Assembly (NCBI GenBank): GCA_048938385.1
Contig: JBHLMG010000020.1
Span: 1-45,078 of the forward strand
Direction of reading: 5' to 3'
Source: Promethearchaeota archaeon
GTDB taxonomy: Archaea > Asgardarchaeota > Hermodarchaeia > Hermodarchaeales > Hermodarchaeaceae
Length of the DNA stretch: 45,078 nucleotides
The notes below the pieces were generated by a model, which was not told the origin of the DNA, made no database searches, and saw only the letters and a list, made by a program, of their open reading frames with translations. Position numbers and translations under genes: made by a program. Below are positions 1 through 45,078 of this stretch, in pieces (within the stretch, counting starts at the first letter, position 1; each line of letters begins with the position of its first letter).

Positions 1-992
1 TTTAAGCCAATGCCGTAAGAGCTGTTGAATGTGCCACTGAGGACAAAGCCACCACCACTCAGTTCCACCACTGAATAGGCCATGTCTCCAATTGCACTAC
101 CGAAGGTCTGGTTCCAGAGATGGTTCCCATCTGCATCAGTTCGAATCAGCCACATATCACTACCGTACATCGCGGCACCACCGGTGGCGTTGGTTAAGCC
201 TGCAAAGGCGAAGCCGCCGTCACTCACCTCAACCACCGAATAAGCCATATCATAGTTGATGCTACCGTAGGTCTGATTCCAGAGGTGGTTGCCTTCGGTG
301 TCGGTGCGTACTACCCAAACATCAGAATCTCCAACACCAAAGCTGGCAGTGTTACCGCAGAGTATAAACCCTCCACTACTCACCTCCAGTACCGACATAG
401 CCCCGTCAGGTGAAGCCCCGCCATAGGTCTGGTTCCACAGATGGTTACCATTGGCATCAACCCGTAACAGCCAAAAATCGTTGCTGCCAGCATCGTAGCT
501 GGTACTGTAACCAGCGCAGGCAAACCCGCCGTCACTCACCTCAATCACTTTGAAGCACGACTCCCAGTCGTACCCGCCATAGGTTCGATTCCACAAGTGA
601 TTTCCATCAGCATCGATTCGTATTAACCATCCATTATTGACACCCGCGCCAAAACTCCAAGTATGACCAGCGAGGATAAAACCACCACTACTGACTTCCA
701 CTACAGCATACCCCATATCATCATTAGGACCACCGTAGGTTCGATTCCAAAGAGCATCATATGCTCCAGGGACAGGGGGTAGATCAATTTGTGGGTTTCC
801 CCTTGGTTGAGTGAATGGCGTCAAAGAAAGCGAGCTATTTGGAACAGAGAAATTGGGCGTTACAAGGTGAACTGAGCCAGTTCCTGTTTTTTCTAAATAA
901 CGGGGGATATAAAAACTGACTGGGATGATGAGAACACTCAATAACAGTAGGGCACCCCACCATGATCTAGAGCCCTTACTAAGAATCTGCAT
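1..992 (-). CDS. Secreted or surface beta-propeller repeat protein, partial (3' end outside window; absent from ORF track)
   Basis: Manual translation from ATG at 992 (GGAGG upstream): MQILSKGSRSWWGALLLLSVLIIPVSF (signal or anchor), then ~52-aa repeats W-N-(R/Q)-T-(Y/F)-G-(G/S)...EVS(S/D)GGF...W-x-x-R-x-D-x-x-GNHL. The frame is open to base 3. Confidence 0.9.
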   Translation of the reverse strand, partial: MQILSKGSRSWWGALLLLSVLIIPVSFYIPRYLEKTGTGSVHLVTPNFSVPNSSLSLTPFTQPRGNPQIDLPPVPGAYDALWNRTYGGPNDDMGYAVVEVSSGGFILAGHTWSFGAGVNNGWLIRIDADGNHLWNRTYGGYDWESCFKVIEVSDGGFACAGYSTSYDAGSNDFWLLRVDANGNHLWNQTYGGASPDGAMSVLEVSSGGFILCGNTASFGVGDSDVWVVRTDTEGNHLWNQTYGSINYDMAYSVVEVSDGGFAFAGLTNATGGAAMYGSDMWLIRTDADGNHLWNQTFGSAIGDMAYSVVELSGGGFVLSGTFNSSYGIGL

Positions 993-1285
993 ATGCAATC
1001 TATCCCTCCAAATTTTGTTTCAAGTGCTCAGGTAAAAAAGCGGTAAGACGCTAGAATCTATCAAATCAAAATTGCAGTACCATCGTCGAATTAATCCTTC
1101 CTCGCACCAACAGGAAGATTCACAACGGCGACTTATTAATCCCGTATACTAGAGTGATCTATTTCTAAAGACAGGGAACTATCAGACCCTTGAAATACGG
1201 GATTTTCTTGAGGGTGTAGATAAAAGCTGTTGTAGTGCATCCAACAATTAGCTTCCACATAAGTAGATTAGCGGTTTTACTGGGT

Positions 1286-1368
1286 ATTATCAGCCGCCTT
1301 ATGCGAGATTGAAAACAAATACGCATTGCTTTCCAACAATGTGAAAGATGATTTGTTTTACATCATGG
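1286..1368 (+). repeat. Dispersed intergenic element, full-type copy
   Basis: ATTATCAGC at 1286, ATTGAAAACAAAT at 1308, TGAAAGATGATTTGTTTT at 1342; aligns without gaps to 8704-8745. Confidence 0.7.
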
Positions 1369-1663
1369 AATTGGATTAAATGCTCTTCGTTTGAGTTTTC
1401 AAGATAAGGCATCCTTTTTTTCATGAGCTGTGAGTATGAAATCAATTACTTGATGTAAATCCATAAACCCCAACCCTACAATTTGAGCCGATAGTTAGGC
1501 AAAGCCCGATCTTCGTTTTATAGTAAATACCCAGGTGGGAAATGGACTGTGCATTCGCTCCCAAGTTCTGTTCACTTGTAAAGTGATAAAAGAGTTATCT
1601 TCTGAATCACGAATACCTTTCTGCAAAATTAGCCCACAACAACACCATTCGAGAAAAGGGTGT

Positions 1664-4600
1664 TTAGATATATTCCAGCGTTTCAAACGGGTCCGCCCAG
1701 GATTTTCTGTCGGTATCCTGACTTGCCCCTTTCTTTTTCAGACGCTTGACGATTTTATCGGTGGCTGCTACGCTTTCGCCTGTCCTTTTCTGCATGAAGG
1801 CAATGTTGGCTAGGGTAAGGTATGTGCTTGACTGGGACATGTCTGGAATCTTTTGGAACAGTGTTTCTTGGATCTGAAGGGCTTCATGAAAAGCATTCCT
1901 ACTTTGCTGCAAGTGGTTGGTTTCGGCTAATACGATTGCGAAGGTGTTTAACGATAATGCTAAACTGTGATTCGCCATATCCGGGGACTGGGTAACTAAG
2001 CCTCGTTTAATCTCGATGGATTGTTGGATGGTTTTATGGGCCTCGTCAAGTTGGCCGGTTAATCGGAGGATAATGGCCAGATTGTTGAGTAACGGTGCAT
2101 AAAATCGGGGAGTGAACTCGGGGATTTCCTTAGAGAGGGTTTCGGTAAGGATTATGGCTTCTCGAAGACTTTTCTCTGCTTTTCCGAGCTCTTCCTGCTT
2201 TCTGAGGATGATGGCGTAGTTATTGAGAACGATTGCATGCAGTATCGATTGGTGATTGGAACGCAAGGCTTTGAGTGGTTTCGATGTCTTCAACGCTTTT
2301 TGAAGCAGCCCCATTGCGTCAGCCAACCGGGCAGTATCTCTGTATAGGTTCGCAAGACCGTTTAGTCCAGTCACCTCTGCAATAATGGGCCAGAGGGAGG
2401 TTTGGGCTTGTTGCGCTACCTCCTCGGTGGTTTCAAGGGCTTCTCGCAGGGCAATTTCTGCATCATCGTATCGACCTATCCAACGAAGAAAGATACTGTA
2501 ATATATGAGCATTCTTACCAGTTCAAGGCGGTGGAACTCGGGTGCTTTCTCAACCAAATCTCGCTGAATGCTAAGGGCGTCTTGGAAGGCTTCTTGAGCA
2601 TGTGTCGGTCGTCCCGTTTCCGTATACAAGGTGGCGATTTTCCCTTGGTAATTCGCATAATCCTTGAGGTAGACATCCGGTTCGGTGTCTATCAGTTTTT
2701 TAATAATTCCAAGGGCTTCTCGATAGGCATTCTCTGATTCAGGAAGTTGTTTGACATAAAAGGAGAGGAAAAACGCTAAGCGTCCAAGCGATCGGGCGAG
2801 ATTTGGTAAATAGAGTTGAGGCGATTGTTTGGCGAGGTCCCGCCGAATGTTCACGGCTTCTCGATAGGCGATCTCGGCCTTGGAGAAGTTGTTTTGGCGT
2901 ACATTGAGTATTCCAAGGTTGGACAGGCACTGCGAAACATCGATGAGGTATGCATCGGGCTGTGCTTTGGCGAGCTTCTCATAATGGCGCAGTGCTTTCT
3001 GAGTTGCGGCCTCAGCCTCTTTGAATTGGTTGGCGCGCATGAGCATTAGACCAAGGATGAAGCTCCCCTTCGCATATCCAGCTTCTGTAAGCTGCGGTTT
3101 GGTTGTTGAGAGGTCATCGTAGATTTGCAGGGCCCTACGGACAATGGCTTCGCCATCCGTTAGCCTGATGTTAGTAAATTTCAGCCTTGCAAGCCCTAGG
3201 AGTGTTCGCGCAAGCTCCGCACGATGATTATCAGAGGTGTGATCCGTCGGCGCTTCCCATAGACTAAGGGCCTCCTCTAGGGTGGTCTCTGCTTCCATTA
3301 ATCGGTTTGAGTCCTTGAACAGGTAACCTAGCTCGGTCAGGGCGGTTGCGACGAGTTTCTGAGAATGATCCGCAGTCGCCTCTTCAAGGTCTCTAAACAT
3401 GTTGACGGCATTCTGCAACGCTTCTTCGCATTCCACAAAACGCCGTAAGCACCGGAAAGCCTTGCCCCTGAGGAGATGCAACATTGCTCGCCCCTCCGCT
3501 GATTCTAATCTTACCGATTCCAATAATGTGAGTGCTTCAGTGTAGTGCCGTTCTTGCAGAAGGTCCTGAACGATGTCGTTCATGCGGTCCATGGTGTCTC
3601 GTTCGGAGACCAGCGCTCGAACTGACAGCGCCATGCCGCGGAGTATGTAATCGGCTGGGTCAACAGAAGCCTTCTCGATGGCGTGCGTCATTTCATCTGT
3701 CACGATAGGGAGGCGGTCATCAAGTTCTCCTATAACCAGCTCTTTTGCGAGATTGTGGAGAACATAATTTCCGTCTTCCCGTTCTCTGACGAAGCTCAAA
3801 CTCGTCAGTCGATTCCATTGAGCTGTCTTCATCTCGGGTGCGACGATAAGCATCACCTGACGATTAAAAAATGGAAGGAGGGCTGCCCGATCTAATAAAA
3901 CGATGAGATCGGTGGCATCGCGAAAGAGCAGTTTCCATGATTTGAGCCGAACCCCTTCCAGGGTTTCCGCACGAAGATTTTCAACCTCAGCTAGAGAGAG
4001 CGCATCAGCGTCTGCCATGTCGCAGAAGGTACTAATCACATAGGGGTTTCCGCCGCTGACGCTCACAATCTTCCCTTGAATATCACGCTTCTTGATCTTG
4101 CGTCGGCGAAGCAGTTCAACACTACTTTGTTCGTCCAGCTCATTGAGCTCAAAGGTTTCAATCTCCTCAGTATGCTGAGGGGCTAGGGGTTTTCGGCTCG
4201 CCACGACGCCTACGCCATTGTTGAGCGCCCCAAGAAAGACATACCACAACGCCGTTTCGGTGATTGGTTTGCCATTATAATGCCACCGCTCCTTTTCGTC
4301 ATCCACATACTCAAAATGGTCCATCAAAACGACAATCGCATCATCTACTGCCTTCCGGTTGTTGATGTCTTCGAGAAATGCATCTAAAAACAGAAACTGC
4401 GCATGCTCGGGCTCCTTCCAGAGGATTTCCAGCAGTTTTTTGACATGGTCCTTCCCAAGGCGGTTTTCTAACCAATCACCGAGCGTCCCAAATTTACGTT
4501 TCAAAGTTGGAGCTACCTTCTTCGCAACAGCGACAATTGCGTTCCCAACGCTCGTTATTTGTCCAATAAAGGGAACCGCCGAGACCACTTCCTTGATCCA

Positions 4601-4960
4601 TTCTTGCCCTTCTTTCTTGACAGGTTCGACGCCTTCTACAAATCGTTGGCGTAGTTGCCACAGGAAAGTAAAGCGTGGGAGCTTCACTCCCAGCTGGGCT
4701 GCACCCTTTGCCAGAATATTGATGCGACTGTAGATATCAGGATGGACCTGGCAATCTAATGGGATTACAGCATCAAGGTTCGAATGCCAGTAATCTAACA
4801 GCGAACTTTTCCCGATACCGCCCATTCCACGAAGATGAAGGACAACGCTTTGGCCCTTGCAGCGTTTGAGCGCAGCGTCCATCCACTCGAGATACTCCTC
4901 TCGGTTAACAAAAATTCGCGCGGATGGTTCGAAGCGCCGATACAATCTCAGAACCTCCAT
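1664..4960 (-). CDS. STAND-class P-loop NTPase (AAA_16/NB-ARC-like) with C-terminal TPR array
   Basis: N-terminal FVNREE, Walker A GMGGIGKS, Walker B VVLMDHFE, GxP motif GGNP, MHD-like LHNL, then ~600 aa of TPR-like repeats. TATA-like TATAAAA lies ~30 nt upstream of the ATG. Confidence 0.9.
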   Translation of the reverse strand: MEVLRLYRRFEPSARIFVNREEYLEWMDAALKRCKGQSVVLHLRGMGGIGKSSLLDYWHSNLDAVIPLDCQVHPDIYSRINILAKGAAQLGVKLPRFTFLWQLRQRFVEGVEPVKKEGQEWIKEVVSAVPFIGQITSVGNAIVAVAKKVAPTLKRKFGTLGDWLENRLGKDHVKKLLEILWKEPEHAQFLFLDAFLEDINNRKAVDDAIVVLMDHFEYVDDEKERWHYNGKPITETALWYVFLGALNNGVGVVASRKPLAPQHTEEIETFELNELDEQSSVELLRRRKIKKRDIQGKIVSVSGGNPYVISTFCDMADADALSLAEVENLRAETLEGVRLKSWKLLFRDATDLIVLLDRAALLPFFNRQVMLIVAPEMKTAQWNRLTSLSFVREREDGNYVLHNLAKELVIGELDDRLPIVTDEMTHAIEKASVDPADYILRGMALSVRALVSERDTMDRMNDIVQDLLQERHYTEALTLLESVRLESAEGRAMLHLLRGKAFRCLRRFVECEEALQNAVNMFRDLEEATADHSQKLVATALTELGYLFKDSNRLMEAETTLEEALSLWEAPTDHTSDNHRAELARTLLGLARLKFTNIRLTDGEAIVRRALQIYDDLSTTKPQLTEAGYAKGSFILGLMLMRANQFKEAEAATQKALRHYEKLAKAQPDAYLIDVSQCLSNLGILNVRQNNFSKAEIAYREAVNIRRDLAKQSPQLYLPNLARSLGRLAFFLSFYVKQLPESENAYREALGIIKKLIDTEPDVYLKDYANYQGKIATLYTETGRPTHAQEAFQDALSIQRDLVEKAPEFHRLELVRMLIYYSIFLRWIGRYDDAEIALREALETTEEVAQQAQTSLWPIIAEVTGLNGLANLYRDTARLADAMGLLQKALKTSKPLKALRSNHQSILHAIVLNNYAIILRKQEELGKAEKSLREAIILTETLSKEIPEFTPRFYAPLLNNLAIILRLTGQLDEAHKTIQQSIEIKRGLVTQSPDMANHSLALSLNTFAIVLAETNHLQQSRNAFHEALQIQETLFQKIPDMSQSSTYLTLANIAFMQKRTGESVAATDKIVKRLKKKGASQDTDRKSWADPFETLEYI

Positions 4961-5265
4961 CTAAGCACGATATCAGGTAGCTGAGGTTTTATATGTGCTA
5001 GATGGCTGCCTTCTGCCACCAAACTTCGTTATTAAGCGGTTTCCTCAATCCAGTTTGGGATCACAAAGCCTGCATCTATTGCAAGTTTCCTAAGTTCATC
5101 AGTCAGCGTCATTTTTTGGTATCCTTGTACTATCCGTTGTGCATGCGTGAAGTAGGTTATTGCGCCGCTTCTGTTGAATTGTTCTTACGAGCCAATACTG
5201 TGCTTCGATGGTACTTTGCATTAACCAGGCCATTTTTCCGGTCGATATATGCCGGTTAATTGAGG

Positions 5266-5322
5266 TTCGAAGACATATTTACAATTTCTTCATAAAGCCT
5301 GAAAGATGATTTGTTTTTCCAT
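5266..5322 (+). repeat. Dispersed intergenic element, full-type copy
   Basis: TTCGAAGACATAT at 5266 and TGAAAGATGATTTGTTTTT at 5300; same 34-nt offset as the copies at 1308 and 8704. Confidence 0.75.
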
Positions 5323-5460
5323 ATCAAACCTAATATGAGATGTCATCGCATATGTCAACAATCCTCTTCTAAACTCCAACTGTGGAGAATTTGCAGGTGC
5401 CATAGTGCTTATCTACTTTCCAGACCCCTTGGAGTTCACCGTGATTACTGGTGATGTGCT

Positions 5461-6189
5461 ATGAGCACAAGCATTGAAAAGGTGCGTTACGCTGAACTGC
5501 TGCCGCATGAATTCTTGAAACGGTTACACGACAAGCCTGTTGCGTATCTGCCCTTGGGGACATTGGAATGGCACGGCGCGCATCTCCCCTTGGGTTCGGA
5601 TGCTTTCCAGAGTGAGGCATTAATGGTTGCCTGCGCTGTGCAATTAGGCGGTATTGTGATGCCGCCCCTATTTCTCGGACCGGATCAGGTGATTGGGGGA
5701 ACCAATGGGCAGTCCTTCTATGGGATGGATGCCCTCCCCGCTTCCCTACCACCTCGACAACTGGAAGGCAGCTGTTACTGGGTGTCTAAGACCTTCTTCA
5801 AACAACTCGTCGATGTCATTCTAGTCCAACTCAAACGAACCGGTTTCCGCGCCGTCTTCGCTGACGGGCACGGCCCTTCCCGCTGGTCTTGGGTGCAAAA
5901 TATCCCAGAGCGTGAAGCCCACCTCGGCTTAAAGTTGTTTGGCGTCACCGATGACATCGAACGCGCCTGGAGATATCAAATCGACCATGCAGGGCAGAAC
6001 GAAACCTCGATTATGCTGGCGATTCGACCCGACCTCGTGGACCTGTCACGGCTACCACAGGACCCCGCAATTCCAATTGAACGAATCTTGGGGAAAGACC
6101 CACGACGCGCTAAAACGAAATTAGGCCACAAATATTTAGACGCGGCTGTGGAGCTTGTTAAACAACAGTTTGCGAAAGCCGGGATATGA
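5461..6189 (+). CDS. Creatininase family amidohydrolase
   Basis: Motifs PLGTLEWHGAHLPLGSD, DGHG, DHAGQNETS, RPDLV. Confidence 0.9.
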   Translation: MSTSIEKVRYAELLPHEFLKRLHDKPVAYLPLGTLEWHGAHLPLGSDAFQSEALMVACAVQLGGIVMPPLFLGPDQVIGGTNGQSFYGMDALPASLPPRQLEGSCYWVSKTFFKQLVDVILVQLKRTGFRAVFADGHGPSRWSWVQNIPEREAHLGLKLFGVTDDIERAWRYQIDHAGQNETSIMLAIRPDLVDLSRLPQDPAIPIERILGKDPRRAKTKLGHKYLDAAVELVKQQFAKAGI

Positions 6190-6402
6190 GCACAAACCAA
6201 CAATTACTGTTCCAGTAATACACGCTACTTACAAGGGTTACAAAGATATTCAGGTCTTCAAGTATTCGTTGCTTGAGAATATTGAGGCGTATTGAAATTT
6301 TTAACGGGTATTGAAATCCTGCTTCATCTTGAAACTCAAATGTCCTTGTTGTTTTTCCACCATAATTATAGAGCAAAGTTTATATAAACCTTATATGATT
6401 TG

Positions 6403-6429
6403 TATTTTTTTATAATTATATAAAAAATA
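6403..6429. promoter_or_regulatory. AT-rich inverted repeat / promoter region of the antiporter gene
   Basis: TATTTTTT-TATAATTATA-T-AAAAAATA (13-bp arms, one bulge) ends 14 nt before ATG 6443; a second palindrome GTTTATATAAAC lies at 6378-6389. Confidence 0.45.
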
Positions 6430-6442
6430 TCAGTGGGGCCTC

Positions 6443-7720
6443 ATGCTACAGCTTGTAATTGATCTTCCACTATTGTTAGTCGTCAGCCTAGTCGTTGTAT
6501 TGACCGTGATAAGTGCAGAAATCCAACGCCGTCTAGGCATTCCGCAGGTTCTAGGTTTTATCATCACAGGAATTATCTTAGGGCCGCTCTTTCTTGGACT
6601 AATAGACGATAGGCTTCTTGCCCTTGCACCGGTAGTTACTGCTGTGGCCCTTGGGTTCATCGGTTATAACATCGGACATGAACTCAAGTTAAGTGTGGCT
6701 CGGCGCCAATCCCGTAACCTTTTACCCCTTATTTTGGCTCAGAGTTTTGGACCTGCGCTTCTCGTTTTTGTTTTAACACTAATCTGGCTCAAAGATCCAA
6801 TTCCTGCGCTCCTTTTAGGTGCGCTAGCCAGCGCTACGGCACCTGCAGCGACTGCTGATGTAATTTGGGAATATAAAAGCCGTGGACCCGTCACGGACGC
6901 AATCATGTATACGCTGATACTTGATGATGTCATTGCGATTGTTCTTACTAGTATCACAATGAGCATAGTGGTGCTAGTACTCGCCCCCGCATTGTTACCG
7001 GTACCCCTTCTCCTTGCCACTCCTGTGATTGAAATCGGAGGGGCACTACTCCTCGGAGCTGGCGCAGGTCTAGTTCTTGCGTATGTATTGAAACGGGTAG
7101 AAGACCATGGACGCTATATTCTCTTGTTAGTGAGTGTAATTCTTGTCCTTATTGGCATTGCTGAGTTTTTGCACTTTAGTTCTCTACTAACATCCATGGT
7201 GTTGGGAATTGTCCTCGGTAATCTTTCGCCCAACCAAGCACACGATTTGAGTCATGAAGCCGAAAAAATCTTTAGCCCAGTAATTCTCTTTTTCTTCGTG
7301 CTTTTCGGTGCAGGAATGGTTGACCCTGCTGTGTTAGTAGTTGGTGGTATATTCATTCTTGTCACTACTTTACTCTATGTTATTGGGCGTGGATTTGGAA
7401 AATATTTGGGAACCCGGTTGGCCGCAAATATTGGCGACAACCCGCCCACCGTTAAACGATATCTAGGATTATGCCTTTTTAGTCAAGCAGGGGTTGCCGT
7501 GGGATTGAGCGTGGTAATCGCAGATCGATTAAGCCAACTAGGATTACCCCATTATGGTTTTCTCATTATAGGTGTTATCGGTATTTCGACACTAATTTTC
7601 CAAATCTTTGGTCCCCTCGCACTTAAATTCGCCATCCATCGTGCAGGTGAGGCCAATAACAAAATAAAACAAAGTCCAATTGATCAAACAGCAAATAAAG
7701 TAGATCTCGCATTAAATTGA
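6443..7720 (+). CDS. Cation:proton antiporter (Na_H_Exchanger, CPA2-like)
   Basis: ~12-13 hydrophobic segments; ATAPAAT, ILDD and SQAGVAVGL motifs. Confidence 0.9.
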   Translation: MLQLVIDLPLLLVVSLVVVLTVISAEIQRRLGIPQVLGFIITGIILGPLFLGLIDDRLLALAPVVTAVALGFIGYNIGHELKLSVARRQSRNLLPLILAQSFGPALLVFVLTLIWLKDPIPALLLGALASATAPAATADVIWEYKSRGPVTDAIMYTLILDDVIAIVLTSITMSIVVLVLAPALLPVPLLLATPVIEIGGALLLGAGAGLVLAYVLKRVEDHGRYILLLVSVILVLIGIAEFLHFSSLLTSMVLGIVLGNLSPNQAHDLSHEAEKIFSPVILFFFVLFGAGMVDPAVLVVGGIFILVTTLLYVIGRGFGKYLGTRLAANIGDNPPTVKRYLGLCLFSQAGVAVGLSVVIADRLSQLGLPHYGFLIIGVIGISTLIFQIFGPLALKFAIHRAGEANNKIKQSPIDQTANKVDLALN

Positions 7721-7817
7721 AGCGCGATATTAGATTCTTGTAATCGCCATTTTTTAACTTATCATCAGCTTTTTGGTGTAACTTCACACCTCTTTTGAAC
7801 AGCTAAGCTTTCATTGT

Positions 7818-7853
7818 GTTATAGGTAAATCAGAATTATCTTCGAAGACAAAT
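7818..7853 (+). repeat. Dispersed intergenic element, left-half copy
   Basis: GTTATAGG at 7818, TTCGAAGACAAAT at 7841 (23-nt offset). Confidence 0.6.
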
Positions 7854-7957
7854 AGCTGGTTATCAGCCCATCATTATAAAAGAGTCAAATGTTGACACCA
7901 CCCCTCAGCTAAAATCTAATATTGCTGCTTTGATCAATCGGTTCAAGGTGAGACAGT

Positions 7958-8632
7958 GTGACCAAGAAAAACCCCACTAACGAAGCCAAATACATGAGAG
8001 ATTTCACCAAATTGGTGAAGAGGGTAAAGAAACATGTTGTATCCCAAATCGGGGAAACGGCGGAGGTTATCCTTCATGAAAGCAGAAACGAATACCAAAG
8101 AATTATCCCACAAATTCCCTCAGCAGAGAATCTAGAGCCATTCACCAGATTCCTCATCTCGACGGGGCAGTATCTCGCCGTCTACAGAGTCCTTCGAAAA
8201 CATGGATTCACATCTAAAGACGCGGGAGAACTAATTTATTATATTACAGAAAAGCTCATCGCATCGTACCCTAGGTTCTTAACCCGTTTCCTATCACCTG
8301 ATATCTTCTCACAAAAATACATTGAGAAGGTGAGACGGGGTGCGAAGGAATCACAGAGGAAGCCCATCGGAGGCTATGTTTTCACCTATGTTGATGGATC
8401 ACCTGCCTTCAACTATGGTGTAGACTATACCAATTGTGGGGTCCATAAGTTCCTTACTGAAATGGGCGCTCCCGAGTTGACACCTTACATATGTGCAATG
8501 GATATTCTAAGTAGTGAACAGTTAGGATGGGGTCTTAAAAGAACCATGACCATCGCTGAAGGCGGTAACATATGCGATTTCCGCTTCAGAAAAAGTATGC
8601 CAACGGAAGTCTCATCGAGCGTGATAAAGTGA
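7958..8632 (+). CDS. L-2-amino-thiazoline-4-carboxylic acid hydrolase-like (V4R-related) protein
   Basis: C-terminal CGVHKF...ICAMD...LKRTMTIAEGGNICDFRF; GGTGA SD before GTG. Confidence 0.8.
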   Translation: MTKKNPTNEAKYMRDFTKLVKRVKKHVVSQIGETAEVILHESRNEYQRIIPQIPSAENLEPFTRFLISTGQYLAVYRVLRKHGFTSKDAGELIYYITEKLIASYPRFLTRFLSPDIFSQKYIEKVRRGAKESQRKPIGGYVFTYVDGSPAFNYGVDYTNCGVHKFLTEMGAPELTPYICAMDILSSEQLGWGLKRTMTIAEGGNICDFRFRKSMPTEVSSSVIK

Positions 8633-8680
8633 GAATATGGTTAAGTCTAACCAGAGTTCCTACAGTCGGTTTGAGCAGGT

Positions 8681-8766
8681 GTTATCGGCGAACCGGAATT
8701 TAATTCGAAGACATATGTGTGGTTTTTACCAATGCTGTGAAAGATAGATTTGTTTCGCATCAATGG
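8681..8766 (+). repeat. Dispersed intergenic element, full-type copy
   Basis: GTTATCGGC at 8681, TTCGAAGACATAT at 8704, TGAAAGATAGATTTGTTT at 8738; lies between convergent genes. Confidence 0.75.
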
Positions 8767-8896
8767 CTTAGTGAGAAACAAGAATTTCGAGGGTATGGTC
8801 ATCCACGATAAAACTTGGTTTTTATGAGGGCATTCTCTTTATTTTGCTAAAAAAGAGGGAGCCGAAAGGACACCCTATGAGTTGTCTCTTTTGAGT

Positions 8897-9880
8897 TTAT
8901 GGTGTCCTTTTACGGCGAATTGCGATTACTGCGATTGCGACCAACACGATGGCTATGATGGCGGTTCCAAGTACAATCTCTATTGTTATCAGAGGAAACG
9001 GTATGAGGGGGAGAACGGCAATTCCGAGTTTCGGATCATGGAGAATGTTCGTACCGTGTGGATAACTCAACACAATGAGTGAACCTTCTGATGAGTCGAT
9101 TACCGAAGAATTGACTGGGGCGGGTTCTCCGTCAACGATGGCTTCTTTGAGCCAAGAATAGTAGCTACTGATCGTGTCAGAGTGAATTTCGATTTCCTCT
9201 TCGGTCTCGTGGGATTCGGTCTCAATCTCTCGTTCCGCGCTAGCCTCGGCAATTAAGGCTAACGCTCCATCTTCTTGGTAGGGGAAATTCTCGATGACGA
9301 TAGTGATTTTCATCTCGGTTGGATAGATGAAAGACTCGTTGAGGACCGCATAGGTCGGAAAGATATTTGCAATAATCTGGAAGGTGTAACTTTCGTTGAT
9401 TATGTGAGCTTCGAGTTGGTATCCGAGTTCTCCATCGTCTGATGTAATTTGGGTGAGTATTGGGTCACTGTAATTACGTGAAGTAAGATCGATGGTCCCT
9501 CCGGATACGGCTTCCCCAGGATTATAGACGCCATCTGCGTTTTGATCGATGAACTCGACTAACTGTTCGAATTCAACTTGTAATTCGAGCTCGTATTCAG
9601 TGGCATTGATTTCGGTGCTATATCCAAGTTCTAGCTTGATGCCCTCATTGGCTGCAAAGCTAATTTCGAACTCGTTTTCATTAGGTTCCTCGCCAAATTC
9701 GGAATGAACCGTGATCGTATTATCCTCTGTTTCTATGCGCAGTTCGCGTTCTTCGGCGTCTTCAATGTCGTCGTCGATTCCGTCATTGTCGTCGTCGCTG
9801 AGGCTGTTGCCATTCACTTGAAGTAGGGGAACGCTAGAGAGAATTACTAATAGTAGGAGTATCGTTGCTAGTTTCTTCAT
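8897..9880 (-). CDS. Acidic cell-surface protein with signal peptide and C-terminal membrane anchor
   Basis: MKK + hydrophobic signal; DDDNDGIDDDIED and DQNADGVYNPGE Ca-binding-like motifs; several N-x-S/T sequons; Pro-rich linker, TM helix, RRKR tail; GAGGTG SD. Confidence 0.85.
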   Translation of the reverse strand: MKKLATILLLLVILSSVPLLQVNGNSLSDDDNDGIDDDIEDAEERELRIETEDNTITVHSEFGEEPNENEFEISFAANEGIKLELGYSTEINATEYELELQVEFEQLVEFIDQNADGVYNPGEAVSGGTIDLTSRNYSDPILTQITSDDGELGYQLEAHIINESYTFQIIANIFPTYAVLNESFIYPTEMKITIVIENFPYQEDGALALIAEASAEREIETESHETEEEIEIHSDTISSYYSWLKEAIVDGEPAPVNSSVIDSSEGSLIVLSYPHGTNILHDPKLGIAVLPLIPFPLITIEIVLGTAIIAIVLVAIAVIAIRRKRTP

Positions 9881-9980
9881 GTAAAGTCACCTCTAATCGC
9901 TTATTTTGCGATTTTACAGGAAAATAGCCGTATTCTGTCGATTTAAGCTTATGTTTCAAGTTTTTTTGACTCGTCGGAAC

Positions 9981-10035
9981 TTGACAGTCAATTTTTCCTG
10001 ACTTGCTCAAGGTCAATTCTTTTTGACTGTCAAAA
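9981..10035. promoter_or_regulatory. Two TTGAC-W-GTCAA palindromes, putative operator
   Basis: TTGACAGTCAA 9981-9991 and TTGACTGTCAA 10023-10033, 42 bp apart, upstream of the surface-protein gene. Confidence 0.55.
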
Positions 10036-10884
10036 GCCCATACTCAAAAGAAGCAAGATGGCAATGCTCAGATAGGCCACAATGAAGCTCACGAATGCAG
10101 CTTTATCCAGGCGCAATATTTTGGCTTGACTGACAGCAACCGTCAGGATGGCAAGTGCCCATGCTTGGCTAAATAAGAAAAGTCCTCGAAGTAGCCATCC
10201 AAACCAAACAAGTTCTAACTGCCATTGAAGGTTTTCATTGAGAAACCAGATTGCAGCAAAGATCATGAAGGGAATTGCCGAAATTACTGTGCCTGTTAAA
10301 AGATTGATGTTTCCAGTTTTTCTTTGAAATAACGCTAGACACAACACGGCAATTAGAGCAAAAATAGCCAACCAATTCAAGAAAAATTGGCCAACGGAAA
10401 AAGGTAGTAGTGGGTTTTGAGGGACATAAAAGAGTAGAATTGGTTGAAGACCTGAAACAAAGCCCATCCAGGCGCCAAATAACAACAAGAGAATGGCTAT
10501 CGGAATTTGTCGTCGCCAATCGCCATTGAGGTGTGGCCAAAGCCAGTCAAATAGGAATGCGGTTTTAAGTACTGTATAGAGCTTGGCGAAAGGAGTCTGA
10601 GGTGTGACCTTGCTTTTCACATGAAGCGTGTCACCGGTGGTGAGGAGCCGGTATGCTTCTTTGCCTTTTGTACTGAGCCGATATTTATGGTCTTCAGTCT
10701 GTTCAATTAGTCCTCCAAGGTTGTCGAGATGATAATATAATTTTCCCGGACCAAGGTTTAGGAGTTCTTTGAGTTCTGTGGACCCTAGGAATTCTTGGGA
10801 ATCTAAAAGTTCGACTATTTGTCGACGGATCGGATGGTTAAGTGCGTGATAGATTTTTTGCCGATCCTTTTTCATATGCTCCAA
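10030..10884 (-). CDS. ArsR-like winged-HTH regulator fused to a multi-pass membrane domain
   Basis: ALNHPIRRQIVELL...LGPGKLYYHLDNL...YRLSTKG, then ~5-6 TM helices; start may be ATG 10875. Confidence 0.85.
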   Translation of the reverse strand: MEHMKKDRQKIYHALNHPIRRQIVELLDSQEFLGSTELKELLNLGPGKLYYHLDNLGGLIEQTEDHKYRLSTKGKEAYRLLTTGDTLHVKSKVTPQTPFAKLYTVLKTAFLFDWLWPHLNGDWRRQIPIAILLLLFGAWMGFVSGLQPILLFYVPQNPLLPFSVGQFFLNWLAIFALIAVLCLALFQRKTGNINLLTGTVISAIPFMIFAAIWFLNENLQWQLELVWFGWLLRGLFLFSQAWALAILTVAVSQAKILRLDKAAFVSFIVAYLSIAILLLLSMGF

Positions 10885-11054
10885 CTCAAATAATATGCTA
10901 GAAAATTTTAATTCTGAAGCAAATCGAAAAATTTCTTGTAAAAAGCTTTGTAAATTACTAATGAGATTTGGATGCTCAATTAGAAAACCGCAGATGGTTT
11001 GAGTAAAAGGCGTGGATTTTCGGCTTCTGGAACTAAAAAACTCGTTTTTTGAGC

Positions 11055-11089
11055 GTTATCCGCTATTTCATTTTATTTCGAAGACCTAT
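11055..11089 (+). repeat. Dispersed intergenic element, left-half copy
   Basis: GTTATCCGC at 11055, TTCGAAGACCTAT at 11077 (22-nt offset). Confidence 0.65.
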
Positions 11090-11195
11090 TTGAAGAGGTT
11101 CTGAAGGGGACAAGATGTCAGGTTCGAGAATTCATCGATTTAGGCAACGCCCAATTTGTAGCCATTGTTGAAAAAACAGGCAATGGCGCCTTATT

Positions 11196-11828
11196 CTACG
11201 CTCGATTACTATGGTTTGGGTATCCTATTGTTTGTGCGAACAGTATACGCTGATTAGGATGTAGTTTGAATTCCGCGTGGATACTGTCCTTTTCACAATT
11301 ATGGAACCAAGTCGCTAGTCCCTCTGAAGCAGCAAAAAGGTAGATGTTTTGGGCGATAAATCCGGTAGCTGTGTAATAGTACGATTTCTGAACTTCGGGA
11401 TCCCCGATGCTTGGATCCGGTTGGTTCGATCCGAGATCATAGCGGGTAAGATCTACAACATAGAAAATATTAACCGGCGTATGGCGCGTGAGGCTAGCTG
11501 CCCTGCGGCTGCAGGACAGTGTACGAAAGTCCCTTGCGGAAATAGGAGTCAGTCGATGAGCAAGTGCCTCATACAAATATAGACCCCCCTTCAATGCCAC
11601 ATAAAGATCAATTTCTTGGGAATTACTAGCCGAAGGCGCGGTCCGTCCTGGTTTGTTAAAAGCCGCGGTTTCACGGTTTACGCCAAAGGCAGCCCAAAGG
11701 AGGTTAGAGAGAACCTGCAGGGAGAGCTCTCTTGAACCAATATTTCGCTTCGTCTGCCTGAGTTGTAAAGCTTCTAGTACCGTTTTACCACCTTTTCGTA
11801 TAGGTTCTGGCAAAATAATTGGATCCAT
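11196..11828 (-). CDS. Nitroreductase family (SagB/ThcOx-like) FMN oxidoreductase
   Basis: LSNLLWAAFG, RTAPSA, GFIAQNIYLFAASEGL, TIGYP. Confidence 0.9.
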   Translation of the reverse strand: MDPIILPEPIRKGGKTVLEALQLRQTKRNIGSRELSLQVLSNLLWAAFGVNRETAAFNKPGRTAPSASNSQEIDLYVALKGGLYLYEALAHRLTPISARDFRTLSCSRRAASLTRHTPVNIFYVVDLTRYDLGSNQPDPSIGDPEVQKSYYYTATGFIAQNIYLFAASEGLATWFHNCEKDSIHAEFKLHPNQRILFAQTIGYPNHSNRA

Positions 11829-11845
11829 TATCTACACCTTGTCTC

Positions 11846-12670
11846 CTAATTTTGTTCCCATTTCTGGTAGACCGCCTCGATGCCATCACCGACGACTTCG
11901 ATGTCCGTAATCTCACCCATACCAGCCTCATAGAGCCACCGAATGTGATCGACAGCGTAGGGGTCGATGCCAATACACCGTGCTGCTGTGGCGTCTGCCG
12001 CGACTGGGTCGACACTAGCGATGATGGTGTCCATCTTTACCGGGGTACCACTCCATGGGCCCCGACCTGACTTGCCGTAGAAGCCGTCGATAACACTGAG
12101 TGTGGGTGGAAGGGTCGTGCAGACATCGTAGACGAGGTTACTCGTTCCGTGTTTGTGAAGACCGTATTTGTTACGGGTCGTGAGCATACCGAACATGTTC
12201 TTCAATCCCATTGTAATTGTGGTATGGTGCAGCGTCTTCATTGATGGCACCGAGATGATGGCAGATTCTACAGCGAGACGGGCCACCTTGAAAGTCTTTA
12301 TTCCCCGAGGTTTGTTGACTTTTAGTTCGACTTTATCGTCGAGGTTCTCCATGTTGATGTACTTGGAACCTAACCGCTCAATTACTTCCATCATCCCGGT
12401 CTCAATGATTGCGTCGTCCGGTGAGGTTGTTCCGCCCTCTGTCTCAACCACTACTACTTTCTTGTCGAGTTCCTGGAGCTTCATGATCACGGCTTCTACC
12501 ACGATGGGATCGGTTGTTATTCCGGTCTCGAAGGTGTGACCAGTGATCAGGTTTGGTTTCACTAAGACAGTGTCATACGGCTCGAGCGCCTCCCTGAACG
12601 GGATTAATTCCATTGCCCTGAACACAGGTTCAACACCCCGTTCTCCTTTAACAACGGCTACCACGGACAT
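11846..12670 (-). CDS. DUF362 domain protein
   Basis: VLVKPNL, TTDP, KTLHHTTITMGLKNMFG, GPWSG, DPVAADA; 17 bp upstream of the nitroreductase (probable operon). Confidence 0.9.
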   Translation of the reverse strand: MSVVAVVKGERGVEPVFRAMELIPFREALEPYDTVLVKPNLITGHTFETGITTDPIVVEAVIMKLQELDKKVVVVETEGGTTSPDDAIIETGMMEVIERLGSKYINMENLDDKVELKVNKPRGIKTFKVARLAVESAIISVPSMKTLHHTTITMGLKNMFGMLTTRNKYGLHKHGTSNLVYDVCTTLPPTLSVIDGFYGKSGRGPWSGTPVKMDTIIASVDPVAADATAARCIGIDPYAVDHIRWLYEAGMGEITDIEVVGDGIEAVYQKWEQN

Positions 12671-12918
12671 AGCTCTACTTACCTAATGTCAGATATTAAA
12701 ATTCAACATTGAGGAGGAACAGGTGTATCGTGATTCTAAAAATGGCTCACAAAAATTGAATTCACTGTGTCTCCTGCATATCGATTGGGTGTGCGTACAT
12801 GTTGTATAGAATGTATATATTATTCCGAAAGCCTTTTTTGAAATCACCAATGGAGGAATGTCGTTCTTTAAGTCGATGTTTACTTCATACAATATTACAA
12901 TTAGAATTGGTGAAATGA

Positions 12919-13347
12919 ATGCAGTCTTCAAAACATGTCATTGATGTAGCAAGAAGAAAAGTAGTCTCAGGAAAGCCAGATGACCCCCTCTCAATGATAG
13001 CCAAAAGCATGTTGGATCATTGGATTAGCAGTGTGGTTATCGTAGAAGGGGGGAAACCTGTGGGGATTGTGACTGACGGCATCATATTCAGACTAATTGC
13101 GAAAAAACGGAATCCGTTGAACCTGTCGGCTAAGGATGTTATGGCACACCCCGTTCTCACAATCCATGAAGATGCGAGGTTAGATGAAGCGGAAGACGCC
13201 TTTCATAAATCCAATGTGAGTCGATTAGTTATTGTAGATGATAAGGGACAGGTTAAGGGCATTGTTAGCAAAAAGGATATTGACCGATTTGGCGCCTACT
13301 CGCTTGCAGAAAAGCTTCTCCATCATCGGCATGAAACATTAGATTGA
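12919..13347 (+). CDS. Stand-alone CBS-pair protein
   Basis: VVIVEGGKPVGIVTD and LVIVDDKGQVKGIVS; GGTGA SD. Confidence 0.9.
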   Translation: MQSSKHVIDVARRKVVSGKPDDPLSMIAKSMLDHWISSVVIVEGGKPVGIVTDGIIFRLIAKKRNPLNLSAKDVMAHPVLTIHEDARLDEAEDAFHKSNVSRLVIVDDKGQVKGIVSKKDIDRFGAYSLAEKLLHHRHETLD

Positions 13348-13565
13348 TTTTAGGTTCACCGATAGGGGCGACTCACCGATCTATGTCAAGATCACTTTGA
13401 TAACTGTAACTAAGTAAGTGAAAGGCAGTCTTTGTTTTATTCCACATTATAAAACAATAGGCGGATCTTTCTCAATTTCTAAACTAATAGTGTAAACAAA
13501 TACTTTTTATTAATGATCGATTTTGGGTGCGAATTCATTCATTCTAGAACGATGGAGGAATCGTA

Positions 13566-14633
13566 TTGAGTAAATCAAATGAGGCGCCAGAATCAACTTC
13601 AAGCAGTTCTTCTCTGGAAATGCAAGATTCAGATATGGGGTCTTGGCAACAGCGTATAGCCGCAATAACAGAAGTTACGGGATTATACCTAATTTTTGGG
13701 ACATTGGCTCTTCTCGTCCTCCTGTTTTCTGGCGTTGACTTTGGAGCAGTGATTCCTTCAGGACCAAATCCTGATTATCTGGGCGCATCCTTCACCTTAT
13801 TGATCATCCTACTCATTCAGTATGCGTTTCTTTTGATTCCTGCATTTTTGATTGGTTGGTGGCATCGAAGACGCCCTGTGAAGTCGTATGGGGTTACACG
13901 AAATTCACGACCGGTCATTCGGTTAGTCTTGTTTGGTGTCGTAGGCTTTGCTCTCGGTGATCTGGTGTTTAAGCTTGTCAAATGGGCCCAACTATACCTC
14001 CCGTTTCTGGGTCCCATTCCCCCTACTCAGCCATGGATTTTAACAGCGGACTGGACGCATTGGGGGTTCTGGCTGTATATGGCGATAGGCAGCTTTGTAC
14101 TGGTTCCCATATTAGAAGAGCTATTCTTCAGAGGCTATTTACAAACACGCCTCGCTGAAGATTTTGGCGGTCCAACCGCAGTGTTAATTTCTAGTTCAAT
14201 CTTTACCTTTGGACATGCCCAATTTCTCTTTCTTAGCTTTTTTGGCATCAGCAGTGTTATTGCAGCTTTTATCGGTTCCCTGATCTTTGGATATCTGTAT
14301 TACAGGACTAAGTCGTTGATTCCGTCTATCCTTATGCACATGTTAGCTAACATACCCCTTAGAGAACCCGGCATTACAATTCTACTCATAGTTATGATAG
14401 CCATCATTCTTGTGTCTTACAAGCTACTGAATCGCTATTTACGAGAATTTTGGCGAGACATTCGATCAATACCGTTCAAGTGGGTTGCCATCGGCTTTTC
14501 AGTTTACGGAGCCATTTTCATGGCCCTCTTTGGCTACTATGTTACGGCAATTTTCATCGTAGGTTTCGTCTCATTACCACTAGCCTTGATCCTTGAGTTC
14601 ATCGAAAAGAGGCGCCTTAAAGCTGCAAGATAG
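13566..14633 (+). CDS. CPBP/Rce1-like intramembrane glutamic metalloprotease
   Basis: EELFFRG, FTFGH and HMLAN motifs in a multi-TM protein; GGAGG SD. Confidence 0.9.
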   Translation: MSKSNEAPESTSSSSSLEMQDSDMGSWQQRIAAITEVTGLYLIFGTLALLVLLFSGVDFGAVIPSGPNPDYLGASFTLLIILLIQYAFLLIPAFLIGWWHRRRPVKSYGVTRNSRPVIRLVLFGVVGFALGDLVFKLVKWAQLYLPFLGPIPPTQPWILTADWTHWGFWLYMAIGSFVLVPILEELFFRGYLQTRLAEDFGGPTAVLISSSIFTFGHAQFLFLSFFGISSVIAAFIGSLIFGYLYYRTKSLIPSILMHMLANIPLREPGITILLIVMIAIILVSYKLLNRYLREFWRDIRSIPFKWVAIGFSVYGAIFMALFGYYVTAIFIVGFVSLPLALILEFIEKRRLKAAR

Positions 14634-14800
14634 AATACGATTGAAAACGATTTATCAAACCAAGACCTTCCATATTTTCAAATTATTGAAGAGTTCACTA
14701 TCAGTACAAAAGGAAGGCTGACCAAGAGGTTGATCAGCGAATATAATGGGAGGGCATTGGTTGAATGGTGATTTTCCATCAAAGCACCAGCAAATTTCGT

Positions 14801-14835
14801 ATTATTCGTTTTTTCTTCTGCGTTCGAAGATGTAT
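14801..14835 (+). repeat. Dispersed intergenic element, left-half copy
   Basis: ATTATTCG at 14801, TTCGAAGATGTAT at 14823 (22-nt offset); lies between convergent genes. Confidence 0.5.
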
Positions 14836-14851
14836 ACGCTAGTTTTTGATA

Positions 14852-15037
14852 TTATGGTTTCGTTTCTTTTTGCTCATCTTTGGTTTCGTAGTCTTTAGAC
14901 CACCCGATATCGGTTCGCTTGACACGTTCGCCAGATATCAGTACATATTCACGGTTCTTACGAGATCGTGGTCGACGTTGTAAATCTCGTATCACGCGTT
15001 CTTCTTCGTTTTTTTCAGTGTTTTGTTCTTCGCTCAT
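14852..15037 (-). CDS. Small charged hypothetical protein (61 aa)
   Basis: ATG preceded by AGGAGATGA; acidic ends and Arg-rich core; directly downstream of the csp gene. Confidence 0.65.
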   Translation of the reverse strand: MSEEQNTEKNEEERVIRDLQRRPRSRKNREYVLISGERVKRTDIGWSKDYETKDEQKETKP

Positions 15038-15167
15038 ATTCTATCATCTCCTATATTGTAAGGGGGGTGCACAATCAAGCTCAGTGTCCGTTTTCATGTG
15101 ATTTTGGGGAATAATACATGTTAGATTGGGGCGTTGAGATTGATTGGGTCGTGGGTTGATGGATGGT

Positions 15168-15362
15168 CTATTCGACTACGACATTTGTGGCTTTTTGTCC
15201 GCGGTCGCCGTCTTGGATTTTGAAGGTAACTTTGTCACCTTCTTTGAGCAGTTGGGCACCTTCGACTTCACTGCCGTGTACGAAAACATCGGTGCCAGTT
15301 TCGCGTTCGATGAAGCCGTAGTTGCGGTCGGGATTAAACCATTTGACTGTGCCTTTTACCAT
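15168..15362 (-). CDS. csp: Cold-shock domain protein (CspA family)
   Basis: KGTVKWFN, RNP1 NYGFI, RNP2 DVFVH, ATNV; ATG 15362 preceded by GAGGTGA. Confidence 0.95.
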   Translation of the reverse strand: MVKGTVKWFNPDRNYGFIERETGTDVFVHGSEVEGAQLLKEGDKVTFKIQDGDRGQKATNVVVE

Positions 15363-15625
15363 AGTGTTCACCTCGATTCACTTGAGTTGAGATGGGGTTA
15401 TCTCTCAGAGATAGGTGGCTGTGTCACGCAACCGTGCTGTTCCAGTGAATGCGATTCATGGGAATAGCTGCCTAGCATGATAAGCTAAAGCTCTTCAAAA
15501 AAAGAAACTAAATCCTATTTGCTAACAAAAAGATGGAAGCACGAGTGTGTTTATAGGTGTTTCTCTTCTGAGCCGAAAGTAGTGGTTTGTTACGCATTTA
15601 GGTGCTGCAACTTGTTTTCGGAGGT

Positions 15626-15661
15626 GTTATTTTTAGCTAGGCATTAGTGTCGAAGATAAAT
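15626..15661 (+). repeat. Dispersed intergenic element, left-half copy
   Basis: GGTGTTAT with GTTAT at 15626, GTCGAAGATAAAT at 15649 (23-nt offset). Confidence 0.55.
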
Positions 15662-15748
15662 ATTCTATTAGAAAGCGTTTTGAAGGAAGAAATGGCATAG
15701 AGTTTCCGAATCACCTTTGATTCGCATAAAAAGGGAGGTGATAGTTGA

Positions 15749-16552
15749 GTGAATTCTAAAGGAATTGCAGCAATCGCTTTAATCATCGGTATAGTAGCAG
15801 GCTTTACAGGCGGATGGTTTGCCCCCGCGATTATTCCTCTACCGCCATCCCCCACTATGGTACAAATTATTCAGCAACGCGGTTACCTCATCGTTGGAAC
15901 TGATGTCCCATGGCCGCCCTTTGAAATCTATAATACTACTACAAGTCAGTACGAAGGCTTTGATATCGACTTGGCAACCATGGTCGCAGACTACCTTAAT
16001 GTCTCAGTGCAATTCGTGGACATGGACTTCGATGCCTTGATTCCCGCATGTCAGCAGGGCGATCTCGACATGCTTGCATCGGCAATGTTCGTCACGCCAG
16101 AACGAGCAGAAGAACTGGCTCATTCAATACCGTATATTCGTGTCAACGAGGTTGTGATTGTGAAGAACGCGTCAACACTAACAATAAGTGATCTAGAGGA
16201 CCTTGAGGGTTACACAGTGGGTGTTCAGACGGGAACTGCAGAAGATTGGGAAATCCAAGATCTCATTGATGCAGGTTTCGCTATAACTCGTGTAGCATAT
16301 CCTAAAGCAGACTTGCTCATCAACGACCTTGTAGCAGACAACATTGATTGTGCCTATGTTGACGAACCAGTTTTGGACTTCTATAAAGATGTCTACAACC
16401 TCAAGAAAATCCTTACAGTACTAGCGCCACCTACTGTCTTCTACTGTCGTTGGGACTCGCCTTCACTGATGTTCGCAATTAATAAAGTGATTTACACTGC
16501 ATACATTGACGGAACATTGGACGCACTCGTTGAACAGTGGTTCGGAGGATAA
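15749..16552 (+). CDS. Polar amino-acid ABC transporter substrate-binding protein
   Basis: N-terminal TM anchor; VGTDVPWPPFE, GFDIDL, VGVQTGT; GGAGGTGA SD. Confidence 0.92.
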   Translation: MNSKGIAAIALIIGIVAGFTGGWFAPAIIPLPPSPTMVQIIQQRGYLIVGTDVPWPPFEIYNTTTSQYEGFDIDLATMVADYLNVSVQFVDMDFDALIPACQQGDLDMLASAMFVTPERAEELAHSIPYIRVNEVVIVKNASTLTISDLEDLEGYTVGVQTGTAEDWEIQDLIDAGFAITRVAYPKADLLINDLVADNIDCAYVDEPVLDFYKDVYNLKKILTVLAPPTVFYCRWDSPSLMFAINKVIYTAYIDGTLDALVEQWFGG

Positions 16553-16556
16553 AACT

Positions 16557-17243
16557 ATGCAAGAACTCCCGAGTCTTTTTGCCATCGCGATTTACATTCT
16601 CGTCATGGGAGCGCCCGCAACACTTCAACTCACAGCTCATGGTCTAATATGGGGATTTGTAATTGGTCTTGGACTTGCTCTCATGCGTGTTTATGGTGGT
16701 AGAGAACTTGGGTGGATTGCAAGCGGTTATGAGAAAGTGTTGCGGGGTATTCCCCTAATTGTTCTAATGTTCATCTTTGCGTTTGGAATACCAGGGCTTT
16801 TTTGGTTTGTCCCGATACTCCAGAGAGGTCTAGCAGCCGTGATTCTATCTCTTGCTCTACGCAGCTCAGCATATCAATCCCAGATACTCCGCGGAGCGAT
16901 TTTATCCGTGGACCCGGGACAACTGCTAGCTGCTCGGGCACTAGGAATGAGCCAACTCCAGGCATTTAGAAGCATAGTATTACCTCAAGCCCTCCGCATG
17001 GCTGTTCCTAGCTGGTCCAACGAATACGCTGTAGTCATTAAAGATTCGTCCTTTGCTTATGCGCTAGGGAATATCGAGATGTTGAAAATCGCGTGGTATG
17101 TGTCCTCGAACTTTCCGATTCTTTGGGCGCCAGCAATGGGGATTACAGCCATTATTTACTTTATCTTCACATACCCTTTTACGAGGTTCTTTGGTGAACG
17201 ACAAACCAAAAAACTCAAGGAATTAGGTTTAGGAGGCGGTTAG
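16557..17243 (+). CDS. Polar amino-acid ABC transporter permease
   Basis: RGIPL, SAYQSQILRGAI, AARALGMS, LPQA; ATG 16557 with GGAGG SD. Confidence 0.92.
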   Translation: MQELPSLFAIAIYILVMGAPATLQLTAHGLIWGFVIGLGLALMRVYGGRELGWIASGYEKVLRGIPLIVLMFIFAFGIPGLFWFVPILQRGLAAVILSLALRSSAYQSQILRGAILSVDPGQLLAARALGMSQLQAFRSIVLPQALRMAVPSWSNEYAVVIKDSSFAYALGNIEMLKIAWYVSSNFPILWAPAMGITAIIYFIFTYPFTRFFGERQTKKLKELGLGGG

Positions 17244-17245
17244 CA

Positions 17246-18034
17246 GTGGCAGAAGAGGTGTTGCGTGCAGAAAATATTTGGAAAGCGTATGGAGATCTTC
17301 AGGTCTTAAAAGGCATCTCATTTGGCGTCGCTGAATCTGAGGTAAAGGTCATCTTTGGTCCTAGTGGTTCTGGGAAGAGCACGCTTCTTCGCTGCCTTAA
17401 CATGTTAGATCCACCAGATAAGGGAGAAGTGTTTCTTTCTGGAAACAGCTTGATGGAACCTGGAATCAATTTGAACGCAGAACGGTCAAAGATAGGAATG
17501 GTGTTCCAACACTTCAACCTTTTTGCGCATCTTAAGGCGATAGATAATGTCAGCATCGGACCTCGACGTGTACTCGGCTTGCCAAAGGAAGAGGCCCAGG
17601 ATAAGGCATACGACGCGCTGTGTAAGGTGAAGATGGAAAAATGGGCTAATCACTATCCAGCTCAGTTATCCGGAGGTCAGCAGCAACGTGTAGGCATTGC
17701 ACGAGCTCTAGTTATGGACCCAGTACTAGTTCTGTTTGATGAACCTACTTCAGCCTTGGATCCTGAGCTAATTGGCGAAGTACTTCAAGTAATGCTTGAT
17801 ATTGCTAAACAAGGCACAACTATGGTGGTGGTCACCCATGAAATGGGATTTGCGCGAGCAGTCTCAAGTGAAATGATTTTCATGGATGAAGGGGTCGTTG
17901 TTGAACGAGGAACTCCGAAACACTTCGCTTCATCACCTAAATCCGACCGGGTGAGGCGATTTCTTAAACGTCTCGAGGTATTGTACGGGAGCCACCAAGA
18001 ACTACTTGAGCCCTTAGGAGAGGAGGAACCCTAG
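17246..18034 (+). CDS. Polar amino-acid ABC transporter ATP-binding protein (GlnQ-like)
   Basis: GPSGSGKS, LSGGQQQR, LFDEPTSALDPE, VTHEMGFA. Confidence 0.95.
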   Translation: MAEEVLRAENIWKAYGDLQVLKGISFGVAESEVKVIFGPSGSGKSTLLRCLNMLDPPDKGEVFLSGNSLMEPGINLNAERSKIGMVFQHFNLFAHLKAIDNVSIGPRRVLGLPKEEAQDKAYDALCKVKMEKWANHYPAQLSGGQQQRVGIARALVMDPVLVLFDEPTSALDPELIGEVLQVMLDIAKQGTTMVVVTHEMGFARAVSSEMIFMDEGVVVERGTPKHFASSPKSDRVRRFLKRLEVLYGSHQELLEPLGEEEP

Positions 18035-18037
18035 CTC

Positions 18038-18859
18038 ATGCTTCAACTCATCAGTGATCTAATTGAAGACCTCCTTAAAGTGATGCCATACTGGCCTCAT
18101 ATCCTTGAAGGGCTCTGGCGAACGCTATGGTTGTATTTTGGCGCGCTCATTATTGGGTTTTTTATTGGTCTTTTGCTCGCAATAACACGGCAATATGGCG
18201 GACGGATTTTCTCACGGATAGCCACGGGATACATCGAGCTTTTGCGGGGAACACCTCTGCTCGCGCAATTATTCCTCATTTACTTTTTACCTTCGAGCAT
18301 CAATGCGTGGCTCGAATTACAAGGTCTTCCTACGATCCAAACCGCATTTAGTATCTCAATTATTGATTGGCTAGGTCGAAGGGTCACGCTTCTTGACCAT
18401 CGAATGATAGCTACCCTCGTTATGCTAAGTTTAAACAGTGCTGCTTACCAGGCAGAATATATCCGTGGATCTATAGCATCAATCAGTGCTGGACAACTGC
18501 TGGCCGCTCGATCAGTTGGAATGTCACAAACTGGAGGAATCCGCCATGTAATTTTACCTCAGGCTTTACGCCGTGCGATTCCATCATGGTCCAATGAAGC
18601 CGTATATCTTCCAAAGTTTACCGTTGTTGGATATTTCATTGGAGTAGAAGAACTCTTTGCCAAAGCCCACCTCATCGCCTCCGCGACCTTCGTTACTCTC
18701 GCTATATATGGCATTGTTGCGATAATATTTCTCCTCCTAATCTCGGCCCTTTCCTTTGTTTTGGACTATGTTCACAAAAGAACCAAGATACCGGGAATGT
18801 TTGAACCGACCGCGCTTTCGGCAGAGAGAGGTGGTACACTCCTAATCCCTGCGCCCTAA
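18038..18859 (+). CDS. Polar amino-acid ABC transporter permease
   Basis: RGTPLLAQL, SAAYQAEYIRG, LPQA. Confidence 0.92.
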   Translation: MLQLISDLIEDLLKVMPYWPHILEGLWRTLWLYFGALIIGFFIGLLLAITRQYGGRIFSRIATGYIELLRGTPLLAQLFLIYFLPSSINAWLELQGLPTIQTAFSISIIDWLGRRVTLLDHRMIATLVMLSLNSAAYQAEYIRGSIASISAGQLLAARSVGMSQTGGIRHVILPQALRRAIPSWSNEAVYLPKFTVVGYFIGVEELFAKAHLIASATFVTLAIYGIVAIIFLLLISALSFVLDYVHKRTKIPGMFEPTALSAERGGTLLIPAP

Positions 18860-18978
18860 TTGGTGGACCAGCCGAATTCTTATGCAGATTTTTGGCTTTC
18901 AGGAGAGGAGGCTAAGGCATGGCTTTTTTTATTTGCCAGCAGATGTGTCGTTTCCTGTCTTAAAATGGCGAGGTAGTA

Positions 18979-19296
18979 TCAGAGTTTCATCGCAGCTCTG
19001 ACTTCATAGTGTTGTGAGTAGGCGTCAAATCGGGAAAGCAAGGCTCGTGCTTGGTGTGGAACCACAGCGGCTTCATAGTCTTCTCCTGCAAAGGTCTTTA
19101 CTGCTTTAAGGTTGTCGAACCACATGATCGTTACGAACTCGACTTCATTGTTCAGAGTTCGACGGAAGAGGTGGATGCCTCGATAACCTTGTATTTGTCG
19201 ATCGCGGATATTGGTGAAGATTTCGCGTTTCAGTAAATTCTCGTAAGCTTCAGCGTTTGCTAGGGTTGTCCAGCCATGCCAAACTCGACTAATCAT
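18979..19296 (-). CDS. Antibiotic biosynthesis monooxygenase (ABM)-like protein
   Basis: MISRVWHGWT...EFVTIMWFD...FAGEDYEAAVVP pattern; alternative start at 19311. Confidence 0.85.
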   Translation of the reverse strand: MISRVWHGWTTLANAEAYENLLKREIFTNIRDRQIQGYRGIHLFRRTLNNEVEFVTIMWFDNLKAVKTFAGEDYEAAVVPHQARALLSRFDAYSQHYEVRAAMKL

Positions 19297-19595
19297 GTTC
19301 AACTTCTCCATTTGGGGTTGTTTCGTGTTTAGCTATGATGCAGGTGCTGTAAAGTTCGAAGGTAATTCGATGGTACTGGTGATTTGGGCGACCACATTGT
19401 ATCGTTTTTTGGAGGTATCCTTCCAGCATCTAAGGTGAAGGCGCCAATCGGTTAATGGTGATTTCGTTCCCAGGCTCTTTTCACTGAGAGATATTCACTA
19501 AGGTGGCTTTTTCGGTACTTAACCTTTGAGTCTCTGGGCGTCAATAGGTTTTTCCGATAACTAGCGGATATGAGTGTTCTACGAGGGACCACGCT

Positions 19596-20630
19596 GTGGA
19601 TGTTGAGGTAAAGAATAGGCTACGGATGCGGTTGCGGAGTCATCGGCGTAATCTGCGACGCCATCTTCACCGCGCCTCTGCGTTTTTGGTCAAATGTCAG
19701 ATTCGAGAACCATATGTTGTACGAGGATTGTTGCGGGGAACGGTTTGTCCATGGGAGATTGGAGTGATGGAACCGTATGGGTTTACTCTGCAAGAAGACT
19801 TTCACGATACCTTGGAAGCTATGTGGGTCTGGACCTACTACACAAAGGTTTCAAAACGACCCACCTTTGTTGAGAACATCCAGGCGGGTTGGAAGTATGT
19901 GACGGCGAATTTTGAGCGTTTCGTGCCAACTAACCAGGCTATACAAGGGTATTATGATTGCGCTCAACTGCTCCACACGAGCACTCTTTATGATGATGTC
20001 TTTGCAGACAAGTCGTATCGTCGGTGGATGGATATCGCGGGCAATCGTCTAGCTTGGTACCTCTCTACGCTTCGACCAGCTAGGGGTCGAGAATACTCAG
20101 ATCCGTGGTGGATGACAGTCTGCCTGGCTGGTGCGGCAAAGCAAGTGGGTAATCATGGGTGGAAAGAGGTCGCTCAACAGTTTGTGAACAGGACGATATT
20201 GAGGAGCAAGCAGCCTTTCCGGCTAATCGAGAAGGAGCCACGGCATCGCGGGCCAGGAGGACACGACTTCTTTTCTCAGAACGCAACGAAGATTCAGGCT
20301 TTATTAGCCTGTACCCCTACGAAGGAAGAGTTAGAAGATTTGTTGATCAACACGATCCTACCCCTGACTCCAACGCAGTTTGTAGCACGGCGCACCGATG
20401 AAAATGCATGGAATGCCAGCGTTGCGGCAGCGCTCGGAAAGTGTTTTGCTGTGACTCGTTCACCGGAGTTTCTACAACGGTACTTCGCAATTATGGATGA
20501 ACTCCAACAACGGGATGAGCAACAATCAGCTGCGCTCCCACGGGATACTCGGACCCTTGTCCGTGAATCATGGGTCACCTACTTCTACGCCCGCGCTTAC
20601 ACCGCTGTTCTCTCACCCTCAATTCCTTAA
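19596..20630 (+). CDS. Hypothetical protein, probably a helical-repeat (alpha/alpha toroid) enzyme
   Basis: 344-aa ORF with aromatic/acidic loop-helix motifs (EDFHDTLEA, YDCA, DPWW, DENAWN, RESW); no family recognised with certainty. Confidence 0.65.
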   Translation: MDVEVKNRLRMRLRSHRRNLRRHLHRASAFLVKCQIREPYVVRGLLRGTVCPWEIGVMEPYGFTLQEDFHDTLEAMWVWTYYTKVSKRPTFVENIQAGWKYVTANFERFVPTNQAIQGYYDCAQLLHTSTLYDDVFADKSYRRWMDIAGNRLAWYLSTLRPARGREYSDPWWMTVCLAGAAKQVGNHGWKEVAQQFVNRTILRSKQPFRLIEKEPRHRGPGGHDFFSQNATKIQALLACTPTKEELEDLLINTILPLTPTQFVARRTDENAWNASVAAALGKCFAVTRSPEFLQRYFAIMDELQQRDEQQSAALPRDTRTLVRESWVTYFYARAYTAVLSPSIP

Positions 20631-20685
20631 GGAGTTCTTGACTCCCTCAGATGTGGGCTTTAGGGAGATAGATGCAGGCTAGAGT

Positions 20686-21591
20686 TCATTGCTGGTCAGA
20701 TGTGTCGTACTTGTTGTGTGAAGTTCTCTTCCTTTGATGATAATAAATAACGGTGATAATGAAGATTAAGGCAATTATGATTGGAATGATAAGGAGATCC
20801 CGGCTAACTGGTAATTCCATGTCGATCAGCGCTGGTAGCGTTGTCATCAAAGTTCGTGAGTTTAGCACGATTAGTATGCTGCCAACAAGCGTACCTAAGA
20901 GAACCGGAGGTACTCGTTTACATGTGTAGGCGGCAACTGGAGCGGCAAGAATACCACCAATGATTAACGGTATGGTGATGAACCAGAGAAAGTTCTCAAA
21001 GCCCACCGTAAACCCGAAAGTAATGACTATAGCGACGGTAGTGAAGAATTCGGCGATGTTTACTGACCCGATGATAACCCGTGGCTCCCTTTTGTTGGCA
21101 GTAACTAGGGTGGATGTGCATATCGGACCCCACCCGCCGCCACCAAAAGCATCTACGGTGCCCCCGATTAACCCTAAGAACAGAAGGAACCTTTTTGAGA
21201 ATTCGCCTGTATGGAGTGCAATGTGTTTCTTCAAGAGAAACCTAACAAAGATTCTAGCGCCTAGAATTAAGAGAATAATTGCGACAAAGGGGCTAACGAG
21301 TTCATTGGATAGAGTTGCCAAGAAGTACGCCCCGATAATCCCACCAATAATGCCAGTACATGTCAAGGGAATAGCTATTCTCGTCTCGACATTACCGAAG
21401 CGTAAATGCGAGACACCTGAAGCCAAGCTGGCAAAGATTTCAGAAGTATGCACTGAAGCGGACACCAGCGCCGGTAATAACCCAGCAGCAATGAGAAAAG
21501 ATGCCGAGGAAGCCCCATAACCCATTCCTAGCGCGCCATCAATGTATTGAGCGAAGAAGCCGACTATCGCGATGATAATGAATGTCCACAT
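20686..21591 (-). CDS. TauE/SafE (TSUP) sulfite exporter family protein
   Basis: DGALGMGYG, SASVH, DAFGGGGWGP, GSVNIAEF; ATG 21591 with GAGGTGA SD. Confidence 0.92.
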   Translation of the reverse strand: MWTFIIIAIVGFFAQYIDGALGMGYGASSASFLIAAGLLPALVSASVHTSEIFASLASGVSHLRFGNVETRIAIPLTCTGIIGGIIGAYFLATLSNELVSPFVAIILLILGARIFVRFLLKKHIALHTGEFSKRFLLFLGLIGGTVDAFGGGGWGPICTSTLVTANKREPRVIIGSVNIAEFFTTVAIVITFGFTVGFENFLWFITIPLIIGGILAAPVAAYTCKRVPPVLLGTLVGSILIVLNSRTLMTTLPALIDMELPVSRDLLIIPIIIALIFIITVIYYHQRKRTSHNKYDTSDQQ

Positions 21592-21612
21592 ACACAATCA
21601 CCTCGTAATAGG

Positions 21613-21819
21613 TTATTCGGGTTTGTGTTTCCCCTCCCCCACTGGTTTGGGAAGGATGAGGACCCGATTATCCAGGAAGAGGATCCATCGTATTCGGTCA
21701 CCGTCTTTGAGTCCAAGAGCATCCACGATCTCCTTGGGGACCGTGGTTCGCCTTCTCGTTTTACGGATAGTCAAGGTGGTTTCTGTGATGTATTCCACTT
21801 CATCTAGATTGATTTGCAT
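21613..21819 (-). CDS. AbrB/SpoVT/MazE-type DNA-binding protein
   Basis: RTTVPKEIVDALGLKDGDRIRW swapped-hairpin signature. Confidence 0.85.
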   Translation of the reverse strand: MQINLDEVEYITETTLTIRKTRRRTTVPKEIVDALGLKDGDRIRWILFLDNRVLILPKPVGEGKHKPE

Positions 21820-21855
21820 GATATTTTACTCAGAAAAGCGGGTAGGTTAAATACT

Positions 21856-21881
21856 TTGGTTTTATACCAATATATATTGGT
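21856..21881. promoter_or_regulatory. Overlapping palindromes upstream of the AbrB-TauE operon
   Basis: Perfect 16-bp ACCAATATATATTGGT at 21866-21881 overlapping TTGGT-N5-ACCAA at 21856-21870. Confidence 0.55.
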
Positions 21882-22050
21882 TTTTCAATAGATGAGGAAG
21901 ATGCACCATAGGGAAGCCCATTCGTGAAAAGAAGATTTGGGAAAGAAGGCGCGGAGTAGCGCCAACAGAACTGTTGTTCTTACAAACTTTGTATTAACGA
22001 AGGGGGAGAAGCTGAAGAGGGCGCGTCGGCCACACCACAGGCCAGTGTGC

Positions 22051-23241
22051 CTAAGATACCAACTCAATCGTAGTAGCAATGGTAGCTTGGCAGATTTTGG
22101 TCAAGAACTCGAAGTCGAGGGTGTCGATGGTATCGGAAGGTCGGTGGTAATGTTTGGTTCGGAACTCTCCGGAATCAGTGAAAAAGAGGGCAGGAATTCC
22201 AGCGCGCCAGAATGGGGCGTGATCGGACCGAAGTATGTCACCCATGATTTGAGCGGCTTGTTCGTAGCTGAAGGCGCCTTGAAGGCAGGCGTAGGGGAGG
22301 TTGATGGTTTCTCGTCGCGCGTTAGTGCAAAAGGATTCGGCGAGTTCTGCGGAGTTTTGATCACCGATGATTATGAGAAAATCACCGACTGAGAGGGCGT
22401 CGTTGGTTCCGTGGATGTTGAATAGAGAGGGAGAGATCCCTTTGGGAACTCTCTGGGAGTGTTCGTCTTTAGTGGTATAACCAATTGTGTCGTTACAGAG
22501 GACGCCTTTCACGGGTTTCTTGGTACGGAGGGCTTCATCAACCCAGTAACTACTTCCGATGAGGGCAGATTTGCCTGGCCAGTTGTTCACAGTCAAGTCT
22601 TTGTAGATTTTTTCAGTTTCCCGAAGAAACGCTAAATCCGTTTTGGTGAGTTCTTTTTCAATGAGTGCAGTTGCCTGCGCAAACGCAACAGGTAAAGGCG
22701 TCCCGGAAAGGAAGAGTTCTTGGCGCTTTTTTCGATGTTTTCCCAATAGTTTGCTCAAGTGCCAAGAGGTGTACCGACCCCTATCATCCCTAATTCCGTA
22801 TTGGCGTTCAAGGGTTTTCAATTGTAGTTGTCGCCCTGGATGCCCTTCTTCTAGGGTGAAGCTGATGAACCGGGCGTTACCAGACCAACTGGCTTCTTGT
22901 AAGATACGGGCTGACTCCAACATCACAGCGATAGCTGAAGCGTTATCATCGGCTCCTGGTGCTGTCTCAATAGTATCGTGATGGCTGATAACGAGGAGTT
23001 CAGGCTTTGAACCATCTCCAATGCAGCCCTCAATGTTACTGAAGGTTTGGTTGAGACCTTCAAGCTTGAATTCTTGAACATTGGTGCTCAACCCATATTG
23101 TTGGAACTCCTTTAGGATGTAGTCTTCAGCCTGCTTGAGGGCATCAGGTGTTTTCAGCGGATGTCTCACGCCTTCGAGATTCAGTATATGAGTGTAGAGC
23201 TGTTCTACATCCACGGATGCAATGACGGCTTCGATGTCCAA
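22051..23241 (-). CDS. M28 family metallopeptidase
   Basis: SHHD, GADDNAS, FTLEE, NDTIG, SDHAPF, YHRPSD; GGTGA SD before TTG. Confidence 0.9.
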   Translation of the reverse strand: MDIEAVIASVDVEQLYTHILNLEGVRHPLKTPDALKQAEDYILKEFQQYGLSTNVQEFKLEGLNQTFSNIEGCIGDGSKPELLVISHHDTIETAPGADDNASAIAVMLESARILQEASWSGNARFISFTLEEGHPGRQLQLKTLERQYGIRDDRGRYTSWHLSKLLGKHRKKRQELFLSGTPLPVAFAQATALIEKELTKTDLAFLRETEKIYKDLTVNNWPGKSALIGSSYWVDEALRTKKPVKGVLCNDTIGYTTKDEHSQRVPKGISPSLFNIHGTNDALSVGDFLIIIGDQNSAELAESFCTNARRETINLPYACLQGAFSYEQAAQIMGDILRSDHAPFWRAGIPALFFTDSGEFRTKHYHRPSDTIDTLDFEFLTKICQATIATTIELVS

Positions 23242-23346
23242 TACTACTCACCACTAATTATAGTAAAGCCATCAATTTACATTAAAACTATGGAGATTTT
23301 GAGGCAACAGTTTTGCTAACACACCTAGAAACTTCCTCACATTTCT

Positions 23347-24117
23347 TCATGATGTTATAGTTCGCTGATTTACGGTCTGAATTTTAGTTAAGACCCCTTT
23401 GATTTGCTGAAGGATGGGTTCTCCAATCTCATGATTGAGGGTCTTGAAGATGCTGGTCTCGTACTTGTAGACCAGGTGATGGAGTTTGCGGAGGGGCCCT
23501 TTTGGCGTGATGGTTTCATGCCAGAAAAGGCGTCCGGGCTGATTGGTAAGACCAACTTCGTAGGAGAGGTTGATGATGTCGATGTAGGGACACCAGAGAT
23601 CGATATTTTCAAACTGACCTTCACCCGGATACTTCCAAGCAGCTAGTTGGATGTAGAAAGCCCCTGCGGTTCCAGCAATCCATTGATTATGGTGAATATA
23701 ATGTAAAGTCTTGTGGCGAGAGGACTCCCATAATGCGATGATGACATCGATATTCTCTGAGCCATTGAACGGAATGTCGGATTTGGAGGGAACGGGATTG
23801 TATCGTTGTCCACGTCCTTCGGGATGACTGTGAAAAGTGCCTAAGGGCCAATGGACGGTGAGGTAATCCCATGTTCTGCGGACACGATCTGTGCGCTGAT
23901 GGTGGAAATGAACATGGTTCAGAGTTCGCCTTGTTGTTTGCAGTGGAATGGCGAGTTTTACGACGAGCTTGCCAGAGGTGGGAAAATGGTCACCAAATAG
24001 GAGCCCACCGACTTCAGATTTGTACCCTTCAATAGCAGCACTGATTACGCTAATAAAACTGTCAGACGATAAGAGTACATCCAACCTAGCATCACCTGAG
24101 GGAAGCGCTGTGATCAT
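23347..24117 (-). CDS. JAB/MPN+ (JAMM) domain metalloprotease with C-terminal extension
   Basis: EVGGLLFG and LGTFHSHP...PSKSD JAMM signature. Confidence 0.85.
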   Translation of the reverse strand: MITALPSGDARLDVLLSSDSFISVISAAIEGYKSEVGGLLFGDHFPTSGKLVVKLAIPLQTTRRTLNHVHFHHQRTDRVRRTWDYLTVHWPLGTFHSHPEGRGQRYNPVPSKSDIPFNGSENIDVIIALWESSRHKTLHYIHHNQWIAGTAGAFYIQLAAWKYPGEGQFENIDLWCPYIDIINLSYEVGLTNQPGRLFWHETITPKGPLRKLHHLVYKYETSIFKTLNHEIGEPILQQIKGVLTKIQTVNQRTITS

Positions 24118-24123
24118 TTCGTG

Positions 24124-24169
24124 AAAAAATAGGAAAAACGCACGACCCCGAATAAGGTGGTATCGTGCG
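24124..24169 (-). terminator. Stem-loop plus U-tract between the microprotein and the JAMM gene
   Basis: CGCACGA (24139-45) and TCGTGCG (24163-69) arms; on the - strand followed by TTTTTCCTATTTTTT. Confidence 0.6.
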
Positions 24170-24210
24170 ATGGGACACTGGTATTACAAATGGATCGGAC
24201 CAACTAGGTC

Positions 24211-24282
24211 TTACTTCTTAGCTTTTCCTTTGTCCCGACCTTTCTTTTGCTTTGATTCTTTACCCTTTGGCGTTTTTGCCAT
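24211..24282 (-). CDS. 23-aa Lys-rich microprotein MAKTPKGKESKQKKGRDKGKAKK
   Basis: ATG...TAA read manually; GGTGA SD 6 nt upstream; 10 of 23 residues are Lys. Confidence 0.6.
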   Translation of the reverse strand: MAKTPKGKESKQKKGRDKGKAKK

Positions 24283-24674
24283 TGCGGTTCACCGATAATA
24301 CTGGATCTAGTCAATGACGCCTATCATTAACTATCCAATTTTGCGTGACTCATCAACAATGCATTTATCCCTTATTCAGTTCAAGATAGGTCCTGTTTCG
24401 TGTTAGAAATATTAGAAACCGGCGAAAATTAGGCTTATTTTACCAATCTAGTGCAAATTACACAATTCTTACCTTGATTCGACAAATTTGTGTTACTTAT
24501 CGTTAAATGGAAACTTAGAATAACTCGAATAAGGTGTCACATTTTGTACATTGGCGTAATTTCCCATCATTGACTAGTTGAATTTCATGGATGTTAATTT
24601 GCTATTTCTGTCTGTATAATTAGGAACCGAATACTTATCATTGACCACCCATAAGAAGAGCCATTCAAAGATTA

Positions 24675-25532
24675 TTGGAGAGCGCAGCTTTGCCAGAGCC
24701 ATTAGTAGCGATTGTTGGCGGATCAGGTCTGTATTCCCTACTTGAGAGAAGCAAAACCCGTTGGCTATCGACGCCATTTGGTGCCGCAGCACCTATAGAA
24801 CTCGGTGAGATATCAGGCGCCTTGGTCGCTTTCCTGAACCGACATCAGTCGCCTGACCGGAATGTTACAGCTTCACACACCATACCACCACATGCAGTCA
24901 ACTATCGAGCGAACTTGCTCGCGCTTCGCCAGTTGGGTGTACGATATGTGCTCGTTACGACAGCAGTAGGAAGCCTTCGAGAGAAATTACCACCCGGACA
25001 GCTGATAATGCCTCATCAACTCCTAGATTTAACCAAGTCCCGTGCCTCTACTTATTATGATGGAAGCACGGGATTTGAGATTGAAGGAAAACCCGTTTCC
25101 AGAGTTGCTCATATTGATGTGACGAATCCCTTTTGCTCGACCCTTAGGCGTATCCTAATAGATTCTTGTAAGCAGCTTCATTTACGAGCCATCGATTCAG
25201 CGACCTATGCGGCTATGGAGGGGCCACGGTTTGAAACCGCTGCTGAAATTACGATGCTTCGTCAACTGGGGGCAGATATCGTCGGGATGACCTTGGCGCC
25301 TGAAGCGTTCCTTGCACGTGAACTCGGGATGTGTTATGTTGCCTGTTCCGTCGTGACGAACTACGCCGCAGGCCTTGTTAAAACTCCCATCACTCATGAA
25401 GAAACCCTACGGACCTTCAAGAGCCAAATCGAACAGGTTCAAAAAATGCTTAAGCTAGCAATTCAGAACCTACCACCCACTCAATCTGATTGCAATTGCT
25501 ACGAGGTGTGGAAAAGGGCTACTCAAGACTGA
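24675..25532 (+). CDS. MTAP/PNP family nucleoside phosphorylase, probably 6-oxopurine/methylthioinosine type
   Basis: GGSG, RH, PPHAVNYRAN, EGPRFETAAE, VGMT, and C-terminal VTNYAAG (Asn rather than the DYD of true MTAP). Confidence 0.9.
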   Translation: MESAALPEPLVAIVGGSGLYSLLERSKTRWLSTPFGAAAPIELGEISGALVAFLNRHQSPDRNVTASHTIPPHAVNYRANLLALRQLGVRYVLVTTAVGSLREKLPPGQLIMPHQLLDLTKSRASTYYDGSTGFEIEGKPVSRVAHIDVTNPFCSTLRRILIDSCKQLHLRAIDSATYAAMEGPRFETAAEITMLRQLGADIVGMTLAPEAFLARELGMCYVACSVVTNYAAGLVKTPITHEETLRTFKSQIEQVQKMLKLAIQNLPPTQSDCNCYEVWKRATQD

Positions 25533-25690
25533 CCTAGTACTAGCAATAAAAAATTCGAAAAAGTGTAAGGCTCACGCCTTTAAGCCACGCTGTTGAAAAT
25601 CCGTAGAATTGCAAGTGTTTCCTCTCAGTCAAAGTTGCCGAATGCAATCACCATATTAATGTCAGGAGTAGATGGGAGGGAGGTGATTAA

Positions 25691-26671
25691 ATGGAGTTAG
25701 ATGGTTTTAGGACCTTTTTACAAGATCGAAAGCAGGAAGAGAAGGATATTGACGCGGCGATTAGCATTATTGGCGAGTTTAATCGTTTTCTTAGTAATCA
25801 AAAGAAACCGATAGAAAAAGCCTCCTATGAGGATTTGTACAATTTTTCAGAGTATTTAATGGAGAAAGGGAAGAACACATTCGAGAATTTTATAGCCCTC
25901 TTTCGGTTTGGTCAGTTCCAAAAGAACAAGGAAGTAGAAATTGGATCCTTAGAGGTTCTCGATGGTCTCGAAATGATCCCTAACTTTTCAAAACGACTGA
26001 TTGAGGAATTTGGTGAACCTCTGCGGAATGAAATTTTTGAGGAGATCGAAATGCCCCCTTTAGGGATACGACCTCAACAAAAGGTGGAGGTAACTAAAAA
26101 ATTGGTTGAGCGATTTCTTGCAAAAGTAGATTACGAGAGATGTAGAATGTTCTTTGAGGTAGGGTTGCGAGATAAATATACCAAATCCTATGAGAAGCCC
26201 ATTGAGCTGTTTGAAGAAGTAAAGGATATTGATGAGTTTCTACGAATCCGCCATCAAACTCTAGTGAAGAACTTGGAAGAACATCGAAAGGAAGGCACTC
26301 TGTTTTTTACTCAAGAAGTCGATGACGAGGTAATCTCTTATGTTCAACATAATAAATCCATTGAGTCAGGAACCCGGAAGGGTGATCGAGTAATCATTAC
26401 AAAGATCCCGTACCTGACAAAGCAGTTTCTTCACGAAACGAATCCTCGGAAGAAACGGTATAATTTCTGTCACAACCCCTGGATTCGTCATGCATTGTTA
26501 GAGGAAGATCAACCAATTGATCCGGTGTTTTGCGGATGTAGTGCTGGGTATTTCAAAAATTTCTGGGAAGCCGTATTGAAGCAGCCTGTCAGAGTTGAGG
26601 TGCTCAAATCGGTTATTCGAGGAGATTCAATTTGTGAATTCGCCCTACATTTACCTCGAAACTACTGCTGA
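25691..26671 (+). CDS. DUF6144/V4R-like Cys-motif protein
   Basis: CHNPW, FCGCSAGY, SVIRGDSICEF; GGAGGTGA SD. Confidence 0.75.
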   Translation: MELDGFRTFLQDRKQEEKDIDAAISIIGEFNRFLSNQKKPIEKASYEDLYNFSEYLMEKGKNTFENFIALFRFGQFQKNKEVEIGSLEVLDGLEMIPNFSKRLIEEFGEPLRNEIFEEIEMPPLGIRPQQKVEVTKKLVERFLAKVDYERCRMFFEVGLRDKYTKSYEKPIELFEEVKDIDEFLRIRHQTLVKNLEEHRKEGTLFFTQEVDDEVISYVQHNKSIESGTRKGDRVIITKIPYLTKQFLHETNPRKKRYNFCHNPWIRHALLEEDQPIDPVFCGCSAGYFKNFWEAVLKQPVRVEVLKSVIRGDSICEFALHLPRNYC

Positions 26672-26679
26672 AGTACACC

Positions 26680-26832
26680 TCATGTTTGGCGTTTTCGTAA
26701 ACGCCACACAACTACTACCACGATTACAGCACTAATGGTGATAGTTCCACCAATTCCGACTATCAAGAAGTATGGAGGGATGATTGGCGTGGTGAAGAGG
26801 GCAGAGATGCTTAACCCCGCGATAATAGCCAA
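26680..26832 (-). CDS. 50-aa membrane microprotein or orphan C-terminal anchor fragment
   Basis: TTG with AGGAG upstream; MAIIAGLSISALFTTPIIPPYFLIVGIGGTITISAVIVVVVVWRLRKRQT. Confidence 0.5.
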   Translation of the reverse strand: MAIIAGLSISALFTTPIIPPYFLIVGIGGTITISAVIVVVVVWRLRKRQT

Positions 26833-26874
26833 GTTGCTCCTGAATTACATCAATATTACACCCTTATTCCAAGC

Positions 26875-26907
26875 GTTATCTGTTAATTAGATGTGTTTCG
26901 AACTACC
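26875..26907 (+). repeat. Dispersed intergenic element, left-half copy
   Basis: AGCGTTATC with GTTAT at 26875, TTCGAA at 26897 (22-nt offset); closest to the 11055 copy. Confidence 0.5.
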
Positions 26908-26931
26908 ACACGATCTGCACTCTTTTTTTAA

Positions 26932-27513
26932 TTAGGGAAAAAGTGCCCCTACTAGCACAAGCACACCTGCTATGATGAACGCAATTGCTGCAACATATGC
27001 GATGATGGTTGTGCCCAGATATCTTCGAGCGCGTTCGCCGATTATTACTCCAATGCCGTTTACAAGGGCTAAAGCGAGAAAGGCGGCTATGAAGGCAAGC
27101 AAGAGTTGCCCAGTTGTTGCAGCAATCAGGATTACGACGAGTTGCGTTTTATCGCCTAACTCAGCTAGGAAAAGGAGGAGGAAGGCGCGTGCCCAGACAT
27201 ACTTACCCTGCGGTTTGATCGCCTCTTCCTCTTCTTGGTGGCGTCGAGTTTTGTAGATGGTGAAAATGCCAAGAACAACAAACGCGCCCCCTGCCACTAT
27301 CTGAATCAATGAGAGAGGAACAAGGAAGGCAATAAGTGAGCCGGCGATGACGCCAATAGCGGTGACGGTGAGTAATCCTCCCAATACCCCAAGGTAGACC
27401 TGGCCAGGTTTCCCTGTTTCGGCGACAAGCGCAAAGGTAACGAGCTGCGTTTTATCGGCTAGTTCAGCAAGAAGAACCATGAGAAACGCCGTGAGAAAAA
27501 GTGTGGGTAGCAA
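26932..27513 (-). CDS. TMEM165/GDT1 (UPF0016) Ca2+/Mn2+ transporter
   Basis: Two repeats with ELADKTQ and ELGDKTQ. Confidence 0.92.
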   Translation of the reverse strand: MLPTLFLTAFLMVLLAELADKTQLVTFALVAETGKPGQVYLGVLGGLLTVTAIGVIAGSLIAFLVPLSLIQIVAGGAFVVLGIFTIYKTRRHQEEEEAIKPQGKYVWARAFLLLFLAELGDKTQLVVILIAATTGQLLLAFIAAFLALALVNGIGVIIGERARRYLGTTIIAYVAAIAFIIAGVLVLVGALFP

Positions 27514-27637
27514 AGGAAATCACGAATTCGTGTTATTTTCTATATGAGGGAGGGTAGAAGGCAGTGAATGATTTGATATTTGTTGTGGTTTAGTTATTTC
27601 AGTAAGTTTATAATTTAAGTAATCTGAAACTTTAACA

Positions 27638-27653
27638 TTTAGGGTTGCCTAAA
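27638..27653. promoter_or_regulatory. Putative DtxR/MntR-family operator
   Basis: TTTAGG-N4-CCTAAA between a TATA-like TTTATAA (27607) and the FTR1 ATG. Confidence 0.65.
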
Positions 27654-27683
27654 AATATTACAAGACGAACAGGTGTCTAAATC

Positions 27684-28532
27684 ATGATTGCAGGATTTAT
27701 CATTGCGCTTCGTGAAGGCTTAGAAGCCGCTCTGATTGTAGGCATAATCTTAGCGTTCCTATCTAAGACCGGTGGTTCCAAACGCTATTGGCAAGTTTTT
27801 GCGGGAGTGGGAACCGCAATTGCAGCAAGCGTTGCGTTTGCGATCGGGTTTCAATTGGTTGCGGGAGGGTTTAGTGGACCTAGTGCTCAGATCTTCGAAG
27901 GAGTTACTACTCTGATTGCGGCTGGGTTATTAATTTCGATGATTGTTTGGATGGAACGAAAAGGTCCCACTCTTCGCGAGGAACTAGAGCAGAAGGCAGC
28001 CACAACAGTGACTGCCATGTTAGGAATTTTCTTCATCGTGTTTATCGCCGTACTTCGAGAAGGCGTTGAAACAGTTCTATTCCTCACAGTCCTTCCTTTG
28101 AGCGATAGCACTATTTGGATAGGTGCCCTCTTAGGTTTCGTAGTCGCAATAGGAGTTGCCTACACCTATTTTGTTGGTACAAAACAACTCAGCCTTCGCG
28201 TCTTCTTTCAAATTACTAGTATCGTTCTAATCTTTTTTGCCGCCGGCATGATCGCTTACGGTATTCACGAATTACAGGAAGCAGGAGTCTTTCCGATTCT
28301 CATCGAACATGTTTGGGACATCAACTTCCTATTACCAGAGACCAGCCCTCTTGGAATGGTGTTGAAAGGGTTGGTAGGTTATAACGGCAACCCTTCGTTG
28401 TTAGAGGTAGTTGCTTATATTACTGCTATCTCCGTGATGTTCTTGTATTTTGCCAAGCATTATCAGTTCCAATCCCCAAAATATCAGTTATCACAGGTAG
28501 AAACAAGCATTGAAACAAAGGCTCGGCTTTGA
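27684..28532 (+). CDS. FTR1 family iron permease
   Basis: Two RExxE motifs (REGLE, REGVE), HELQEAG, GYNGNPS. Confidence 0.93.
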   Translation: MIAGFIIALREGLEAALIVGIILAFLSKTGGSKRYWQVFAGVGTAIAASVAFAIGFQLVAGGFSGPSAQIFEGVTTLIAAGLLISMIVWMERKGPTLREELEQKAATTVTAMLGIFFIVFIAVLREGVETVLFLTVLPLSDSTIWIGALLGFVVAIGVAYTYFVGTKQLSLRVFFQITSIVLIFFAAGMIAYGIHELQEAGVFPILIEHVWDINFLLPETSPLGMVLKGLVGYNGNPSLLEVVAYITAISVMFLYFAKHYQFQSPKYQLSQVETSIETKARL

Positions 28533-28577
28533 TTTGAGATGGACTAATACAGAATAAGCAGAAGAGAGGACAATAAC

Positions 28578-30593
28578 ATGACAATGAGTCATTCCCAACA
28601 CCACAAAACAATGCAATCTAGCACTCATGAAGGTAGATCCCATCATGTAATGATGATTCGTGACTATCGGAAACGCTTCATCGTTTCTATGATCCTCACC
28701 CTACCAATTGTTTTGCTTTCTCCGTTGATTCAAGTTCTGCTGGGACTAACCCCTTTCCTGTCTTTCCCCGGATACACATTAATTCTGTTTGGACTTTCCA
28801 CGATAGTCTATGTGTATGGTGGTTATCCTTTCTTGAAAGGGATAATCCGAGAGATTAGAAAACGCCAATTGGGAATGATGACCTTGGTAGCGGTAGCGAT
28901 TACCGTCGCTTACGCTTATAGCAGCGCCGTTGTCTTTGGTTTGCCTGGTACCTTGTTTTTTTGGGAACTGGCTACGCTGATTGATGTGATGTTATTCGGG
29001 CACTGGATGGAGATGCGATCAATTTTAGGCGCGTCTCGAGCATTGGAAGAACTTGTCAAATTGCTTCCTACCACTGCATATCTTCTACAATCAGATGGAA
29101 CCGTCAAGGAAGTCCCTCTCACCATGTTACAGCGCGGAGATCAGGTGCTCATTAAACCCGGTGATCGCGTTCCATCAGATGGCATTATACTTGAAGGGCA
29201 AAGTAGCATGAATGAGGCGATGATTACAGGAGAGTCACTTCCTGTTGAGAAGAAAGCGGAAGATCCTGTGATTGGAGGAGCAATTAATGGTGACGGAACT
29301 CTTACCGTGAAAATAACAAAAGTGGGAAGTGAAACTTATCTAGCCCAAGTAATTAGCTTGGTTCGAGAAGCACAAGAAAGCCGTTCCCGTACTCAGGACC
29401 TTGCGAATCGGGCAGCCTTCTTTCTTACAGTCATCGCCCTCTCCGTCGGTACCTTGACACTGGTTACTTGGATGGTAATTGGTCAAGGTTTGACTTTTAG
29501 CATTGAGCGCAGCGTCACGGTAATGGTGATTACATGCCCCCATGCGCTGGGATTGGCAGTACCCCTTGTTGTGGCAGTTTCGACTTCGCTTTCGGCTAAG
29601 AATGGGTTATTAGTTCGAGATCGAGTGGCGTTTGAACGCGCACGGCGATTGAACGCCATCATCTTCGATAAAACTGGCACCTTAACTGAGGGACAATTCT
29701 CGGTGACCGAAGTAGTGCCTCTAACCGACTTGAGTAGCGAATCGCTACTCCAATTAGCCGCATCTTTAGAGAAGCTATCTGAACACCCTATTGCCCAAGG
29801 AATTGTTCGCGGAGCCCATGAACGCCAAATTGTTCTCAAGAAGGCTAGTGATTTTCAAGCCATTCCAGGAAAAGGAGCCGAAGGACAAGTTGATAACCAT
29901 CAGATCAAAGTCGTTGGACCCGGCTACTTGAAGGAAAGAGACCAACTACCAAAAAATGAGCTAATTAAGAAACTAGCCCAGCAAGGAAAAACTATTGCCT
30001 ATGTACTTGTTGACAATCAACTTCAAGGCGCCTTAGCCCTTGCAGATGTTATTAGAAAGGAATCAAAGGCCGCAATTAGTAGACTAAAACGGATGGGGAT
30101 TCAGAGCATGATGCTCACTGGTGATAACCGCTATGTTGCACAATGGGTTGCCGAGGAGTTAGGACTAGATGATTATTTTGCTGAAGTTCTTCCACATGAA
30201 AAGGTGGCAAAGATCCGTGAAGTTCAAAACCGTGGACTCACAGTAGCTATGGTGGGGGATGGTATTAATGATGCACCAGCTCTTGCGCAAGCCGATGTGG
30301 GGATTGCAATTGGTGCAGGTACAGATGTCGCCATAGAGGCAGCAGATATCGTATTAGTCCGTAACGATCCTCAAGATGTGGCTGCCATTCTGGATCTTTC
30401 ACGAGCAACTTTCAAGAAGATGGTACAAAATTTGTTATGGGCCACAGGCTACAACGCAGTAGCGATTCCGTTAGCAGCAGGGCTGCTCCTTCCCCTAGGT
30501 ATTGTACTGAGCCCTGCTTTGGGGGCTGCACTGATGTCTATTAGCACAATTATTGTAGCTGTTAACGCCCGATTTCTCTCTCTTAGAAAATGA
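28578..30593 (+). CDS. copB: Copper-translocating P1B-3 ATPase
   Basis: His-rich N-terminus, TGES, CPH, DKTGT, EHP, GDGINDAP, YN and MSIST. Confidence 0.93.
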   Translation: MTMSHSQHHKTMQSSTHEGRSHHVMMIRDYRKRFIVSMILTLPIVLLSPLIQVLLGLTPFLSFPGYTLILFGLSTIVYVYGGYPFLKGIIREIRKRQLGMMTLVAVAITVAYAYSSAVVFGLPGTLFFWELATLIDVMLFGHWMEMRSILGASRALEELVKLLPTTAYLLQSDGTVKEVPLTMLQRGDQVLIKPGDRVPSDGIILEGQSSMNEAMITGESLPVEKKAEDPVIGGAINGDGTLTVKITKVGSETYLAQVISLVREAQESRSRTQDLANRAAFFLTVIALSVGTLTLVTWMVIGQGLTFSIERSVTVMVITCPHALGLAVPLVVAVSTSLSAKNGLLVRDRVAFERARRLNAIIFDKTGTLTEGQFSVTEVVPLTDLSSESLLQLAASLEKLSEHPIAQGIVRGAHERQIVLKKASDFQAIPGKGAEGQVDNHQIKVVGPGYLKERDQLPKNELIKKLAQQGKTIAYVLVDNQLQGALALADVIRKESKAAISRLKRMGIQSMMLTGDNRYVAQWVAEELGLDDYFAEVLPHEKVAKIREVQNRGLTVAMVGDGINDAPALAQADVGIAIGAGTDVAIEAADIVLVRNDPQDVAAILDLSRATFKKMVQNLLWATGYNAVAIPLAAGLLLPLGIVLSPALGAALMSISTIIVAVNARFLSLRK

Positions 30594-30747
30594 ATCAAAA
30601 TTGGTTCGAATAGCTTGGAAGTTAACGCCAGTATTGAGTGACGGAATGAGTGAAAACAAATCTTACTTGGGGCAACTGTTACCCATTCTTTGTCAAAGTA
30701 TTTGATAGCTGCACTGAGTGAAGTAGCTGGTTGAGTGCCTTAGATTT

Positions 30748-30793
30748 GAAAAAAGGAGAGAGGAAGCACCTTTGGGAGATAGCGAGGTGCTTC
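30748..30793 (-). terminator. Inverted repeat plus pyrimidine/U tract
   Basis: GAAGCACCT (30763-71) and AGGTGCTTC (30785-93), followed on the - strand by CTCTCTCCTTTTTT. Confidence 0.55.
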
Positions 30794-31116
30794 TATGCTG
30801 TCTCTTCCTCTGCAATTATGCCCGCGATAAGGAGGAGAAGTCCGCCAATCGAGGCTAGGGACAAGATTCCGAGGATGATGAGGCCGACACGATGTCGCCC
30901 TGGTTCATCGCGCCACATGAGGGGTAGAACACCAAACAGCAGGCCAATGACAGCAGGAATGATGAAAATTGCACCCGCTATAAGTGCAAACATCGAATAC
31001 ATCGGATCCAATAGCATCCAGCCGAAAATGACGGCGAAGACCCCAATGAAGGCGAGAGCCAAGATTAGGTTGAGGATGCCACCGATTAGAACTAAGGTTT
31101 TTGCAGTATCAGACAT
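30793..31116 (-). CDS. Small membrane protein (3-4 TM)
   Basis: 107 aa, strongly hydrophobic, ATG start, terminator directly after. Confidence 0.75.
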   Translation of the reverse strand: MSDTAKTLVLIGGILNLILALAFIGVFAVIFGWMLLDPMYSMFALIAGAIFIIPAVIGLLFGVLPLMWRDEPGRHRVGLIILGILSLASIGGLLLLIAGIIAEEETA

Positions 31117-31342
31117 AGTATTTACGCCCTTTTGATTCGTCTGAAGGGTCTATATCGCATCTCTAGGTGTTTCCTTAAAAATCTTACTCGTTTAGCTACA
31201 CCGTAACAGCTGCTAGTGAGTCCATTGGCTGTCACAAAAAGGAGTTAAGCATTTTAAATTGCTACATTTTTCTCCTGAAGTCCACTGTTTTTTGACCTCG
31301 CCAATGGTCTACAATTCCTAGATCCTGTCGTTAGCGGGTTAT

Positions 31343-31552
31343 CTATGCTACAGCTCCGATAATGAGGAGGAGCAGACCAACTATGATTAGGATCAGCATG
31401 AGTTCCGAGAAATTGAACCCTGCAAACGCGAGCGTGTAGAACCCGAGATAGAAGTAGGCTGCGTACACTCCAAAACCAATCATCTGTAATATGATTGGGA
31501 GAAACCCGACAATTATCAGGATTAATCCAAGTATTACAAGACCTTTCTTCAT
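31343..31552 (-). CDS. Small membrane protein (2 TM)
   Basis: MKKG plus hydrophobic helices; AAGGGGA upstream. Confidence 0.7.
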   Translation of the reverse strand: MKKGLVILGLILIIVGFLPIILQMIGFGVYAAYFYLGFYTLAFAGFNFSELMLILIIVGLLLLIIGAVA

Positions 31553-31682
31553 TAGAATCCCTTCTAAGGAGTGATACCCTATTGTAACTGCTAGTATTTA
31601 TTGTTACAGAATTCGTCCCACTATAGGATTTTAAGCTTGAAATTTCAAGAGACCGCATCGTTTGTGCTGAGATTGATTTACT

Positions 31683-32540
31683 ATGGTATTGCGAAGTATT
31701 GCCCATGATGATCCGCAAATAGCAGAATTCAAGGAGCGAATCAGTAGGTATACGAAGCCGGTTGAGCCCTTTGGATTCGCTTATCAGATTTATCTCGAGG
31801 GAGACGAACTCGTGGGGATCGCCTTTATTGGTCAAGAGCCCATGCAACTTATCAGACCTATTGGAACGCCCTTGATTCGATTCCAAGTTATTGAGTATAG
31901 CCATCCAACAGAAGTTCTGAACACCTTTGCTGATGAGGTATTGAATCTAGCGAAGGCACGAGATGTGGAATTTGCTTATCTGAATATTCCAGTTGAACAA
32001 AAAAAATTCGCTGAGCATTTAGAGCAAATTGGTTTTCAGGAATTAGCCAACCGTTTTGATATGAACCGACAAATAAGTGAAAGCTTTGAGGTTTCAAAGA
32101 AATTACGCTTTGAACAGATTAAGCGTGAAGATGTGAACCGGTTTTTTGAGTTCCTAAAGGAGTTCATGAGCGGATCTCCCGATGTCGTTTTGAACATGGT
32201 GATTGAGAACTTCACCGATGTTCCTGAGGTTTTATTAGATGTTTGGTACGAGAGCGAAAAAGCGTATTTAGTATACTATGATGGAGAGGTGGTCGGCATC
32301 TTGGACCTTGTACCGCAAGCGGGATACATCCAGAATATTGGAGTAGCTCCTGCCCATCGTGGAAAAGGCTTTGGAGAGGAGATGTTACGGTTTTGCTTAA
32401 ACTTGTTCAAAGCCGAAGGGACTACGGAAGCGGATCTTGGTGTTCATGTAGATAATAAGCAGGCGATTCGTCTCTATGAGAAATTAGGTTTTTCCGTCAA
32501 GCGACAGATTCAGATGTTCGTTTGGTGGAAACCTAGCTGA
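31683..32540 (+). CDS. Tandem-type GNAT N-acetyltransferase
   Basis: IGVAPAHRGKGFG, NKQAIRLYEKLGF. Confidence 0.9.
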   Translation: MVLRSIAHDDPQIAEFKERISRYTKPVEPFGFAYQIYLEGDELVGIAFIGQEPMQLIRPIGTPLIRFQVIEYSHPTEVLNTFADEVLNLAKARDVEFAYLNIPVEQKKFAEHLEQIGFQELANRFDMNRQISESFEVSKKLRFEQIKREDVNRFFEFLKEFMSGSPDVVLNMVIENFTDVPEVLLDVWYESEKAYLVYYDGEVVGILDLVPQAGYIQNIGVAPAHRGKGFGEEMLRFCLNLFKAEGTTEADLGVHVDNKQAIRLYEKLGFSVKRQIQMFVWWKPS

Positions 32541-32670
32541 ATTGTTGTGCTCCCCATTAACCTGTACTTCAGATCGCAATCTCGTCACTTCGCCATCGGT
32601 CCCCCTTTTCCTTTAATTTCTCACCCTTAGAATTCATTACATATAGTAAAATCTAGGTTCGGATATTTTG

Positions 32671-33771
32671 ATGCCGCGCTGGATTTTTCACATTGATATG
32701 GATGCGTTCTATGCATCGGTTGAGCAGTTTCGGATCCATCCCGAGTATGTTGGACAACCCCTGTGCGTAGGTCCGGATCCGAAACAGGGAACGGGGCGCG
32801 GAGTGGTGCGTGCAGCCTCCTACGAGGCACGAGCTTACGGTATTCGATCAGCGATGTCAACACAGAAAGCCTATCAATTGTGCCCGGAAGCCGTGTTTGT
32901 TTTTGGTGACTTTTCGAATTATTTCGCGGCATCAGAGGAGGTCATGGTGACCATTGAGCGATTTGCGGACGGGGGTCGTGTACGCAAGGCGAGTATTGAT
33001 GAGGCGTATATTGAGGTCACTGAACGGGTGAAAGAGTATTCGGATCCTCGAGCGTTGGCAGAAGTAATTCAGCAGACCATTAAAGCAGAGACGCGGTTGC
33101 CTGCGTCGATTGGAGTTGCATCGAATATGGCGGTAGCAAAGATTGCAACAGGACAGAATAAACCCTTGGGGATTACTGTGGTGCCCCAGGACCCCGAAGC
33201 AGTCGCGCAATTTCTAGCACCCCTTCCTGTTACAGAAATTAATGGGATTGGAAAAGTAACAGCACGGTATTTAGCGAAATTTGGTCTCACCACTCTGGGA
33301 CAGATACAGCAGTTGTCGTTTCAAGATTTGGTACCCGTGATGGGGAAGGGAGCTAAATGGTTGTACAATCGTGCCTGGGGGATTGATGACCGAGATATTG
33401 TACCTCGTGGGCCCTGGCGTCGTAAGTCGATGGGTAAAGATCGGACCTTTTCGCGTGATCTAGATCCGTCATCTGACGAGGTATTCCATGAGACGCTGGA
33501 AGAGTTGTGTTCGCGAATTGGACAGAAGCTTCAGTCGAAGTCTTATCATTTCCGTACAGTGACAGTGAAGATTCGCTACCAGAATTATGAGACAATTCAG
33601 CGGAGCCGAACGCTGAATGTGAGTACTAACGAGCCCCAGGTATTGCAGCGCGTAGTAACTGACTTGTTTAAGACCCATCGGAAACCGGACCAGAAACTAC
33701 GGTTGATAGGTGTCCGCGTGTCCAATCTGACGCGAATGACCGGGCAGGCGTCCTTGGCAGACTTTTTCTAG
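32671..33771 (+). CDS. dinB: Y-family DNA polymerase IV
   Basis: HIDMDAFYASVE, AASYEAR, SIDEAY, little-finger LRLIGV, C-terminal PIP-like QASLADFF. Confidence 0.96.
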   Translation: MPRWIFHIDMDAFYASVEQFRIHPEYVGQPLCVGPDPKQGTGRGVVRAASYEARAYGIRSAMSTQKAYQLCPEAVFVFGDFSNYFAASEEVMVTIERFADGGRVRKASIDEAYIEVTERVKEYSDPRALAEVIQQTIKAETRLPASIGVASNMAVAKIATGQNKPLGITVVPQDPEAVAQFLAPLPVTEINGIGKVTARYLAKFGLTTLGQIQQLSFQDLVPVMGKGAKWLYNRAWGIDDRDIVPRGPWRRKSMGKDRTFSRDLDPSSDEVFHETLEELCSRIGQKLQSKSYHFRTVTVKIRYQNYETIQRSRTLNVSTNEPQVLQRVVTDLFKTHRKPDQKLRLIGVRVSNLTRMTGQASLADFF

Positions 33772-33818
33772 CAGAATATCCGTAAATCTAGGACTAGTTC
33801 CTCTATGGAGGTTGTGTG

Positions 33819-34100
33819 ATGTACTTCAAAGGATTAGCCACCTTGTTAGACGAATCAGGTGAAGCCTTTCCGAGCCGTTCAGAGCTAAAGATCGTGTGTG
33901 GGAAGACCTTGACGAAAACGCCCAGTTGGCATAAGGCAATTGTATTAATTGAGCAAGAAACTGGTCGACGACTACGCCTCGTAGGGTGGCAGCGAAATAA
34001 GGAGGGAGAGTGGCGGATACGCCAAAAATTTAACATCGCCAAAGGTTACGCGCTGGAGATTGCAGCAGCGTGTGAGGCCTATGCCAACGACTGGGAATAG
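33819..34100 (+). CDS. Small hypothetical protein, possibly PC4-like ssDNA-binding fold
   Basis: GGAGG SD; beta-rich pattern with Trp and basic residues followed by one C-terminal helix. Confidence 0.7.
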   Translation: MYFKGLATLLDESGEAFPSRSELKIVCGKTLTKTPSWHKAIVLIEQETGRRLRLVGWQRNKEGEWRIRQKFNIAKGYALEIAAACEAYANDWE

Positions 34101-34116
34101 GAGAAAAAGAGAAGGA

Positions 34117-34145
34117 TGGCTGACAGGAGTTACTCCTGTCAGTCA
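34117..34145. terminator. Strong hairpin between convergent genes
   Basis: CTGACAGGAG-TTA-CTCCTGTCAG, perfect 10-bp stem at 34120-34142; U-rich tract on the - strand. Confidence 0.65.
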
Positions 34146-34175
34146 ACCTCTTGGTGGAGAGCAGCGATATATTGG

Positions 34176-34565
34176 TTATTTCTTGATTTCCATGTAATAG
34201 GATACGAGAAAGAGAAAGAAGAGAAGCAGTAAGATGGCCACATTAACCCACCCGTAGACATTGAACAGGGGGGGCATGAACATGTGGTAAGCGATAACGA
34301 TGGTACCGAGGAGGGACCAGACGAGTTCGATTTCGACGATGATCTTAACGCGAGTCCATTCTCTATTCATTAGCGCTAGTATGGATCCAAAGGTTAAAGC
34401 AACCATCATTGCCCCAAATATCCTCACCGCGGGATTATCGAATGTCAATCCCCAGATAGGTGCGAGAAAGTCAGGGATGAGGAGGAAACCGAATCCAAAG
34501 ATGAAACCGACGATGATGTGAATGAGGAAGGTGATGCGTAGTATGATTCCATATTCTTGAGCCAT
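34176..34565 (-). CDS. 4-TM membrane protein
   Basis: ATG 34565 (MAQEYG) with GGTGA SD; HIIVG...P...RIFGA pattern. Confidence 0.75.
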   Translation of the reverse strand: MAQEYGIILRITFLIHIIVGFIFGFGFLLIPDFLAPIWGLTFDNPAVRIFGAMMVALTFGSILALMNREWTRVKIIVEIELVWSLLGTIVIAYHMFMPPLFNVYGWVNVAILLLLFFLFLVSYYMEIKK

Positions 34566-34918
34566 TATCTTCACCATGTTAAGGTAGAGGGAAGCACCGG
34601 TTTCTATGCGGTGTAAGCTTAAAAGTATTGATTCTATGAACGCTCTATTCAAAGCCAAGTGTTCATGTAGAAATTCTAGAAGTTGCTTTTTTTGGAATAC
34701 CTGCACGAAAAGCGTGTTATTAGTAAAATAATGAAGGAGTCCTAGCCAGAAGTGGCAGTTGAAAGTTTCACGCGATGTGTGTACATGTTAAGCGCGAAGC
34801 GATTGGCAGGGCGATTCTTGGATTTCTTAACATCGTTTAGGGCTTCACGAAAGTCTTTTGTCAGAGTTCTGCAGGAAAGAGAGCCTTAATACTATTTCAC
34901 AAATTGGTGAAATCCATT

Positions 34919-35293
34919 ATGGAAATGTTCGATGTTGGAAAGCTCTTGACACGAATTGGAATCCTGTTCATCTTCATTGCTGGAATTGTCCAAGCTGCTG
35001 AATGGGGTTACTACAATGTTTCAGACATCATACAGTACGGTCAGCTGTACCCCTACCCTATCATGGTCCTGGCCGCAGGGATCGTCGCTATCATACTAGC
35101 GATTCTGATTTTCTTCGTGTTCTTACCAATGGCAGACAAAAACAGGATGAATGCCGGGATCTTCATCATCATCTTCAGTATCGTAGCTGCAGTGTTCGCC
35201 TTCGAATGGGCAATCATTGGAGCACCTGGTGCAGTTCTCTGTCTCGTCGGAGCAATCCTATTCATGGTAGAAACGGAAAGTGGAGGAGCCTAG
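34919..35293 (+). CDS. 4-TM membrane protein
   Basis: ATG 34919 with GGTGA SD; hydrophobic helices. Confidence 0.75.
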   Translation: MEMFDVGKLLTRIGILFIFIAGIVQAAEWGYYNVSDIIQYGQLYPYPIMVLAAGIVAIILAILIFFVFLPMADKNRMNAGIFIIIFSIVAAVFAFEWAIIGAPGAVLCLVGAILFMVETESGGA

Positions 35294-35314
35294 GCTCCTT
35301 CCTCCAATTTTTTT
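35282..35314 (+). terminator. Palindrome over the stop codon plus T-tract
   Basis: GGAGCCTAGGCTCC followed by TTTTTTT. Confidence 0.55.
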
Positions 35315-35356
35315 AAATCCAAGGTTTATTTGCGGCTACCGAGGAGCTACGATTTC

Positions 35357-36439
35357 GTGAACTACCACTTGGTCTTGACCCGTCGGTGCAATCTGAACTG
35401 CCTTTATTGCCATGGTGGCGAAGAGACTGATTCAACTACCGAAATTCAATACCACCTCGATGATCTTGCAGAGTTTTTGAAACAGGATTCGTATAAACAG
35501 CTAATGTTCTACGGGGGTGAACCCATCTTACGCGTTCCCCTTCTCGTAGAGGTTATGGATCGATTTCCTGATGCTCGATTTATGTTGCAGACAAATGGTC
35601 TCTTGCTTCATCAGATTCCGGTGGAATACCTGCATCGGTTCCATTCGATTTTGGTATCAATTGACGGGAGGGAAGCGGTGACGGATATGTATCGATCGGA
35701 TGGAGTGTATCGTCGCGTGTTGGAAAATATTCGGTGGTTGTATCGTCAAAACTTTCGGGGCGATGTAGTTGCGCGAATGGTCATTTCAGAACAGAGCGAT
35801 ATTTACCAAGATGTGCGACATCTCTTAGATTTAGAGAATCCAAGGTTCCAGCATGTCCACTGGCAATTAAATGTCGTTTGGGACGCTGAAGGGAACTGGA
35901 CTGATTTTGATAGCTGGGTAACAAATTCGTACAAACCTGGAATAATCCGATTGATTTCCGACTGGGTAGCGAAGATGCGAGAAGGTGTTGTGGAAGGAAT
36001 TGTTCCCTTTCTTCCTGTGATGCGTGACCTTCTAACTGGTCAGGCTAGCCCGATTCGGTGTGGAGCTGGACATGATACTTTTGCCATTCATGTGGATGGT
36101 TCCATTGGAATCTGCCCCATTTCCCCTGATTGGCCCTTCTCCATTGTGGGCAACATTTGGAATACTACACCTCAAGAATTACACGATGTGATGGGTGTTG
36201 AAGAGCCATGTCCATCCTGCGAGGATTATGCCTTGTGTGGAGGGCGGTGTTTATTCGCGAACCGGAACCGGTTATGGGGTGATAATGGGTTTCTGAAGGT
36301 ATGTGATACCGTAAAACACCTCTTAAGCTGTCTGAAACACTACATCCCCGAGGTCAAGGCGTTGATCCAGCGAGGAAGAATTTCACTGGAGGATTTAGCT
36401 TATCCTGAATTTAACAACGGGTGTGAAATAATCCCTTGA
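35357..36439 (+). CDS. Radical SAM/SPASM enzyme, AF0577-like (TIGR04084) family
   Basis: CNLNCLYC, FYGGEP, CGAG...CP, CPSCEDYALCGGRC, terminal GCEIIP; probable GTG start after GAGGAG. Confidence 0.9.
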   Translation: MNYHLVLTRRCNLNCLYCHGGEETDSTTEIQYHLDDLAEFLKQDSYKQLMFYGGEPILRVPLLVEVMDRFPDARFMLQTNGLLLHQIPVEYLHRFHSILVSIDGREAVTDMYRSDGVYRRVLENIRWLYRQNFRGDVVARMVISEQSDIYQDVRHLLDLENPRFQHVHWQLNVVWDAEGNWTDFDSWVTNSYKPGIIRLISDWVAKMREGVVEGIVPFLPVMRDLLTGQASPIRCGAGHDTFAIHVDGSIGICPISPDWPFSIVGNIWNTTPQELHDVMGVEEPCPSCEDYALCGGRCLFANRNRLWGDNGFLKVCDTVKHLLSCLKHYIPEVKALIQRGRISLEDLAYPEFNNGCEIIP

Positions 36440-36534
36440 ACCACCCAAAGTAATCGTCAGGATAAATGGAAACGCTTATGGTAGTCAGCCAACTACGGAT
36501 ATTCCCTAGCTTGAAGGAGGAACATTCGTTGCCT

Positions 36535-37725
36535 ATGGTGAAAATCCCAGAACACCGATTTGAAGAGCGGTTAACCAAGCTTCGGACCAAACTTTCTAAG
36601 GACAAAATTGCGCATTTTGTTGTGTTTAATCCGACGCACATCTACTACCTTACAGGGTTTGTTCACATCCCTACAGAACGCCCCTTCGCCTTAGTCGTTC
36701 AGGAATCTGAAATCAGCTTTTTCGTTCCTGAATTAGAGAAACAACATGTGGAAGAAGAGGTTCCGCACGCATCGAAGGTTGGGACCTATTTCGATTATCC
36801 TGATGCCAAGCATCCCATGAAGCATCTGGCTAATTTTTTGAAAAAAGAACTCCATATCACGGGTCATCTTGGTGCAGAAGCACCCGGAAGTTCAGGTCGC
36901 TGGGGTTACGAGGGGCCTAAGCTAGAGGAAGTCTTAGGATTTCCAGTACAAGTATTTCCCCAGTTACTTACTGACATGCGTATTATCAAGGATGAAGACG
37001 AGCTAGCTTGTATTCGAGATTCGGCGATGTGGGCAAACCTTGCCCATCAGTTCCTCCAAGATAACACTAGGGTTGGAGCCAACGAGGTCGAGGTTTCTGC
37101 AGTCGCTTCGCTGAAAGCCTCACTCGCAATGGGAAAAGCTCTTGGTATTGCTTACCGCCCCTTCACTTTCAGCGGACTCCCCGTTCACGCTGGATACCGT
37201 GGCCAAATTGGCACCTATTCCGCAATTCCACATGCCATGACCCGATTTGCTGTGTTCCAACCTGGTGACACTTTAGTCACTGGCGCTTCGGCAAATGTGG
37301 CAGGCTACTACGCCGAGCTAGAACGCACGATGTTCCTGGGACCGCCGAACGAAAAACAGCAGAAGCATTTTGCCATCATGATGGAAGCCCAAGATGCTGC
37401 CATTGATGCGTTTGCACCAGGCGTACCCTGTTCAAAGGTGGACAAGGCAGCCCGAACCATCTTTCAGAAGCATGGCGTGATGAATCTCGTGCAGCACCAT
37501 ACTGGACACGCAATTGGATTAGAAGGCCATGAAAAGCCGTTCTTGGATCACGGGATGGATGTAATCATGGAGCCGGGAATGGTGTTTACAGTGGAACCCG
37601 GGATTTATGACCGGGGACTTGGAGGCTTCCGTCATTCTGATACTATCTTCATCACAGAAGAAGGCATGGAAATAGTGACATACTACCCCAGAGACATCGA
37701 CTATCTTACCATTACCTCTCAGTAG
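36535..37725 (+). CDS. M24 (creatinase/prolidase fold) protein with non-canonical metal site
   Basis: IYYLTGF, RIIKDEDE, PH, GYYAELERT, HHTGHAIG, TVEPG, GFRHSDT; AAGGAGG SD (start 36529 or 36535). Confidence 0.88.
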   Translation: MVKIPEHRFEERLTKLRTKLSKDKIAHFVVFNPTHIYYLTGFVHIPTERPFALVVQESEISFFVPELEKQHVEEEVPHASKVGTYFDYPDAKHPMKHLANFLKKELHITGHLGAEAPGSSGRWGYEGPKLEEVLGFPVQVFPQLLTDMRIIKDEDELACIRDSAMWANLAHQFLQDNTRVGANEVEVSAVASLKASLAMGKALGIAYRPFTFSGLPVHAGYRGQIGTYSAIPHAMTRFAVFQPGDTLVTGASANVAGYYAELERTMFLGPPNEKQQKHFAIMMEAQDAAIDAFAPGVPCSKVDKAARTIFQKHGVMNLVQHHTGHAIGLEGHEKPFLDHGMDVIMEPGMVFTVEPGIYDRGLGGFRHSDTIFITEEGMEIVTYYPRDIDYLTITSQ

Positions 37726-37852
37726 ATTGTTGTGAAATGTAATTGTCATTATCTTAGTAAATAGATCGTTTCCAGTATTATTCCATTGAGAAAAGGATGA
37801 GAAAACCTCTAGATTTTTTGGTTAGGATTCCTATTTTCTATGAGGTGCTTTG

Positions 37853-38530
37853 ATGACTGAGGTTCCCAACGAATTGAAAGATACTATTTTAGAGCGATTT
37901 GAACGCGATCTGAAACACCCCGTACGATTAGTATTATTTACACAGGAGCTGGAATGTCATTTCTGCGCAGAAACTCACGAACTCATCGACATGGTCGCCA
38001 GTCTATCTGAAAAAATTAGTTTAGATGTCTTTGATTTCGTAAAAGACAAAGAGAAGGCCGGTGAACTGAAAATAGATAAAATTCCCGCTTTGGCAGTTTT
38101 GGGAAAGGAGGATTATGGGATTCGGTTTTTTGGGATTCCTTCCGGTTATGAATTTCAAACTTTGGTGGAAGCCATTACTTTGGTCTCAAGTGGAGAAAGT
38201 AGTTTACCCCCAGAAGCCGAAAAGGCGTTAGCTAAAGCCATCACCAAACCCGCTGAGATTCAGGTCTTAGTGATTCCGACCTGCCCTGTGTGTCCCTTAG
38301 TAGCCACAATGGGAATGCAGTTTGCCATGGCGAGTCGCAAGGTGTCTATTAAAATTGTAGAAATTGCAGAATTTCCGCACCTGGCTGTTCGCTATAATGT
38401 TGTTGGAACTCCCAAAACAGTCATCAACGAAACGGTGCAGTTTGAAGGGCTAGTACCTCCAGCGCAATTTATTAATCACATTCAACAAGCCTCACAGGGC
38501 TCACCCACGGGTATCTCACCAACAATCTGA
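37853..38530 (+). CDS. Protein disulfide oxidoreductase (PDO / AhpF-NTD-like, two Trx folds)
   Basis: CHFC and CPVC, GIPSGYEF, cis-Pro loops; GAGGTG SD. Confidence 0.92.
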   Translation: MTEVPNELKDTILERFERDLKHPVRLVLFTQELECHFCAETHELIDMVASLSEKISLDVFDFVKDKEKAGELKIDKIPALAVLGKEDYGIRFFGIPSGYEFQTLVEAITLVSSGESSLPPEAEKALAKAITKPAEIQVLVIPTCPVCPLVATMGMQFAMASRKVSIKIVEIAEFPHLAVRYNVVGTPKTVINETVQFEGLVPPAQFINHIQQASQGSPTGISPTI

Positions 38531-38553
38531 GACCCAAGAACCTATTCCTTGAT

Positions 38554-39567
38554 ATGTTTGTGGATGCCATGCCAAATGCTCAAGAGTTGTATGATATTGT
38601 AATTATCGGTGGAGGAGTCACCGGTCTTGCTGCCGCTATGTACGCAGGTCGAATGAAGCTCAAAACCATTCTCATCGGTTTTCCACCCGGAGGAGTCATA
38701 GCTACAACAGACTGGATAGAAAACTACCCTGGGTTCATCTCCCTTTCAGGAAAAGAACTCGCTGACAAAATCACCGCCCACGCTAAGGAATACGACATCG
38801 AGTTAGTCATGGATAATGTCACAGATATCAATCACCAAAACGACTGCTTCACGGCCCACACCGCTTTCAAACAATATTCAGCCAAAACCGTGCTCTTCGC
38901 TACGGGAACTCAACATCGAAAGCTCGAAGTTCCAGGAGCTGATACTTACGAGGGAAAAGGTGTACAGTTTTGTGCCCTCTGTGATGGTCCTATGTTTGCG
39001 AACAAAACGGTAGCTGTAGTTGGAGGTGGAGATAGCTCAGCGAAGGAGGCGTTAATTCTCGCACAATGGGTGAATCATGTGTACTTAGTTATGCGTGGTG
39101 ATCGCCTGAAAGCCGAACCAATAAATCTAGAACGCATCGAAGCCTCTGATAAGATTACGGTCATCCCGAAAACCAACATCACGCGCATAGAAGGGAGTGA
39201 TCGAATTGAACAAGTCGTCTTAGATACCCCTTATGAAGGGAAAACCGAGTTAGCTGTCCAAGGGGTGTTCGTCGCCATTGGTAGCGATCCTCTGTCGGAC
39301 TTGGCTAAGAAGCTCGGAGTAAAAACTAACGAGAAAGGCGAAATCATCATCAACCGGCAAAACGCGACAAACATTCCAGGAGTATTTGCTGGTGGCGATG
39401 TCACTGATACAGAATTTAAACAGGCAATAACTGGTGTGGCGGAGGGGGTTACGGCTATTTACTTTGCCTACAAATATGTAGGGGGACTGCCTGTCTGCAC
39501 CTGCATAGACACTGATTACCTTGATTGTCCTGCAGCTGCTGAAGATCTGCGGAGCCAGTCCGACTAA
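38554..39567 (+). CDS. trxB: Thioredoxin reductase with Cys-containing C-terminal tail
   Basis: GGGVTG, IENYPG, ATG, CALCDG, GGGDSS, GVFAGGD, KQA. Confidence 0.92.
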   Translation: MFVDAMPNAQELYDIVIIGGGVTGLAAAMYAGRMKLKTILIGFPPGGVIATTDWIENYPGFISLSGKELADKITAHAKEYDIELVMDNVTDINHQNDCFTAHTAFKQYSAKTVLFATGTQHRKLEVPGADTYEGKGVQFCALCDGPMFANKTVAVVGGGDSSAKEALILAQWVNHVYLVMRGDRLKAEPINLERIEASDKITVIPKTNITRIEGSDRIEQVVLDTPYEGKTELAVQGVFVAIGSDPLSDLAKKLGVKTNEKGEIIINRQNATNIPGVFAGGDVTDTEFKQAITGVAEGVTAIYFAYKYVGGLPVCTCIDTDYLDCPAAAEDLRSQSD

Positions 39568-39614
39568 CCCGCCACTCTGAATGAGTTTATTCGACTTAAT
39601 AATCGCAAGAAAAT

Positions 39615-40481
39615 TCAGATGGGGGATTGCCAGAGATGAGGATGAGTTCTTACATATAGACGGCTTCGTTCAGTCGCTTTGAACCCCTCTTTTTCGAAAA
39701 TGTGTAATGCAGGAGCGTTTGCGACGGAAACCTTAAGCCAAGCTCGGAAATGGCCTTGTTCGGAGAGGTGGTTTTTCGCCCATTGGGTGATCGTTGTTCC
39801 ATATCCCCTCCCTCGAGCTCCGGGGTTAACGCCGAGCATTCCAATCGTGGGACCTTCTAAGCTGAGAATCCCTACAGTATTTGTTGCATCTTTCACCATA
39901 ACTATGTCAAGTTGTGATAAGGTCTGCTTGAGCTGGTCAGGAGGAAGGCGTTGGATGTTATGAACCACCGTATGAAGCAATCGCCCTGGCGTATCGGTCA
40001 TCGAGATAGCTAGATTTTCGAGGATTTGATTAGTTTCTTCTGGAGATGCGCGGGTAAAGGAGAGATTCGTTTCGGGAGGCCGCACATTCTCGAGGGGTAC
40101 GCCCATTTTGACAGTTTCATCAAAAAGAGTGAATCCGGCGTGTTCTAACTGTTGTATGGCCTCTTCCTTATCGGTGTTCACTAAGCAACTCAAGTAGGTC
40201 GCATTATACTCGGTGGCGAGTTGTATTGCAGTATTGAGAAGTTCCTTTACAGCATTAGCTTGATGTCGAAAGAGGTAAACTTGAATAAAGGGTGTACTTG
40301 CGGGTTGAAGATGATCACGGGGTTCTTTTGCGGCTACAATCAATCCCAGCACCGTTTGGTTTTCAACGAGAACCCAAAAGGGAAACCTGGTTTCTTCAAA
40401 GATGGTTTTGAGTCCAAGGAATTGATCCTGATATGTGGCGATGGCGGCATCGGTGGAGGCAATGAGCTGCATATGCATCAC
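39615..40481 (-). CDS. Tandem-type GNAT N-acetyltransferase
   Basis: LGVNPGARGRGYG, NAPALHIFEKEGF; same architecture as 31683-32540. Confidence 0.88.
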   Translation of the reverse strand: MMHMQLIASTDAAIATYQDQFLGLKTIFEETRFPFWVLVENQTVLGLIVAAKEPRDHLQPASTPFIQVYLFRHQANAVKELLNTAIQLATEYNATYLSCLVNTDKEEAIQQLEHAGFTLFDETVKMGVPLENVRPPETNLSFTRASPEETNQILENLAISMTDTPGRLLHTVVHNIQRLPPDQLKQTLSQLDIVMVKDATNTVGILSLEGPTIGMLGVNPGARGRGYGTTITQWAKNHLSEQGHFRAWLKVSVANAPALHIFEKEGFKATERSRLYVRTHPHLWQSPI

Positions 40482-40575
40482 CTTTAGTAAGAAAATTTAC
40501 TGCCAACCACTTAAACCTGGCGTTATTAATTTCAAACAAGAATGGCGATGTGGATATCTGCAGATAGGGAAAGGG

Positions 40576-41607
40576 TTAGTTCACCTTGGATTGATCTTTG
40601 GCTAGAATGACAGGGATTGGTAGGTTACATGAAGGACAGCGACCTTGGCGGGTTAATCGTACCGAAATGGTTTGGATGCCTAACCGCTCAATGAGGAGGG
40701 CGCCACAATTACTGCAAACAGTGTTCGCTCCTTGGTGTCCTGGTACATTGCCTAAGTAGACATAGTTCAAACCAGCACGAGTCGCTGCTTCAGCTGCTGC
40801 TTCGAGCGTCTTGATGGGCGTGGGAGGAAGATTGCTCATTTTATGGTGGGGATAGAAGCGGAGAAGATGAAGGGGCGTGTTTTCACCCAGTTCAGAGGCA
40901 ATCCATTGGGCCAGGGTTTCCGCTTCTTGGATATCATCGCCAACATCTGTAACGATGAGGTTGGTAATTTCGATGTGGATTCCTGCTGTTTTCATGGCTT
41001 TAAGGCTCTCATAGATAGGCTCGATAGAAGGAACATTACAGAACTGTTTGTAAAAACTGGGATTGGCGTTTCCCTTGAAGTCTACAGTTGCAGCGTCGAG
41101 GTAAGGGGCAATTGTCTCAACAGCTTCAACGGTCATGTACCCATTAGTGACGAAGGTGTTGAAGAGGCCATTCTCCTTTGCAATCTTCGCTGTATCATAG
41201 GCGTATTCAAAGAATATTGTAGGTTCTGAATAGGTATAGGAGACTCCTGTGCAACCTGTTTGAAGTGCCATGTCGATGATAGTCTTCGGAGACAGGGCAC
41301 GCCCCACAACATCGCGTTCGTGGCTGATTTGCCAGTTTTGGCAGAATTGGCAACGGAAATTGCACCCGATGGTGGCCATGGACATGACGAGGGATCCGGG
41401 ATGAAAGTGCCAGAGTGGTTTCTTTTCGATGGGATCGGGATTTGCAGAGCAGGCTTTTCCATACACGAGGGAGTAGAGGGTGCCATTCTCGTTTTTTCGA
41501 ACATGGCAATATCCCATTTTTCCATCAGAAATGGTGCATCGTCGTCCGCAGAGATGGCAATTCACAGCTTTGTCTTCTAATTTCGAATACAGCATTGCTT
41601 CGTGCAT
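40576..41607 (-). CDS. amrS: AmmeMemoRadiSam system radical SAM enzyme
   Basis: CHLCGRRC, DPIEKKPL, GCNFRCQFCQNWQIS, YTYSEP, YVYLGNV; probable start at MHEAMLY. Confidence 0.93.
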   Translation of the reverse strand: MHEAMLYSKLEDKAVNCHLCGRRCTISDGKMGYCHVRKNENGTLYSLVYGKACSANPDPIEKKPLWHFHPGSLVMSMATIGCNFRCQFCQNWQISHERDVVGRALSPKTIIDMALQTGCTGVSYTYSEPTIFFEYAYDTAKIAKENGLFNTFVTNGYMTVEAVETIAPYLDAATVDFKGNANPSFYKQFCNVPSIEPIYESLKAMKTAGIHIEITNLIVTDVGDDIQEAETLAQWIASELGENTPLHLLRFYPHHKMSNLPPTPIKTLEAAAEAATRAGLNYVYLGNVPGHQGANTVCSNCGALLIERLGIQTISVRLTRQGRCPSCNLPIPVILAKDQSKVN

Positions 41608-41869
41608 ATTGTCTACCACATGGATTTGATTATCGAGAGGTAAAAAGTTCACCTCTTCGAGATATGAAACCGAACCGATGCTTTTAGTAAGCGAATACAA
41701 ATCCATCCATTCGAGCGCTTCAGCCTCTTTTATGTTTCAAAGCCGTATAATCTGAAATAGAATGATTCGAGCAAAATTACTTAGGTTCCATTAGAGGGAT
41801 TTTAATTTCGAGTGCAAGAGCAGCATCTTAATAAGATAGTTTCCAGTGACGGGTGATAGGTGAATAAGG

Positions 41870-42130
41870 TTGGGTAAAACCTACGAACTTGGAAAACTCA
41901 CGATTGCAGACCACGAAAGTCAAACCCTTACTGGAGCCTTCGGTCTTCAAGAGGAAGAGTTTGAAGAAATCGTCAATACGGCGCGAGAGGCTTGGAACCA
42001 TGAAGACACCGTGTCTGAAAGCGTTGAGTTTCTGGCTAACAAGCTAACTGGCTCTGCGTTGGTTCTGGGATTACTTATTCTCGGACGCATCTGGGAAGAA
42101 AACAGTATTGAAGAAGAAACCGAAGAGTAA
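41870..42130 (+). CDS. Small acidic hypothetical protein (86 aa)
   Basis: AGGTGA SD before TTG; coherent acidic helical composition. Confidence 0.75.
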   Translation: MGKTYELGKLTIADHESQTLTGAFGLQEEEFEEIVNTAREAWNHEDTVSESVEFLANKLTGSALVLGLLILGRIWEENSIEEETEE

Positions 42131-42329
42131 CCGAACTCGCCACAATATCCCTCTTTCTTATTCTGCGAATAGGTGAAGACCAATCCCATCAAATCTAGAG
42201 TCAGGTCGTTGCGCAATATGTTCAAGAGCCATCGAATCTGACAAAGAAAAACGCCTTCTCCGCTCCACCGAAAAGGTATATGTGGTTCACGGCAAATGCC
42301 TCACGCGACTACGGCGATTGGCCTGTGAC

Positions 42330-42665
42330 ATGGATGGTCGAATCCCTCCGATCCCAACATTGACTCGGTCGTTAACATTACACGAATTTCTGCTAACTAA
42401 GCGCCCCAAGACGGGATCAGAAATCCTCAGTTGTGTAGTTTACTTTTTCCAAGTGCAACATATTGGCGATGAAGTTCTTACTGTCGACTGCATCAAAAAC
42501 CATCTTCGGTATTCACCGTATAAAATCACTAACATCCAAGAAGCTGCCGACCACGCTATTGATCTTGGATTAATCGGACATCTCACCTTAAAGGATACAA
42601 CCCACTACATCATTACAGCCAAGGGTCGGAAAACCGTTGAACGGCTCCCCCTAACATCTAAATAA
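42330..42665 (+). CDS. Small winged-helix-like hypothetical protein
   Basis: LTLHEFL...GLIG...YIITAKGRKTVE wing pattern; start uncertain (42282 or 42330). Confidence 0.6.
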   Translation: MDGRIPPIPTLTRSLTLHEFLLTKRPKTGSEILSCVVYFFQVQHIGDEVLTVDCIKNHLRYSPYKITNIQEAADHAIDLGLIGHLTLKDTTHYIITAKGRKTVERLPLTSK

Positions 42666-42875
42666 GAACAGCGCTTGGGCTTCTTGAACGCAGGTAAAGT
42701 GTTCCGGATTTAATCTATCTTGGAAGTTGACTTGCGTAAGCGCGATACTCTGCTCAGTTTGCCTGCTCTGATGCCCTGTCCCGCGTAAAGATAAGATAGC
42801 GCTTTGGAATTTTAATGAAAAGGAGGAAAATCGCTTGGGCTGCTGCACTAGGGGGCAACCCTGCTCTGGTTCGTC

Positions 42876-42986
42876 TTAGAGCACGCGCTGCTCAAGGTAA
42901 GAAGCGAAGATGCGTTTCTTGCGTTGTTCTTCTTCTGTTTCAGTATGCGGTGTTTTCGATGCTACATTTTCGGGTTGAGGTGCCAT
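42876..42986 (-). CDS. 36-aa microprotein MAPQPENVASKTPHTETEEEQRKKRIFASYLEQRVL
   Basis: ATG 42986 preceded by GAGGTGAGGT. Confidence 0.55.
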   Translation of the reverse strand: MAPQPENVASKTPHTETEEEQRKKRIFASYLEQRVL

Positions 42987-43091
42987 GATTACCTCACCTC
43001 GAGGCTTTATTCTGTAACCTCGCTCATGCGGATTGGCCAGGTTACCTTTGATGGTGCCGTTGATGCTCGAAATACTAACGCCCACCGTCAT

Positions 43092-43167
43092 TTAATTGTC
43101 ACTGCGTGTCCCTGAAGTGTCACACCGGTATATTAATATTACCGTATGTGACAATAATTAATTGTCA
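43092..43167. promoter_or_regulatory. Palindromic operator cluster in a divergent promoter
   Basis: TGACAAT-N5-ATTGTCA 43149-43167; CGGTA-N9-TACCG 43126-43144; repeated half-site TTAATTGTCA at 43092. Confidence 0.6.
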
Positions 43168-43213
43168 AGAGCCAAAAAAATCACTGACCCATGGATGGAT
43201 GAGAATGGGTGGC

Positions 43214-43876
43214 ATGAAAGAAAAGGATACTCCCAAAGATTACGAAGATTTTGTTACAGAGCAACCTGAACCCATTATTTTTTTAACAGAAGAACAGGAA
43301 GCCGTCGTTGGTGATTACCGGGAAATCATCAAAGCCCTCATAGGTAAGAATCGTACAGCAAAGGAAATCTACGCACTGTATTGGAACGCAGAGAAGGAGA
43401 AGTACACTAAAACCATTAAAACCGTGTACCGGCACCTGGAAGCCCTCGAAACAGCAGGCCTCATAAAAGTTTGTGGCCATCGCAAACCAAAGGATTGCCG
43501 AATGACCGAGCAATTGTATTGTCGCACTGCCAACATCTTTGTTCTGCAAGAAGACAAAGCCAAACCCAAGTGGTGGAAATCCGAGAAAGGATCTCAAATA
43601 ATTGACAAGTTAACCATGTTAGTCCAAGAACTATTCGATGTCAAACTTGAAGATGAAGCCGTATTTCGCAAAACGATGGAGCAGTACTTTGAACAGCATG
43701 ATGGAACCATCATGGAGTTGTGGCGAAAAGTACCAAACAACGAAGCACTTTCTGCGTTTTTCAGCGAAGTGAATTTGTACGAAATTAAGTACTACTCTGA
43801 TCTCGTTGCGACGATGGGCGTCATTCTTCGGAAACCCGAAATCTGCAACCAGATTAAGAAGCTTCTGACCAAGTAA
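43214..43876 (+). CDS. ArsR-like winged-HTH transcriptional regulator
   Basis: REIIKAL...TAKEI...KTVYRHLEALETAGLI...LYCRTA; start moved downstream of the operator. Confidence 0.85.
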   Translation: MKEKDTPKDYEDFVTEQPEPIIFLTEEQEAVVGDYREIIKALIGKNRTAKEIYALYWNAEKEKYTKTIKTVYRHLEALETAGLIKVCGHRKPKDCRMTEQLYCRTANIFVLQEDKAKPKWWKSEKGSQIIDKLTMLVQELFDVKLEDEAVFRKTMEQYFEQHDGTIMELWRKVPNNEALSAFFSEVNLYEIKYYSDLVATMGVILRKPEICNQIKKLLTK

Positions 43877-43953
43877 GAAGTACAGGGGCCTCCAAAATTA
43901 GCCATGGGTTTCAGCGGCTTGAGTGAGAAATCGACTTCATAAACCGCTAGGGA

Positions 43954-44565
43954 TTATGTGGAACTTGGAGTTACGCTAGCGAGGGGAGAAATGTCGCCTA
44001 GGTAACTTCGCTGCATCAACGAGCAAAGCATGGTGAACACTCGTTTCACATTCTCACCCGTTTTCGCTGAACATGGAAGGTATTGGTGAATCTTGTTCTG
44101 CTTACAAAAGGCTTGAACTGCTTCTACGGAAACCACAGGCGATAGATCTAGTTTATTCCCCACAAGGACGACAGGAAATTCGTGTGGAAAGGGATTATAG
44201 GAGACGATGTCTGTTAACCATTGACCGGCTGAATCCAAGGATGTGGGATTAGAGAGGTCAAAGACCAACACGAGCCCAGCGGCCCCTTGGCAGAATCGTG
44301 ACATCAGGCATTGAAATCGTGGTTGACCGCTCAGGTCCCAGATGCTCAGATTCACTGAACCGAGATCATTCTGGCAGACTTTTTGAGCGAAGTTGACTCC
44401 AATTGTGGGAGCCACCTCCGTAAAGCCCTCAAAGATGAAGCTGTTGACTAAACTCGTTTTTCCCACACCAGTGGCGCCCGCGATGAGAACCTTGGCGAGT
44501 AAAGGCTTGTCATACCGCATTGTACTTCTCAGTGCTTCACTTGCAAGCAGCCTTTTAGTCTCCAC
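43954..44565 (-). CDS. Rab-like small GTPase (Ras superfamily)
   Basis: G1 GATGVGKT, G2 PTIGVNF, G3 WDLSGQ, G4 NKLD, G5 SAK; no C-terminal Cys motif. Confidence 0.95.
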   Translation of the reverse strand: METKRLLASEALRSTMRYDKPLLAKVLIAGATGVGKTSLVNSFIFEGFTEVAPTIGVNFAQKVCQNDLGSVNLSIWDLSGQPRFQCLMSRFCQGAAGLVLVFDLSNPTSLDSAGQWLTDIVSYNPFPHEFPVVLVGNKLDLSPVVSVEAVQAFCKQNKIHQYLPCSAKTGENVKRVFTMLCSLMQRSYLGDISPLASVTPSST

Positions 44566-44592
44566 ACATCTTCAGTACTTGAACTCACAGAA

Positions 44593-45078
44593 TTAGTCAT
44601 CGAGTTGTCCAAGCATTTTTTCAAACCAAAGTTCTCGCAGACCAGTGTACCGTTTGGTGGGGTATCCAAAGATGGCTTTAACCGAGTCGATTAGGGGACA
44701 CTGACTGATTTCTTTGATGATAGGATTCGCATCGCGTAAATGGTCAACGATAAACACATTGAAGAGGGTTGGCATGGTCGCAGAGGCATAGGCATACCAA
44801 AATTGGATCGGGAATTTTTGTTGTAACCACTCCACCACTTCGCCGATCAAGGCTTTTTGCTCGTTTCGTTCAATACGCACAAGGAACGCGGTTGCTCCTC
44901 CAGCGTTGAGGTCCCAGGCAACCCGAAAATAGATGCAGGCTTGCGCTGCCTGCCTATCGCCAATTGATTGCCGTTTCACGAAGAATTCGTCATCTGAGCC
45001 TCCGTCCCCGAGGAATTCTTTAACGATTTTGCGGACCCGCCGCGGTGTTAACTGCGTTTCGCTGGCAATTTGGGAAAT
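44593..45078 (-). CDS. Lrp/AsnC-like wHTH regulator, partial (5' end outside window)
   Basis: Frame open to the window end: ISQIASETQLTPRRVRKIVKEF (HTH), then a RAM-like domain; ends 27 bp before the GTPase start. Confidence 0.75.
   Translation of the reverse strand: MSQIASETQLTPRRVRKIVKEFLGDGGSDDEFFVKRQSIGDRQAAQACIYFRVAWDLNAGGATAFLVRIERNEQKALIGEVVEWLQQKFPIQFWYAYASATMPTLFNVFIVDHLRDANPIIKEISQCPLIDSVKAIFGYPTKRYTGLRELWFEKMLGQLDD

Follow-up and report, generated by a model that had tools for sequence, protein, structure and literature searches.

The window, by which we mean the whole stretch of 45,078 nucleotides analysed here, comprises a cassette array at 1..31600 (+) and a conserved core flank at 31670..45078 (+). 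The array, characterised by blastn among array loci and by Pfam, is a mosaic of one- to four-gene blocks that have homologues in the arrays of other genomes of the genus, where their order is different. The core flank, characterised by DNA searches of the genomes and by Pfam, encodes GNAT, DinB, radical SAM, M24 peptidase, thioredoxin reductase and other proteins, and is collinear across the genus. In two related genomes (G012:C42 and G003:C67) it likewise comes after the array and with matching orientation; the array locus is fixed, its neighbour in G000, G012 and G003 being one and the same core flank.

Examples of shared blocks lie at 5266-6246, 6365-7688, 8704-11088, 11842-12733, 12908-13359, 14860-15572, 18985-19318, 20784-21881, 24629-25532, 25652-26655, 26954-28479, 28638-30574, 30750-31193 and 31338-31553, the last from the DNA searches of the genomes. 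The first is 86.8% identical to its counterpart in G008, with which the window also shares a block starting exactly at 8704 and ending at 11088. The window shares a small-ORF cassette with six loci in five other genomes; at five of these loci its start falls at 14860-14916 and the sixth aligns only from 15164, and its end falls at 15561-15630. Several cassettes are 80-87% identical to those of G008, genes and spacers alike, as against 67-70% for the adjacent core flank, a difference that suggests recent exchange. The gene families recurring in the arrays are luciferase-like oxidoreductases, ABC ATPases, P-type ATPases, a repeat protein, Ras, LRR and TBP, and the cassettes include eukaryote-like genes for Ras-family GTPases, LRR proteins and a TBP paralogue. 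There is no tRNA in the window, hence no tRNA-derived att site, and the window contains no recombinase, as the earlier note on this DNA had remarked.

The junction element and its copies in the window

The blocks are bounded by copies of an element of ~100 bp, in which a ~36-nt 5' module (a T5 run, then GTGTTAT..GC) lies ahead of a 9-bp core, TTCGAAGAC. An optional 11-9-11 palindrome follows ~20-25 nt 3' of the core, its arms ATGATGTGAAA and TTTCACATCAT surrounding either GATGATTTG (9 nt) or a 10-nt variant of this spacer; many cassettes have no palindrome. The palindrome positions 69/91 and 66/94 vary independently (T-A 20, C-A 13, T-G 13, C-G 7), a pattern that would be expected of a double-stranded protein site. 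No terminal inverted repeats are present in the element alignment. In the family the box most often lies 23 nt after GTTAT and 42 nt before GATTTG, and the spacings first proposed, of 22-23 nt from GTTAT to the box and 34 nt from the box to the right-hand box, match the family. Together with a downstream ATATAT, the core resembles an archaeal BRE/TATA, and may have a secondary promoter role on account of this resemblance.

Eight intergenic copies on the + strand, already located by the earlier note, are found in the window, three complete and five partial or eroded. The repeated motif is real: the 17-mer TGAAAGATGATTTGTTT has three matches against 0.25 expected in shuffles (exact at 1342 and 5300, with a one-base insertion at 8738), and profile searches recover all eight copies. 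Boxes of TTCGAAGAC type with 0-3 mismatches occur on the + strand at 5266, 7841, 8704, 11077, 14823 and 15649, and the variant ATTGAAAAC is the core of the copy at 1308. This enrichment belongs to the composite motif, whereas the 13-mer box by itself is not significantly enriched (22 matches vs 15 expected). An nhmmer profile seeded on four copies matched 1265-1380, 5223-5338 and 8663-8775 at E = 1e-23 to 1e-26. A second profile, built from 75 sequences that are mostly relatives' copies (three are from the window), found the elements starting at 1271, 5229 and 8672 (E about 1e-15), 11045 (3e-4) and 7809 (5e-3) in a genome-wide search, and added those at 14799, 15614 and 26867 (E 0.003-0.009), all on the + strand, when restricted to 11-33 kb of the window.

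The first complete junction element, 1271..1369 (+), has the 5' module, the core ATTGAAAAC at 1308-1316 and a dif-arm palindrome at about 1336-1366 (nhmmer E 9e-15 over profile positions 1-99; covariance model, CM, 78.7 bits). The second, 5229..5319 (+), has its core TTCGAAGAC at 5266-5274 and an eroded right palindrome arm (E 3e-15); it is flanked by homology to G012 on the left and to G008 on the right, and forms a left-only pair with L102:15781. In the third, 8672..8765 (+), the core at 8704-8712 is followed at about 8734-8761 by a palindrome with the 10-nt spacer variant (E 2e-15). The partial element 7809..7894 (+) retains the 5' module and a core with one box mismatch (7841-7849), without the palindrome (E 0.005, profile positions 7-80), while 11045..11092 (+), the right end of the two-gene cassette 8704-11088, consists of only the 5' module and core (11077-11085; E 3e-4). 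Eroded 5' modules are joined to the core TTCGAAGAT (14823-14831) in 14799..14851 (+; E 0.003 in the 22-kb search), to GTCGAAGAT (15649-15657) in 15614..15669 (+; E 0.009), and to the half core TTCGAA (26897) in 26867..26902 (+; E 0.007), which lies between the shared blocks 25652-26655 and 26954-28479. A further degenerate junction is possible at 19332..19363 (+), also intergenic, where GCTAT, 18 nt and TTCGAAGGT make a weak match to the pattern alone. The window array is old and partly eroded, which explains why only three of its sites are complete.

Arrays, cassette shuffling and the breakpoint

Of 14 genomes from the same genus, 13 contain profile matches, and none of four from its sister genus does. 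The copies are densely arrayed (median spacing 1436 bp; 123 CM matches in the arrays examined), and they are almost uniformly co-oriented within each contig (124 of 125 nhmmer copies, over 19 contigs), as had been claimed for the window. Between them there are usually one or two genes in either orientation, the layout of G003:C83 being one gene per element. The direction of the genes is independent of that of the element, since 38 genes run with it and 36 against it at full sites, and 14 and 15, respectively, at partial sites; hence the view that a promoter or terminator role does not fit holds in this larger set. In the window some copies lie between convergent genes, and a copy on C14 is likewise intergenic. 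One contig (G000:C38) ends exactly at the core, but most array contigs do not. The copies are confined to arrays on a few contigs and do not lie upstream of genes genome-wide, and with this distribution the proposal of a replichore-polarised genome-wide motif falls. A location between vps4 and ESCRT-III was not seen for this family, the orthologues of vps4 being on other contigs.

Comparison of homologous junctions reveals how the arrays differ. Among 75 informative pairs, 40 share only the left flank and 35 only the right; none keeps both neighbours, and the order of the blocks differs in each genome. The ends of the homologous segments cluster on the profile, 5' ends peaking at positions 35-39 and 3' ends at 45-49, and homology breaks at a fixed position of the motif, the TTCGAAGAC core, as the earlier note had suggested should be looked for. 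Explicit pairs in which homology breaks at the core are L108:8787 vs L106:17015 and L102:19526 vs L118:1900. By sequence identity (0.72 vs 0.59) the left module goes with the left flank. The ~36 nt left of the core travel with the upstream block and the right palindrome with the downstream block; where both copies of a junction have the palindrome, a short stretch between core and palindrome can be assigned to neither side. Public assembled contigs yield two joints at the palindrome, with sides of 24-26 nt, and one contig that has a full element after the 11077 core, though repeat copies in other organisms could explain all three.

Enrichment, co-orientation, non-syntenic intervening genes and a fixed breakpoint together support the idea that the copies are scars or substrates of iterative gene capture.

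A probable mechanism of cassette movement

In mechanistic terms, these observations raise a question: How would genes be gained and lost at a 9-bp core? We consider it probable that the motif is where gene cassettes are joined in a one-directional chromosomal array, specific to one Hermodarchaeota-type Asgard genus, and that the cassettes move by site-specific recombination or by strictly target-specific insertion. A cassette would consist of one or two genes or at times an operon, facing either way, and would end in the ~36-nt module plus core; many would start with the palindrome, ~20 nt past the core, and cassettes would be joined head to tail at the core. Given such joining, an excised circle would carry the whole 100-bp element, its crossover core sitting between two arm-like modules in the fashion of a phage attP. 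Gain, loss and between-species exchange would then take place at the core, by conservative site-specific recombination or strictly target-specific insertion, and the fixed orientation of the site would set the polarity of the array. Of these processes we infer site-specific recombination with a circular intermediate. We have found no published description of such an array.

Which protein might act on the site? The arms of the palindrome are identical to those of a dif-like site of 11-6-11 layout, present as a single copy in five genomes, that lies 4-10 kb from xerA in G000, G008 and G006; a reversed-pattern control for dif-like arms gave no matches. The single-copy site agrees with the published dif geometry, with its 6-nt spacer (PMC8371274), and no conserved core occurs in its flanks. 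XerA is the sole recombinase present in all five genomes searched, where PF00589 matches lie on contigs other than those of the arrays; the tyrosine recombinase of G000 passes the XerA model (269.7 bits, cut-off 220) and fails TIGR02249 (154 bits, cut-off 265). About 50 ORFs in or beside the arrays examined include no recombinase, the array head not being among the captured DNA, and the recurrent array families include no nuclease or recombinase. The borders of G014:C11, G011:C42 and G006:C58 have ordinary genes only; the conserved gene upstream of the first site in two genomes encodes a secreted membrane-anchored protein, and another border ORF is DUF6144-like. This evidence makes XerA a tentative candidate for the protein that binds the element or catalyses at it. 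Catalysis at the palindrome is doubtful because the 9-10-nt spacer misfits the dif geometry of 6 nt with crossover at the spacer edges, and the homology breakpoint lies ~25 nt upstream of the XerA-type palindrome, outside its spacer. That XerA, acting on the dif-type arms of each cassette, drives an integrase-free Asgard platform of gene capture, by which ordinary genes, eukaryote-like ones among them, are stockpiled and exchanged between species, is possible, if rather doubtful.

Alternatively, cassettes could insert by target-specific transposition next to an existing TTCGAAGAC, with the palindrome as left end and the 5' module plus core as right end. The geometry recalls IS200/IS605, whose ends have a hairpin at a set distance from a short cleavage or target site: here the core precedes, by ~20-25 nt, the 11-bp-stem palindrome with which the cassette starts, and a second core lies at the cassette's end. 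Since each insertion would supply a new target, tandem one-directional arrays would grow, and insertion beside an existing core would account for arrays and their strict polarity equally well. We nonetheless judge such transposition unlikely, for no Y1 (HUH) transposase, nor any serine recombinase, was found in five genomes of 85-91% completeness, and the palindrome lacks the compensatory changes expected of a single-strand hairpin under selection, is wholly missing from many cassettes, and has arms matching the XerA/dif-type site.

A very unlikely explanation is that the repeat is primarily regulatory or insulating, shuffling being a by-product of homologous recombination between copies. The core with ATATAT would be its BRE/TATA-like promoter, the palindrome an operator, and the T5 run opening the 5' module a terminator, such a run being an archaeal termination signal; yet gene direction is independent of element direction, copies lie between convergent genes and are restricted to arrays, and breakpoints fall at the 9-bp core rather than at the longest and best-conserved stretch, the 31-bp palindrome, that homologous exchange would favour. 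Least probable of the three is an origin of the copies from the 3' end of an anchor gene at the array head, duplicated by homing-endonuclease-like capture and since worn. Column-wise along the profile one frame does stay open in 47 of the 71 copies (5-6 for the other two frames), but most ungapped copies break it, the commonest core-to-palindrome distance does not keep the frame, stops occur 9-10 codons past the core in ungapped sequences, conservation has no three-base periodicity, no copy terminates a long ORF, and dif-type arms explain the palindrome. Two other suggestions fail: an eroded or structured ncRNA, with no Rfam match at gathering score, no pairs by RNAalifold, no paired columns by mutual information, a stem without covariation and folding z-scores of -0.4 to -1.2 (single-sequence values for window copies, +0.4 to -1.2); and an eroded MITE or IS, there being no terminal inverted repeats, the copies being clustered and co-oriented rather than scattered in both orientations, and Y1 transposases and serine recombinases being absent from the five genomes in a search that covered these two enzyme types and not DDE families.

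Relation to known gene-capture systems

To our knowledge, among platforms that gather single genes at a fixed place in the chromosome, integrons alone are well understood. The same collecting appears to be done here with a different site, without an integron integrase and with genes in both directions. Should the site-specific movement of cassettes prove true, it would explain how the genomes of Asgard archaea, a lineage near the root of eukaryotes, come to have so high a turnover of accessory genes and so much gene flow, and would reveal a new use of Xer-type binding sites. The 9-bp core and 100-bp site are testable in vitro; moreover, metagenome assemblies are broken by arrays of this kind, which the present profile can recognise.

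The element had been thought comparable to integron attC and pdif modules while matching neither, and this assessment stands. Like the attP of lambda-like phages, it would have a short crossover core between conserved arm modules, united on the circular form; however, no gene for a heterobivalent integrase or an excisionase was found, the units are single genes and not phages, and no core-type inverted repeats surround the core. With IMEX (CTX, TLC, GGI) and Acinetobacter pdif modules it shares the two 11-bp arms of a host Xer/dif-type site, binding to which is here predicted, and the carriage of accessory-gene modules without a dedicated recombinase gene. The differences are a spacer of 9-10 nt and not 6, arrays away from the dif locus, sites that are all direct where pdif modules have inverted flanking sites, and a breakpoint at a separate 9-bp core ~25 nt upstream of the palindrome.

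Close parallels exist with sedentary chromosomal integrons and CALINs. In both, short cassettes of unrelated accessory genes are strung in one direction at a fixed place in the chromosome; each cassette has its own semi-conserved site with a short invariant crossover core, the cassette order differs between relatives, and the variable part of the site travels with its cassette. In the attC hairpin of integrons, the R'' (RYYYAAC) and R' (GTTRRRY) cores pair across the site on a single strand. In contrast, cores of this kind 45-135 nt apart occur in none of 71 full copies on either strand, and there is no end-to-end hairpin, the folding z-scores of the whole element being -0.6 for the top strand and -0.9 for the bottom strand. 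With its crossover in mid-repeat, the Hermodarchaeota-type site is split between two cassettes, unlike that of integrons. In place of IntI, the one tyrosine recombinase that all the searched genomes have in common scores as XerA, below the integron-integrase cut-off. Integron cassettes mostly hold promoterless ORFs of one orientation, and archaeal integrons, which are enriched in Asgard lineages (Ghaly et al. 2022; PMC9668308), have ORFs generally in the same orientation, whereas here the two orientations are about 50:50. If the role considered for XerA were true, these arrays would represent a second, independently evolved integron.

The junction element and the cassettes it delimits

The earlier note on this DNA had described a co-oriented multi-box motif in the gaps between genes, and the repeat is real: there are three occurrences of its right-hand 17-mer where 0.25 are expected, boxes of the TTCGAAGAC type lie on the + strand at the positions proposed, and all copies are intergenic. 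The genome-wide profile scan that it had suggested gave significant matches in the source genome, which, like all genomic data used here, is a MAG (2.48 Mb, 51 contigs, 45.8% G+C); the window is one of its contigs, C17, in full (45 kb). A profile seeded on four copies recovers 1265-1380, 5223-5338 and 8663-8775 with E values of 1e-23 to 1e-26 and, in the rest of the genome, additional copies on contigs C38 and C14 only. When the profile is instead built mainly on copies from relatives, those at 7809 and 11045 reach significance across the whole genome, and the eroded ones at 14799, 15614 and 26867 in a search of the 22-kb array region; the + strand carries every copy in the window, eroded ones included.

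The consensus, 99 columns from 71 full copies in ten genomes of the genus including the source genome, comprises three parts: a 5' module formed by a T5 run, then GTGTTAT..GC and a variable stretch; a nearly invariant core, TTTCGAAGAC; and, about 20 nt past the core, a palindrome in which an 11-bp inverted repeat, ATGATGTGAAA / TTTCACATCAT, surrounds a conserved 9-nt spacer, GATGATTTG. In many copies the 5' module and core alone are present, in a few the palindrome alone, and these differences in module content account for the two classes of copies recognized earlier. A single partial copy was seen in inverted form, L106:13868-13970 in relative G006 (contig C58): there a 5' module directly adjoins a palindrome module that lies on the other strand, possibly the remnant of an inversion or of a head-to-head junction.

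A blastn comparison of the arrays of nine genomes (376 kb) brought out many common blocks of 0.3-4 kb; elements mark their borders, and their order differs from genome to genome. Between genomes, 40 pairs of elements are homologous in the left flank only, 35 in the right flank only and none in both, so that the full synteny named as a counter-test is not seen. The ends of homologous blocks cluster on the core, block starts at profile positions 35-39 and block ends at 45-49, a fixed position of the kind that the earlier note had proposed to look for; in individual pairs, homology either crosses the 5' module and ends at the core or begins at the core and continues. Block borders fall at the eight sites of the window, with 5266, 8704, 11088, 14860 and 15572 as examples. 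By identity (0.72 vs 0.59) the 5' module is tied to the block upstream of it, and the palindrome belongs with the downstream block. Together with the breakpoint at the core, this linkage means that a cassette consists of an optional palindrome, one or more genes, 5' module and core; once circularized, it would hold the entire element. Such a unit may move by target-specific transposition or by reciprocal recombination, the MAG data being compatible with both.

The palindrome and XerA

The palindrome could in principle be a hairpin, and an eroded ncRNA had been among the alternatives considered. This alternative is disfavoured: the element matches nothing in Rfam, its folding is not significant, alifold finds no structure, and the variable stem positions 69/91 and 66/94 change independently (T-A 20, C-A 13, T-G 13, C-G 7). 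Such independent variation points to a double-stranded, dimer-type protein site rather than a selected hairpin.

A search was made with a pattern of the palindrome arms around a 6-nt spacer, the reversed pattern serving as control. Each of five genomes in the genus has exactly one 11-6-11 site, while the control pattern gave no match; this geometry agrees with that published for dif (PMC8371274). The single copy of the source genome, ATGATGTAAAA CAGGGG TTTCACATCAT, lies at C26:26209-26236 (locus L127:1501-1528), about 10 kb from xerA (C26:15.8-16.7 kb). Counterparts near xerA lie on G008:C32 and G006:C16, the distance in the three genomes being 4-10 kb; between species the arms are conserved and the spacer is different. 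Since its arms are those of this single xerA-linked site, the cassette palindrome bears arms of XerA/dif type.

The clustering of copies near a tyrosine or serine recombinase, suggested for checking, was not found: none of the arrays examined contains or adjoins a recombinase gene, the array head being outside the examined DNA. The five genomes searched have one strong tyrosine recombinase each, on a contig other than that of the array, and no serine recombinase or Y1 transposase; the tyrosine recombinase of the source genome is accepted by NCBIfam's model for XerA and rejected by the one for integron integrases. Given a palindrome spacer of 9-10 nt and a breakpoint mapped to a separate core about 25 nt upstream, XerA is a candidate binder rather than a demonstrated catalyst.

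Distribution and locus of the arrays, and probable exchange of cassettes

With a sequence-only covariance model, the element was detected in 13 of 14 genomes of the genus and in none of four of the sister genus, the rest of the phylum giving marginal matches only. Relatives carry it as dense arrays (median spacing 1436 bp), usually with one gene, in either direction, between successive elements. The co-orientation noticed in the window extends to them, for 124 of 125 matches on 19 contigs follow the orientation of their contig. At full sites, 38 genes run in the same direction as the element and 36 in the opposite one, which, as had been maintained, does not fit an element that serves the neighbouring gene as promoter or terminator. 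That elements are gene tails was tested and found no support.

Blocks with homologues in the arrays of other genomes tile bases 5,000 to 31,600 of the window; from 31.7 kb the window is core DNA, collinear across the genus. Two relatives (G012:C42 and G003:C67) likewise have this core after the array and in unchanged orientation, and the locus and polarity of the platform are therefore fixed. Three cassettes of the window are 80-87% identical to those of G008 over genes and spacers, against 67-70% for adjacent core, which suggests that cassettes were recently exchanged between species. The cassette 8704-11088 holds two genes, for a 327-aa protein without known function and an ArsR-HTH/Yip1 membrane protein, and matches G008:C66:16728-19114 with 87% identity over genes and spacers, the flanking core having about 68-70%. 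Contig C38 of the source genome terminates exactly at a core (26630-26673, ...GTTCGAAGAC); the assembly graph probably branches there at a cassette junction, a hint that the downstream cassette varies within the population.

As to gene content, window proteins include archaeal-type domains, and the window's P-type ATPase shares 82-85% identity with proteins of Thorarchaeota and Hermodarchaeota MAGs; the source organism is accordingly an Asgard archaeon of Hermodarchaeota type. The gene at 3-998 (- strand), cut by the contig start, encodes a protein without Pfam match that is built of repeats, four copies with a unit of about 52-55 aa (period of 156-165 nt in the DNA); in four other genomes, homologues with about 460-500 aa occur as cassettes. 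A TBP paralogue (Pfam TBP, E 1e-56) lies within cassette arrays of three genomes, with 88-93% identity among them (L107:14677-15228 in G006:C58, L108:1-502, L112:9211-9712, L117:3966-4517). Genes for Ras-family small GTPases are array cassettes in relatives (L104:16029-16553, L106:1129-1653, L117:1218-1637) and lie in the core flank in the window (43954-44565, - strand); LRR proteins are also found as cassettes (L102:1704-2567).

Comparison with known systems

No publication describing the element was found in the literature searched. Sedentary chromosomal integrons and CALINs have been reported in Asgard archaea (PMC9668308), and the cassette array works in like manner; however, it has neither attC cores or hairpin, nor IntI, nor a common gene orientation, in keeping with the earlier view of a system integron-like in concept only. 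From Xer-exploiting elements and pdif modules the element differs in spacer length, site orientation and crossover position, while resembling them in its use of host Xer-type arms.
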